Shown here: one piece after another, positions 1-48,572 of the stretch
Layout: each line of letters begins with the position of its first letter
Numbering within the stretch: position 1 is the stretch's first letter
Source of the DNA: Candidatus Aenigmatarchaeota archaeon
GTDB lineage: Archaea; Aenigmatarchaeota; Aenigmatarchaeia; CG10238-14; SCSR01
NCBI GenBank assembly: GCA_016198705.1
Contig: JACQIA010000013.1
Span: 1-48,572 of the forward strand
Length of the DNA: 48,572 bases
Reading direction: 5' to 3'
Notes under the pieces: model-generated
What the model was told of the DNA's origin: nothing
Databases searched by the model: none
What the model saw: the letters and a program-made list of their open reading frames with translations, nothing else
Made by a program: the position numbers and the translations under genes

Positions 1-3000
1 ACATCAATCAATTCAACAGCAAGGTTCTATGAATTTACATTTACTGTATTGCCTGCTGGAGATTATCAAGTTAAAGGATTTGCTAATGATACGAGCAATG
101 CTGTAGCTAATACTGCATTCCAGAGTTACAGTATAAGTAAAAACACTTCTCTATCATTAACTTTAACAATTGATGGCACTGCTGGAGATGTCACAAAGAC
201 TTATCCGAATAATGTAGTTACGGTAGCATGCAGTGAAACCAACAATGGGGATACTGATGCAAGCTATGTTTGCAGTAGGGATAATGCAACATCGTTGGGA
301 ACAGGTTCGTCTGTATCTGTCGTTCAAGATTTGACAGCATCAGCCACAGCATACAGTTTCCAGTATAATATCACTCAGTCGACATTGCAGAATTATACGG
401 CACCTGTTAGTTTGACAAGGCAATTGACGGTTAACAAAGGAATATTGAATGATACTGGGTTGAATGCATCGCAGACTGTTACATATGAAACACAATCAAC
501 TGTTACTAGCGGTATAGCATCAACAACATTCAAGGGTGATGATGATGTCACGTATCAGTTGTGGAGAGGGAATAGTTTAGTTGATAACACATTACCATTA
601 TCGGAAGCACTAGTTCTTGGACAAGGAACTAATAATTACAAAGTAAACACAACTGTTGGTGCATTTACCAATTGGACTGCAAATGCTTCGATTAACACTA
701 CAACTGTTACTGTAAATGCAAAGACTGTGCAGGTGAGCTTGAATGGAATCAACAATATCACTTATCCGAATACTAATGTTACAATCAATTGCGGTGCTGC
801 TACTATTGCCAGCACAGCCAATACATGTGTACTGTTAAGAAATGGAACCGATGTAACATCAGCAAGTAATAATACTGTAATGGATCTGGCTGCTGGGCTT
901 TGGAATATCACAGTAACTGGCACTGCTGGTTCTGGCAATTATTCTGCAAATACAACTGGACTAACTTCATTCTTCAATATTGCCAAGAATACTACACGAG
1001 TTACACTATCGATATCGCCTTCATCACCAGTAACATATCTAACATCAACGACTGCTACAGGTAGTGAAGCAAACAAGGGTGATTCAGATGTTACCTACAG
1101 GCTGTACAGAGAATCAGGAAATGATACTGGAGCTGCATCTGAGACTATAACACTTGGTGCTGGGACACATCTGTATAGATTTAATGCCACTAGTGGAAGC
1201 AACTGGAGCGTGAATGCTACTGGTGAAACACTAACGTTGACAGTGAATCAAGGTGCTTCTGACATAGCTTTGTATTTGAATGGTACAAGAGCAGACAAAA
1301 CTTATGCCCAGTACCAATTTGCAAATTTCACTGCACAATTATTAAATGCAACTGGCAAAACTATATCCTTAACTTCGAACATGACAGGCTTCGGAATTCT
1401 ATCAGGAAGCAGTTCAATAATTCTTAACACAACAAACCTCACCCAGAATGGGACTTTCAACATGACCGCTTATTGGAGCGGGGATGCGAATTTCACCTCG
1501 GATAGCGAAACATGGTATGCAACATCATCCCCACTCACATTAACAGCATCTTTAAACAGCTTATCACCGACTTCGATAAACCAAGCAGAAACATCTACCG
1601 CTAAAGCAGGCTGCTCGGTTACTGGAAACAGTATAACCAATGTATACATTGAACTGCAGGCAGATGGAGCGCCAATACAAACCACAGCCGGAGGCAATCT
1701 GCGCGTAAATGGGAGTAATGCCGTATCTGCAGGTTCGTTGGCCGATGGAGGGGTGGTTAACGCAACGTGGACAATAACAGGAAATAATGCTGGGAGCTAT
1801 TCTATAAGAACTAAATGCAATTCAACAGAAGCAGGCGATGCAAACTCTGGAACAAGTACTTTAACTGTAGTAGATGTCACATTGCCAAGCGCTTCCAATG
1901 CATTGAATTCCACACCATCAACCTACAATCCTAATGTCAAATCTCATTTCAATATCACTTGGACAGATGATGTTGGGATTAGCAAAGTATTCTTAGAAAG
2001 CAACTATACTGGAACGGCGAGAAATTACACCATGAACAGAATACCGTCAACAAATGTTTATAACTATAACGAAACGCTGCCTGCAGGGGGCTTCTATTGG
2101 AAATCTTATGCAAATGATACAGCCAACAATATGGTAGCAAGCAGCACAATTACTTTTATAATAAGCAAAGACATGCCAATGATTGTTCCAGTATTTAACA
2201 ATAGAACCGAACGACACGGAGAGGAATTTAACGCGAGCAATACAAGCCACAACTTTTACGAATTTGGAGAATCCTTCGACAAAGGAATTATACTTAACCT
2301 TACAGCAAACATAAGCGTATCATCATTAGAATTGAGGTTGTCTGCAAACTACACTGGTGTGAACCAAGACATCGCCACAGGAACTGGCGTGGTAACAAAC
2401 CTTACGGACACCGGCAACCTGCAACTAGGGGTTTACAATGTTACAGCATATTACACAGGAGGCAATTCGAACTATTCGGCTGTTAGCAATGCATTCTTCC
2501 TCTTCGTCCATAGTAAATATACAAACCAAACAATAAACTTCACGGCATTTGTTCCAACATTCGTAAATGCTTCAGTAGCGAACGTAACATTCAGCTTTGT
2601 CACAAACTCAACTATAACTTTGGCAGGTGTAAATACTACCATCGAAAAGGTAAATCCGGTTCATACAGAGATACCACATGTTGCTATTGGAAGGTATGTT
2701 TTATTGAATGCGTCAGAAGATCTAAGAAATACATTATCCTACTATATATTCAATATTTCTTATTTAGAGTCAGAGGTGCCTGCAGATGTGGATGAAAGCA
2801 CTTTGAGACTGTATTTCTTTAATGGGACAGGTTGGATGAGATTTGCTTCGGCGGGCGATGGTGTTGATACAGCTAACAATGTTGTGTATGGAAACATCAC
2901 TCACTTCAGTGAATTTGGCGTAGGTGGTCTGAAAGCTACGGGGCAATCCTGCACTGCTGGTTCAGACTGTGCTACTGGAATTTGTTGCTCTAGTATTTGC

Positions 3001-4131
3001 TCTGCTAGTTGTGGTGCAACGACTACAACAACTCCTCCTTCAACAGGCGGTGGAGGAACTACTCCAATTTCTCCAGGAGGCCCAGTAATTATCTTACCTA
3101 AAGGAATAATATCAGTCGCCAAAACTCCTATACTGGTAAGTGTTGGCACTGGGGACAGTAACATTGTAAATATAAAAATCAAAAATACAGGTACCACCAC
3201 GTTGCACAACTTAAGATTGAGTGCTCTTGGTGAAGCAAACAGTTGGATTAGTGTTTCTCCAGAAAGGGTTAACTTACTTACAAATGAAGCTGCAACCTTT
3301 ACATTAGCAATCAGCATTCCTGCAACAGTCACATCCCAAGATTATCAAGTTGAAATGGATATCAATAGTGATGAAATAAACGATAAGTCAACATTCATTC
3401 TACGAGTTGTTAGCTTTTCATCACATCAAGAAAGACCATTGATAACCAGAACTGCGGAGATAGATCTGGAGGCAGTAGAAACTGCAGTGACTATAAAAAT
3501 AATAAATCCAACTAGAAGCTATGCTGTTGTACAGATTACAGAAGCTATAGATAAACAGATAGCCAAAAGTGCAGATGACATAAACTTCATAACCAAACCT
3601 ACAAGTATTCTGGAAAAAGATCCGCAAGTATTATGGAATGTAAAAGACATAAAAGCGGGGGAGACTAGGACAATATTTTACACCGCTTCTAAAATACCAA
3701 GTTTTTCAGAATTGGTGTTCTGGCCATTCGATGAAATAACTTTGATAAAGGAGAGATTTCCGAAAGGGATGAAGGTTGTGCGGGTTTTGACGCCAACGAT
3801 GTATGGAAACAAAGATATATTGAAAATTACTGTGCAAAATGAAGATGTAGATTCGCATACACTTAAAATTATGCCAGAATTTCCAGAAGATTGGACTGTA
3901 GAGCCGAAAGATATTGAAGAGGTGTTGCCAAGTAAGAAACAGAAAGAGTATACTTTGACGCTGGATTCTAGTAGAGCTAAACTTGGAAGTTACATAATAC
4001 AAATAACATTTGTTTGGGATGGTGCAGAAATTATCAAGGAGTATTCAATAACCAATAAATCTATTTTTGACAGAATAGTTGATCTTATAGTGTCTTTGGG
4101 GAACTATTTGAAACAATTGTTAGGCTTGTAA
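1..4131 (+). CDS. Large surface/S-layer-like glycoprotein with Ig-like repeats, Cys-rich knot and NEW3/CARDB-like C-terminal domains (5'-truncated)
   Basis: The frame is open from base 1, so the TTG at 49 is not the true start. Thr/Ser/Asn-rich with >30 N-x-S/T sequons. Repeated GD(T/D/S)D(A/V)(S/T)Y units, a THFSEF motif, a Cys cluster, a TTTTTPPSTGGGG linker, and IKNTGTTTLHNL-type Ig/NEW3 motifs. Confidence 0.75.
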   Translation, partial: TSINSTARFYEFTFTVLPAGDYQVKGFANDTSNAVANTAFQSYSISKNTSLSLTLTIDGTAGDVTKTYPNNVVTVACSETNNGDTDASYVCSRDNATSLGTGSSVSVVQDLTASATAYSFQYNITQSTLQNYTAPVSLTRQLTVNKGILNDTGLNASQTVTYETQSTVTSGIASTTFKGDDDVTYQLWRGNSLVDNTLPLSEALVLGQGTNNYKVNTTVGAFTNWTANASINTTTVTVNAKTVQVSLNGINNITYPNTNVTINCGAATIASTANTCVLLRNGTDVTSASNNTVMDLAAGLWNITVTGTAGSGNYSANTTGLTSFFNIAKNTTRVTLSISPSSPVTYLTSTTATGSEANKGDSDVTYRLYRESGNDTGAASETITLGAGTHLYRFNATSGSNWSVNATGETLTLTVNQGASDIALYLNGTRADKTYAQYQFANFTAQLLNATGKTISLTSNMTGFGILSGSSSIILNTTNLTQNGTFNMTAYWSGDANFTSDSETWYATSSPLTLTASLNSLSPTSINQAETSTAKAGCSVTGNSITNVYIELQADGAPIQTTAGGNLRVNGSNAVSAGSLADGGVVNATWTITGNNAGSYSIRTKCNSTEAGDANSGTSTLTVVDVTLPSASNALNSTPSTYNPNVKSHFNITWTDDVGISKVFLESNYTGTARNYTMNRIPSTNVYNYNETLPAGGFYWKSYANDTANNMVASSTITFIISKDMPMIVPVFNNRTERHGEEFNASNTSHNFYEFGESFDKGIILNLTANISVSSLELRLSANYTGVNQDIATGTGVVTNLTDTGNLQLGVYNVTAYYTGGNSNYSAVSNAFFLFVHSKYTNQTINFTAFVPTFVNASVANVTFSFVTNSTITLAGVNTTIEKVNPVHTEIPHVAIGRYVLLNASEDLRNTLSYYIFNISYLESEVPADVDESTLRLYFFNGTGWMRFASAGDGVDTANNVVYGNITHFSEFGVGGLKATGQSCTAGSDCATGICCSSICSASCGATTTTTPPSTGGGGTTPISPGGPVIILPKGIISVAKTPILVSVGTGDSNIVNIKIKNTGTTTLHNLRLSALGEANSWISVSPERVNLLTNEAATFTLAISIPATVTSQDYQVEMDINSDEINDKSTFILRVVSFSSHQERPLITRTAEIDLEAVETAVTIKIINPTRSYAVVQITEAIDKQIAKSADDINFITKPTSILEKDPQVLWNVKDIKAGETRTIFYTASKIPSFSELVFWPFDEITLIKERFPKGMKVVRVLTPTMYGNKDILKITVQNEDVDSHTLKIMPEFPEDWTVEPKDIEEVLPSKKQKEYTLTLDSSRAKLGSYIIQITFVWDGAEIIKEYSITNKSIFDRIVDLIVSLGNYLKQLLGL

Positions 4132-4138
4132 ATAAAAG

Positions 4139-5446
4139 ATGGTTTATATTCGCTGCATAAATGTGAAAATAACAAATAGTATTTTTCTACTAGTTTTTTT
4201 ACTGAGTTTATCATTAACAGAAGCTCAGGAGACACAACGAGGAGTAATCTATACTCTGACTGCTTCTCCTCATGAGCCTATAGTGTTCGAGGACTTAGCA
4301 CTATCGATGGGTGTGAATAATCCTGATACTAACACACAAAATTACAAGTTGAAATTGATAATAACAAAAGGAGGGCAGGTAAAGCACCAAGAAGAATTTA
4401 CATTCAGTCTTAAACCTGGCAATGGTATAACCTTTTCCCCTACATATGTTCCTGATGACATAGGTGATTTTGAAATTATAGCCAAACTTTATGATTCACT
4501 AGAAGTTGAACTAAGAGATCTCAAAGTTATTACAGTAAGCGTAATCAGTGAAATAGGACCGTTTGATTTGGATGTTGATGTGGCTTCAAATGTTATCAGG
4601 CCTGCCACAAAGGTGCCTGTCATCTTAAGTCTAGCGAATATGGGGGATAAAGCTACGGATGTGCAAGTAAAGCTTGAGATGCCATGCGAAAATCAACCGC
4701 CCATAACCCAAGATTTCTTTATTTTCCTGTGGGCAGGAGCTGTGGTAGACAGAACTATTGCAATGGATACTTGCAATGAAGTTGGCCTGCATGAAATTTT
4801 GGCTTCGATAATACTTTTTAACAAAACATGGATTTCTTCGCTAGACCAATTTTTCATAAATGAAACTTTCATAGAATTGTTGTTTGATTTGCCTGAAGTT
4901 ATACAAGTCAAGGCTGGACAGTCAAAAATTATCGACTTAACTGTTAAGAATACAGGGAATATAATAATAAGAAATTTGAAACTGCTTATACCTAGAATTC
5001 CTCCACAATGGGTAAAAATTACTCCCAACAATATAATAGAGACTGAACCGGAAGAAACGGTGCTATTTTTGATAAACATCACCATCCCTTCAAATATAAC
5101 TTCTTCAAAGTTTCCTATAGGAATTTCTGCTGCGGCAGATGAAACGCTTACGAGAAAAGAGGCTACGTTCGAAGTGCTTGCCTTAGAAGGAAAAGTGACC
5201 ACAGAAATTTCACCGGTTGTAGAGGAAAAACCTAAACCAGAATTTCCTAAATTACAATTACCAGAAATACCTCCTTCTGCAATCTTAATTGGTGGTGGAA
5301 TAATCTCTTTTGTTGCAATCGGTATAAGATTAAGAAAACATATGAAGGCTAGGTCACAGGTGGTAAAACCAGTACCTCAGGAAAGGGCTGTTATTTTATC
5401 CAAACTAAAAACTACTATTGAGAAGAAACGTAAAAATAGACAGTAA
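4139..5446 (+). CDS. Membrane-anchored surface protein with Ig-like (CARDB/NEW3-like) domains
   Basis: N-terminal hydrophobic signal (IFLLVFLLSLSLTEA), VKNTGNIIIRNL motif, Pro-rich stalk, C-terminal TM helix (AILIGGGIISFVAIGI) and a basic tail. Confidence 0.7.
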   Translation: MVYIRCINVKITNSIFLLVFLLSLSLTEAQETQRGVIYTLTASPHEPIVFEDLALSMGVNNPDTNTQNYKLKLIITKGGQVKHQEEFTFSLKPGNGITFSPTYVPDDIGDFEIIAKLYDSLEVELRDLKVITVSVISEIGPFDLDVDVASNVIRPATKVPVILSLANMGDKATDVQVKLEMPCENQPPITQDFFIFLWAGAVVDRTIAMDTCNEVGLHEILASIILFNKTWISSLDQFFINETFIELLFDLPEVIQVKAGQSKIIDLTVKNTGNIIIRNLKLLIPRIPPQWVKITPNNIIETEPEETVLFLINITIPSNITSSKFPIGISAAADETLTRKEATFEVLALEGKVTTEISPVVEEKPKPEFPKLQLPEIPPSAILIGGGIISFVAIGIRLRKHMKARSQVVKPVPQERAVILSKLKTTIEKKRKNRQ

Positions 5447-5487
5447 TTAGTTTTTATTGTTTCAAAAACTAAATAAATTTAGTAGAT

Positions 5488-6426
5488 ATGGCTAAAGTTA
5501 TAGGAATCCTGTCTGGTAAAGGCGGCGTAGGAAAGACTACACTGGTTTCAAATCTTGCAGCATCTTTGACGAAAAATTTCAATAAAAATGTTCTAGTTTT
5601 TGATACCAACATAAATACATCCCATTTGGGATTGCATTTGGGAATGTACGAAGATTTGCCAGTCACCTTAAGGGAGGTTTTGAGAAGAAAGACGTCGATA
5701 ATGCACGCTGTGTATACACATCCAAATACAGGAATAAGACTAGTGCCAGCTCCGTTGAGCGGTGATGGCATTAATCTAACAAAAGAAAAATGCTGCAGGT
5801 TGGTTAATCAGCTAAAAAATAGCTATGATATGGTGATTCTTGATTGTCCCCCTGGGTTAGGCAAGGAAACAATAGTTGCTATATCTGCGATTGATGAGGC
5901 TATTATCATAACAACTCCAGATATACCAGCTGTGACGGATGCATTGAAGACAGTTGAAATACTGAACAGGATTGGAAAGAAGACATTGGGAATTGTCGTA
6001 AACAGGAGTAGGAATGAAAAATACGAACTCCAACCTCAAGAAATAAGTTCTACTTGCAAATGCGATGTGATTGCAACAATACCAGAAGACAGAAAAATTC
6101 TAAGATCCATATCAAAGGGTATGCCGGCTGTTCTTTTGTATCCACATTCACCTGCTAGCAATTCTGTGAAGAAATTGGCAGCTAAACTTCTGGGAAAAAG
6201 TTATAAAGAACCATCGTTTTTTGATAAATTGAAGCGCTTATTAGGCAGGAATGAGGAAGGTGATACAAAAATTGTTATCAAAGAACAAGAGCAAGCAGTA
6301 TCTAAAGAGGCAGAAATCAGAGATGTGAAGAAATTGAAGGAAGGTCTGACGAAAGAGGTTAAAGAAGAGCTCAAGAGAGAGATTGTGGAAATGGTAAAGA
6401 AGAAACTGAAAGAAAAGGTTGTATGA
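5488..6426 (+). CDS. minD: MinD/ParA-family ATPase (archaeal MinD) with C-terminal coiled-coil extension
   Basis: Deviant Walker A SGKGGVGKTT, DCPPG Walker B region, IVVNR, IPED and SFFDKLKRLLG amphipathic-like helix. Confidence 0.85.
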   Translation: MAKVIGILSGKGGVGKTTLVSNLAASLTKNFNKNVLVFDTNINTSHLGLHLGMYEDLPVTLREVLRRKTSIMHAVYTHPNTGIRLVPAPLSGDGINLTKEKCCRLVNQLKNSYDMVILDCPPGLGKETIVAISAIDEAIIITTPDIPAVTDALKTVEILNRIGKKTLGIVVNRSRNEKYELQPQEISSTCKCDVIATIPEDRKILRSISKGMPAVLLYPHSPASNSVKKLAAKLLGKSYKEPSFFDKLKRLLGRNEEGDTKIVIKEQEQAVSKEAEIRDVKKLKEGLTKEVKEELKREIVEMVKKKLKEKVV

Positions 6427-6803
6427 TGACTAAGACTGAAGAATTGGGTATAGACGAAAAATTTATTGATAGTATAGTTGACGAAGTTTTAAGATCGAAA
6501 GATCTAGGTGTGCAGGAAATATCGGAAGGATATGTGAGTGATCCGAATTTAAAAAAGGAGATTTCAAAATTAAAAGCAAAAATTGTTGCCCTAGAGAACA
6601 AGTTAGGAAATTATGCCAACAATTATAAGATAAGTACTGTAGAAATCGATAGGCAAATGACTGAACAACGTGAAGATTTGGTCAATGAACTGGAAAAGCA
6701 AGTGGTAGAGTTACGCGGGCAGATAGAAGATTTAAGAACGGCAATGGTGAGATTAGGCAGTGAAGTAAGACGCATAAAAGATAGTTTTTCCCCTTCTAGG
6801 TAA
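6423..6803 (+). CDS. Coiled-coil hypothetical protein coupled to minD
   Basis: ATGA overlap with the minD stop; heptad-rich E/K/L sequence. Confidence 0.7.
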   Translation: MMTKTEELGIDEKFIDSIVDEVLRSKDLGVQEISEGYVSDPNLKKEISKLKAKIVALENKLGNYANNYKISTVEIDRQMTEQREDLVNELEKQVVELRGQIEDLRTAMVRLGSEVRRIKDSFSPSR

Positions 6804-6816
6804 AATTATTCATCAT

Positions 6817-6830
6817 AAAAGAAATATAAA
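6817..6830 (+). promoter_or_regulatory. BRE/TATA-like promoter for the zinc-finger microprotein
   Basis: AAAAGAAATATAAA, with TATAAA at 6825-6830 about 25 nt upstream of ATG 6853 (leaderless spacing). Confidence 0.45.
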
Positions 6831-6852
6831 CATTTAATGCGATTGTTAATTA

Positions 6853-7014
6853 ATGAACTGCTATATCTGTAATTTAACTACAAATAGAAAATGTGAAAAA
6901 TGTAAGAAAGATACGTGTGACTTGCACTTATTAAAGAGAAGGAAACTTATATTTTTTACGCAGAAATATTGTCAGCATTGCTTCTATGACACTGCAAAGA
7001 AGTCTGTGTTTTAA
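6853..7014 (+). CDS. 53-aa B-box-like zinc-finger microprotein (not in ORF track)
   Basis: Manual translation: MNCYICNLTTNRKCEKCKKDTCDLHLLKRRKLIFFTQKYCQHCFYDTAKKSVF. Eight ligands (CxxC, CxxC, CxxH, CxxC). A diverged copy of its 3' end at 7394-7444 differs mostly by synonymous changes. Confidence 0.8.
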   Translation: MNCYICNLTTNRKCEKCKKDTCDLHLLKRRKLIFFTQKYCQHCFYDTAKKSVF

Positions 7015-7035
7015 AAAATTGTAAAATTGTTGACC

Positions 7036-7113
7036 ATGGAAATACCTTATTATAAGCAGTCGACTATTTTTACTTGTGCACTAGCATGTTTGAGAAAAGG
7101 TGAAAGGAAATGA
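7036..7113 (+). pseudogene. Truncated N-terminal fragment of a C39-like cysteine peptidase
   Basis: MEIPYYKQSTIFTCALACLRKGERK*. Resembles the PYYxQxTxFTCGPACLxM start of C39-family peptidases but ends after 25 aa. Confidence 0.55.
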
Positions 7114-7383
7114 AAACAAAAGAAGAGATAGAAGAAAAGGCTGTTAATTATATAACTGCGTATGGTGGGAATATGCTCACAGCGGGACCTACTTTTTTGA
7201 TGGGAAAAAAATGTGTGGATTGTGCCTATCTTCTACGGTCCCTTATTTGATGAGCTTCCGTTAGACGAGATGGAATTTAATGAAGAAGGTGATTTGATAT
7301 ACGCTCCTTCTAGGCAAAAATTGTCAGAACTAATAAGACTCAGATTTAATAATACAAAAAGGTTGAGGCTGAGTTGTAATTAA
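7110..7383 (+). pseudogene. Frameshifted hypothetical protein
   Basis: GGTGA RBS-like motif, then MKTKEEIEEKAVNYITAYGGNMLTAGPTF. Across the T6/A7 runs (7193-7211) a protein-like sequence continues in another frame: KNVWIVPIFYGPLFDELPLDEMEFNEEGDLIYAPSRQKLSELIRLRF...* (stop 7381-7383). Confidence 0.55.
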
Positions 7384-7440
7384 AAGGTAAGAAAAATATT
7401 GCCAGCACTGCTTTTACGATACTGCGAAGCAGTCTTTATT

Positions 7441-8127
7441 TTAGAATTCAATAAATTTTGCTACTTTATTCGATCTTTTAATTGTTACAATATCTTTAGG
7501 ATTTAGGCTTATCAATTTTTCATCATTATCAGCAGCAAGCCATGCATTATCTCTAATAATTCTAATTTTTATCCTTGCATTCTCAGTGGCAATGAAAGTT
7601 TTAAGTTTTTTGTTATGAAGGTTGTTAAACGAAATGCCTATGCCTCTAGCAAATATTTTGCCGCCGACTGAAGAAAAATATGCTGAAGAGCCGAATGGTG
7701 TTGATATCACTACACCGTCACCAATCAGGGTTTCAAATATTTTGCCATTAACAGATAAAGAAAATCTTACTGCCCGTATAGGAATTTTTGTATGCAACTG
7801 TATTTCATTCAACGCAACCAACTTTTTGCCGTTGACTTCAGCTTCTAGTTTCATTTCTTTCTTGATTTTAAATTTGCCGGATTTGATTTTTGGCAGAATT
7901 GATTTCAAACTCCCAAAAGTGTAATCGCATTTTCTGCATATCTCGGTCTTTTTGATAATCAATTTTGGTATTGATGAATAGCGCCTTTCTGTGAATAGAA
8001 CACTACCGTCTCCGCCGTATACCAAGATAAAATCAGGATTTTTGTTGACGATCGAAAAACCGTACTTCTTCAATAATCTCCTTAATTTCTGTGTGCTGTG
8101 CAAAGAAGATATCAAGACTTTTTCCAT
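7441..8127 (-). CDS. nadK: NAD(+) kinase
   Basis: GGDG, ALNE, GDG and STPFGSSAY motifs. Confidence 0.9.
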   Translation of the reverse strand: MEKVLISSLHSTQKLRRLLKKYGFSIVNKNPDFILVYGGDGSVLFTERRYSSIPKLIIKKTEICRKCDYTFGSLKSILPKIKSGKFKIKKEMKLEAEVNGKKLVALNEIQLHTKIPIRAVRFSLSVNGKIFETLIGDGVVISTPFGSSAYFSSVGGKIFARGIGISFNNLHNKKLKTFIATENARIKIRIIRDNAWLAADNDEKLISLNPKDIVTIKRSNKVAKFIEF

Positions 8128-8164
8128 AGGTTAATTTTATTACTTTAATGAATTAATAAACTAT

Positions 8165-8431
8165 ATGGTTGATGATCTGCTGTTCTTTACTGGAATAGAA
8201 TGTACCCATTGTCATGAAATGGAGCCTTTGGTGCAGAAGTTGGAGAAGGAAGAGGGCGTTAAGTTGAAAAAGTTGGAAGTCTGGCATAATGCAGAAAATG
8301 CAAAGATACTGCAAAGCTTGGATAAAGGGTATTGTGGTGGTATACCTTTTTTCTATAACAAAAAAACTGGTAAGTGGATATGTGGAGCTGTTCCTTATGA
8401 GAGATTGAAATCATGGGCGTTGGGTAAATGA
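8165..8431 (+). CDS. Thioredoxin/glutaredoxin-like protein
   Basis: CTHC active site and GIPFF cis-Pro loop; extra Cys pair (YCGG...WICGA). Confidence 0.85.
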   Translation: MVDDLLFFTGIECTHCHEMEPLVQKLEKEEGVKLKKLEVWHNAENAKILQSLDKGYCGGIPFFYNKKTGKWICGAVPYERLKSWALGK

Positions 8432-8523
8432 AGGTTGATAAGTGTCCTAACTGCAAGGGGAAGTTGAACCATGGATGTTGTGATAATTGCGGGATTTGTG
8501 TTGGCCCGCCACTAAAGTCATAA
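8428..8523 (+). CDS. 31-aa Cys-rich zinc-ribbon microprotein (not in ORF track)
   Basis: MKVDKCPNCKGKLNHGCCDNCGICVGPPLKS; ATGA overlap with the thioredoxin-like stop codon. Confidence 0.7.
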   Translation: MKVDKCPNCKGKLNHGCCDNCGICVGPPLKS

Positions 8524-8530
8524 TTTTATG

Positions 8531-8797
8531 TTAATAATATTTCTCTATTCCGCTTCTAGTATCAATTTTCTCAATCTTAATTAATTTCTTCGCAAAATCT
8601 ACAACAAAAAGTGCTCTATAATCACCTATTCGAACTCTGTAAACATTTTCTCGACCACGCATTTTAGCAATATCTAACAATTGAGGATTTATTGACAGTA
8701 GATCTAATTTTCCCACAACCTTCATTTGTCTATCTCTAGGTATCCTTTTTATATATTTCTTCACAGAATCAGAATAAATTAAAGTAAAACCTTTCAT
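8531..8797 (-). CDS. relE: Type II toxin, RelE/ParE family
   Basis: YRVRIGDYRALF motif; 88 aa, basic; ATGA-type overlap with the upstream antitoxin. Confidence 0.85.
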   Translation of the reverse strand: MKGFTLIYSDSVKKYIKRIPRDRQMKVVGKLDLLSINPQLLDIAKMRGRENVYRVRIGDYRALFVVDFAKKLIKIEKIDTRSGIEKYY

Positions 8798-9006
8798 TTA
8801 ATGCCCAATTCTTTTTTCAACTGCTCTGCGGTAACGTATTTTCCCTTTCTTATTTCTTCTTCAGATTTTTTTATTGCTCTTAAATCAGATTTAGTTAGTA
8901 TTTCAACCGGTACAGCTCTTTCAACTCTGCTTAATCTTTTATCCATTTCTTTGATTTCTTTCAGTAGTTCTTTTATCATGCCTGCTTCCTTAGGTTTGAA
9001 TTTCAT
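8794..9006 (-). CDS. Cognate antitoxin (RelB-like)
   Basis: Directly upstream of relE; C-terminal AIKKSEEEIRKGKYVTAEQLKKELGI is typical of archaeal antitoxins. Start moved to ATG 9006 to avoid overlap with lpdA. Confidence 0.75.
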   Translation of the reverse strand: MKFKPKEAGMIKELLKEIKEMDKRLSRVERAVPVEILTKSDLRAIKKSEEEIRKGKYVTAEQLKKELGIK

Positions 9007-9050
9007 AATTTTAATTGAACTTATTATATATTTAAATTTCTTGTTGAAAA

Positions 9051-10469
9051 TCATAATTTTAAGTTAACGATATGTATTGCGGTCTTCTTGACAGCTTCAG
9101 CTGCTTCCATCAGAGATTCTCCAAGTGTTGGATGGGGATGGATTGTATTGATTAAATCTTCTGTTGTCAAACTTTTCTCAACAGCTAATGCAGCCTCGCT
9201 TATTAGATTGGATGCTTCCGGTCCTACGATAGTAACACCAATGAGTTTTCCATCTTTTTGATTTTCGATAATTTTAACAAAACCTTCTGTCTCATTTTCT
9301 ATATAAGCCCTACCTAAAGCTGAAAATGGGAATTTACCAACGTTTATTGAATAGCCTTTTTCTCTAGCTTGATTCTCTGTCAAGCCAGCTATTGCTATTT
9401 CTGGGTCGGAAAAAATTACTGCCGGTATACATGTATTTGTGAATTGCTTATTATGACCGACAATTACTTCTGCAGCTATCTTCCCTTCGCGTGTAGCTTT
9501 ATGTGCCAATAATGGTTGAGTTGCAACATCGCCTATGGCAAAAATTTTAGAATTATTAGATCGCATTGATTTGTCGACAACTATGAAATCATCTTCATTG
9601 ACTTTTACTTTTGTATTTTCGAGACCTAAGTTTGCTGAATTTGGCTTAACACCAACCGCAACTAAAATTTTATCTACTTCAACTGCAAATTCACCTTTTT
9701 CTTGAGAGTTTATTGAAACCTTTAATCTAGAACTGGATTTATCAATTTTTGATATAGTTGAATTTAAAATAAGCTCTACTCCATCTTTCTGCATCTGCTT
9801 TTGTACCACAGAAACTACATCTTTATCGTATCCTCTGAATATCTGATCTCTTCTGTGAACTAGTTTGACTTTGCTCCCCAGTTTAGCATAACAGGTTGCC
9901 ATCTCAACTGCTATATAGCCCCCACCAACAACTAGAAGATCCTTAGGTATTTCCCTAGAATCTAGAATTTCGTTGTAGCTTATTATATTTTTTCCATCAA
10001 ACTCTATTCCTGGCAAGGAATTTGGCATAGCGCCGGTTGCAATTATCGCATAATCGAATTCTATAGAGTCGATTTCTTCATTGCCTCTTATTTTAACTGT
10101 ATTTGAAGATTCAAAATATGCCTCGCCTTTTATCCATTTCACATTATTCTTTTTACATAGAAAATCTATGCCAGACCTTAGTTTTTTCAGTATCCCATTC
10201 TTCCAGTCTTGAAGTTTGCTGGCATCTAAAGAAACGCTGGAAACATTTATCCCCATTGCGCCTGCAGATTTTATATTGTGGAAAAACTTTGAAGCTCGTA
10301 TAAGGGCTTTTGAAGGGATACAGCCATGGTTCATGCAAATGCCGCCTAATCCTTCCAAGCCATCTTTTTCTACAAGAATTACTTGCTTTCCTAATTGACC
10401 AAGTCTAATGGCTGCTACATATCCCCCAGGACCTGCACCGATTACTACTACTTCTGTTTTCAATTTCAT
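9051..10469 (-). CDS. lpdA: Dihydrolipoamide dehydrogenase (E3)
   Basis: GAGPGG FAD motif, GGICMNHGCIPSK redox disulfide and HPHPTLGE C-terminal motif. Confidence 0.95.
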   Translation of the reverse strand: MKLKTEVVVIGAGPGGYVAAIRLGQLGKQVILVEKDGLEGLGGICMNHGCIPSKALIRASKFFHNIKSAGAMGINVSSVSLDASKLQDWKNGILKKLRSGIDFLCKKNNVKWIKGEAYFESSNTVKIRGNEEIDSIEFDYAIIATGAMPNSLPGIEFDGKNIISYNEILDSREIPKDLLVVGGGYIAVEMATCYAKLGSKVKLVHRRDQIFRGYDKDVVSVVQKQMQKDGVELILNSTISKIDKSSSRLKVSINSQEKGEFAVEVDKILVAVGVKPNSANLGLENTKVKVNEDDFIVVDKSMRSNNSKIFAIGDVATQPLLAHKATREGKIAAEVIVGHNKQFTNTCIPAVIFSDPEIAIAGLTENQAREKGYSINVGKFPFSALGRAYIENETEGFVKIIENQKDGKLIGVTIVGPEASNLISEAALAVEKSLTTEDLINTIHPHPTLGESLMEAAEAVKKTAIHIVNLKL

Positions 10470-10575
10470 GTAAAACTACCTTCGGCAATAAAAGTTAAAT
10501 AGAATTATGCCTTATAACAGCATTACAATCTAAAAGCTCTAGAACTTATTATTTGCTGCGTAAAGTATTATTTAT

Positions 10576-11487
10576 ATGATATCCAATAGAGGGAAGCCTC
10601 AATGGCTGAAAATTAAGCCGCCAAGCACTGGGCAATTTATAAAAATAAAGGAAACTTTGAAGAAATATAATTTGCATACTGTTTGCGAGGAATCGCACTG
10701 CCCGAATATTCCTGAGTGCTGGTCTGGTGGAACTGCGACATTTATGATTCTTGGTGATGTTTGTACAAGAGGATGTAGATTTTGTCAGGTGAATGCATCA
10801 GCTAAGGGCAAGCCTATAGACCCTTATGAGCCGATTAAACTTGCATATGCAATCAAGGAATGGAATTTGGATTACATAGTGATTACCAGCGTTGATAGGG
10901 ATGATTTGGAGGATCAGGGTTCTGACCATTTTGCCAAATGCATTGATGAAGTGAAGAAGAGAATTCCCGGATTGATAGTTGAAGTGTTGATTCCTGATTT
11001 CAGAGGAGATGAAGGGTGCTTGAAGAAAGTTGTTGATGCTAAACCTGAAGTTATAGCGCATAATGTGGAAACTGTTCGGAGACTGCAGTCGGAGATAAGG
11101 GACAGGAGAGCTGGATATGAGCAATCATTGTCTGTATTAGCTAACGTTAAGAAATTGAATCCAAAAATATTTACCAAATCTTCTATAATTGTTGGGTTTG
11201 GGGAGACTGATGAAGAGATATTGCAGACTATGAAAGATCTGAGAGCAGTTGGTGTTGATATACTAACTATAGGCCAGTATTTGCGTCCAAGCGACTGGCA
11301 CTTGCCTGTTGCTGCATATGTTCCTCCGGAGAAGTTTGAATTCTATAAGGCGATGGCTGAAGATATGGGATTTCTTTATGTTGCTTCAGGTCCTTTTGTA
11401 AGAAGCAGCTACAGGGCTGGAGAGTTGTTTGTTAAGAATGTTATAAAAAATAACGAACTGTTGAAGACTCAACCAAGTTTAATTTAA
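10576..11487 (+). CDS. lipA: Lipoyl synthase
   Basis: CEESHCPNIPEC auxiliary cluster motif, CTRGCRFC radical SAM motif and RSSY. Confidence 0.95.
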   Translation: MISNRGKPQWLKIKPPSTGQFIKIKETLKKYNLHTVCEESHCPNIPECWSGGTATFMILGDVCTRGCRFCQVNASAKGKPIDPYEPIKLAYAIKEWNLDYIVITSVDRDDLEDQGSDHFAKCIDEVKKRIPGLIVEVLIPDFRGDEGCLKKVVDAKPEVIAHNVETVRRLQSEIRDRRAGYEQSLSVLANVKKLNPKIFTKSSIIVGFGETDEEILQTMKDLRAVGVDILTIGQYLRPSDWHLPVAAYVPPEKFEFYKAMAEDMGFLYVASGPFVRSSYRAGELFVKNVIKNNELLKTQPSLI

Positions 11488-11508
11488 TAAAAATTTAACA
11501 TTAGATAT

Positions 11509-12567
11509 ATGCCAAGAACTAAAGTTCCTGCAAAATCAGACATGTTCCAAATTCTTGATCCAGAAGGAAATGTTTTGGATAAAAAATTGATGCCCAAACT
11601 AACTGACGATGACATCAGGAAAATGTACGGCTATATGGTTTTGGCGAGAAAATGGGATGAGATTGCTTGGAATTTACAGAGGGAAGGCAGGCTGCTTACA
11701 TTTGCTCCTTTGACCGGACAGGAAGCGTCACAAGTTGGCTCTGCTTATGCCATGGAAAAGGACGACTGGTTGTTTCCTATGTATAGAAGCAATGCGGCGA
11801 TGATCCTAAGAGGCATGCCGATGGATTTATTGTTTCAATATTGGAGTGGCGATGAAAGGGGATTGAAAATTCCTGATGATGTCAACATGTTTACAATTGC
11901 AATTCCTGTAGGGACGCAGATACCTCATGCGGCTGGATTTGCTTGGGGAATGAAGATACAGAAGAAGAAAGTTGGTGTTGTTGTTTATTTCGGTGATGCT
12001 GCAACTAGCAAAGGGGATTTCCACGAGGGGTTGAATTTTGCTGGCGTTTTCAAAGCTCCGCTGGTGGCTATTTGCGAAAACAATCAATATGCCATATCAG
12101 TTCCTAGAAGCAGGCAGACTGCAAGTGAGACAATAGCTCAGAAGGCTGCGGCATATGGGTTTGAAGGTGTACAGGTTGATGGGAATGATGTGTTTGCTGT
12201 CTATAAAGTGACTAAAGACGCGTTGGATAAAGCTAGAAATGGGAATGGACCGACATTAATAGAATGTTTTACTTACAGACTTGGTGCGCATACAACATCT
12301 GATGACCCTACAAAATATAGGCCGGTGGAAGAGGTAGAATACTGGAAGAAAAGAGACCCGATTGACAGATTGAGGAAATTCATGGTGAAGAAAGGGATAT
12401 GGAGTGATTCGGATGAACAAAAACTTTTAGCAAATGTGGAAGTGAGGGTAAATGATGCTGTGAAGAAAGCTGAAGCTGTAGAAGCACCGAAGCCGGAAGA
12501 TATGTTCAATTATGTTTATGAGAAGGCAACAGAGCAGTTGAGGCAGCAGATGTCGGAGTTGAAGTGA
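11509..12567 (+). CDS. pdhA: 2-oxoacid (pyruvate/branched-chain) dehydrogenase E1 alpha
   Basis: GDAATSKGDF...ENNQY TPP motif and YRLGAHTTSDDP. Confidence 0.92.
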   Translation: MPRTKVPAKSDMFQILDPEGNVLDKKLMPKLTDDDIRKMYGYMVLARKWDEIAWNLQREGRLLTFAPLTGQEASQVGSAYAMEKDDWLFPMYRSNAAMILRGMPMDLLFQYWSGDERGLKIPDDVNMFTIAIPVGTQIPHAAGFAWGMKIQKKKVGVVVYFGDAATSKGDFHEGLNFAGVFKAPLVAICENNQYAISVPRSRQTASETIAQKAAAYGFEGVQVDGNDVFAVYKVTKDALDKARNGNGPTLIECFTYRLGAHTTSDDPTKYRPVEEVEYWKKRDPIDRLRKFMVKKGIWSDSDEQKLLANVEVRVNDAVKKAEAVEAPKPEDMFNYVYEKATEQLRQQMSELK

Positions 12568-13535
12568 TGAAGTTAAACATGGTTCAGGCAATCAATCTGG
12601 CATTAAAGCAGGAGATGGAAAAAGATTCTAGTATTATTCTTCTTGGTGAGGATATTGGAAAGAATGGTGGTGTGTTTAGGGTTACAGAGGGCTTGTGGCA
12701 GCAGTTTGGAGATGAGAGAGTTATTGACACCCCATTAGCTGAGTTGGGCATAGTTGGTACGAGTATTGGGTTGGCAATTTCTGGGATGAAGCCTGTAGCG
12801 GAAATACAGTTTGACGGCTTTACACCTCCTGCACTTGATCAAATAATTTCCCATGTTGGAAGAATCAGGAACCGTTCTCGCGGAAGATTTCATTTGCAGA
12901 TGGTTATAAGATTTCCTTCTGGAGGGGGCATCAGGGCATTGGAACACCATTCGGAGATAATGGATACCTATTTGTGCCATATTGCAGGAATTAAAGTTGT
13001 CGTGCCAGCTACCCCAAATGATGCTAAAGGATTGTTGATATCTGCGATAAGGGATAAAGATCCGGTGATTTTTATGGAGCCTAAGAAGGTTTATAGAGCG
13101 ATTAAAGAAGAGGTGCCTGAGGAGGAATATACTATACCTATAGGCGAGGCGAAGGTTAGAGAGGGGGATGATGTTACTGTTATTGCATGGGGGGCGATGG
13201 TCAAGACTGTCAATGAAGCTAGGGAAAAAATTGGGGATAAATATTCTGTTGAAACAATTAATCTGCGAAGTTTAAAGCCGCTAGACACGAATGCTGTTGT
13301 AAAGTCTGTAAAGAAAACTGGCAGGGCTGTTATAGTTCAAGAGGGGCCTAGGACACTTGGGTTTGCTGCTGAATTGATTGCTCTGATAAATGAAAAGGCA
13401 TTTTTAAGTTTGGAAGCTCCGATTAAAAGAGTTACCGGTTTTGATGTGCCAACGCCTTTGCCTAAGTTGGAGAATTATTATCTGCCTAGTGTTGACAAGG
13501 TTGTAAATGCTATAGAAGATGTTATGAGATTTTAA
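12564..13535 (+). CDS. pdhB: 2-oxoacid dehydrogenase E1 beta
   Basis: GEDIGKNGGVFR, DTPLAE, AEIQF and EHHS motifs. Confidence 0.93.
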   Translation: MMKLNMVQAINLALKQEMEKDSSIILLGEDIGKNGGVFRVTEGLWQQFGDERVIDTPLAELGIVGTSIGLAISGMKPVAEIQFDGFTPPALDQIISHVGRIRNRSRGRFHLQMVIRFPSGGGIRALEHHSEIMDTYLCHIAGIKVVVPATPNDAKGLLISAIRDKDPVIFMEPKKVYRAIKEEVPEEEYTIPIGEAKVREGDDVTVIAWGAMVKTVNEAREKIGDKYSVETINLRSLKPLDTNAVVKSVKKTGRAVIVQEGPRTLGFAAELIALINEKAFLSLEAPIKRVTGFDVPTPLPKLENYYLPSVDKVVNAIEDVMRF

Positions 13536-13750
13536 AAAATTAATTTTTCTTCCAATATAGTCGCACTGCCACCAAATTTTTTAATGAAAGCTGCTATTTC
13601 TATCAATTTCGATAAATCGCTATGTTTCCAAACAGAATGTTGAATCATTTTAGCATCCATTTTATTCAAATCTCTCCAAACTTTAGTTTCTATTCTTGTA
13701 GGCTCTCTAGGTACATCATAAATTAAAACAAACTCCTTCACACGATTCAC
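13532..13750 (-). CDS. Stand-alone Cas2/VapD/PaaX-central-domain-like protein
   Basis: FVLIYDVP...WRDL...MIQHSVW matches the Cas2 ferredoxin-fold pattern (YD...QxSV); 72 aa. No cas1 or CRISPR array nearby. Confidence 0.7.
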   Translation of the reverse strand: MNRVKEFVLIYDVPREPTRIETKVWRDLNKMDAKMIQHSVWKHSDLSKLIEIAAFIKKFGGSATILEEKLIF

Positions 13751-13756
13751 CTAATA

Positions 13757-13774
13757 ATGTAAGACGTCTTACAT
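13757..13774. promoter_or_regulatory. Perfect 18-bp palindrome, putative operator of the Cas2-like gene
   Basis: ATGTAAGAC|GTCTTACAT lies between the minus-strand BRE/TATA-like AGAAAAGTTTATC (13778-13790) and the GTG start at 13750. Confidence 0.7.
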
Positions 13775-13827
13775 CAAGATAAACTTTTCTATACTTTGAA
13801 ACATAAAAACAGATGATAGAAAATTTG

Positions 13828-13878
13828 TACCATTACAAAAACTCATAAAACAAAAAATTTAAATAGTCTGTAATGGTA
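13828..13878. promoter_or_regulatory. 10-bp inverted repeat flanking the fic TATA box
   Basis: TACCATTACA (13828-13837) and TGTAATGGTA (13869-13878) are separated by 31 nt containing TTTAAATA (13858-13865). Confidence 0.6.
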
Positions 13879-13887
13879 AATAAATCT

Positions 13888-14748
13888 ATGAGAATAATTA
13901 AAAGAAGGAAAGGTAAGGCTGAATACTTCTACTTGCAGCACTCGTTCAGAGCTGATGGGAAAGTTATAACCAAAGAGAAGTATCTGGGAAAAAATATACC
14001 CAAAAATATTGAGGCTATTAAAGAGAAATTCCAGTTAGAGACCCAAAAAAACCTTTATGAGAAGTTGGGAAAAATAAGGAATAGCTTCCAGAAAGAATGG
14101 GGGAAATACCCTAAGACAGCAAAGGAAAAAGAACTGGAGGAAATAGCTATAGCTTTTACTTATAATACAAATGCCATTGAAGGCTCAACAATAACGCTTG
14201 AAGAAGCTAGAGAAATTATACATGATAAAATTGCTCCAAATAAATCCCTGAAAGATATTAGGGAAACTGAGTCCCATGCCAAAGTTTTCTCAGATATGTT
14301 AACTAAGAGAGAGAAAATATCGAATCAACTTCTGTTAAGGTGGCATAAAGAAATATTCGGGGAGACAAAACCTGATATTGCTGGAAAATTTCGCAACTAT
14401 TTTGTGAGAGTAGGAAACTACATAGCTCCAGATTGGCAAGATGTTACAAAACTGATGAATCAGTTTATTAAGTTTGCTAATGAAACTAAATTAAATCCAA
14501 TTGAACTTGCTGGAAGATCCCACTATAGATTTGAAAAAATACACCCTTTTGGTGACGGGAATGGGAGAATTGGTAGATTGATAATGAACAATATCTTGTG
14601 GTATAACGGTTATCCAATGATAATTATAGAATACAAAAAAAGAAAGTTCTATTATAACGCTTTGCAAAAAAGCGAGGAAAGGTTTATGAATTTTTTCATA
14701 AGAAGTTATATTCGTATTCATAAAAAACATCTTAGGTCTGGTGGGTAA
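13888..14748 (+). CDS. Fic-domain protein (AMPylase) with N-terminal basic beta-sheet domain
   Basis: Canonical HPFGDGNGRIGR motif and inhibitory TNAIEG helix (class II Fic). ATG 13888 preferred from TATA spacing; ATG 13873 is also possible. Confidence 0.9.
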   Translation: MRIIKRRKGKAEYFYLQHSFRADGKVITKEKYLGKNIPKNIEAIKEKFQLETQKNLYEKLGKIRNSFQKEWGKYPKTAKEKELEEIAIAFTYNTNAIEGSTITLEEAREIIHDKIAPNKSLKDIRETESHAKVFSDMLTKREKISNQLLLRWHKEIFGETKPDIAGKFRNYFVRVGNYIAPDWQDVTKLMNQFIKFANETKLNPIELAGRSHYRFEKIHPFGDGNGRIGRLIMNNILWYNGYPMIIIEYKKRKFYYNALQKSEERFMNFFIRSYIRIHKKHLRSGG

Positions 14749-14749
14749 A

Positions 14750-15994
14750 ATGGCAAAAGAATTCAAGTTCCCAGATGTAGGCGAGGGGATAACTGAGGGG
14801 GAAATAGTCAAATGGTTTGTTAAAGTAGGCGATGAAATAAAAGAACACCAAGCCTTAGGTGAGATAGAAACCGACAAAGCTATAGTCGAAATGCCCTCGC
14901 CTTACTCAGGAGTGGTCCTTAAAATAGCAATCAAAGAAGGTGAGACTGTAAAAGTTGGTGAAATTTTAGTTGTTATTGGCGAAAAAGGCGAGGTAGCTAA
15001 GGAAACGGTAAAGCAACCAGAAGTAAAACCAGCAGGTGTTGTCGGTTATTTGGAAGAAGCTCCTGAAGAGGAGAAGGTTGAAACCAAACCATCACCCAAA
15101 CAAGAAACAGAACATGTAGAAGTTTTAGCAACCCCAGCTGTCAGGAAATTGGCAAAAGAACTTAACATTGATTTGCCCAAAATAAAAGGTTCTGGTGCTG
15201 GCGGAAGAATACTTGAGGATGATGTGAAGAAAGCTACTAAGGAAGCTAAAGAGCCTGAACTGAAAATCATGAAAAAATATGATATGTGGGGCTACATTGA
15301 CAGAATACCATTGAAAGGCATCCGCAAAATAATTTCTGAACACATGACAAAATCTGCATTCACCGCCCCCCATGTAACACATTTCGATGAAATTGATGTT
15401 ACAAAGTTAGCTGAATATAGAGAGAAGGAGAAAAAAGTTGCTGAAATGAAAGGAATAAAACTAACTTATCTGCCTTTTGTAATTAAAGCGGTCATTGCAG
15501 GACTGAAACAATATCCAAGAATTAATGCATCTCTAGAAGAAGGGAATGAAACTATAATTGTCAAGAAATATTACAACATCGGCATTGCAGTAGATACAGA
15601 TGCTGGTTTGATGGTACCTGTGATTAAAGGAGCTGACCAAAAAAGTATTTATGATATAGCTAGAGAAGCAAATGAATTGGCTGAAAAATGCAGGAATAGA
15701 ACGATAGATTTGATGGACTTGAAAGGAGGTAGTTTTACACTTACCAATATCGGCAGTCTTGGTGGAATTTTTGCAACACCAATTATCAATTATCCTGAAG
15801 TTGCGATTCTAATGACTGGAAAAATGTTTGAAAAATTGATGTTGGAAGGGGATAAAATAAAGGTGAAGAAAATCATGCCCTTGTCCTTATCATTTGACCA
15901 TCGTGTTATTGATGGAGCAGATGCTGCAAGATTTGTAAATACAGTTAAACAGTATTTGGAAAATCCTGAAATGATTTTAGCTGAAAGGAATTGA
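14750..15994 (+). CDS. pdhC: Dihydrolipoamide acyltransferase (E2), one lipoyl domain
   Basis: ETDKA lipoyl-lysine, ATPAVRKLA peripheral subunit-binding domain and DHRVIDG catalytic motif. ATG 14750 follows a GGTGG RBS. Confidence 0.95.
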   Translation: MAKEFKFPDVGEGITEGEIVKWFVKVGDEIKEHQALGEIETDKAIVEMPSPYSGVVLKIAIKEGETVKVGEILVVIGEKGEVAKETVKQPEVKPAGVVGYLEEAPEEEKVETKPSPKQETEHVEVLATPAVRKLAKELNIDLPKIKGSGAGGRILEDDVKKATKEAKEPELKIMKKYDMWGYIDRIPLKGIRKIISEHMTKSAFTAPHVTHFDEIDVTKLAEYREKEKKVAEMKGIKLTYLPFVIKAVIAGLKQYPRINASLEEGNETIIVKKYYNIGIAVDTDAGLMVPVIKGADQKSIYDIAREANELAEKCRNRTIDLMDLKGGSFTLTNIGSLGGIFATPIINYPEVAILMTGKMFEKLMLEGDKIKVKKIMPLSLSFDHRVIDGADAARFVNTVKQYLENPEMILAERN

Positions 15995-15999
15995 AAATA

Positions 16000-16815
16000 T
16001 TAATTCTTCCACCCGACAAAACATTCTACTCTTTCAGATTTATCTAGATTGCCGGTTCCAGAAAGCAACCACTCCTCGTCTTCATATTTAGCCCTTACTA
16101 ATTTCTCAGCATATCCAAGTTCTTCTTTAGATAACGATGAAGATTTCATTTCAATCCCAAATTCTAACAATTGTCTGACGAATTCTTCAGCCATTGCTAA
16201 AACCAATTTATTTGAATCCGCAATGCCTCCTTCCTCTTCCACAGATGTCATTTGAGCCTGCATTTTTACCACATCCCTTTCTCCATTTGTATATCTAACA
16301 TAGTCCCCGGCATCATGTCTTCTCATAGCTATTATTCCATGTTGCAACCACGTTTGTCCATTAGGTGTGACTGTATTCTGTGCGCTTCCAGAAATTTTCC
16401 TTCCGTTAACGAAAATATTGCCGTATCCTTCAGGGAATGGGTCGTAACCATTAGGAACACCTACTCTTTCAAGACTTCTCACAACTATGGGAAATAATCT
16501 ACTATCCAAATCTCTTTTGGATCTTACGTGCTGTTTAGGAATCACAATACCGTATGCAACGTCATCTACATTATGAATTACAGCATAACCTTCCGTTGGT
16601 CTCCTTACAACTTCCAAACTATCTTCTCTGCAGGCTTCTAGATTAACGTAGCCGATTTTTTGCCGTTCTCCTATCGACACACCTTTTCTTTGCCATCCAG
16701 ATGCTAAGAAAATAGTAACTGGATAGCCTCGTCCGACTGATTCTTGCAGGGTTTCTGATATTGCCATATATTCGGCAATGCTAGTGGATTCTAAAGTTAT
16801 AATTCTGCCTTCCAA
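16000..16815 (-). CDS. Divergent lipoate-protein ligase/octanoyltransferase-family protein (single domain)
   Basis: RRPTEGYAVIH (degenerate RRxTGGGAVYH), KISGSAQ and QHG. Confidence 0.8.
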   Translation of the reverse strand: MEGRIITLESTSIAEYMAISETLQESVGRGYPVTIFLASGWQRKGVSIGERQKIGYVNLEACREDSLEVVRRPTEGYAVIHNVDDVAYGIVIPKQHVRSKRDLDSRLFPIVVRSLERVGVPNGYDPFPEGYGNIFVNGRKISGSAQNTVTPNGQTWLQHGIIAMRRHDAGDYVRYTNGERDVVKMQAQMTSVEEEGGIADSNKLVLAMAEEFVRQLLEFGIEMKSSSLSKEELGYAEKLVRAKYEDEEWLLSGTGNLDKSERVECFVGWKN

Positions 16816-16821
16816 AATATA

Positions 16822-17841
16822 TCACCTTTTGAAATTCCACTCTTGTGTTCTGTATCTATTTCTAGCAAGCTCTTCCGCATTTTTAGTCTCTGCATCTGTC
16901 AACTTACCAAGCTCCCAAGCCTTTCCATCAGTAAATCCTTTTAATAAAGCTTGATAACATTCATCCAAAGAAAAATTGCCAAAATTAAGCAATCTAGTAA
17001 CTCTATCCTCAACAGCTTTAATCATCTTATCAGAAATCTTCTCTTGAGAAACTTTCAACAGTGAAAACATCTTCCTTACATCCAGATCATAAAGTATAGT
17101 CCCATGCTGCAGCAAAACACCATTTCTTCTGGTCTGCGCATTTCCTGATATCTTTTTCCCATTCACAACAATATCATTTATAGGAACAAACTGCGCTTCA
17201 ATTCCTAATTGCTTCAATCCAGCAATAATCCAGCCGCAAATCAAATTATATGACTCATGAATGCCTTTAGGGAACATCCACTCCGGTGCTATCACACTAT
17301 AAGTTATCTCTCCTTGATAATCATGATACACCGCCCCACCACCGGTTCTCCTTCTCACAACATCAACACCCAACTCTCTGCATACATCCAAATTCACTTC
17401 ATCATTAGTTGATTGGAAATAACCAATGCTGACCGCAGAAGGCTGCCACCTCCAAAACCTGATAGTTGGCTGCATTCCATTAGCTACAGCTTCTGATACA
17501 GCTTCATCAATTGCCATAGACATAAATGCATCTGCAACATGCAGAGGAATAACCCTCCATTTCACCATAGCTTTCTTAACAGCTTTTGAAATAGCTTCTG
17601 GAGTAATTCCAATTAATTGAATCCCCTTCACCTCCACAACTTCAGAAATTATACCTGCGATCAAACTTTCATCGACATCAGTTTTTAAACCAATCAAACT
17701 CCTTTCAATATCTTCTATCGCATCCTCAGGATGAAGGAAAAAATCACCGTAAATATTGATAGAATTAATTACATTATCATAATTTACTTTAACCCTAACT
17801 AACTTCCCGCCGGCAACCTTTTCGCTTGCCACTCCATCCAT
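16822..17841 (-). CDS. lplA: Lipoate-protein ligase, circularly permuted Lpl(BA)
   Basis: N-terminal accessory domain (GGKLVRV...GDFFLHP) fused to a catalytic domain with RRRTGGGAVYHD, KKISGNAQ and QHGT. Confidence 0.9.
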   Translation of the reverse strand: MDGVASEKVAGGKLVRVKVNYDNVINSINIYGDFFLHPEDAIEDIERSLIGLKTDVDESLIAGIISEVVEVKGIQLIGITPEAISKAVKKAMVKWRVIPLHVADAFMSMAIDEAVSEAVANGMQPTIRFWRWQPSAVSIGYFQSTNDEVNLDVCRELGVDVVRRRTGGGAVYHDYQGEITYSVIAPEWMFPKGIHESYNLICGWIIAGLKQLGIEAQFVPINDIVVNGKKISGNAQTRRNGVLLQHGTILYDLDVRKMFSLLKVSQEKISDKMIKAVEDRVTRLLNFGNFSLDECYQALLKGFTDGKAWELGKLTDAETKNAEELARNRYRTQEWNFKR

Positions 17842-17862
17842 GTTATTGACTATCTATATTAA

Positions 17863-19038
17863 TTATTTATGCTTGACCTGCGCCACACCAGTTTTAATTG
17901 CTGCGTCTCTGACAGCTTTTGAAACAGCGGGCAGAATTCTTTCATCCGTCGGCAAGGGAATTACATAATCCATCCTAAGCTCATCTTTCACAATATCAAC
18001 CAATGCATAAGTGCTAGCAATAAGAATCTCATCGTTAACCATTTTAGCCCTGACATCCAAAAGTCCTCTCATCACAGCTGGAAATGCAAGAACATTGTTT
18101 ATTTGATTCGGATAATCGCTCCTGCCGGTTGCAATTATCGCCGCATCCTTTGCATCCTCAGGCATTATCTCTGGAGTTGGATTCGTCAATGCAAAAACAA
18201 TAGCATCATCACTCATTTTTCCTATCATTTCATTCTTAAACAATCCAGCAATTCCTGATGCGCCAATTAACACATCAGCTCCGTCAAGGGCATTGGACAA
18301 ACTTCCCTCTAAATGTCCCTTGTTTGATATTGAAGCAAGCTTCTGCTTGTATTTGTTCAAATCATTTCTTCCAGAATGAATTATTCCCTTCGAATCGACA
18401 GCCAGAATATTCTTAATACCGATGGCGTGAAGCATCATCGCAGTTCCATATCCAGCCGACCCAGCACCAGCAATTACAACCCTGGCCTCACTTAATTTCT
18501 TTCCAACAACTTTCAAAGAATTTATCACCCCTGCAGCAACCACTATTCCAGACCCATGCTGATCATCGTGATATACAGGTATATCCAAACTGCCATTGAG
18601 TCTATCGACAATCTCAAAACACTTTGGAGAATCTATATCCTCTAAGTTGATTCCACCGAAACTAGGAGAAATATTTTTAATAATTTCAACGATTTCTTCT
18701 GCCTTTTGCGTGTTCAAACAAAGAGGAAATGCGTCCACCTGGCCAAACAATTTGAACAAGATGGCCTTTCCCTCCATAACAGGCAGCGCAGCTTCAGGAC
18801 CAATATTACCTAGTCCTAAAACTCTGCTACCATCAGTAACTATCGCAACTGTGTTCCATTTCGAAGTGTATTCATAAACCTTTTCCTTGTGCTTTGCAAT
18901 TTCTCTTGACACTTCGGCTACGCCAGGAGTATACAGTAAACTAAGTATTTCCTTGGTCAAAACAGGATGCTTGCTCTTGATTTCAATCTTTCCTTTTAGC
19001 TTTTTATGCAGCTCTAATGCTTCTTTTGCAAGATTCAT
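17863..19038 (-). CDS. NAD(P)-dependent malic enzyme
   Basis: YTPGVA, VLGLGNIG, EGKA, NLEDI, HDDQHG and NQINNVLAFP. Confidence 0.93.
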   Translation of the reverse strand: MNLAKEALELHKKLKGKIEIKSKHPVLTKEILSLLYTPGVAEVSREIAKHKEKVYEYTSKWNTVAIVTDGSRVLGLGNIGPEAALPVMEGKAILFKLFGQVDAFPLCLNTQKAEEIVEIIKNISPSFGGINLEDIDSPKCFEIVDRLNGSLDIPVYHDDQHGSGIVVAAGVINSLKVVGKKLSEARVVIAGAGSAGYGTAMMLHAIGIKNILAVDSKGIIHSGRNDLNKYKQKLASISNKGHLEGSLSNALDGADVLIGASGIAGLFKNEMIGKMSDDAIVFALTNPTPEIMPEDAKDAAIIATGRSDYPNQINNVLAFPAVMRGLLDVRAKMVNDEILIASTYALVDIVKDELRMDYVIPLPTDERILPAVSKAVRDAAIKTGVAQVKHK

Positions 19039-19085
19039 TAAAACTTAATGATTTCTATTTTATTTAATAGTTTCTATGACTTTCT

Positions 19086-20228
19086 TTATTTTGTAATTTT
19101 TCCCCTAATTCGCTCTTGTGCAATCTTCAAAGCCGCATCTCTTGGTTTTATTTTGTCTTTCCTAGCCCTATCTAAAACAATCTTCACATTCCTTTTAATC
19201 TTCTTCTCAACCAATTCAAACATTCTCTTAGGATTATACCCACGGTATTCAGCATAAGAAGAAATAACCCCGCCAGCATTAGCAACAAAATCAGGAACTA
19301 CTAAAATTCCTTTCTTATACAACATCTCTTCCATCTCTGGTATCATTGGTATATTCGCAGCCTCAACAACAATCTTCGCTTTAACATTATTCACATTATC
19401 TTTGGTTATGACATCTGGCAGAGCCCCTGGAATTAAAATGTCTACAGTCAATTCAAAAATCTCTTTATTTTTTAAAACTTTTCCAGGGTTGTAATTAACC
19501 ACACTTCCTGTATTTTCTTTCACATCATGCAATTTTTCTATATCCAAACCATTCTCATTATAAATCACACCTTTACTATCGCCAACAGCAACTATCTTTG
19601 CACCGAAATCTGACAAATACTTTGAAGCGAAAGTTCCTACATTTCCAAACCCCTCTATAGCAATCGTAGCGCCTTTGATGTCCAAATCGATATGATCAGC
19701 AGCAATAACCGAAGCATGCGCAACACCAAATCCAGTTGAACCAAATTCGTGAGGTATCCCACATTTCTCTCCTGATTTGCCAAACAACCTCATACATACA
19801 CTAGCTGGCTTGCCTGTGCAAGCCCTCCAATCGCCGTTGGCTTCGAAGAACCACTGCATCTCCTGTTCACCAGTATTGACATCCGGTCCTGCTATATACA
19901 GCTTAGGAACAATTGGTTTCAGTGCTTTGGAAAACGCCTGAATCAATGCTTTCTTACGTTCTTTATTCTTGATATCTTCTATAGATGCTTTAATTCCAGC
20001 CTTAGCCCCACCAAACGGCAATTCAGCCAGAGCATTCTTCCACGTCATAGTTCTAGCCAATCTAAAAACTTCAGAGACATCAACAGTAGGGGTCATCCTA
20101 ATTCCACCTTTCGAAGGACCTAAACTTCTGTTGTCAATAACTAAGATGCCTTTCAACCCAACTTTCTTATCATAAACCTCAATCACATATTCAGGACCAA
20201 ATTCATCGGCAAAATTCTCAAGTTCCAT
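19086..20228 (-). CDS. gdhA: Glu/Leu/Phe/Val dehydrogenase, probably glutamate dehydrogenase
   Basis: KGGIR, MTWKNA, GGAK, GFGNVG, EAAN and PDFVANAGGV. Confidence 0.85.
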   Translation of the reverse strand: MELENFADEFGPEYVIEVYDKKVGLKGILVIDNRSLGPSKGGIRMTPTVDVSEVFRLARTMTWKNALAELPFGGAKAGIKASIEDIKNKERKKALIQAFSKALKPIVPKLYIAGPDVNTGEQEMQWFFEANGDWRACTGKPASVCMRLFGKSGEKCGIPHEFGSTGFGVAHASVIAADHIDLDIKGATIAIEGFGNVGTFASKYLSDFGAKIVAVGDSKGVIYNENGLDIEKLHDVKENTGSVVNYNPGKVLKNKEIFELTVDILIPGALPDVITKDNVNNVKAKIVVEAANIPMIPEMEEMLYKKGILVVPDFVANAGGVISSYAEYRGYNPKRMFELVEKKIKRNVKIVLDRARKDKIKPRDAALKIAQERIRGKITK

Positions 20229-20257
20229 AATATATATAGTTGAATCTCAAATAAAAA

Positions 20258-21034
20258 TTACAACCTAACTTCCCCACCATCAACAACAATCGTCTGCCCT
20301 GTAATATAGCTTGAATTATCTGACGCTAGAAATGCTGCGACTTTGGCAACCTCTTCCGGCTGGCCAAACCTGCCCAACGGAATATTTCTAACCAATTCTT
20401 CCATTTCATTTTTCTTGTAACTTTTTATGTTTGCTTCTGTTGCTATGCTTCCTGGTGCTATCGCATTCAAATTGATGCTGTACTTGCCCAAAATTGGCGC
20501 TAATGATTTGACTAAAATTCTGTTTGCAGCCTTTGCTATAGTAAATTGCAATCCTGCAGAATCACCCTCAACACCTGGCGTGGAGCTTATCAAAATAATC
20601 TTCCCATATTTCTGTTTTTTCATATATGGTACAGCATACCTAATGCAATGATAGGAACCTTTAACATCAATGTTCCATGGTTTATCCAATTCCTCATCGG
20701 ATACATCCAAAGGGTCTGCGAACCAACTTTCTCTACCAGTGGGGTATCCAGCAAACGCAACAACTATGTCTAGTCTTTTGAACTTATCAACAAACTTCTG
20801 AATCATAGCTTTCACTTCATAAGCTTTAGAAACATCCGCTTTCAATGCCATAGCACTTGAACCCAGTTCCTTGATTTTATTTACAATCTCGATAGCCTTT
20901 GCTTCTGACGCAGAATAATGAACGCCTACTTTAGCTCCTTCCTTAGCAAACTTCAAAGCAGTAACACTTCCAATACCGCCGCTAGCGCCGGTTATTAATG
21001 CAATTTTATCTTTTAGCAACATTACCTCAACCAA
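20258..21034 (-). CDS. SDR oxidoreductase, FabG-like, with catalytic Tyr replaced by Phe
   Basis: [24 protein letters not shown] and [12 protein letters not shown]; the YxxxK motif reads FTIAK. Confidence 0.85.
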
Positions 21035-21048
21035 CTGCTATCGAAACC

Positions 21049-21168
21049 TTACGAAGCCTTGGGTTTTAAAATAAAATCACACTGCTTACACATACCAGGC
21101 TCATCATACATCCTCTTGCATACACCACACTCAAAAACCAGTTGAGTAACATTCAATTTTTTAGCCAT
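21049..21168 (-). CDS. 39-aa CxxC...CxxC metal-binding microprotein (not in ORF track)
   Basis: MAKKLNVTQLVFECGVCKRMYDEPGMCKQCDFILKPKAS. Its ATG directly follows the TGA of the thioredoxin-like gene, and it fills the gap to the SDR. Confidence 0.75.
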   Translation of the reverse strand: MAKKLNVTQLVFECGVCKRMYDEPGMCKQCDFILKPKAS

Positions 21169-21426
21169 TCATCCACCTATCACTTGCACAGCCTTTTCCC
21201 GCGGAGGTATGCCAACAAACGCAACAGATTGCTTGCCGTTTCTTTCAATTATGGTTGTTGGAACAGCCATTATGCTGAATTTCATCACCAGCTCCTGCCC
21301 TTTTGGGGTTGTTGCATCTATTTCCTCATAATCAAAATTGTACTGGTTCTTTAAATCTTGCCATAATCTAGAAGTCGCAGGGCAATATATGCAAGTCCTG
21401 GTCTTCAATAAAATTACTTTTGTCAT
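21169..21426 (-). CDS. Thioredoxin/glutaredoxin-like protein
   Basis: CIYC active site, MAVPT cis-Pro loop and FVGIP. Confidence 0.88.
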   Translation of the reverse strand: MTKVILLKTRTCIYCPATSRLWQDLKNQYNFDYEEIDATTPKGQELVMKFSIMAVPTTIIERNGKQSVAFVGIPPREKAVQVIGG

Positions 21427-21510
21427 TTTTACCTAAAGCAATTAGTTAATTGTAAAATAAATGTTTAATTAATAGACGATAACATAAGTTTAGAAAAATA
21501 GAGTGGTTAG

Positions 21511-21786
21511 ATGGAGAAAAGATATAGAGTTGTTGTTTATGGAAGAGTTCAAGGCGTAATGTTCAGGCATAATGTTGCCAAAATAGCTGAAAAGGCTAAC
21601 ATCAAAGGTTGGGTAAGGAACAATCCAGATGGAACGGTGGAGGCTGTGTTTGAAGGTAAGGAGGAGACATTGGAAAAGGTTCTGAACTGGTGCAGGAAAG
21701 GACCTATTGGGTCAAAGATTGAGAAAGTTGAAGTGAAGGAAGAGGAATTCAAAGATGAGTTCGAGGCCTTCTATATAACAGCATAG
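21511..21786 (+). CDS. acyP: Acylphosphatase
   Basis: GRVQGVMFR and GWVRNNPDGTVE. Confidence 0.93.
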   Translation: MEKRYRVVVYGRVQGVMFRHNVAKIAEKANIKGWVRNNPDGTVEAVFEGKEETLEKVLNWCRKGPIGSKIEKVEVKEEEFKDEFEAFYITA

Positions 21787-21803
21787 TTACTATCGAGGGG
21801 TAG

Positions 21804-21818
21804 CGAAAAGTATAAATA
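21804..21818 (+). promoter_or_regulatory. Consensus archaeal BRE-TATA promoter
   Basis: CGAAAAG followed by TATAAATA upstream of the 21859 ORF. Confidence 0.65.
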
Positions 21819-21858
21819 GTTACGCTTTTAAGATATTGTAAAACCAAATATAGGTTAG

Positions 21859-22215
21859 ATGAATATGGCAGCTAAGAAAAATGAAGATATGTCAAAGGTC
21901 GGAGAATGGGCCTTTCTAGGAGGCGTTCTTTTAGCCGTACTAGTAGGCCTTATTCCGGGTGTACTGCCAGGTAACTTAGTAGCCTTGGTGTTGGTAGTCC
22001 TAGGTTTACTAGTAGGATTAATTAACATCGGTGCTAAGGAAACACACAGCTTTCTATTAGCTTCAGTAGCTTTGCTCGTTGCTGGTGCAGCTGGTTTACA
22101 GACACTGCCAGTAGTTGGTGGGATTGTAAGCTCTGTACTAACAAACTTAGTCAGCTTCGTAGCACCTGCTGCAGTGATAGTAGCACTTAAGGCAGTATAC
22201 GAACACGGAAGATAA
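21859..22215 (+). CDS. Small 4-TM membrane protein of unknown function
   Basis: Four hydrophobic segments and GLLVGLINI motif; has its own promoter and terminator. Confidence 0.8.
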   Translation: MNMAAKKNEDMSKVGEWAFLGGVLLAVLVGLIPGVLPGNLVALVLVVLGLLVGLINIGAKETHSFLLASVALLVAGAAGLQTLPVVGGIVSSVLTNLVSFVAPAAVIVALKAVYEHGR

Positions 22216-22217
22216 GA

Positions 22218-22244
22218 TTTCCTTTCCTCCCTTTTTTTATTTAT
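22218..22244 (+). terminator. Archaeal pyrimidine/oligo-T terminator
   Basis: TTTCCTTTCCTCCCTTTTTTTATTTAT directly after the stop, between convergent genes. Confidence 0.6.
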
Positions 22245-22541
22245 TTAGGCTTTTTTCTCGGCATTTATCTGTTTGTTTATCTGCTCAGACATGTAATGGC
22301 CGTTGACATTAACCTTTACAGACTTTACACCTTCTAGCTTAGAAACCAATGTCTTGATATCAGTAGCCATCTTTAAGGCAAACACAGGAGGGCAGAAGGG
22401 GGTTGTAATATGGAATTCTACAGTTACGTTGCCGTCTTGTATGTCTATGGTATCTACCAGTTGCATTTCCGTGATTGGTACTCCTATTTCAGGATCAACC
22501 ACCTTCTCCAACTCCTTCATTACAGCTTCTTTATCAACCAT
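22245..22541 (-). CDS. Fe-S assembly protein, SufT/PaaD/DUF59 (MIP18) family
   Basis: VVDPEIG and TTPFCP motifs. Confidence 0.88.
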   Translation of the reverse strand: MVDKEAVMKELEKVVDPEIGVPITEMQLVDTIDIQDGNVTVEFHITTPFCPPVFALKMATDIKTLVSKLEGVKSVKVNVNGHYMSEQINKQINAEKKA

Positions 22542-22567
22542 TAAACCACTAATTGAACCCGTTGTAT

Positions 22568-24640
22568 TTAACTTTTAATCTTTGTTTTGTATCTATTCAT
22601 TAACAGAGAATTACCTACAACGGAAACAGAGCTAAACGCCATTGCCGCTCCAGCAATTATTGGATTCAACAGGAAGCCAGGAATAAAAACAGTCAATAAG
22701 CCTGTGGCAATAGGTATTCCTGCAATATTATATACAAATGCCAAAACCAGATTTTCTTTTATCTTTCTCATGGTGTATCTGCTCAGATCTATTGATGTCA
22801 CAACATCCCTTAAGTCATCTTTGATCAAAACCAAATCTCCTGTCTCCAAAGCAACATCAGTTCCAGAACCTATAGCAATTCCTATATCCGCCTGAGCCAA
22901 CATAGGAGCATCGTTAATTCCATCTCCAACTGCTGCTACTCTATACCCTTTTTCTTGCAACTCCTTTACTTTCTTTGATTTATCCTGTGGGAGCACTTCT
23001 GACATGACATTTTCTATCCCAACTTCTTTGGCTATGAATTGTGCTGTCTTTGGATTATCTCCTGTAATCATCCAAACATCAATTTTCATTTTTTTCAACT
23101 GCTGCACCGCATCTTTAGAATAAGGCTTTAGCGTGTCTGCTATTCCTATGATGCCAACTATCATGTTGCCAAAAGCAACGATAACTGCTGTCTTGCCTTG
23201 CTCCTCCAATTTCTGTATATCTGCCTCCAATTCATCTATTTTAAACCCATGCTCCTTCATAAAAATTCTATTACCAACAAAAATTAGTTTGTTCAAATAT
23301 CTTACTTGAATACCTTTACCAGCAACAGTTTCATAATTATTGCCGTCAGGAATCATGATTTTCATTTCTTCAGCTTTCTTTACTATCGCTTCTCCCAATG
23401 GATGCTCAGATCCCCTTTCAGCAATCGCTGCCAATCGCAACACATTACTTTCATCTGTTCTGTTTATTGATTTGACATCGGTAACTGCTGGCTCGCCTTT
23501 TGTCAAAGTGCCTGTCTTATCGAATACAACCGCTGTGAGTTTGTGGGCTGTTTCCAGTGCTTTCCCGCCTTTGATAAGAATGCCATTATTTGCACCTAAA
23601 CTAGTTCCAACCAAAATAGCCGTTGGTGTTGCTATACCCAATGCACACGGACAGGCGATAATTAAGATTGTGATAAAAATTGTTAGAGCGAAAATAAATC
23701 CCATACCTGCATACAACCATGCAAAAAAGGATAAAATTGCAATAGCTATTACCGATGGAACAAAATAGGATGAAACCTTGTCTGCCAGCCTTTGAATGGG
23801 TGCTTTGACAGTCAACGCTTCTTGGACGATTTTAATGATTTGTGCTAACACTGTATCCCTGCCGACTTTAGTGGCTTTTATCTTCAACAAGCCTGATTTG
23901 TTTATCGTAGCACCGATGACTTCATCGTTTACTGATTTGCTCACAGGCATGCTTTCTCCAGTTATCATCTTCTCATCCACAGAAGAATTGCCTTCTATGA
24001 CAACACCGTCAACTGGAATCTTTTCCCCAGGCTTGACTATAACAATATCGTCAACCAAAAGATCCTCTATCTTCACATCGGCCTCATCACCATTTCTAAT
24101 TACTCTCGCAGTTTTCGGCTGCAATCCCATTAATTTCTTAATTGCAGCAGACGCCTTTCCTTTGGCTATCTCCTCCAGAAGTTTGCCGGTTAAAATCAGA
24201 GTAATGATTACTGCTGTTGCGTCGAAGTAAACCTCACCTTGGAAAATATTTGGTAAGAATGTAACTAGAGTACTGTAAAGCCATGCCGATGAAGTGCCTA
24301 CTGCTATCAATGTATCCATGTTTGCTGTTCCTACTTTCAATGCATCCAAAGTTCCTTTGTAGAATCTAAAGCCTGCGATGAATTGAACTGGTGTAGATAG
24401 TAAAAATAAAATTAAATTTTCATTCGGAATTTCTAGGAAGAATGAAATTAAGATGACTGGTATTGATACTATGGAACTGAAAGCAACCAAGATTTTTAGA
24501 TTCTTTAATTCCACCTCAGGTCTTTCATAGGTTTTCAAACAAGTTTCAGAGCAGAAATAGATTGTTCTACCATCAACATCTTTTTTGTAGATAGCTTTGT
24601 TTTCGTCAACATGCATTCCGCATACAGGATCGATTGCCAT
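22568..24640 (-). CDS. copA: Cu(I)-translocating P1B-type ATPase with N-terminal YHS domain
   Basis: DPVCGM...YFCSETC, TGES, CPC, DKTGT, SEHP, GDGIND, YN and MAFSS. Confidence 0.93.
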
Positions 24641-24643
24641 AAA

Positions 24644-24784
24644 CTATTTAACGAATTTCTTAGAATTTATTTTAAACTCAGCCTGACAATTGCTGCTGCA
24701 AAAGTAATATGTGTTTCCTTTATATTCAGCTTTTATCGGAGTATTTTCATCCACTTGCATCTTGCAAACAGGATCAATTACCAT
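24644..24784 (-). CDS. 46-aa YHS/TRASH metallochaperone (not in ORF track)
   Basis: MVIDPVCKMQVDENTPIKAEYKGNTYYFCSSNCQAEFKINSKKFVK, 3 nt upstream of copA. Confidence 0.9.
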   Translation of the reverse strand: MVIDPVCKMQVDENTPIKAEYKGNTYYFCSSNCQAEFKINSKKFVK

Positions 24785-25511
24785 ACTGCTCCAACCAATT
24801 GACTATAACCTTATCTAAATCTGTGTTAGAAAACATTTTAGTTCCATGCCCGGCATCTGCATATATTTTCAATTCCTTCTTGCCTGCAGCACTTTCACTC
24901 ATAGTTTTGGATGATGTGGCGGAATATTCGTCATCTTCACTGGCAACGATGAGCATTGGTCTGTTGCCGTAATCCCTAACGTTGTCATCAATCTTAACAC
25001 CTCTGTAATCCAACCCCGGAGACAACAAGACGGTAGTTTTTATTTCTATATCCTCAGTCGCATAGTTCAAAGCTATATTAGCCCCTATACTTGCACCGAT
25101 CAAACTAATTTTACTTATACCTTTTTGTTCTAGGAATTCTTTAGCAGCCTTTACATCCAAAATCATGTCATTAAAATCCTTTGCAGAAAATGTCTGCCAT
25201 TCTACAGTCCTCCCACCTTTCTTCAAACTTTGTCCATGTCCACGTAGATCTATTGATAAAACATTATACCCTTCCTTATTCAATTGCCCAGCAAATGCAT
25301 TCCAGTCGCTTCTATTTCTATTCAACATGTGCAACAGAATTACGCCTGTATCAGATGTTGATTTGTAGAAACTGCCGACTACTTCAAAGCCGTCTTCTGC
25401 TTTAAAAGAAACTTGCTCACTCATCGTGCTCACTTGTGATTGGGATATACAGCCTGAAATTAAAATAGCTCCAATTAATATAGCGGTGTTATAAAAATTT
25501 AACTGTATCAT
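24774..25511 (-). CDS. Alpha/beta hydrolase, probable lipoprotein
   Basis: LISGC lipobox-like signal, DLRGHG, GASIG nucleophile elbow and Asp/His (SEDD, GHG). Confidence 0.85.
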   Translation of the reverse strand: MIQLNFYNTAILIGAILISGCISQSQVSTMSEQVSFKAEDGFEVVGSFYKSTSDTGVILLHMLNRNRSDWNAFAGQLNKEGYNVLSIDLRGHGQSLKKGGRTVEWQTFSAKDFNDMILDVKAAKEFLEQKGISKISLIGASIGANIALNYATEDIEIKTTVLLSPGLDYRGVKIDDNVRDYGNRPMLIVASEDDEYSATSSKTMSESAAGKKELKIYADAGHGTKMFSNTDLDKVIVNWLEQYGN

Positions 25512-25513
25512 AA

Positions 25514-26149
25514 TTACGTTCTTTTGGCTTTATCAGTTACAGAAGATAATTGCTGTGTTATCTGATCTTCAGATTCATTGCCGTAAGAAACTAAAATTTT
25601 ATCCCCGTCTTTCAACACATATTTTTCCCATTCGCTGCTAGGTTTGCTATTTACATAAAACTTTAGAGCTTTATCACCTTCATTGCAATATTTATCACCT
25701 GTGTCCATCGTCAAACAGTCCTTTTCAAACTTTATTCCTAAAGATTTTAAGAAGAACTCCATTGTAACTCCAGTTGCATGAACATGAATTAAATCACCAT
25801 CTCCACCTTCCAAATGAACATGTGCATTTAAATGAGGTTTTTGGTATTTGCCTAAAGAAAAATCGATTGCATTGCCACTGACATACACCTTGAAATCTTG
25901 ATGGATGTGCGTTGAACCTGGCGCACCAATTCCTGTAGATGGTGCTGTTAATGCCCAAATTAATGCATACCCTATACCTACAACTACAAGGAGGATAATT
26001 CCATATGTCAGAACTTTTCCAAAAGTTAATTTTGGTTTTCTTACTACAACTGTAGCTTCTTGTTTTGCATGCTTGTCATTCCTGTGCTGTTTCATTGCAT
26101 CTGAAGTATCAAAATTCTTACCGCATTCAGGACATTCAGCCTTTTCCAT
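25514..26149 (-). CDS. C2H2 zinc finger + TM + extracellular His-rich domain protein
   Basis: CPECGKNF...MKQHRNDKH, one TM helix and HIHQDF...HVHLE...LIHVH. Confidence 0.75.
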   Translation of the reverse strand: MEKAECPECGKNFDTSDAMKQHRNDKHAKQEATVVVRKPKLTFGKVLTYGIILLVVVGIGYALIWALTAPSTGIGAPGSTHIHQDFKVYVSGNAIDFSLGKYQKPHLNAHVHLEGGDGDLIHVHATGVTMEFFLKSLGIKFEKDCLTMDTGDKYCNEGDKALKFYVNSKPSSEWEKYVLKDGDKILVSYGNESEDQITQQLSSVTDKAKRT

Positions 26150-26180
26150 ATTATTTCATTTGAAACAGAATATAAATTCT

Positions 26181-26348
26181 TTACGAATTTCCCCTTAAAA
26201 CCGCATGCTTAGTTATCTCCAATGAACAAGCTCCATGTTTTTTACAAAAATCTTCGCATTTCTTGGCAATTGCATTATCTGTATAGCCAAATCCGCATAT
26301 GCTGCATTTGTATACCTTTCTCCCCTTATCGGCAATATTCTGTACCAT
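26181..26348 (-). CDS. 55-aa Cys/His metal-binding microprotein (not in ORF track)
   Basis: MVQNIADKGRKVYKCSICGFGYTDNAIAKKCEDFCKKHGACSLEITKHAVLRGNS; fills the operon gap. Confidence 0.8.
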   Translation of the reverse strand: MVQNIADKGRKVYKCSICGFGYTDNAIAKKCEDFCKKHGACSLEITKHAVLRGNS

Positions 26349-26366
26349 GCATTCAACTTATCTGAA

Positions 26367-26636
26367 TCAAGATATATCTCTGTGTGTCTCGTAAATGAAC
26401 GCTGCGTCTTTATTTTTCATCCTCAAATGCTTTTTAGCTAAATTTGCTATGTTGCTAGAATTTACTATTTTCTTTTTCCTCAAGTCGTCCTTTACTTTTT
26501 TCGTAACATGACTTGCAACACCTTCGCATCCCCGTTCACCCATGTTCGCAACTTTACATGCAGCATATACAGACCCGTAAAGCTTTCTCTCATCAAATTT
26601 TTCTTTATGGCCTCTTCTTTTAACTACTTCTATCAT
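26367..26636 (-). CDS. Stand-alone ATP-cone domain protein
   Basis: VVKRRGHKEKFDERKL ATP-cone signature. ATG 26636 overlaps the upstream stop (ATGA), so the 26741 start is rejected. Confidence 0.85.
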   Translation of the reverse strand: MIEVVKRRGHKEKFDERKLYGSVYAACKVANMGERGCEGVASHVTKKVKDDLRKKKIVNSSNIANLAKKHLRMKNKDAAFIYETHRDIS

Positions 26637-27349
26637 GCCAAAACCAAAATCCCGCTTGAAACAAGGATTAAGAACCATCCCAATGCTACAAGCAATAGAC
26701 CGATACCAAGCCTGATGTAAGCCCTTGAAGATTGTTTCCATTTCTTGATGGCTGCGATCTTCGTTATGCCAAAATATACTGAAAGAAGGATTACCACTAG
26801 CGGCAAGACGAATATGAAATTGTATAGCAGTAGAAGAAGAAGTGCTTGTATATCAAAATTGTAAGACAAAAGGTTTAATATAGCCAAATAAGGTCCTCCT
26901 GTACACGGCAATTCAACAGCTGTCACAAATGCTCCAAGTGTTATCATGAGTCCAACACTCAACTTCCCTTTAAGCATCTTATCTATCTTTTTTGCCTGGT
27001 CTGGGGATATGGAAAGTGAAATGCCCTGTCCATACCAGAAAAAGTCTTTTATTTCTATCAAACCGAAAAATACGACTAGGGTACCTAATACTAATGAAAC
27101 ATACTGCGCGATAAAATTAGGAATTACTGCAAACGTTGCAGCTAAAGCAACACCAGCTAAAAAGTAAATGCTATAAATAACGCCGATGTAAATTGAACCT
27201 AGGTATAAAAGCTTTCTTTTGTTTCTAGTGCCAACTGTAGCTAAGAATACTGAAATGAAGAAAATCAGCACACCTATAGCGCATGGATTTATTGAATCCA
27301 CGGCTGCAGCCGCTATTACAGTGAATAATGAGGGTAATGCTATCGACAT
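26633..27349 (-). CDS. CcdA/DsbD-like (GAP family) transmembrane electron transporter
   Basis: DSINPC and ELPCTGGPY Pro-Cys motifs; about six TM helices. Confidence 0.85.
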   Translation of the reverse strand: MSIALPSLFTVIAAAAVDSINPCAIGVLIFFISVFLATVGTRNKRKLLYLGSIYIGVIYSIYFLAGVALAATFAVIPNFIAQYVSLVLGTLVVFFGLIEIKDFFWYGQGISLSISPDQAKKIDKMLKGKLSVGLMITLGAFVTAVELPCTGGPYLAILNLLSYNFDIQALLLLLLYNFIFVLPLVVILLSVYFGITKIAAIKKWKQSSRAYIRLGIGLLLVALGWFLILVSSGILVLA

Positions 27350-27350
27350 A

Positions 27351-28046
27351 TCAATCAAGCACAATCAATATTTTATCCATCTTCTCCCCAGCCTCTACTG
27401 GAGCTATCACATATTCGTCCATCTTGGGCTCTAACTTGCCATTGACAAACATCTTTAAAGCGCCTATTTTGTTATTGCATAATTCACCAGTCTTTGCACT
27501 GATCATCCCTTTATTCGATGGAAATGATATAGAGGTTTTAGTGAATTCTCCGCCAATAGTTTCGAAAAATCTGTGCAAATTCACATCTTCTAAAGATAAT
27601 GGCGTAGTTTCAATATGTATCAAGCCATCGCCATGCGTATGCAAAGGCTCATCTGCGGCTATTTCCTCATGAGGAAGCCCGTATTCTACATTGCATATCC
27701 TAAACTCTATTTCAGCATGCCAATGCACTGGCCCATGTGTAACAGATTTTAGATTGGTATAAATTGTCGAACCGACCAAGTAAACAGTTACAGCTATGAC
27801 AACTATAGCAATCAATACAAAAATTATCTTCTTGGAGATATCGTTCATTTTAGATTTCAAGAGTATTGCTGCAATGGATAACACTGCTACGGTTAAGAAT
27901 GCGTAGATTACTATTTGCATTTTGCTGAGCTGGAATATTTCACTAGTTTCTTCTTCAGCACCATGAGCAAAGGCAACTTGCAATGAAAGAATCATTGCTA
28001 TAAAAGCTGATAGTGTAATTTTACCCAACAAGAATTCTTCCTTCAT
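27351..28046 (-). CDS. Membrane protein with extracellular His-rich domain (paralogue of 25514-26149)
   Basis: AFAHG signal-cleavage motif, two further TMs, HWHAE...HTHGDGLIHIE and LKMFVNGK...YVI...DKILI. Confidence 0.72.
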   Translation of the reverse strand: MKEEFLLGKITLSAFIAMILSLQVAFAHGAEEETSEIFQLSKMQIVIYAFLTVAVLSIAAILLKSKMNDISKKIIFVLIAIVVIAVTVYLVGSTIYTNLKSVTHGPVHWHAEIEFRICNVEYGLPHEEIAADEPLHTHGDGLIHIETTPLSLEDVNLHRFFETIGGEFTKTSISFPSNKGMISAKTGELCNNKIGALKMFVNGKLEPKMDEYVIAPVEAGEKMDKILIVLD

Positions 28047-28090
28047 AATTTACATAATTAATTTGGTTCGACAAGTTAATATCACTTATT

Positions 28091-30676
28091 ATGGATAAAT
28101 GGCATAGTCAAGACATTTCTTCTGTTTTAAAGGCTTTAGACAGCAGTAAAGATGGGTTAACTCAGGAGAAAGCAGAAAATAAGCTATTAAAGTACGGGAA
28201 GAATGCAATCGCATCGAAGAAACGAAGAACTATACTCTCCATGTTTTTGGCTCAATTCAAGAGCATACTGGTCTTGCTTTTGGTGTTTGCCGCGTTCGTG
28301 TCATTAGTTATAGAATCATTGCTAGATGCTGTGGCAATAACAATACTTCTAATTTTAAATGCTCTATTAGGGTTTAACCAAGAATACAAGGCCGAAAAGG
28401 CTATGGAAAGTTTGAAGAAATATTTGGTTTCCAAGGTACGTGTTGCAAGAAATGGTAAGGAAGACGAGATTCCTGCTGACCAACTAGTACCGGGTGATAT
28501 TGTAATTACCGAAGCTGGAGAGAGAATACCAGCCGATATAAGGTTAGTAGAAGTAATCAACTTCAAGACTGATGAGGCGTCATTGACTGGAGAATCTACT
28601 CCTGTATCGAAAATCACCGATGTTATCTCAGATGTCCCTATACAAGAAAGGAAAAACATGGCGTTTATGGGAACGCTAGCTTCTACTGGCAGGGCGAAGG
28701 GTGTTGTAGTTGCAACTGGCATGAATACGGAATTAGGAAAAATTGCTGCTTCTTTGCAGGAAGCCGAGGAATCAACACCTTTGCAAATAAAACTTGATAA
28801 GCTCGGGAGAAATCTAGGTGTGGTGATTATTGGAATTGCATTTATGCTCTTCGTAGTAGGAACTTACAGAGGTCTGGAGATTACACAAATGCTGTTGACA
28901 AGTATTAGTCTGGCTGTTGCAGCAGTGCCTGAAGGGTTGCCTGCTGTGATTTCACTGACGTTGGCATTAGGCACACAGAAGCTGGCTAAAAGCAATGCGA
29001 TAATAAGAAGGCTAGGCGCTGCCGAGGCTGCCGGGTCTGTAGATGTAATCGCGGCTGATAAAACAGGCACTATGACTTCAAATGAAATGACTGTACGAAA
29101 AATTTATCTCGAAACTAAAATTATTGACGTAAGCGGTGTTGGGTTCAAGGTAGAAGGGGAATTTTCATTAGACGGAAAAAAGATCAACCCTAAAGAAAAC
29201 AAACATTTGACGCAGCTTTTAAGAATATCTAAACTTTGCAATAATGCGGTATTATCAGATGGCAAAATTATTGGCGACCCTACAGAAGCGGCATTGATGG
29301 TCTTAGCAGCCAAAGCCCAGTTGAAAGACGACTATAAACGAATAAACGAAATACCGTTCAGCTCTGAAAGGAAGATGATGACAACTGTAAATGCCGTAGA
29401 CAGTGATTTGTTTGCTTATTCAAAAGGCGCCCCTGAAATTATCTTAGATAAATGTTCGCACGACAGCTTTGGCAGAAAAATGACAAAGGACAAGAAAGGA
29501 AAAATCCTAGAAGTAACGCAAAAGTTTGCTTCCAACGGCTTGAGGGTTCTTGCATTCGCCTACAGAAAGTTGGACAAGAATTATAATTTGGAAAAGGTGG
29601 AGGGAGATTTAGTTTTTGTTGGCTTGGCAGGCATGATAGACCCCCCAAGAAAGGAAACCAAAGAAGCCATCAAGATTTGTCAACAGGCTGGTATTAGAGT
29701 CATCATGATTACAGGCGACCACAAATTAACCGCAGAGGCTGTTGCAAACGAGGTAGGTGTTGTTAGCAAAGTTGTTACAGGGGAGGAAGTCGATAAAATG
29801 GATGACCAGGATTTGTATATGCTGTTAGATGAGGTGTCAATTTTTGCCCGTGTTTCACCGCAACATAAGCTGAGAATAGTAGACGCACTCAAGAAGAAAG
29901 GCTTGATAGTTTCTGTAACCGGGGATGGTGTGAATGATGCTCCGGCGCTGAAGAAAGCTGATATCGGCATTTCAATGGGAATCAAAGGAACCGACGTGGC
30001 TAAAGAAGCATCTGACATGGTTTTGTTAGATGACAATTTTTCAACTATTGTTAATGCAATTGAAGAAGGCAGGGGTATTTTCGATAATATTAGAAAGTTT
30101 GTTCGCTATTTGCTCGCGGCCAATATCGGTGAAGTCGCACTTATTGTATTAACATTGCTAGCGGGCTTTCCTTTGCCATTATTGCCTTTGCAAATTTTAT
30201 GGATAAACTTGGTAACAGATGGTTTGCCTGCTTTAGCCTTAAGCATAGACCCGAAAGAGAAGGGCATAATGAGCAGAAAACCTAGCAAAGAATTTTTGAA
30301 GAAATCTATACCATTCATTCTTGCAGCTGGAATACTTTCCACAATTGCGACATTTGGCGTATTTTTACTATCGCTGCCGGCAGGCTTGGAAAAGGCGAGG
30401 ACTATGGTATTTGCTACCATTGTTATTTTTGAACTTATACTGGTTTTCAATTCACGTTCGGATAAAAAATCTGTTTTCAGAAACAGCCCTTTCAACAATA
30501 AGATGCTGATATTGGCGGTGTTGTTATCAGTTGCTTTGCAAATTTTAATCATTTATTTGCCTGGATTGCAATCAGTGTTTGATACTGTTGCATTGACATT
30601 GAATGACTGGATAATGGTTTTGGGATTTTCTTCATTAGCTCTGTTGGTTCTGCCTGAAGTTTTTATCAGGAAATAA
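28091..30676 (+). CDS. Ca2+-type (P2A) cation-translocating P-type ATPase
   Basis: TGES, PEGL, DKTGT, KGAPE, DPPR, TGD, GDGVND and QILWINLVTD. Confidence 0.92.
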   Translation: MDKWHSQDISSVLKALDSSKDGLTQEKAENKLLKYGKNAIASKKRRTILSMFLAQFKSILVLLLVFAAFVSLVIESLLDAVAITILLILNALLGFNQEYKAEKAMESLKKYLVSKVRVARNGKEDEIPADQLVPGDIVITEAGERIPADIRLVEVINFKTDEASLTGESTPVSKITDVISDVPIQERKNMAFMGTLASTGRAKGVVVATGMNTELGKIAASLQEAEESTPLQIKLDKLGRNLGVVIIGIAFMLFVVGTYRGLEITQMLLTSISLAVAAVPEGLPAVISLTLALGTQKLAKSNAIIRRLGAAEAAGSVDVIAADKTGTMTSNEMTVRKIYLETKIIDVSGVGFKVEGEFSLDGKKINPKENKHLTQLLRISKLCNNAVLSDGKIIGDPTEAALMVLAAKAQLKDDYKRINEIPFSSERKMMTTVNAVDSDLFAYSKGAPEIILDKCSHDSFGRKMTKDKKGKILEVTQKFASNGLRVLAFAYRKLDKNYNLEKVEGDLVFVGLAGMIDPPRKETKEAIKICQQAGIRVIMITGDHKLTAEAVANEVGVVSKVVTGEEVDKMDDQDLYMLLDEVSIFARVSPQHKLRIVDALKKKGLIVSVTGDGVNDAPALKKADIGISMGIKGTDVAKEASDMVLLDDNFSTIVNAIEEGRGIFDNIRKFVRYLLAANIGEVALIVLTLLAGFPLPLLPLQILWINLVTDGLPALALSIDPKEKGIMSRKPSKEFLKKSIPFILAAGILSTIATFGVFLLSLPAGLEKARTMVFATIVIFELILVFNSRSDKKSVFRNSPFNNKMLILAVLLSVALQILIIYLPGLQSVFDTVALTLNDWIMVLGFSSLALLVLPEVFIRK

Positions 30677-30775
30677 TCAGCAATATTTGCAAATTGCCGG
30701 TTCCTTCTTTTGGTGAGCGATTAGTTCCTTTTTAATAACCATTCTTCCGCAACGCGTACATTTGACTTTTTCCAT
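30677..30775 (-). CDS. 32-aa CxxC...CxxC zinc-finger microprotein (not in ORF track)
   Basis: MEKVKCTRCGRMVIKKELIAHQKKEPAICKYC; its stop abuts the ATPase stop. Confidence 0.7.
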   Translation of the reverse strand: MEKVKCTRCGRMVIKKELIAHQKKEPAICKYC

Positions 30776-30818
30776 AATAGTATTAGATTGATAAAATTAA
30801 TTAATTTATGGTGAAAAC

Positions 30819-32501
30819 TTGCAGCAGTATAAATTAATGGATACTGATGTTTTGGTAATAGGGTCTGGTGGGGCAGGATTAAGGGCTGCGATAGAAGCCT
30901 TTGATGTTGGGGTAAAAGTTTTAATAATTAGCAAATCTGGGATTGGAAAAGCTCATACTATAAATGCGGAAGGTGGAGTGAACGCAGCTTTAGGCAATGT
31001 AGACAAGGAAGATAATTGGAAAATCCATTATGAAGATACGCTAAAAGAAGGGCATTATTTGAGTAATAAGAAGATGGCTGAAATTCTAGTAAAAGAAGCT
31101 ATAGATAGTGTCTTGGAATTGGCTAGATGGGGACTGCCTTTTAATAAAACAAATGAAGGCAAATTGGATCAAAGATATTTTGGGGCGCATAGTTATAGAA
31201 GAACATGTTATGCGGCTGATAGAACAGGCTTGGCGATTTTAAAAACTCTAATAAAGCAAGTTAAAAAAAGGAAAATAAAATATATAGATGGCATAATTGT
31301 AACGTCTATTCTGGCTAAAAGTAATTTTGTATATGGCGTAACATGTGTAAATTTCAAAACTGGAGAATTTTTCGTTATCCAAGCTAAAGCTATTATCCTT
31401 GCTACAGGTGGCTTTACACGCGTCTATAAAGTTAGCACCCATCCTGAGGAATCTTATGGCGATGGGATTGCAATGGCTTATAGAATCGGGACTGAACTGC
31501 AGGATATGGAGATGATACAATTTCATCCAACAGGAATGGCTTTTCCAGCAAAGTATAGGGGAATTCTAGCAACAGAGGCACTTAGAGGGGAAGGAGCTAA
31601 ATTGTATAACTCTAAAGGTGAAAGATTCATGGGAAAATATGATGCAAAAAGAATGGAACTTAGTGCCAGGGATATTATAGCTAGGGCAATTTATACTGAA
31701 ATTGAAGAGGGTAGGGGAACCAAAAATAATGGTGTTTGGCTAGATATAACACATTTAGATCCCAAAGTTATAAAGAAAAAATTACCTAAGATGTACAAGC
31801 AATTTTTAAAATTGGCAAAAACAGATATTACGAAAGAGAAGATAGAGGTTACTCCTACTGCTCATTATTCAATGGGTGGCATTAAGGTAAATTCAACAAC
31901 TACAGAAACTAAAACTAGAGGTCTATTTGTCGCTGGCGAAATATCAGCAGGACTTCATGGTGCGAATAGATTGGGTGGGAACTCCTTAGCTGAAACTTTA
32001 GTGTTTGGTAGAAGAGCTGGTGTATTTGCCGCAAAACTAGCTAAGAAAACGAAATTTCAAGAAATGGATTTGGCGCGAATTAAAAAAGAGTACAAAAGAA
32101 TCACATCGCCCTTCAAAAGGGGTAGGAAACTCGAAATAACAGAGCATATGTTAAAGGAAAAAGTTAGAAAAGTGATGTGGGAATATGCTGGAGTTAAACG
32201 AGATGAGAAAATGCTTAAATTGGGACTGAACGAAATAAATAAAATTAAGAAATTGGCGAATAAAATTTCTGTTTCCGGTAGTTTGAAAAGAAACCATGGC
32301 TGGCTAGATTTCTTAGATACTGATAATATGCTGGTGGTTTGCGAGGCTATTGTTCGATCAGCATTAATGAGAAAAGAAAGCAGAGGGGCACATTGGAGAA
32401 GTGACTATCTGGAAAAGAATGATAAGGAATGGCTGGTAAATATAATTTGTAGGCAGGTGAATGGGAAGATGCTTTTGGAAAAAGCTAAAGTGATATTATG
32501 A
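30819..32501 (+). CDS. Succinate dehydrogenase/fumarate reductase flavoprotein-like subunit
   Basis: GSGGAG, AHTINAEGG (FAD His), QFHPT, TEALRGEG, HYSMGG, HGANRLGGNSL and ESRGAH; TTG start after GGTGA. Confidence 0.88.
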   Translation: MQQYKLMDTDVLVIGSGGAGLRAAIEAFDVGVKVLIISKSGIGKAHTINAEGGVNAALGNVDKEDNWKIHYEDTLKEGHYLSNKKMAEILVKEAIDSVLELARWGLPFNKTNEGKLDQRYFGAHSYRRTCYAADRTGLAILKTLIKQVKKRKIKYIDGIIVTSILAKSNFVYGVTCVNFKTGEFFVIQAKAIILATGGFTRVYKVSTHPEESYGDGIAMAYRIGTELQDMEMIQFHPTGMAFPAKYRGILATEALRGEGAKLYNSKGERFMGKYDAKRMELSARDIIARAIYTEIEEGRGTKNNGVWLDITHLDPKVIKKKLPKMYKQFLKLAKTDITKEKIEVTPTAHYSMGGIKVNSTTTETKTRGLFVAGEISAGLHGANRLGGNSLAETLVFGRRAGVFAAKLAKKTKFQEMDLARIKKEYKRITSPFKRGRKLEITEHMLKEKVRKVMWEYAGVKRDEKMLKLGLNEINKIKKLANKISVSGSLKRNHGWLDFLDTDNMLVVCEAIVRSALMRKESRGAHWRSDYLEKNDKEWLVNIICRQVNGKMLLEKAKVIL

Positions 32502-33889
32502 AATATAGGATTGAAAAGGATTCTTTAGGAAATGTGAAAGTGCCCATAGAATTTTACTGGGGGACTCAAACCCAACGGGCAATAGAAAATTATCCTAATG
32601 TTGGATTGAGATTTCAAAAAAGATTCGTGATAGCGCAAGCAATCATTAAGAAGGCTGCTGCCGTTGCAAACATGAAGACTAGGAGATTAGAGAAAATAAT
32701 AGGAAATGCTATTGTAAAGGCTGCAAGTGAAATAATTGATGGAAACCACTTAGAGCAATTCATCCTTCCGCCCCATCAATCTGGTGCTGGTGTATCTCAG
32801 AACATGAATATGAACGAAGTTATTGCAAACCGTGCGATAGAAACCCTTGGTGGCAAAAAAGGAGATTATAAGTTGGTCCATCCCAACGACCATGTTAACA
32901 TGTCTCAATCTACAAATGATACAATTCACACTGCTATCCATGTTGCAGCATATACCACATTGCAAGAATTATTAATTCCTAGTTTAGAAAAATATCAAAA
33001 GGAAATGGAGAAGAAGGCTAATCAGTTTAAACATATTATAAAATCTGGCAGGACACACTTACAGGATGCTGTGCCTTTGACATTAGCACAAGAATTTAGT
33101 GGTTATTTTATTCTAAATAGGATTGAAACTTTGAGGAATGTTTCCAGACATCTGCTTGATTTGCCTTTAGGCGGAACTGCTGTGGGGACAGGAATTAATG
33201 CTCATCCAAAATATGGAAAAATTGCCATAGGAGAGATTAACAAGATGACTGGTTTTAAATTTAAACAAACAAGGCATATGTTTGCTTCAATGCAAAATCT
33301 AAATGTTGAATTAGAAGTTAGTGGCGCTTTGAAAACGATTGCTTCTAATTTCATAAAAATTTCAAATGATTTGAGGCTACTTTCGTCTGGCCCTGTAACT
33401 GGATTGTGGGAAATTACACTACCCCCATTACAGCCTGGTTCCTCTATCATGCCTGGGAAAATAAATCCAGTGATGCCTGAGATGATGCAGATGATTTGCT
33501 ATCAAGTGATTGGAAATGATGCGACTATTACACATGCAACATCGGAAGGTGAATTGGAATTGAATGTCATGATGCCGGTGGTTGCTTATAATTTACTGAA
33601 CTCCATTGAACTCTTAGCGGCTGGGATAAGCGCATTTGCAGAAAAATGTGTGAAAGGAATTAAAGCCAACGAAAAAAGAATCAAAGAACTCCTAGAGAAA
33701 AATCCAATTATAATTACTGCCTTGACACCGTATATCGGATATAACAAGGCTGCTGAAGTTGTGAAGAGAGCTTATAAAGAAAATAAAACAATCGAAGAAG
33801 TTGTACTGGAGATGAAATTACTTGATAAAAAACAGGTGGGAAAAATAATGGATTTCAAGAAGCTTGTAAAAAGCAGTGCAATTAAATAA
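32498..33889 (+). CDS. Class II fumarate hydratase / aspartate ammonia-lyase family
   Basis: GSSIMPGKINP, GRTHLQDAVP and HPNDHVNMSQSTND. QSGAG is intermediate between FumC and AspA signatures. Confidence 0.88.
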   Translation: MKYRIEKDSLGNVKVPIEFYWGTQTQRAIENYPNVGLRFQKRFVIAQAIIKKAAAVANMKTRRLEKIIGNAIVKAASEIIDGNHLEQFILPPHQSGAGVSQNMNMNEVIANRAIETLGGKKGDYKLVHPNDHVNMSQSTNDTIHTAIHVAAYTTLQELLIPSLEKYQKEMEKKANQFKHIIKSGRTHLQDAVPLTLAQEFSGYFILNRIETLRNVSRHLLDLPLGGTAVGTGINAHPKYGKIAIGEINKMTGFKFKQTRHMFASMQNLNVELEVSGALKTIASNFIKISNDLRLLSSGPVTGLWEITLPPLQPGSSIMPGKINPVMPEMMQMICYQVIGNDATITHATSEGELELNVMMPVVAYNLLNSIELLAAGISAFAEKCVKGIKANEKRIKELLEKNPIIITALTPYIGYNKAAEVVKRAYKENKTIEEVVLEMKLLDKKQVGKIMDFKKLVKSSAIK

Positions 33890-33900
33890 AGCAATTTACA

Positions 33901-33960
33901 ATGAAAATTCAATCAATCCTGCTACAGAAGAATAATTGTCGGAAGGTACGCATAATTTAA
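33901..33960 (+). pseudogene. Relic of an aldehyde dehydrogenase 5' end
   Basis: ATGAAAATTCAATCAATCCTGCTACAGAAGAA reads MKIQSI / INPATEE across a frameshift, matching SINPATEE of the SSADH at 40373. Confidence 0.4.
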
Positions 33961-34063
33961 AGATATGCACAGCTAACATATGCAATACAGCTGTCTTAAG
34001 GATAAATTAAATTTGCATAGATTACTTATTCAGTTTAATTTAATAAGAAAGAAATTATTATTA

Positions 34064-34609
34064 GTGTTAAGCAAAGATTTCAAAGAATCCATTCCTATAG
34101 AAATAGTATCCATAACAGGAGGCATAGCAGCTGGGGTTATCCTCGCCATCGGCTTAAATCTGTTGGAATTGATACCAAGCATGCTAATTTTAATTCCGGG
34201 TTTCCTAGAAATCAATGGAAGCATATCAAGTTCACTAGCCAGCAGATTGGCAGCAGGTATGTTTCTTGGTGTAGTAAAACCTAATTTCAAAACACATCGC
34301 ATACTCGTTGGTAATGCAATTGCAGGCATCGTCTTATCTTTAATTGTTAGCTTGCTTTTAGGCTTGATGGCCTATTTTTTTGAGTTTATTTTTTTCAACA
34401 CTCTGAATACGAAAATAATTTTCATATCTTTGCTGGCGGCTATGATAAGCAGTCCTATAATGATTTTAGTAACAATAATTTTCTCCATATGGTTCTTTAG
34501 AAAAGGCTACGACCCTAACAACATCATGGGCCCCTATATCACAACATTAGGAGATATCATTGGAATTATGTCATTAATTCTAGCATCTGTAGTGGTGATT
34601 TTTCTATGA
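34064..34609 (+). CDS. MgtE-family membrane domain (divalent cation transporter)
   Basis: Five TMs and GYDPNNIMGPYITTLGD; GTG 34064 preferred to ATG 33980. Confidence 0.8.
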   Translation: MLSKDFKESIPIEIVSITGGIAAGVILAIGLNLLELIPSMLILIPGFLEINGSISSSLASRLAAGMFLGVVKPNFKTHRILVGNAIAGIVLSLIVSLLLGLMAYFFEFIFFNTLNTKIIFISLLAAMISSPIMILVTIIFSIWFFRKGYDPNNIMGPYITTLGDIIGIMSLILASVVVIFL

Positions 34610-35316
34610 AGGCCAAAGCCAAACATATTAGCCTGGAATTGAGAAAAAGAATAGTAAAAATCCCAAGAAAGGAGCATCATAAAATTTTACACCATATACA
34701 CAAAAAGCATTTTGTGTCCAAGGAAACCCTATTCTACATGAAAGAGTATGGTCCAAGATCGCATTTAATTCATGAAATTGTCAAGGACAGTATCCCTGTT
34801 CTTTTTCTATCGGTTATTTTAGCACCATTTGCTGGTCTAGCTTTGCGTTCTATATTTGATAAGTTATCATTTTTAATTCCATTAGTTATAATGGTACCAG
34901 CACTTAATGGCATTATAGGCGAGCTGGGTAGTACGATAGCCTCTAAATTTACCACAGGCCTATTTTTAGGCAAGATTAAAGGAACCCCCTGGAAGTCTAA
35001 TTTTGTTAAAATATTACTGCACGCCAAGATAAAAGTTGCAATAGCTTCCGTATTATATCTTTCCCTGTTAGCTTTATTTTTATCAGCTGTCAAAGGCTTT
35101 CAATTTGACTTGATGTTTGCACTAAAAATAATTTTTATAGGACTAGTTTCTTCAATTACCATAGTAGGCATATTGTTTGTAATTTCAGTTATTGGCGGGA
35201 TAATTATATTTAAAAGAGGTGAAGACCCTAATAATTTCTTGATCCCTATGTCAACTTCGATTGCAGATGTGGTGACATTGATAGTAGTCTCTGCACTTGC
35301 TTTATTGCTTTTTTAA
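34606..35316 (+). CDS. MgtE-family membrane domain with His-rich N-terminus
   Basis: GEDPNNFLIPMSTSIAD and EHHKILHHIHKKH; ATGA overlap with the partner gene. Confidence 0.8.
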   Translation: MKAKAKHISLELRKRIVKIPRKEHHKILHHIHKKHFVSKETLFYMKEYGPRSHLIHEIVKDSIPVLFLSVILAPFAGLALRSIFDKLSFLIPLVIMVPALNGIIGELGSTIASKFTTGLFLGKIKGTPWKSNFVKILLHAKIKVAIASVLYLSLLALFLSAVKGFQFDLMFALKIIFIGLVSSITIVGILFVISVIGGIIIFKRGEDPNNFLIPMSTSIADVVTLIVVSALALLLF

Positions 35317-36633
35317 TTAACCTACGTCTTTAATTACATTAGACAAAATTTCCAACCCATAATCAATATCTGACTTAGCGATTATCAAAGGCGGGGCAAT
35401 TCTAATCGCAGATTCGCCTGCGCCCAAAAGTGAAAGTCCTCTCTCAAACGCTTTGTAAACTATTTTATCCCTAAGTTTTCCGTCGGGTTCTTTCGTTATT
35501 TTGTCTTTCACAATCTCAATGCCAATCATCAAACCTATACCTCTAACATCGCCTATGGCTCTTGATTCTTCCTGCAGATCTTTCAAAAATTTCATTATGT
35601 AATTTCCTTTCTTGATGACATTTGGCCCTAGTTTTTTATCCTCCATAAGTTTGATTACTTCCAACCCTGCTGCACAAGCAGTCAGATTACCGCCAAACGT
35701 ACTTGCATGGCTTCCAGGAGGCCAAGTGTTCAATTTCTCATTAAAAACTGTTGCACCCAATGGCAAACCACCGCCTAAAGCTTTAGACAAACATACTATG
35801 TCAGGCTTGACATTGAAATGCTCTATAGCAAGGAATTTACCAGTTCTATAACAACCACTTTGCACTTCATCATCAACAAGCAAAATTTCGTTTTCACTGC
35901 AAATTTTCCTAATTTCTTTTATAAAACCTTCTTCTGGAACAACATATCCACCCTCGCCCTGAATTGGCTCTATAAACAATGCGGCTATCTCATTAGACAA
36001 ACCATTCTTTCTTAAAATATCGTTTATTTCTTCGATACAAGCATCGGCGCAATTATCTTTTGCCCCAACAGGGCATCTGTATGGATTGGAATATGGCAAA
36101 TGTACGACTGGGAGGAATGGATCGAATCCTTCCCTATGCACTTTTTTAGCATAGGTCAAGCTCAATGAACCCATGGTTCTCCCGTGGAAGGCGCCGGAAA
36201 ATGATGCCAACCACTTCTTTTTTGTGCAATATCTGGATAATTTAATCGCCGCTTCTACAGATTCTGTGCCAGAGTTAGAAAGGAACACCCGGTTTAATTT
36301 CATTGAACCAGGAAAAAGTTTTACCAATTCTTCGGAAAACCTAACAGGCAGTTCTTCGTAAAAATCTAGAAAAGCGCCGTGGGTTTCAATTTTGGATTGT
36401 TTGTATATTGCGTTGGCAATCTTCGGATTTTCATGGCCAAAATTCATCACAGCAATGCCAGAATTAAAGTCTAAGTATCGATTTCCATCTACATCTTCAA
36501 AGTTGACTCCAGCGGCTTTTTTGATCACCAATGGATAGACGTGGTTGATAGAATTTGACTGCACCTTATCGTTTCTTCTGACAATTGCCTTGGCCTTTGG
36601 ACCCGGGGGGGTTACCCTAATAACTGGTTTCAT
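35317..36633 (-). CDS. Class III PLP aminotransferase (4-aminobutyrate/ornithine omega-aminotransferase-like)
   Basis: NSGTESVE, AFHGRT, EPIQGEGG, DEVQSG, SKALGGG and STFGGN. Confidence 0.9.
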   Translation of the reverse strand: MKPVIRVTPPGPKAKAIVRRNDKVQSNSINHVYPLVIKKAAGVNFEDVDGNRYLDFNSGIAVMNFGHENPKIANAIYKQSKIETHGAFLDFYEELPVRFSEELVKLFPGSMKLNRVFLSNSGTESVEAAIKLSRYCTKKKWLASFSGAFHGRTMGSLSLTYAKKVHREGFDPFLPVVHLPYSNPYRCPVGAKDNCADACIEEINDILRKNGLSNEIAALFIEPIQGEGGYVVPEEGFIKEIRKICSENEILLVDDEVQSGCYRTGKFLAIEHFNVKPDIVCLSKALGGGLPLGATVFNEKLNTWPPGSHASTFGGNLTACAAGLEVIKLMEDKKLGPNVIKKGNYIMKFLKDLQEESRAIGDVRGIGLMIGIEIVKDKITKEPDGKLRDKIVYKAFERGLSLLGAGESAIRIAPPLIIAKSDIDYGLEILSNVIKDVG

Positions 36634-36667
36634 TAATTATATTTTGTTTCCTGGTAAAATTAATATC

Positions 36668-37516
36668 ATGAAGTTCGCTTGGGCTAATACAGATAGTCTT
36701 GACAAGGCTGATGTTGTACTAGTTGGGGTGCCTGATGAGACTGGTTCTTATGCGAGAAGAAAAAGCTGCAGCAAAGCTCCGGATGCTATAAGAAAAGTTT
36801 CGAACGAAAGGGAGGTGTTTGAAAGGAAAGGTATGAAGACGGTTGCGTTATCGCAGATTTGCCCGATGAATAAGAATATTTATGACTATGGCAACATCTC
36901 GAAAGGTGACGTATCTAAAGTTGTTGGGAAAATTGTTGGTGAAGATAAGATACCAGTAACCATTGGCGGGGACCATTCGATTACAGCTGAAGTCTTGAAG
37001 GGGATTGACAAATTAAGGGAAGATATAAGTATTGTCTATATAGATTCGCATCCTGATTTCATTTGCTCATCTAAGGAATACTATGGTTCGGTGGTTTGCG
37101 ATATTGCTGAGTATAAAAATATTGATTTTAGTTCGAGCATAGAGATTGGCATTAGGGCGCCGGAACCTGAAGAATTAGTAAATGTGCGGAGGAAGTATCT
37201 TAAGACGATTTCATCAATTGGTGTTGAGGCGATGGGCTTAAAAGAGGTTGTTGAAAAGGTAAGGGATAGAGTTAGTGATAACGTTTATGTTTCGCTTGAT
37301 ATGGATGTCATTGATCCTGCATTTGCACCAGGTGTAAGCTCGCCTGTGCCGGCTGGTTTGACTAGCAATCAATTGCTTTATTTAATGACGGAGATTGCAA
37401 AACTGGGGATTATAGGATTTGACGTTATGGAAGTTTGTCCTGATTATGATATGCAAGATATGACATCCCATCTGGCTGCAAGGATTATCATAGAAACAAT
37501 ATCGTGCGTTAAATGA
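36668..37516 (+). CDS. Ureohydrolase (agmatinase/arginase family), atypical
   Basis: GGDHS, DSHPD and SLDMDVIDP Mn ligands; start reassigned to ATG 36668. Confidence 0.88.
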   Translation: MKFAWANTDSLDKADVVLVGVPDETGSYARRKSCSKAPDAIRKVSNEREVFERKGMKTVALSQICPMNKNIYDYGNISKGDVSKVVGKIVGEDKIPVTIGGDHSITAEVLKGIDKLREDISIVYIDSHPDFICSSKEYYGSVVCDIAEYKNIDFSSSIEIGIRAPEPEELVNVRRKYLKTISSIGVEAMGLKEVVEKVRDRVSDNVYVSLDMDVIDPAFAPGVSSPVPAGLTSNQLLYLMTEIAKLGIIGFDVMEVCPDYDMQDMTSHLAARIIIETISCVK

Positions 37517-38349
37517 CAGACGTAAATGAAATTTTGAAAGAATTGGTAAAGACTTGGGTTGCTGGGGAGAAATTATCCGAAGCCATTAGAGTTACTAGGC
37601 AGTTAAACAGAAAAGGTTTGTCTGTAATGATTAATGTTCTTGGGGAGCATTTCAAAGAAAAATCTCCTGTTGAAGGTGTCGTGGAAGAATACATTCGGGT
37701 TGCTGGGGAGATAAAGAAAAACAAGCTGGATGCCAGCATAACTGTAAAGGGAACGGAATTGGGGTTGGATATAGGGAAAGGTTATTTCATGCTAAATTTA
37801 GAGCAGATAGTTACCGCAACCAACAAGGAAAATATTTTTGTATGGCTGGACATGGAAAGCCATGATTACATAAAAGACACTATAGAAGTCTTTCTAAAAT
37901 TGCTGCAGAAATACAGAAATATTGGCATTGTTATACAGGCAAATTTGAAAAGGAGCGAGGGTGATTTGATTAACATAGCATCTAAAAACGGCAGAATACG
38001 ATTGGTGAAAGGGGTATATCATGAAGACGCGGGAATTGCATTCCAAACTTTAAAGGACATTAGAGATAATTACAAGAAATTGATGATATGCTTGTTTAAG
38101 AATTCTAAAAGCTTTGCTCTAGCTACACATGATGAAGAATTGATCAGAATTGCGGTTGAAATGAATAAGAAATTCAAAAGGGATGTGGAATTCCAATTTT
38201 TATTTGGCATGGATGATGCAGCTGGGGGGTTAATTAAGAAAGGCTACAAAGTTTCCATTTATTTGCCATATGGCAAGAATTGGCTTCATTATGTGGAGAG
38301 AAGGTTTGCTGAGATGAGTGCTACGATGCTGCCCCATTTGAAATTGTAA
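37513..38349 (+). CDS. Monofunctional proline dehydrogenase
   Basis: LDME, RLVKGVY, ATHD, EFQ and YLPYG...RRFAE; ATGA overlap with the ureohydrolase. Confidence 0.88.
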   Translation: MTDVNEILKELVKTWVAGEKLSEAIRVTRQLNRKGLSVMINVLGEHFKEKSPVEGVVEEYIRVAGEIKKNKLDASITVKGTELGLDIGKGYFMLNLEQIVTATNKENIFVWLDMESHDYIKDTIEVFLKLLQKYRNIGIVIQANLKRSEGDLINIASKNGRIRLVKGVYHEDAGIAFQTLKDIRDNYKKLMICLFKNSKSFALATHDEELIRIAVEMNKKFKRDVEFQFLFGMDDAAGGLIKKGYKVSIYLPYGKNWLHYVERRFAEMSATMLPHLKL

Positions 38350-38394
38350 GTAAACGAATTTATTTCGAAATTGGTATATATTTAATTAGATATA

Positions 38395-39861
38395 ATGACA
38401 AAAACTTACCAGCTTTTCATAGACGGTAAATGGCTTAATTCTAAATCCGCTGAAACATTTTACAGAATAAATCCCGCTAACCCAAAGGAAATTCTTGGCA
38501 AATTCCAGCAGGGAACTAAAGACGATATTGATAAAGCTGTGGATGCTGCAGAAGATGCGTTTGGCAAATGGAGCTCAATTCCGCCCCCTAAACGAGGGGA
38601 AATTTTGTTCAAGATAGTAGAATTACTTAGAGTAAATAAAGAAAGGCTAGCAAGATTGATGACAAAAGAGATGGGAAAAATCTTGCTGGAAACCCGCGGC
38701 GATGTGCAAGAGGCTATCGACACCTTTGAATATTTTGCCGGCGAAGGCAGAAGACTATTCGGACATACAACAACAAGCGAATTAAGAGATAAATTTGCTA
38801 TGACTATAAGGAGACCTGTTGGTGTATTTGGCATAATAACACCATGGAATTTTCCTATTGCAATTCCAGCCTGGAAATTAGCTCCGGCATTGATCTGCGG
38901 TAATACAGTAGTTTGGAAGCCTTCCAGCGATACTCCATTATGCGCTATAGAATTAATGAAAATTCTAACTAAAGCTGGCATATCTGATGGAGTGGTGAAT
39001 CTAGTAACTGGCCCTGGAAACACAGCTGGTATGCATTTGGTTAAGCACAAGAAAGTCAGAGGCATATCCTTCACTGGCAATAGAGACACTGGCAAACAAA
39101 TTGTAAAAGAGGCGGGGATTAAAAAAGTTGGTTTGGAGTTAGGAAGTAAAAATGCGATGATAATTATGGATGATGCGAACTTGAAACTTGCATTGGACGG
39201 TGTTATCTGGGGGGCGTTTGGAACTACAGGACAGAGGTGTACTGCTACAAGCAGAGTAATAATTCATGAAACGATAAGGAAAAGGTTTGAGAAGACCCTG
39301 GTAGAGAGGGTTAAAAAATTAAGGCTTGGTTCTGGGTTAAACCCAAGAACCGATGTCGGACCATTGGTTAATAAAGCGGCACGAGAAAAAAGCGCAAGAT
39401 ACACCAAAATCGGCATGGAAGAAGGTGGCAAGCTTATTTGTGGCGGCAAGATTCCGAAGTTAAATGGATTTTTCTTTCAACCAACTGTGTTTACTGATGT
39501 AGCAATTGACATGAAGATTGCGAAAGAAGAGATTTTTGGACCAGTTGTATCTTTAATTCCTGTGAAAAATTTGAATGAAGCTATAAAGGCTGCAAATTCT
39601 GTCGAATACGGATTGAGCTCTTCAATTTATACTAATGATATTAGAACTGCATTTGAAGCTATAGAAAAGATAGAAGCGGGGATTACATACGTTAATGCTC
39701 CAACCATAGGAGCTGAGGTGCATTTGCCGTTTGGTGGGGTGAAGAGTTCTGGGCAGACACGGGAGGCTGGATGGGCTGGTGTGGAGGAATTTTCTGAAGA
39801 AAAAACAGTTTACATAGACTACTCTAATAAGTTGCAGCGTGCGCAGATCGATACTAAGTAA
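38395..39861 (+). CDS. Aldehyde dehydrogenase (semialdehyde/P5C dehydrogenase candidate)
   Basis: TPWNFP, FTG, ELGSKN, GQRC, EEIFGP and PFGG. Confidence 0.9.
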   Translation: MTKTYQLFIDGKWLNSKSAETFYRINPANPKEILGKFQQGTKDDIDKAVDAAEDAFGKWSSIPPPKRGEILFKIVELLRVNKERLARLMTKEMGKILLETRGDVQEAIDTFEYFAGEGRRLFGHTTTSELRDKFAMTIRRPVGVFGIITPWNFPIAIPAWKLAPALICGNTVVWKPSSDTPLCAIELMKILTKAGISDGVVNLVTGPGNTAGMHLVKHKKVRGISFTGNRDTGKQIVKEAGIKKVGLELGSKNAMIIMDDANLKLALDGVIWGAFGTTGQRCTATSRVIIHETIRKRFEKTLVERVKKLRLGSGLNPRTDVGPLVNKAAREKSARYTKIGMEEGGKLICGGKIPKLNGFFFQPTVFTDVAIDMKIAKEEIFGPVVSLIPVKNLNEAIKAANSVEYGLSSSIYTNDIRTAFEAIEKIEAGITYVNAPTIGAEVHLPFGGVKSSGQTREAGWAGVEEFSEEKTVYIDYSNKLQRAQIDTK

Positions 39862-39912
39862 TCGATTTATATCGGGAAAATAATTTTTAATTGAGTTACA
39901 TTTTGGTTTGAA

Positions 39913-40340
39913 GTGAGGGTGAATAATATTTACGATTCAATTATCATTGGCGGTGGTGTAGTAGGATTAGCAGGAGCTATGTATGCTGGAAGAATGCAGC
40001 TGAAGACTTTGGTGTTAGGTGAAATTGTAGGAGGGACGATAATTTTCACAACCGGTATGAAGCATAGGGAATTGAAAGTGCCAGGTGAAAAAGAGTTTAC
40101 AAACAAAGGTGTGCATACGTGCGCCCTTTGCGATGGTTTTTTCTATAAAAATAAAATTATTGGTGTGGTTGGTGGCAGTGATTCTGCGGCAAAAGAAGCC
40201 TTATTACTAACACAATGGACAAAAAAAGTTTACATGATATATAGAGGTGAGAAGATTAGACCTGAACCAGTTAATGCCAGTAGGATAGAATAGAAGATTA
40301 AATAAGGGAATCAAAATTATTGATGTGCCTATTGATAAAT
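39913..40340 (+). pseudogene. Decayed thioredoxin reductase copy
   Basis: Homologous to 46164-47150, with a 35-nt exact match (39979-40013 vs 46227-46261), an in-frame deletion of about 67 codons, then stops (RIE*KIK*G). Confidence 0.85.
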
Positions 40341-40372
40341 AGAAAAATATTGAGTTGTTTAAAGGTGGTTGA

Positions 40373-41740
40373 TTGGCAAAGATAATTTCTATTAATCCAG
40401 CAACAGAAGAAATAAACAAAGAGTTTGAGCTGTATTCTAAAGAACAAGTAGTGAAAATTTGCAAAGATTCTAGAAAAGCATTTAAAGAATGGAAAAATTT
40501 AGACATAAAAGAAAGAGGAAATTACTTAAGAAATCTTGCTGATGTGTTAAGAAGAAAGAAAGAGGAATATGGAAGATTGATAACAATAGAAATGGGCAAG
40601 CCAATTAAACAAGGTGTGGCTGAAGTTGAAAAATGTGCATGGACTGCTGAAGTGTATGCGGATAATGGGGAGAAATGGTTGGAAGAGGAATTAGTTCAAG
40701 CAGATGGCAAGAAACATATAGTAACCTTTGAACCTCTTGGTGTGATACTTTCGGTAATGCCGTGGAATTTTCCATTTTGGCAGGCTTTGAGATTCGGCAT
40801 TCCTACATTAACTGCTGGTAATGTTTCTATCTTAAGGCATTCTAATGTTGTTCCTATGTGTGCTTTAACAATAGAAGAAGCATTTAAAGAAGCTGGTTTT
40901 CCTGAAAATGTTTTCAGAACAATTATTACCGACCATAAACTTGTTGCTTCATTAATTAGAAGCGATTTGATTAATGGAGTTACTGTTACTGGTAGCGTTG
41001 GAGTTGGTTCTAGAGTTGGGCAGTTAGCTGGAAAATACATCAAGAAATTTGTTCTGGAATTGGGTGGTAGTGATCCCTTTGTTGTTTTGGAAGATGCTAA
41101 TATACAGTTTGCATGCAAAAGTGCTGCGCAAGGAAGATTGATTAATTCTGGCCAAAGTTGCATTGCTGCAAAAAGATTTATTGTAGTTAAAGAGATTGCT
41201 GAAGAATTTACAGAAAAATTTGTTGAATTTACCAAGGCTTTGAAGGTTGGAAATCCATTGGAGCAAGATACAGATGTTGGTTCGTTAGTAAACGAACAAC
41301 AGAGACAATTGTTGGAAGCGCAAGTTAAAGATGCTGTAGACAAAGGAGCTACTGTCTTGACTGGGGGAAAGAGAATTGAAGGTAGGGGATTTTTCTATGA
41401 ACCAACTATTTTATCAAATGTCAAAAAAAACATGAAAGTTGTTAAAGAAGAAGTGTTTGGACCTGTAGCACCGATAATTGTTGTAAAAAATGAAAAGGAA
41501 GCTATAAGAGTTGCGAATGATTCTGAATTTGGGTTGGGAGCTAGTGTTTGGAGCACTAATGAAGAAGGGGTTATAAGAGTTGCCAGAGCTTTACAAGCAG
41601 GTGCAGTTTTTGTTAATGGTATAGTTAAAAGCGATCCTAGATTGCCATTTGGCGGAATAAAGAAATCTGGCATTGGCAGAGAATTGTCTCATTACGGATT
41701 GAAAGAATTTGTAAATATAAAAGCAATAAATATTTATTAG
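40373..41740 (+). CDS. gabD: NAD(P)-dependent succinate-semialdehyde dehydrogenase (GabD1/Sad-like)
   Basis: INPATEE, MPWNFPFWQ, ELGGSDP, GQSCIAAKR and SDPRLPFGGIKKSG. Confidence 0.88.
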   Translation: MAKIISINPATEEINKEFELYSKEQVVKICKDSRKAFKEWKNLDIKERGNYLRNLADVLRRKKEEYGRLITIEMGKPIKQGVAEVEKCAWTAEVYADNGEKWLEEELVQADGKKHIVTFEPLGVILSVMPWNFPFWQALRFGIPTLTAGNVSILRHSNVVPMCALTIEEAFKEAGFPENVFRTIITDHKLVASLIRSDLINGVTVTGSVGVGSRVGQLAGKYIKKFVLELGGSDPFVVLEDANIQFACKSAAQGRLINSGQSCIAAKRFIVVKEIAEEFTEKFVEFTKALKVGNPLEQDTDVGSLVNEQQRQLLEAQVKDAVDKGATVLTGGKRIEGRGFFYEPTILSNVKKNMKVVKEEVFGPVAPIIVVKNEKEAIRVANDSEFGLGASVWSTNEEGVIRVARALQAGAVFVNGIVKSDPRLPFGGIKKSGIGRELSHYGLKEFVNIKAINIY

Positions 41741-41747
41741 GATATAG

Positions 41748-41966
41748 GTGATTTTGATTGTAATCGAACTTATTGGGTTTACATTAGATATGATTGGCAA
41801 AATTTTAGTTGGCATAAGTGTTATATTGGTTCATACCCGAGTAATGAGAGAACGTAAAATAGATAAATTGGTTATTAAAGCGATGGGAAGAGAGAAAGTT
41901 TTAGCAATATCAGGCATAGTTTTGATTATTTTGGGTTATTTGTTGCAATTGCCCACAAAAGTGTAA
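41748..41966 (+). CDS. Small 2-TM membrane protein
   Basis: Two hydrophobic helices separated by a basic loop. Confidence 0.65.
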   Translation: MILIVIELIGFTLDMIGKILVGISVILVHTRVMRERKIDKLVIKAMGREKVLAISGIVLIILGYLLQLPTKV

Positions 41967-42027
41967 TTACTTATGATTTATTAAAAAGCTAAGTTAAAAT
42001 TTATTATAAGAAAGTAAATTATTAGTA

Positions 42028-43437
42028 ATGATATTGAAACATAAAGGTTTTAAAAGATCTATGAAACTGTACTCTGAAGCCTTCAAGATAATTCCTTATG
42101 GTGTTAGCTCAAATACGAGACTCTGGCATACCATTTGTCCTACGTTTGCGCCATGTGCTATTTTCATCGATAGAGCGAAAGGTTCTCATTTATGGGATGT
42201 AGACTGGAATGAATATATTGATTACAGGTTAGCATTTGGCCCAGTAATCTTAGGACATAGCTACAAGCCTATTACCAATTTTGTTCACAAGTATGAAGAC
42301 AGAGGCTTGGTATATGCATTGGATAATGAGTTGGAAATAAAAGTAACAAAACAAATTTTGTCGATGGTTCCATGCGCTGAGATGGTGAGATATGCTAATA
42401 CTGGAACTGAAGCAACGATGACTGCAATCAGAATTGCTAGGGCGTTTACTAAGAAAGACAAGATAATAAAGTTTGAAGGGCATTACCATGGGCATCACGA
42501 CTATGTTCTATTTTCAACCGATATCAAATTAGAGAAATTGACAAAAGATGTTAGAACTGTGCCAATGTCATTAGGAATTCCACATCCAATTAAGAATTTG
42601 GTAATAACTGCAAGATGGAACGATTTCGAAGGGATAGAGAGATTGGTTAGGAGGCATGCGGACGAAGTGGCGGCAATTATATGTGAGCCTATAATGGCCA
42701 ATGCTGGGGTGATAAACCCTAAGAAAGGCTTTTTGAAACACTTGAAAAAACTTTGCAACGAGCATGGTATAGTTTTTATCATGGACGAAGTTAAGACAGG
42801 ATTCAGGCTTGCACCAGGCGGGGCCCAAGAAGTTTTTAAAGTAAAACCAGATTTGGCAACATTTGCAAAGTCAATGAGCAATGGTTATCCTATATCATGC
42901 ATAACAGGCAGAAAAGAAGTTATGGAGATGTTGGCTCCTGGGAAAGTGGTTCACGGTGGCACTTATGCCAGTAATCCTGTATCTCTCGCTGCAACTTTGG
43001 CAACCTTGAAACTACTCAAACCAAAAGTGTTCAAGCACATATATTCCTATGGAAATGCTTTGATGAAGACAGTTCATGAAATTTTAACAGAAAGGGGTAT
43101 ATCACATGTCGTGCAAGGTTATCCTTCGATGTTTCAATTTTACTTTACAAAAGCTGGTAAGGCATTTCAAGAATACAGAGACTGGAAACATGTAGATACA
43201 GATACGTTTGCAAGATTACAATTTGAATTGCTCAAGCGTGGGGTGATGCTTGACGAAGACAATGGTGAACCTATGTATGTATGTTATTCTCATTCGAAAG
43301 AAGACTTGCATAAAACCTTAGAGGCATTTGAAGAGGCCATACCAAACGCGTTAGTTCCAAAATCTAGTTTAGGTAAACATTTCACATTACATACAGGATT
43401 AACAAGACGTGTGTCCCATGTCGGACATTTCACCTAA
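42028..43437 (+). CDS. Class III PLP aminotransferase, glutamate-1-semialdehyde aminomutase-like
   Basis: GPVILGH, NTGTEAT, FEGHYHG, DEVKTGFR, FAKS and GTY. No other hem genes nearby, so hemL function is not assigned. Confidence 0.88.
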   Translation: MILKHKGFKRSMKLYSEAFKIIPYGVSSNTRLWHTICPTFAPCAIFIDRAKGSHLWDVDWNEYIDYRLAFGPVILGHSYKPITNFVHKYEDRGLVYALDNELEIKVTKQILSMVPCAEMVRYANTGTEATMTAIRIARAFTKKDKIIKFEGHYHGHHDYVLFSTDIKLEKLTKDVRTVPMSLGIPHPIKNLVITARWNDFEGIERLVRRHADEVAAIICEPIMANAGVINPKKGFLKHLKKLCNEHGIVFIMDEVKTGFRLAPGGAQEVFKVKPDLATFAKSMSNGYPISCITGRKEVMEMLAPGKVVHGGTYASNPVSLAATLATLKLLKPKVFKHIYSYGNALMKTVHEILTERGISHVVQGYPSMFQFYFTKAGKAFQEYRDWKHVDTDTFARLQFELLKRGVMLDEDNGEPMYVCYSHSKEDLHKTLEAFEEAIPNALVPKSSLGKHFTLHTGLTRRVSHVGHFT

Positions 43438-44590
43438 ATACACTATAAACTTTCATATTTCTTTTCGCTAGTTCCTTGAAGAAAATTTCTGGATTGATAC
43501 ACATCTCTGGTGGTAACACTCCTGCCTGATTTATTTGTCCATTAATTATCATCTGGGCTGCAATAGATGGCGGTACTCCAGTATCCCAAGAACCTGCAGA
43601 TAGATTCCATTTCTTGTTAGTAACAGCCTTGCAATATACTACAATTCGCTTCTTCGTGTTTTTACTATAGCCAGTAAGTTCAACTCTCAAAAATTCTATG
43701 TCATTCACTTTAATTTTTTCTGATGGGATCAATTGATTTAAAATCTTTACAGTAAAATCTCGAGGCACAATTTCTGCATCTCTGAATTTAATGGGTTTCT
43801 CTGAGGCTAATCCAGCATCTATCAAGAATTTTACTTTATTTACAAAATCGAAATCAAATCCACCTTTAAAGCTACAATTTTTTATACCTTTGTCCTTGAA
43901 TGCAACGGGGAATGTAGCAACTTCCGAATGCAATGTATAGAAGCATGCTGCTTTGTCCACAGGTGATGGGAATTTAATCTCTTCCATTCCACTCAAGGGC
44001 TCTACAAATTTAATTCTTCCATTTTGAAACACGGCTGGTTTTTTCATAAATTCATCAAAAATTGTATACATAGAATATGGGACTACAAATGGCATGTTAT
44101 AATTTGTGTAATCCTCGTCAGCGAATTGAACGTGAATAGAATCTATCTTATCAAGAAACCTAGCACCATAAGCTGCCATTATATTTGTTATTCCAGGAGT
44201 GGCACCGCAACCAAGAATTGCAATCAAATTTTTTCTTTTGAAACGTTTATGAAGTTTTAATTGTTTTTTAGTCATATGAAATAATCCCCCCAAGTCAACA
44301 TAGTTTACATTTGCATCAAGAGCAGCTTTCATAACCTTCAGATTCATGTAGTACTGTGTCGAGTTGATTACAACATCGGAATTCTTCAGAATTGAAAGAA
44401 GTTGTTTATGGTTATTGACATCGATTTGAACACCTTTCACATTTTTCTTTTTGAATGATTTTGCAAAACTTTCAGCTTTTCTTTTATCCCTGCCTGCTAC
44501 AATAATTTCGCAATTCTTACAAGTTTCAACTAAGTCTATAACAGTAATTTTTCCCATCTCACCATATCCGCCTATCACGACGATTTTCAT
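43430..44590 (-). CDS. Saccharopine dehydrogenase-like oxidoreductase (lysine 6-dehydrogenase / carboxyspermidine dehydrogenase family)
   Basis: GGYGEMG, YVDLGG, GCGATPG, HSEVAT and GVLPPE. Confidence 0.85.
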   Translation of the reverse strand: MKIVVIGGYGEMGKITVIDLVETCKNCEIIVAGRDKRKAESFAKSFKKKNVKGVQIDVNNHKQLLSILKNSDVVINSTQYYMNLKVMKAALDANVNYVDLGGLFHMTKKQLKLHKRFKRKNLIAILGCGATPGITNIMAAYGARFLDKIDSIHVQFADEDYTNYNMPFVVPYSMYTIFDEFMKKPAVFQNGRIKFVEPLSGMEEIKFPSPVDKAACFYTLHSEVATFPVAFKDKGIKNCSFKGGFDFDFVNKVKFLIDAGLASEKPIKFRDAEIVPRDFTVKILNQLIPSEKIKVNDIEFLRVELTGYSKNTKKRIVVYCKAVTNKKWNLSAGSWDTGVPPSIAAQMIINGQINQAGVLPPEMCINPEIFFKELAKRNMKVYSVFR

Positions 44591-44632
44591 TCCACCACAA
44601 TAATTATTTAGGGTAGTTTTCTAATTAAGAAT

Positions 44633-46126
44633 ATGGATTCTAAATATAGGATGTATATCAACGGGGAGTGGGTTGATTCTGAAAGTAAAGAAACATTTGA
44701 TGTAATTAATCCTACTACTGAAGAAGTTATAACGGAAGTTCCTCAAGGAACTAAAGAGGACGCGAAAACAGCTATAGATACTGCTAGGGAATCGTTTGAC
44801 AAAGGTGTTTGGAGCAATAAAACGCCTGCAGAGAGGGCACGCGTAATTTGGAAGTTGTCTGACTGGGTTGAGGATAATGCTGATTCGCTAGCTAAGCTTG
44901 AATCAATGAATGTTGGCAAGACAATCAAATATAGCAGAGATTCGGATATACCATTCATCATTGACAATCTGAGATTTTTTGCTGGGTGTGCTAGAATTTT
45001 AGAAGGGAGGTCTGCTACGGAATATTCAGGAATGGGGACTAGCATAATCAGACGTGAGCCTTTGGGTGTTGTTGCTGCTATTGTACCATGGAATTATCCT
45101 TTGTATATTGCTGTATGGAAGATTGCACCTGCATTAGCAGCTGGCAACTCGTTAGTAATCAAACCCGCTAGCTATACACCATTAACACTTTTGGAATTTA
45201 CAGAGATGGTTGAAAAGGCTGGCGTGCCTAAAGGAGTTTTCAATGTTGTAACAGGTCCTGGTGAAGTAATCGGAAGTGAATTGGCAAGCAGCAAGAAAGT
45301 GGATATGATCGCTTTAACTGGAGATACTAATACTGGCAAGAAGATAATGCAAATGGCTTCTAATAATGTCAAAAGACTTCATTTGGAATTGGGAGGGAAA
45401 GCACCATTGATAGCTTTACCAGATGCTGACATAGAAACTGTGGCTCAAGGAGCAGTAGTTGGCGGTTTCTGGAATACAGGACAGGATTGCACTGCAGTGA
45501 CTAGAGTGATAATCAATGAAAGCATTTATGAAAAAGTTGTGCATAGGATGGTTGAGAAGGCAAAGAAGTTTAGATTGGGTAATCCTTTGGATAAATCAAC
45601 CGATATGGGACCTTTGGTATCAGAAAGGCAGAGGGATAGGGTTGAAGGATTTATTAAACAAGGTGTTGATGATGGAGGTAAGATTATTGCTGGCGGTGGT
45701 AGACCTAAACATTTGAAGAAAGGCTATTTCTTAGAACCAACCATATTGAAAGATACAACACAAGACATGACTGTCTGCAGAGATGAGATTTTCGGTCCTG
45801 TTATCGCAGTCTACAGTTATGAAAAACTTGATGATGCAATTGAAGATGCGAATGACATTGATTATGGATTAGCTGCATCTGTTTATGGAAAAGATATAGC
45901 TGCTTGCATGAAGGTTGCAAATAAATTAGACTTTGGAACTGTTTGGATAAATGAGCACGGAATTTTAGCATCAGAAATGCCGCATGGTGGATTTAAACAA
46001 TCGGGCTTCGGCAAAGATTTGTCGTCGTATTCATTCGAAGAATATACAAGAATTAAGCATGTTTATGTTGATTTGACTGGCGAAGCAGTAAAGTCCTGGC
46101 ACTATACTGTGTTTGGCGGGAAATAA
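44633..46126 (+). CDS. Aminoaldehyde dehydrogenase (gamma-aminobutyraldehyde dehydrogenase-like)
   Basis: PWNYPL, HLELGGKAP, GQDCTA and SEMPHGGFKQSGFGKDLS, typical of the PatD/YdcW group. Confidence 0.85.
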   Translation: MDSKYRMYINGEWVDSESKETFDVINPTTEEVITEVPQGTKEDAKTAIDTARESFDKGVWSNKTPAERARVIWKLSDWVEDNADSLAKLESMNVGKTIKYSRDSDIPFIIDNLRFFAGCARILEGRSATEYSGMGTSIIRREPLGVVAAIVPWNYPLYIAVWKIAPALAAGNSLVIKPASYTPLTLLEFTEMVEKAGVPKGVFNVVTGPGEVIGSELASSKKVDMIALTGDTNTGKKIMQMASNNVKRLHLELGGKAPLIALPDADIETVAQGAVVGGFWNTGQDCTAVTRVIINESIYEKVVHRMVEKAKKFRLGNPLDKSTDMGPLVSERQRDRVEGFIKQGVDDGGKIIAGGGRPKHLKKGYFLEPTILKDTTQDMTVCRDEIFGPVIAVYSYEKLDDAIEDANDIDYGLAASVYGKDIAACMKVANKLDFGTVWINEHGILASEMPHGGFKQSGFGKDLSSYSFEEYTRIKHVYVDLTGEAVKSWHYTVFGGK

Positions 46127-46163
46127 ATTCTAATTTTTATTCTTTAAAAATGAAATAAATAGA

Positions 46164-47150
46164 ATGGTCGATCAACTCTATGATTTGATAATTGTAGGCG
46201 GCGGGGTAGTGGGTTATGCAGGGGCGATGTATGCTGGAAGAATGCAGCTGAAGACTTTGGTATTAGGGGAGCTTCTTGGAGGCACGATAATCCTTACTGA
46301 TGTGGTGGAAAATTATCCTGGGTTTATACGCCTAACTGGGCAGGAACTTGCAGATAAGTTGAAAGAACATGCACTCGATTATAAAGAGTTTGTGGAAATC
46401 AAAGAAGAGAAAGTGGCTCAAGTGAAAATGCATGGGAACTGTTTTGATGTTTTTACAGACAATGGGAAAAAATACCAGTCGAAAGCTGTCATTTTTGCAA
46501 CTGGAATGAAGCATAGGGAATTAAACGTACCTGGTGAGAAGGAGTTTGCTGGCAAGGGCGTGCATACGTGCATGCTTTGCGATGGGTTCTTCTTCAAAAA
46601 TAAAATTATAGGTGTTGTGGGCGGAAGTGATTCTGCGGCCAAAGAAGCCTTGTTAGGAACTCAATGGGCAAAGAAAATCTACATAATTTATCGCGGTGAG
46701 AAGATTCGAGCCGAGCCTATTAATGGCAGGAGGATAGAAGAAAAAATAAAAGAAGGCAAGATGGAAATCATAAACAATACAAACATAAAGGAGATTAAAG
46801 GAAATGAAAGGGTTACTCATGTGATATTTGACAAACCCTATAAAGGAGGTAAGGAATTCAAGCTGGACGGGCTTTTCGTAGAAATTGGAGCTGATCCCCA
46901 GTCGGAATTGGCAAAGTCATTGGGTGTAAAAACAAATGAAAAGGGGGAGATTGCCATAGATAGGGAGGCTAAGACCAACGTTCCTGGTGTATTTGCTGCT
47001 GGAGATGTAGTTGACACAAGGTTTAAGCAGGCAATTACTGGTGCCGGGGAGGTTGTGTTGGCTGTCTATTCTGCCTATACGTATATCAACACTACAGAAA
47101 TGGTTTGTCCTGTTTCTGATGAAGAAATTCAAGAAAAGGTAAAAAAATAA
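46164..47150 (+). CDS. trxB: Thioredoxin reductase
   Basis: VENYPGF, ATG, CMLCD, GGSDSA, FAAGD and QAIT. Confidence 0.9.
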   Translation: MVDQLYDLIIVGGGVVGYAGAMYAGRMQLKTLVLGELLGGTIILTDVVENYPGFIRLTGQELADKLKEHALDYKEFVEIKEEKVAQVKMHGNCFDVFTDNGKKYQSKAVIFATGMKHRELNVPGEKEFAGKGVHTCMLCDGFFFKNKIIGVVGGSDSAAKEALLGTQWAKKIYIIYRGEKIRAEPINGRRIEEKIKEGKMEIINNTNIKEIKGNERVTHVIFDKPYKGGKEFKLDGLFVEIGADPQSELAKSLGVKTNEKGEIAIDREAKTNVPGVFAAGDVVDTRFKQAITGAGEVVLAVYSAYTYINTTEMVCPVSDEEIQEKVKK

Positions 47151-47151
47151 A

Positions 47152-47247
47152 TTAACCTGTTCTTTTCATTGGTCCACAACATGTTTGCCTAGAATCTGCA
47201 GGTGCGTTTCTTGTCGAACCGCAACTTGAGCATTCAAACTTAGCCAT
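47152..47247 (-). CDS. 31-aa desulforedoxin-like microprotein (not in ORF track)
   Basis: MAKFECSSCGSTRNAPADSRQTCCGPMKRTG; CxxC-x13-CC(G)xM pattern; fills the gap between tdh and trxB. Confidence 0.72.
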   Translation of the reverse strand: MAKFECSSCGSTRNAPADSRQTCCGPMKRTG

Positions 47248-47261
47248 TTTTGTCACTATTT

Positions 47262-48257
47262 TCACCTCCCAGGAATCATAACCTCTAATTGAAGCTTCCT
47301 CTTTAAGTTTTCGAGCATGTCATCTGTCATAGAATCTATATCATATGATGGTTCCCATCCCCATTCTTCCCTAGCTTCAGAATCATCTAAAGAACGAGGC
47401 CATGAGTCTGCTATAGCTTGCTTTTTTGGAACTACTTGATAATGCATCTTGAATGCCGGAATCCTCCTCCTTATTGATGATGCTAATTCTTCAGGAGTGA
47501 AACTCATTGCATTGACATTAAAGTCCGTCCGGTGTCTTAATCTTGAGCCGTCAGCCTCGCTCAAATCTATCAAAGCCTTTATGGCGTCTGGCATGTACAT
47601 CATAGGAAGAGCGGTGTTTGGTTTAAGATAGCTTGTGTATTCCCCTTCTTTCAATGCTGCATAGTAAATTAAAACTGCGTAATCTGTAGTTCCTGGAGGA
47701 AGGCCGTCTAGCAAAAGTTTCAACTCTTCTTTCCAGCTTATTATCCCTGGAAATCTTACACCTCTTACATCTAGTCCATATTTGCCGTGGTACCAATAGC
47801 CCAGCAGTTCCCCTGCCACTTTGGATATCCCGTACAAGTATTTTGGCCGTTGGATTGTTAGTAGCGGTGTATTATCTCGCGGCGTTTCTGGGCCAAAAGC
47901 TGCAATTGAGCTTGGATAAACTACCTGTTTCACTCCATTTTTCCTTGCTACTTCTAGAACATTGTGTGTCCCGTTGAAATTCACATCCCATGCCACTTCT
48001 GGATGCTCTTCGGCTTCTCCGGAAAGAAGGGAAGCGAGGTGGAATATGTGGGTTATTCCATAATCTCTTATTGCATTTTCAATTTGGTCGTATTTTGTAA
48101 CATCAATGGTTGTATACGGCCCATATCCTAAAGTTGACGGGGGCGTTCTTCTGTGCCCTGCTACTATGACATTTTCGGCTCCGTATTTTGTTCTCAATGC
48201 GGGGACTAATTCAGAACCGATTTGTCCTGTTGCACCTGTAACAAGAATCTTCCTCAT
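47262..48257 (-). CDS. L-threonine 3-dehydrogenase (extended SDR type)
   Basis: TGATGQIG, SSIAAFG, YGISK, GTTDYAV, PMMYMPD and IADSWP. Confidence 0.88.
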   Translation of the reverse strand: MRKILVTGATGQIGSELVPALRTKYGAENVIVAGHRRTPPSTLGYGPYTTIDVTKYDQIENAIRDYGITHIFHLASLLSGEAEEHPEVAWDVNFNGTHNVLEVARKNGVKQVVYPSSIAAFGPETPRDNTPLLTIQRPKYLYGISKVAGELLGYWYHGKYGLDVRGVRFPGIISWKEELKLLLDGLPPGTTDYAVLIYYAALKEGEYTSYLKPNTALPMMYMPDAIKALIDLSEADGSRLRHRTDFNVNAMSFTPEELASSIRRRIPAFKMHYQVVPKKQAIADSWPRSLDDSEAREEWGWEPSYDIDSMTDDMLENLKRKLQLEVMIPGR

Positions 48258-48385
48258 TTAAATCAGAAAATAATATATGGCATTATCGCAGAAATTATTG
48301 TTGTTGAAGTGTTCAATCCTTTTTTAATCATTAAATGCTAAAGTTATCTAGCCTCAAAGAAAATAAAGTGTAAAGTGACTTGCCA

Positions 48386-48502
48386 ATGTATTCCAGAAAT
48401 ACTTGCATGTTGTGCTCTTCTTGCATGAATGGTATGAAAATAAATGAACATGATGGCTTGTGTGAAAATTGTGGTCTGGTAATAGAAGATAAATTTATGT
48501 AA
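48386..48502 (+). CDS. 38-aa TFIIB-type zinc-ribbon microprotein (not in ORF track)
   Basis: MYSRNTCMLCSSCMNGMKINEHDGLCENCGLVIEDKFM; CxxC...CENCGLVIED resembles the TFB zinc ribbon. The start could be ATG 48407. Confidence 0.6.
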   Translation: MYSRNTCMLCSSCMNGMKINEHDGLCENCGLVIEDKFM

Positions 48503-48572
48503 TTTTGATACTGTTAACTTAAGGTTGGTAAAGACTAAAAATGATATCTTTAAATATTATAAATGATAATAA

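Follow-up and report, generated by a model that had tools for sequence, protein, structure and literature searches.

A probable accessory catabolic island of three recurring gene modules in the reduced genome of an Aenigmarchaeota archaeon

The DNA analyzed here is a stretch of 48,572 nucleotides (the window; contig C72) from a tiny groundwater DPANN archaeon, most likely of the Aenigmarchaeota, whose 1.08 Mb genome (G000) is a bin of 102 contigs, 96.8% complete with an estimated contamination of 2.24%. Between 30.8 and 46.1 kb it encodes a ureohydrolase, a proline dehydrogenase-like protein (ProDH), two class-III aminotransferases (AT1 and AT2), three aldehyde dehydrogenases (ALDH1, the succinate-semialdehyde dehydrogenase-like ALDH2 or SSADH, and ALDH3), a saccharopine-dehydrogenase-fold oxidoreductase (SacDH-like), an SdhA/FrdA-type flavoprotein and a class II lyase. 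The genes that a preliminary description had strung into one route from agmatine to acetyl-CoA were all recovered as intact open reading frames at or near the positions it gave, by ORF and profile checks. Its supposition of a reduced DPANN host agrees with the genome size and with searches of the whole host genome, which gave no sign of a TCA cycle or terminal oxidase: citrate synthase, SdhB and class I fumarase were not found, and neither were cytochrome bd and COX1.

The extra genes amount to about 14 kb and are missing from three other species of the genus (G001-G003). They form two blocks lying within a backbone of a P-type ATPase, an MgtE pair and TrxB, which is contiguous in the other species. 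Matches of positions 28573-48572 to G001-G003 are limited to these backbone genes; on contig C17 of G001 the matching segments lie at 843-3073, 3099-4374 and 5283-6254, the MgtE-like pair immediately follows the ATPase, and MgtE and TrxB are separated only by an SDR gene. Protein searches found the flavoprotein, SacDH-like enzyme, ureohydrolase, ProDH, aldehyde dehydrogenases and class-III aminotransferases in none of the three congeners. The split MgtE-like pair itself (33980..35316, plus strand; PF01769 in both reading frames) is 70-73% identical in nucleotides to its counterparts in G001-G003, and the full-length thioredoxin reductase-like gene (46164..47150, plus strand; TIGR01292 291.8 against a cut-off of 343.45) is 77-80% identical. 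Two of the three features overlooked in the preliminary description lie here: the MgtE-like pair, which stands between the lyase and the remaining island genes, and a shortened copy of trxB that has lost an internal segment (39913..40293, plus strand; TRX_reduct 121 bits, profile positions 102-185 only). The latter, a pseudogene or a scar, has 79-80% nucleotide identity to the trxB of the host itself and 75-82% to trxB of G001-G003.

That contig C72 or its island was mis-binned or mis-assembled from another organism might be suspected from the fragmentation and estimated contamination of the bin, and from three junctions (ATPase to flavoprotein, trxB fragment to SSADH, ALDH3 to TrxB) that are unspanned among the contig pieces listed, beyond which 342 additional pieces exist. 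Among the same listed pieces, the lyase-MgtE, MgtE-AT1 and ALDH1-trxB fragment junctions are spanned by contigs from other samples, which align to the island with 0-1 differences, and a relative about 95% identical, from another study's lake metagenome, has the first and third of them. The contig is also typical of its bin in composition (GC 0.378 against 0.375 for the remainder; by tetranucleotide distance it ranks 7th among the 37 contigs that reach 5 kb), the backbone flanking and separating the island blocks is 70-84% identical in nucleotides to the three congeners, and the nearest relatives of the island genes lie within the same phylum. We consider such an artefact extremely improbable.

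One group of genes centers on the ureohydrolase (36668..37516, plus strand; 282 aa; PF00491, 203 bits), for which a start at 36668 is preferred over 36545 because the latter would overlap the divergent AT1 gene. Its sequence contains GGDHS, DSHPD and SLDMDVIDP, which we take to be ureohydrolase motifs. It scores just below the cut-off of the agmatinase model TIGR01230 (169.7 against 174.3) and below that of arginase (96.5 against 227.6), and its solved relatives are proclavaminate amidinohydrolase and agmatinase (108 bits), guanidinobutyrase (96) and arginases (about 69). The gene overlaps by 4 bp with that of ProDH (37513..38349, plus strand; PF01619, 96 bits; ProDh_Thermus 164 against a cut-off of 500), a monofunctional protein found in two of the 41 relatives searched; no electron acceptor for it was found. 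ALDH1 follows (38395..39861, plus strand; PF00171, 571 bits), with 2-oxoglutarate-semialdehyde dehydrogenase as its top NCBIfam match (528.6 against 770) and a score of 402 against the P5C/GSA dehydrogenase cut-off of 648, so that it is no canonical P5C dehydrogenase. The omega-aminotransferase AT1 (35317..36633, minus strand) exceeds the cut-off of NF004426 (564.3 against 552), and its best solved relative is 7vno of P. horikoshii (397 bits), presumably PH1423. PMC9986279 lists the latter as an ornithine delta-aminotransferase with additional activity on Lys and weak activity on GABA.

Related genomes carry the same set. ALDH1 orthologs adjoin or lie near a ureohydrolase ortholog in G110, G046 and G108 (3 of the 4 loci fetched, the genomes being related and the counts non-independent), and on contig C4 of G110, a member of the same family, ALDH1, ureohydrolase, AT1 and ProDH form one contiguous run. 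The ureohydrolase is part of this separate conserved module (module A); the preliminary description had made it the agmatine-to-putrescine step of a longer path. Module A most likely converges on pyrroline-5-carboxylate/glutamate semialdehyde, and conversion of arginine, ornithine and proline to glutamate would fit its gene content better than agmatine to putrescine, although the closer scores of the ureohydrolase to agmatinase-type enzymes than to arginases count against the arginine route.

The second group (module B) comprises SSADH, AT2, the SacDH-like enzyme and ALDH3. SSADH (40373..41740, plus strand) scores 523.2 against 730 for NF006915, and its top seven solved relatives are all succinate-semialdehyde dehydrogenases (399-415 bits). 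Two class-III aminotransferases had been described, and both are present, but the second, AT2 (42028..43437, plus strand), is HemL/GntE-like, just exceeding the GntE cut-off (526.2 against 525) and passing that of the HemL subfamily (424.5 against 398). ALDH3 (44633..46126, plus strand) exceeds the cut-off of the aminobutyraldehyde dehydrogenase model NF010000 (622.5 against 615) and is PatD-like, its solved relatives being PatD 6c43 (426 bits) and YdcW 1wnb (423 bits). Between AT2 and ALDH3 lies the SacDH-like gene (43430..44590, minus strand; PF03435 and PF16653), which went unmentioned in the preliminary description and is the most conserved partner gene. Its product scores 77.5 on the carboxynorspermidine synthase model (cut-off 800), and its best solved relative is the carboxyspermidine dehydrogenase (CASDH) 8deb (110 bits); H221-S222-E223, invariant across eight orthologs, occupies the same alignment positions as the catalytic H-E-E triad of CASDH (H228-E229-E230 in 8deb).

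The association of these genes extends beyond the host: at six fetched loci with SacDH orthologs, ALDH3 occurs in all six, AT2 in four and SSADH in two, and among 63 informative metagenome loci the SacDH-like gene has, no more than 3 kb away, an ALDH3-like gene in 18, an AT1-like gene in 14, an AT2-like gene in 10 and an SSADH-like gene in 9, all of these counts being non-independent because the genomes are related. Module B most likely oxidizes a polyamine or diamine, and its route may run from an aminoaldehyde through an omega-amino acid such as GABA and a semialdehyde to succinate, although the specificities of aldehyde dehydrogenases and class-III aminotransferases are unreadable from sequence.

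Module B could instead serve lysine or ornithine catabolism, with the SacDH-like enzyme as L-lysine 6-dehydrogenase, ALDH3 as aminoadipate-semialdehyde dehydrogenase and AT2 as aminoadipate or 5-aminovalerate transaminase. The fold is shared by lysine 6-dehydrogenase (PMC10413350), the solved relative of AT1 takes lysine, and the SacDH-like protein matches PH1688 (3abi) at 45 bits; this match spans residues 49-207 only, and CASDH scores higher. Moreover, 3abi is described in the same paper as having no H-E-E, whereas the SacDH-like enzyme has the aligned H-S-E, and the SSADH co-located in G000, G110, G130 and G240 would be roleless after aminoadipate. Among 120 listed relatives, JGI names four 'lysine 6-dehydrogenase' and four 'saccharopine dehydrogenase (NAD+, L-lysine-forming)', the names being assigned automatically. 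We regard the lysine or ornithine reading as unlikely.

Biosynthetic housekeeping would assign these families differently, with agmatinase yielding putrescine, the CASDH-like enzyme spermidine or homospermidine, HemL tetrapyrrole, and OAT/ProDH proline. CASDH is indeed a biosynthetic enzyme, AT2 exceeds the HemL subfamily cut-off, an arginase-family gene occurs in 181 of 301 genomes of the phylum, and PMC8407392 reports an agmatinase for 75.8% of DPANN genomes. In G000, however, neither pyruvoyl nor fold-III arginine/ornithine/carboxyspermidine decarboxylases, spermidine synthase or ALAD were found, the three congeners lack every one of these genes, and the modules are accompanied by three aldehyde dehydrogenases, which are catabolic by nature, leaving this explanation very unlikely.

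The catabolic reading of the island also takes in the flavoprotein (560 aa; 30819..32501, plus strand; PF00890 324 bits, PF02910 91 bits) and the lyase (32498..33889, plus strand), whose genes overlap by 4 bp (module C). The flavoprotein falls below the cut-offs of TfrA (627.8 against 718), sdhA_frdA (562.0 against 567.3) and NadB (402.1 against 452.75); in a tree it groups in the SdhA/FrdA clade and not with NadB. Its best solved relative is SdhA 7d6v (436 bits), to which it aligns at the His that binds FAD covalently and at the catalytic HPT/R/H/R positions. The Fe-S subunit SdhB was not found in the whole of G000, either as a PF13085 match or by tblastn with SdhB of G258, nor was it found in G105, G110 or G130; in G000 the flavoprotein likewise stands without SdhC, SdhD or another membrane partner, and no electron acceptor for it is evident. 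G250 has an SdhB-linked SdhA and a second, orphan copy beside a lyase. The lyase exceeds the aspartate ammonia-lyase cut-off (NF008909, 591.3 against 510) and falls below that of fumC_II (526.5 against 664.75); Bacillus aspartase 1j3u is its best structural match (459 bits, against 411 for the top fumarase), it has AspB-type MSQSTND and NPVMPE motifs, and its identity is 40% with E. coli AspA and 42% with FumC. Module C would handle C4 dicarboxylates, either carrying succinate to pyruvate or disposing of electrons onto fumarate derived from aspartate.

The remaining central enzymes lie at 9051..20228, which holds E3, LipA, PDH-type E1ab, a Fic insert, E2, two LplA-type genes, malic enzyme and an ELFV (GDH-like) dehydrogenase; this bears out the malic enzyme, GDH and lipoylated 2-oxoacid dehydrogenase of the preliminary description. 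E1a (TIGR03181, 492.6 against 411) and E3 (TIGR01350, 532.7 against 409) exceed their cut-offs, and an ADP-forming acetyl-CoA synthetase (ACD alpha) present in the host bears out the acetyl-CoA end. Unlike modules A-C, this region is conserved genus-wide, mostly at 72-84% nucleotide identity in G001-G003. Synteny supports the functional linkage claimed earlier: G110 has a single unbroken run of AT2, SSADH, lyase, flavoprotein, malic enzyme, SacDH-like, ALDH3 and GDH genes. The flavoprotein adjoins the lyase in G250, G105 and G110, and malic enzyme lies alongside in G105, G110 and G130, so that relatives keep module C in one operon with it. In G105 malic enzyme is transcribed first, then the flavoprotein and then the lyase, with SSADH added at the end in G110.

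A single linear path, from agmatine to putrescine (ureohydrolase), 4-aminobutanal (aminotransferase), GABA (PatD-like ALDH), succinate semialdehyde and succinate (SSADH), fumarate (flavoprotein), malate (with the lyase serving as fumarase), pyruvate (malic enzyme) and finally acetyl-CoA (PDH complex), can draw on the presence of every required family, on the model and structural matches of ALDH3 and SSADH, on a ureohydrolase nearest to agmatinase-type enzymes, and on the gene orders of G110 and G105, which match the series of reactions leading from succinate to pyruvate. Since class I fumarase was not found, the path has the lyase as its only fumarase candidate, yet this enzyme passes the aspartase and not the fumarase model, which weakens the path on the preliminary description's own terms. 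Moreover, the ureohydrolase shows translational coupling with ProDH and accompanies AT1 and ALDH1, not module B; the flavoprotein has neither its Sdh partners nor an oxidase found for its electrons; the conserved SacDH-like gene is left roleless; and neither type of arginine decarboxylase nor a transporter was found in G000, so there is no evident source of agmatine. We find such a path doubtful: the gene families, their linkage and the reduced host stand, but as three separate modules.

The joint explanation that we favor, and hold to be probable, is an accessory catabolic island whose three modules recur elsewhere in the phylum. It looks built for obtaining energy from arginine, proline and polyamine-like amines; the genus-conserved GDH-like enzyme may recycle 2-oxoglutarate, and ATP would be gained through malic enzyme, the lipoylated PDH complex and ADP-forming acetyl-CoA synthetase. 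The preliminary description saw no amine transporter in the window, and the whole host genome likewise yielded no amine or amino-acid transporter and no APC permease; its sole binding-protein ABC importer is PhnCDE. That no entry route for the substrates is evident counts against the favored explanation, as does the failure to find cytochrome bd, COX1 or an electron acceptor for ProDH. In G252, an APC permease gene adjoins ALDH3.

The contig under study (C72), which the window covers in full, belongs to a bin of 1,083,303 bases in 102 contigs (completeness 96.8%, contamination 2.24%), and its GC content and tetranucleotide usage agree with the remainder of that bin. ORF listing together with Pfam and NCBIfam scans confirmed the presence of every gene named in the preliminary description, and the island at 30.8-46.1 kb additionally holds a saccharopine-dehydrogenase-fold gene that was absent from that list. 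The island is carried with 0-1 differences in public groundwater runs from the same study, and a relative about 95% identical occurs in a lake-water run from a different study. Run contigs bridge the junctions between the class II lyase and the MgtE-like pair, between that pair and the first aminotransferase (AT1), and between the first aldehyde dehydrogenase (ALDH1) and a trxB fragment; three further island junctions were unbridged among the contig pieces listed. No RNA run was listed among the runs holding the stretch, which are thus uninformative on expression.

By sequence, the region is predicted to be a genuine linked amine/amino-acid catabolic gene set in a reduced DPANN archaeon. The preliminary description had arranged these genes as one linear funnel, from agmatine through putrescine, GABA, succinate, fumarate, malate and pyruvate to acetyl-CoA. 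The linkage held up in synteny with related genomes and reaches malic enzyme and glutamate dehydrogenase (GDH), as in the phylum relative G110, where AT2, SSADH, lyase, flavoprotein, malic enzyme, saccharopine-dehydrogenase-like gene, ALDH3 and GDH all lie within 12 kb. The funnel itself gave way to a modular arrangement, the blocks being recurring modules that reappear in relatives: a ureohydrolase with AT1, a proline dehydrogenase (ProDH) and ALDH1 (module A); the saccharopine-dehydrogenase-like enzyme with ALDH3, AT2 and an SSADH-like dehydrogenase (module B); and an SdhA-type flavoprotein with the lyase (module C).

DNA matches of the remaining three species in the genus (G001-G003) to 28.6-48.6 kb comprise only the P-type ATPase, the split MgtE-like pair (33980-35316) and the full-length TrxB (46164-47150). 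These are contiguous in G001, with a single SDR gene separating MgtE and TrxB. Protein searches of the three congeners found no homolog of the flavoprotein, saccharopine-dehydrogenase-like enzyme, ureohydrolase, ProDH, any ALDH or any class-III aminotransferase (0/3), and the region therefore resolves into two species-specific blocks set in a conserved backbone, one at 30.8-33.9 kb and the other at 35.3-46.1 kb. The congeners share the 9-20 kb region at 72-84% nucleotide identity. Some 14 kb have been gained, or uniquely kept, by one species while its congeners lack them, and this difference offers a concrete handle on what the cells may draw from hosts or surroundings. Identities to G110 are similar for island genes (37-64%) and backbone genes (53-60%). 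The trxB fragment of 126 codons (39913-40293) is equally diverged from the full-length trxB of the host (79-80% identity) and those of the congeners (75-82%); it looks like a recombination scar, and a recent self-duplication is ruled out by the low identity to the host's own copy. In run X6, a contig of low depth (3.2) links ALDH1 with the SSADH-like gene (38679 to 40620), omitting the trxB fragment and carrying 19 other letters at the join; it may be an assembly chimera or have arisen by recombination between the two ALDH paralogs. The MgtE-like transporter is encoded as two ORFs with a 4-bp overlap, a split that is identical in G001, and in one metagenome locus (L213) an MgtE pair and a lyase adjoin a saccharopine-dehydrogenase-like gene.

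Metabolic reduction of the DPANN host was borne out by profile searches of its genome (G000), each of which gave matches in several control genomes. The searches found no citrate synthase, SdhB or class I fumarase, no cytochrome bd or COX1, no NadA or ALAD, no pyruvoyl arginine decarboxylase or fold-III Orn/Arg/DAP-type decarboxylase, no spermidine synthase or glutamate decarboxylase, and no APC-type permease. With these TCA, oxidase and biosynthetic genes absent, the host has a reduced metabolism, in which neither a respiratory chain nor a route of its own to agmatine, putrescine or GABA is evident. The lack of an amine transporter, first remarked for the window, appears to extend to the whole genome, in which PhnCDE is the sole binding-protein ABC importer. 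This contig carries every ALDH and class-III aminotransferase gene of the genome, and an ADP-forming acetyl-CoA synthetase alpha subunit is encoded elsewhere (contig C7, locus L270, 2138-4687). The latter gene forms a divergent pair with a class-I aspartate-aminotransferase-like gene, whose score to the GntC model (362 bits) stays under the cut-off. An Orn/Arg/DAP-decarboxylase-fold gene is present in the congener G002 (contig C23, 2958-3713) and lacking in G000 and G001.

Module A consists of AT1, a class-III aminotransferase on the minus strand (35317-36633), the ureohydrolase (36668-37516, its start being the likely one) and ProDH (37513-38349), whose genes share a 4-bp overlap, and ALDH1 (38395-39861). 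Most phylum genomes (181/301) have only a distant arginase-family gene, and orthologs of the ureohydrolase at 48-56% identity were found in four others, accompanied in G110 by ALDH1, AT1 and ProDH, and in G046 and G108 with or near ALDH1. Synteny centred on the ureohydrolase across species genomes returned another island gene, ALDH1, at one of 80 kept loci (the G108 contig), and 19 loci from Nitrosotalea, Nitrosopumilaceae or Thaumarchaeota (45-50% identity) have no island neighbours. A ProDH locus in G007 was set aside: its neighbours are ADP-forming acetyl-CoA synthetase genes, and it shares no synteny with the island.

The nearest solved relative of AT1 is a P. horikoshii enzyme (397 bits; 7vno, which we take to be PH1423). 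PH1423 is tabulated as an ornithine delta-aminotransferase that also accepts lysine and, weakly, GABA (PMC9986279). Arginine, ornithine and proline would be able to meet at P5C/glutamate semialdehyde and proceed to glutamate, the simplest reading that would employ all four genes. It fits module A better than agmatine, the entry substrate proposed at first, which is not the best supported. Two features count against the route to glutamate. The ureohydrolase is by score nearer to agmatinase-type enzymes than to arginases, with 169.7 against a cut-off of 174.3 for the agmatinase equivalog TIGR01230 and 96-108 bits each to solved agmatinase, proclavaminate amidinohydrolase and guanidinobutyrase, compared with about 69 bits to arginase structures and 96.5 against a cut-off of 227.6 for the arginase (RocF) equivalog TIGR01229; and ALDH1 falls outside the P5C dehydrogenase family. 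In B. subtilis, the arginase and proline routes to glutamate comprise RocF-RocD-RocA and PutB-PutC. Module A resembles them in clustering a ureohydrolase, an ornithine-type omega-aminotransferase, a monofunctional ProDH and an ALDH, all of which could converge on P5C/glutamate semialdehyde; it differs in those same two enzymes and in a host without an evident respiratory chain for the ProDH electrons.

Module B comprises the SSADH-like ALDH (40373-41740), AT2, a HemL/GntE-like transaminase (42028-43437), the saccharopine-dehydrogenase-fold gene (43430-44590, minus strand) and the PatD-like ALDH3 (44633-46126). Orthologs of the saccharopine-dehydrogenase-like protein (at least 39% identity) occur in eight of the 301 phylum genomes, and at the six loci fetched they are accompanied by ALDH3 (6/6), AT2 (4/6) and SSADH (2/6). 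Among 63 informative metagenome loci with distant relatives of this protein, an ALDH3-like gene lies within 3 kb at 18, a class-III aminotransferase at 24 and an SSADH-like gene at nine. In G252, an APC permease adjoins ALDH3. A large branch of the fold is consistently tied to aminoaldehyde and semialdehyde dehydrogenases, an association that is directly testable.

The chemistry of the saccharopine-dehydrogenase fold is the NAD(P)-linked making or breaking of C-N bonds beside an aldehyde. Searching the ESM Atlas with the protein returned only generic "saccharopine dehydrogenase family" clusters, and its best solved relative is the carboxyspermidine dehydrogenase (CASDH) of B. fragilis (8deb; 110 bits over a full-length alignment). 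According to the CASDH paper, H228-E229-E230 is central to catalysis and is missing from lysine 6-dehydrogenase. The aligned residues here are H221-S222-E223, invariant in eight orthologs, so that the catalytic His and second Glu are kept in register and the first Glu is replaced by Ser in all eight. With H-S-E in place of H-E-E and a score of 77.5 against 800 for the carboxy(nor)spermidine dehydrogenase model, the protein falls outside that family; it is surrounded by ALDHs and transaminases, not by genes of polyamine synthesis, and a profile search of the host genome found no carboxyspermidine decarboxylase-fold gene (PF02784).

The remaining module B enzymes were placed by family models. 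ALDH3 passes the aminobutyraldehyde (PatD-type) subfamily model NF010000 (622.5 > 615) and lies under the equivalog TIGR03374 (483.4 vs. 909.3). The SSADH-like ALDH scores under the best SSADH model, NF006915 (523.2 vs. 730), and its seven best solved relatives are all SSADH. AT2 is under the HemL equivalog TIGR00713 (422.7 vs. 527.3), and because ALAD is absent, with none in the host or the three relatives searched, it is not the HemL of the haem pathway. Because the saccharopine-dehydrogenase-like gene is constantly accompanied by an aminoaldehyde dehydrogenase, a transaminase of the amine/aldehyde type and SSADH, module B would be expected to convert a polyamine or diamine to an aminoaldehyde, an omega-amino acid, a semialdehyde and finally a diacid. 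The order so inferred matches that of the E. coli putrescine transaminase pathway (PatA/YgjG-PatD/YdcW-GabT/PuuE-GabD/Sad), from aminoaldehyde to GABA, succinate semialdehyde and succinate, and the island likewise has an ALDH passing the PatD-type model, an SSADH nearest to the Sad type and class-III transaminases. In contrast to E. coli, a PatA ortholog is missing (AT1 reaches 208 bits to PatA vs. 397 to the archaeal Orn/Lys enzyme), AT2 is HemL/GntE-like, the conserved first partner is a CASDH-like dehydrogenase, there is neither transporter nor regulator, and the host has no TCA cycle to receive succinate.

Module C pairs the flavoprotein (30819-32501) with the lyase (32498-33889), their genes overlapping by 4 bp. 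The flavoprotein has FAD_binding_2 and Succ_DH_flav_C domains, the catalytic His/Arg set and the covalent-FAD His position, and it groups within the SdhA/FrdA clade with support of 100/100. An assignment to NadB and NAD biosynthesis was rejected, since the protein lies outside the NadB clade and scores under the NadB model (402.1 vs. 452.75), and no NadA was found in the genome. It is a true SdhA/FrdA type yet stands alone: the Fe-S subunit domain PF13085 gave no match in the 96.8% complete host genome (control matches in 11/14 genomes), tblastn with the SdhB of G258 found nothing at E up to 0.01, and no SdhB was found in G105, G110 or the single-contig genome G130. SdhA-type proteins occur in 11 of the 301 sampled phylum genomes, another 13 matches being NadB-type. 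The lyase adjoins the flavoprotein in G250, G105 and G110, and malic enzyme is likewise beside it in G105, G110 and G130. The closest relative, from G258, sits in an IDH-citrate synthase-MDH-SdhA-SdhB-aconitase cluster, and a clade of eight Fe-S-less copies has these two at its base. The protein shares with SdhA, FrdA and TfrA its two Pfam domains, covalent-FAD His and catalytic residues, and differs from complex II and thiol:fumarate reductase in having no Fe-S subunit and in being coupled with an aspartase-like lyase and, among relatives, with malic enzyme as well. A complex II flavoprotein seems to have been retained over long evolutionary times without its Fe-S partner, which is directly testable. 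Two SdhA paralogs are present in G250 (loci L127 and L133), one adjoining SdhB and the other without an Fe-S partner, beside the lyase and flanked by two subtilases, IDH, enoyl-CoA hydratase and thiolase.

The lyase of this unit is the sole fumarase candidate in the genome. It passes the aspartate ammonia-lyase subfamily model NF008909 (591.3 > 510), lies under the aspA equivalog TIGR00839 (522.9 vs. 681.2) and fails the class II fumarase model TIGR00979 (526.5 vs. 664.75); it is 42% identical to E. coli FumC and 40% to AspA, so distance alone is non-decisive. Its nearest solved relative is AspB of Bacillus sp. YM55-1 (1j3u, 459 bits), with which it shares MSQSTND and GSSIMPGK(I/V)NPVMPE; AspB Thr101 is Val in the host and G105 lyases and Thr in those of G250, G110 and G130. 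Two directions remain. A role as fumarase, in contrast to AspB, would agree with an operon setting that includes malic enzyme and SSADH, and the malic enzyme-flavoprotein-lyase-SSADH order in relatives favours the oxidative chain first proposed, from succinate through fumarate and malate to pyruvate. The aspartase-like sequence of the lyase and the absence of any acceptor for succinate oxidation favour an electron sink running from aspartate through fumarate to succinate.

It is conceivable, though in our estimation rather unlikely, that the CASDH-like protein is a polyamine-cleaving dehydrogenase and that the flavoprotein and lyase form a soluble electron-sink unit. The H-S-E enzyme would then cleave the secondary amine of a polyamine, such as spermidine or homospermidine, in an NAD(P)-dependent manner; both polyamine halves would reach succinate by way of the PatD-like ALDH, the HemL/GntE-like transaminase and SSADH, and the flavoprotein and lyase would either reduce fumarate derived from aspartate or carry out a dismutation of aspartate with fumarate. 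If so, the latter pair would be the electron sink of a respiration-free cell. Such a polyamine-cleaving route would appear to be widespread across DPANN archaea and beyond, and no printed description of it, or of the modules, was found in the literature searched, which includes few subscription journals. Aenigmarchaeota have been described as having very limited metabolism and no TCA cycle, and the main text of that phylum survey does not contain the words glutamate dehydrogenase, pyruvate dehydrogenase, aminotransferase or malic (PMC8407114). According to a DPANN-wide survey (PMC8407392), Micrarchaeota and Parvarchaeota are the main carriers of PDH complexes and complex II; the supplements of both papers may list such genes. 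Our results indicate that some Aenigmarchaeota carry portable modules for amino-acid/amine fermentation.

The genes at 9-20 kb encode E3, LipA, PDH-type E1a and E1b, a Fic-domain protein, E2, two LplA-type proteins, malic enzyme and a short ELFV (GDH-like) dehydrogenase. With E1a (TIGR03181, 492.6 > 411.35), E1b, E3 (TIGR01350, 532.7 > 408.8) and an E2 that has lipoyl, E3-binding and catalytic domains, all components of a predicted pyruvate dehydrogenase complex are present. The Fic-domain gene (13873-14748) lies between E1b and E2 and overlaps the start of E2 with its end. Matches to E1b and E2 in G001 almost adjoin, with no Fic gene, and G003 has a 72% identical Fic copy on a different contig; Fic genes also stand beside island-type genes in G105 and a metagenome locus (L193). 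A second PDH-type E1a/E1b pair, lacking its own E2 and E3, is encoded on contig C100 (locus L269, 5002-7115) inside a mevalonate-pathway cluster of mevalonate kinase, HMG-CoA synthase, thiolase and HMG-CoA reductase; its E1a is 56% identical to the window copy and exceeds the cut-off. At the contig start, an ORF open at its 5' end and at least 1376 codons long (1-4131) with an NPCBM-associated NEW3 domain runs past the contig edge and probably encodes a large surface protein.
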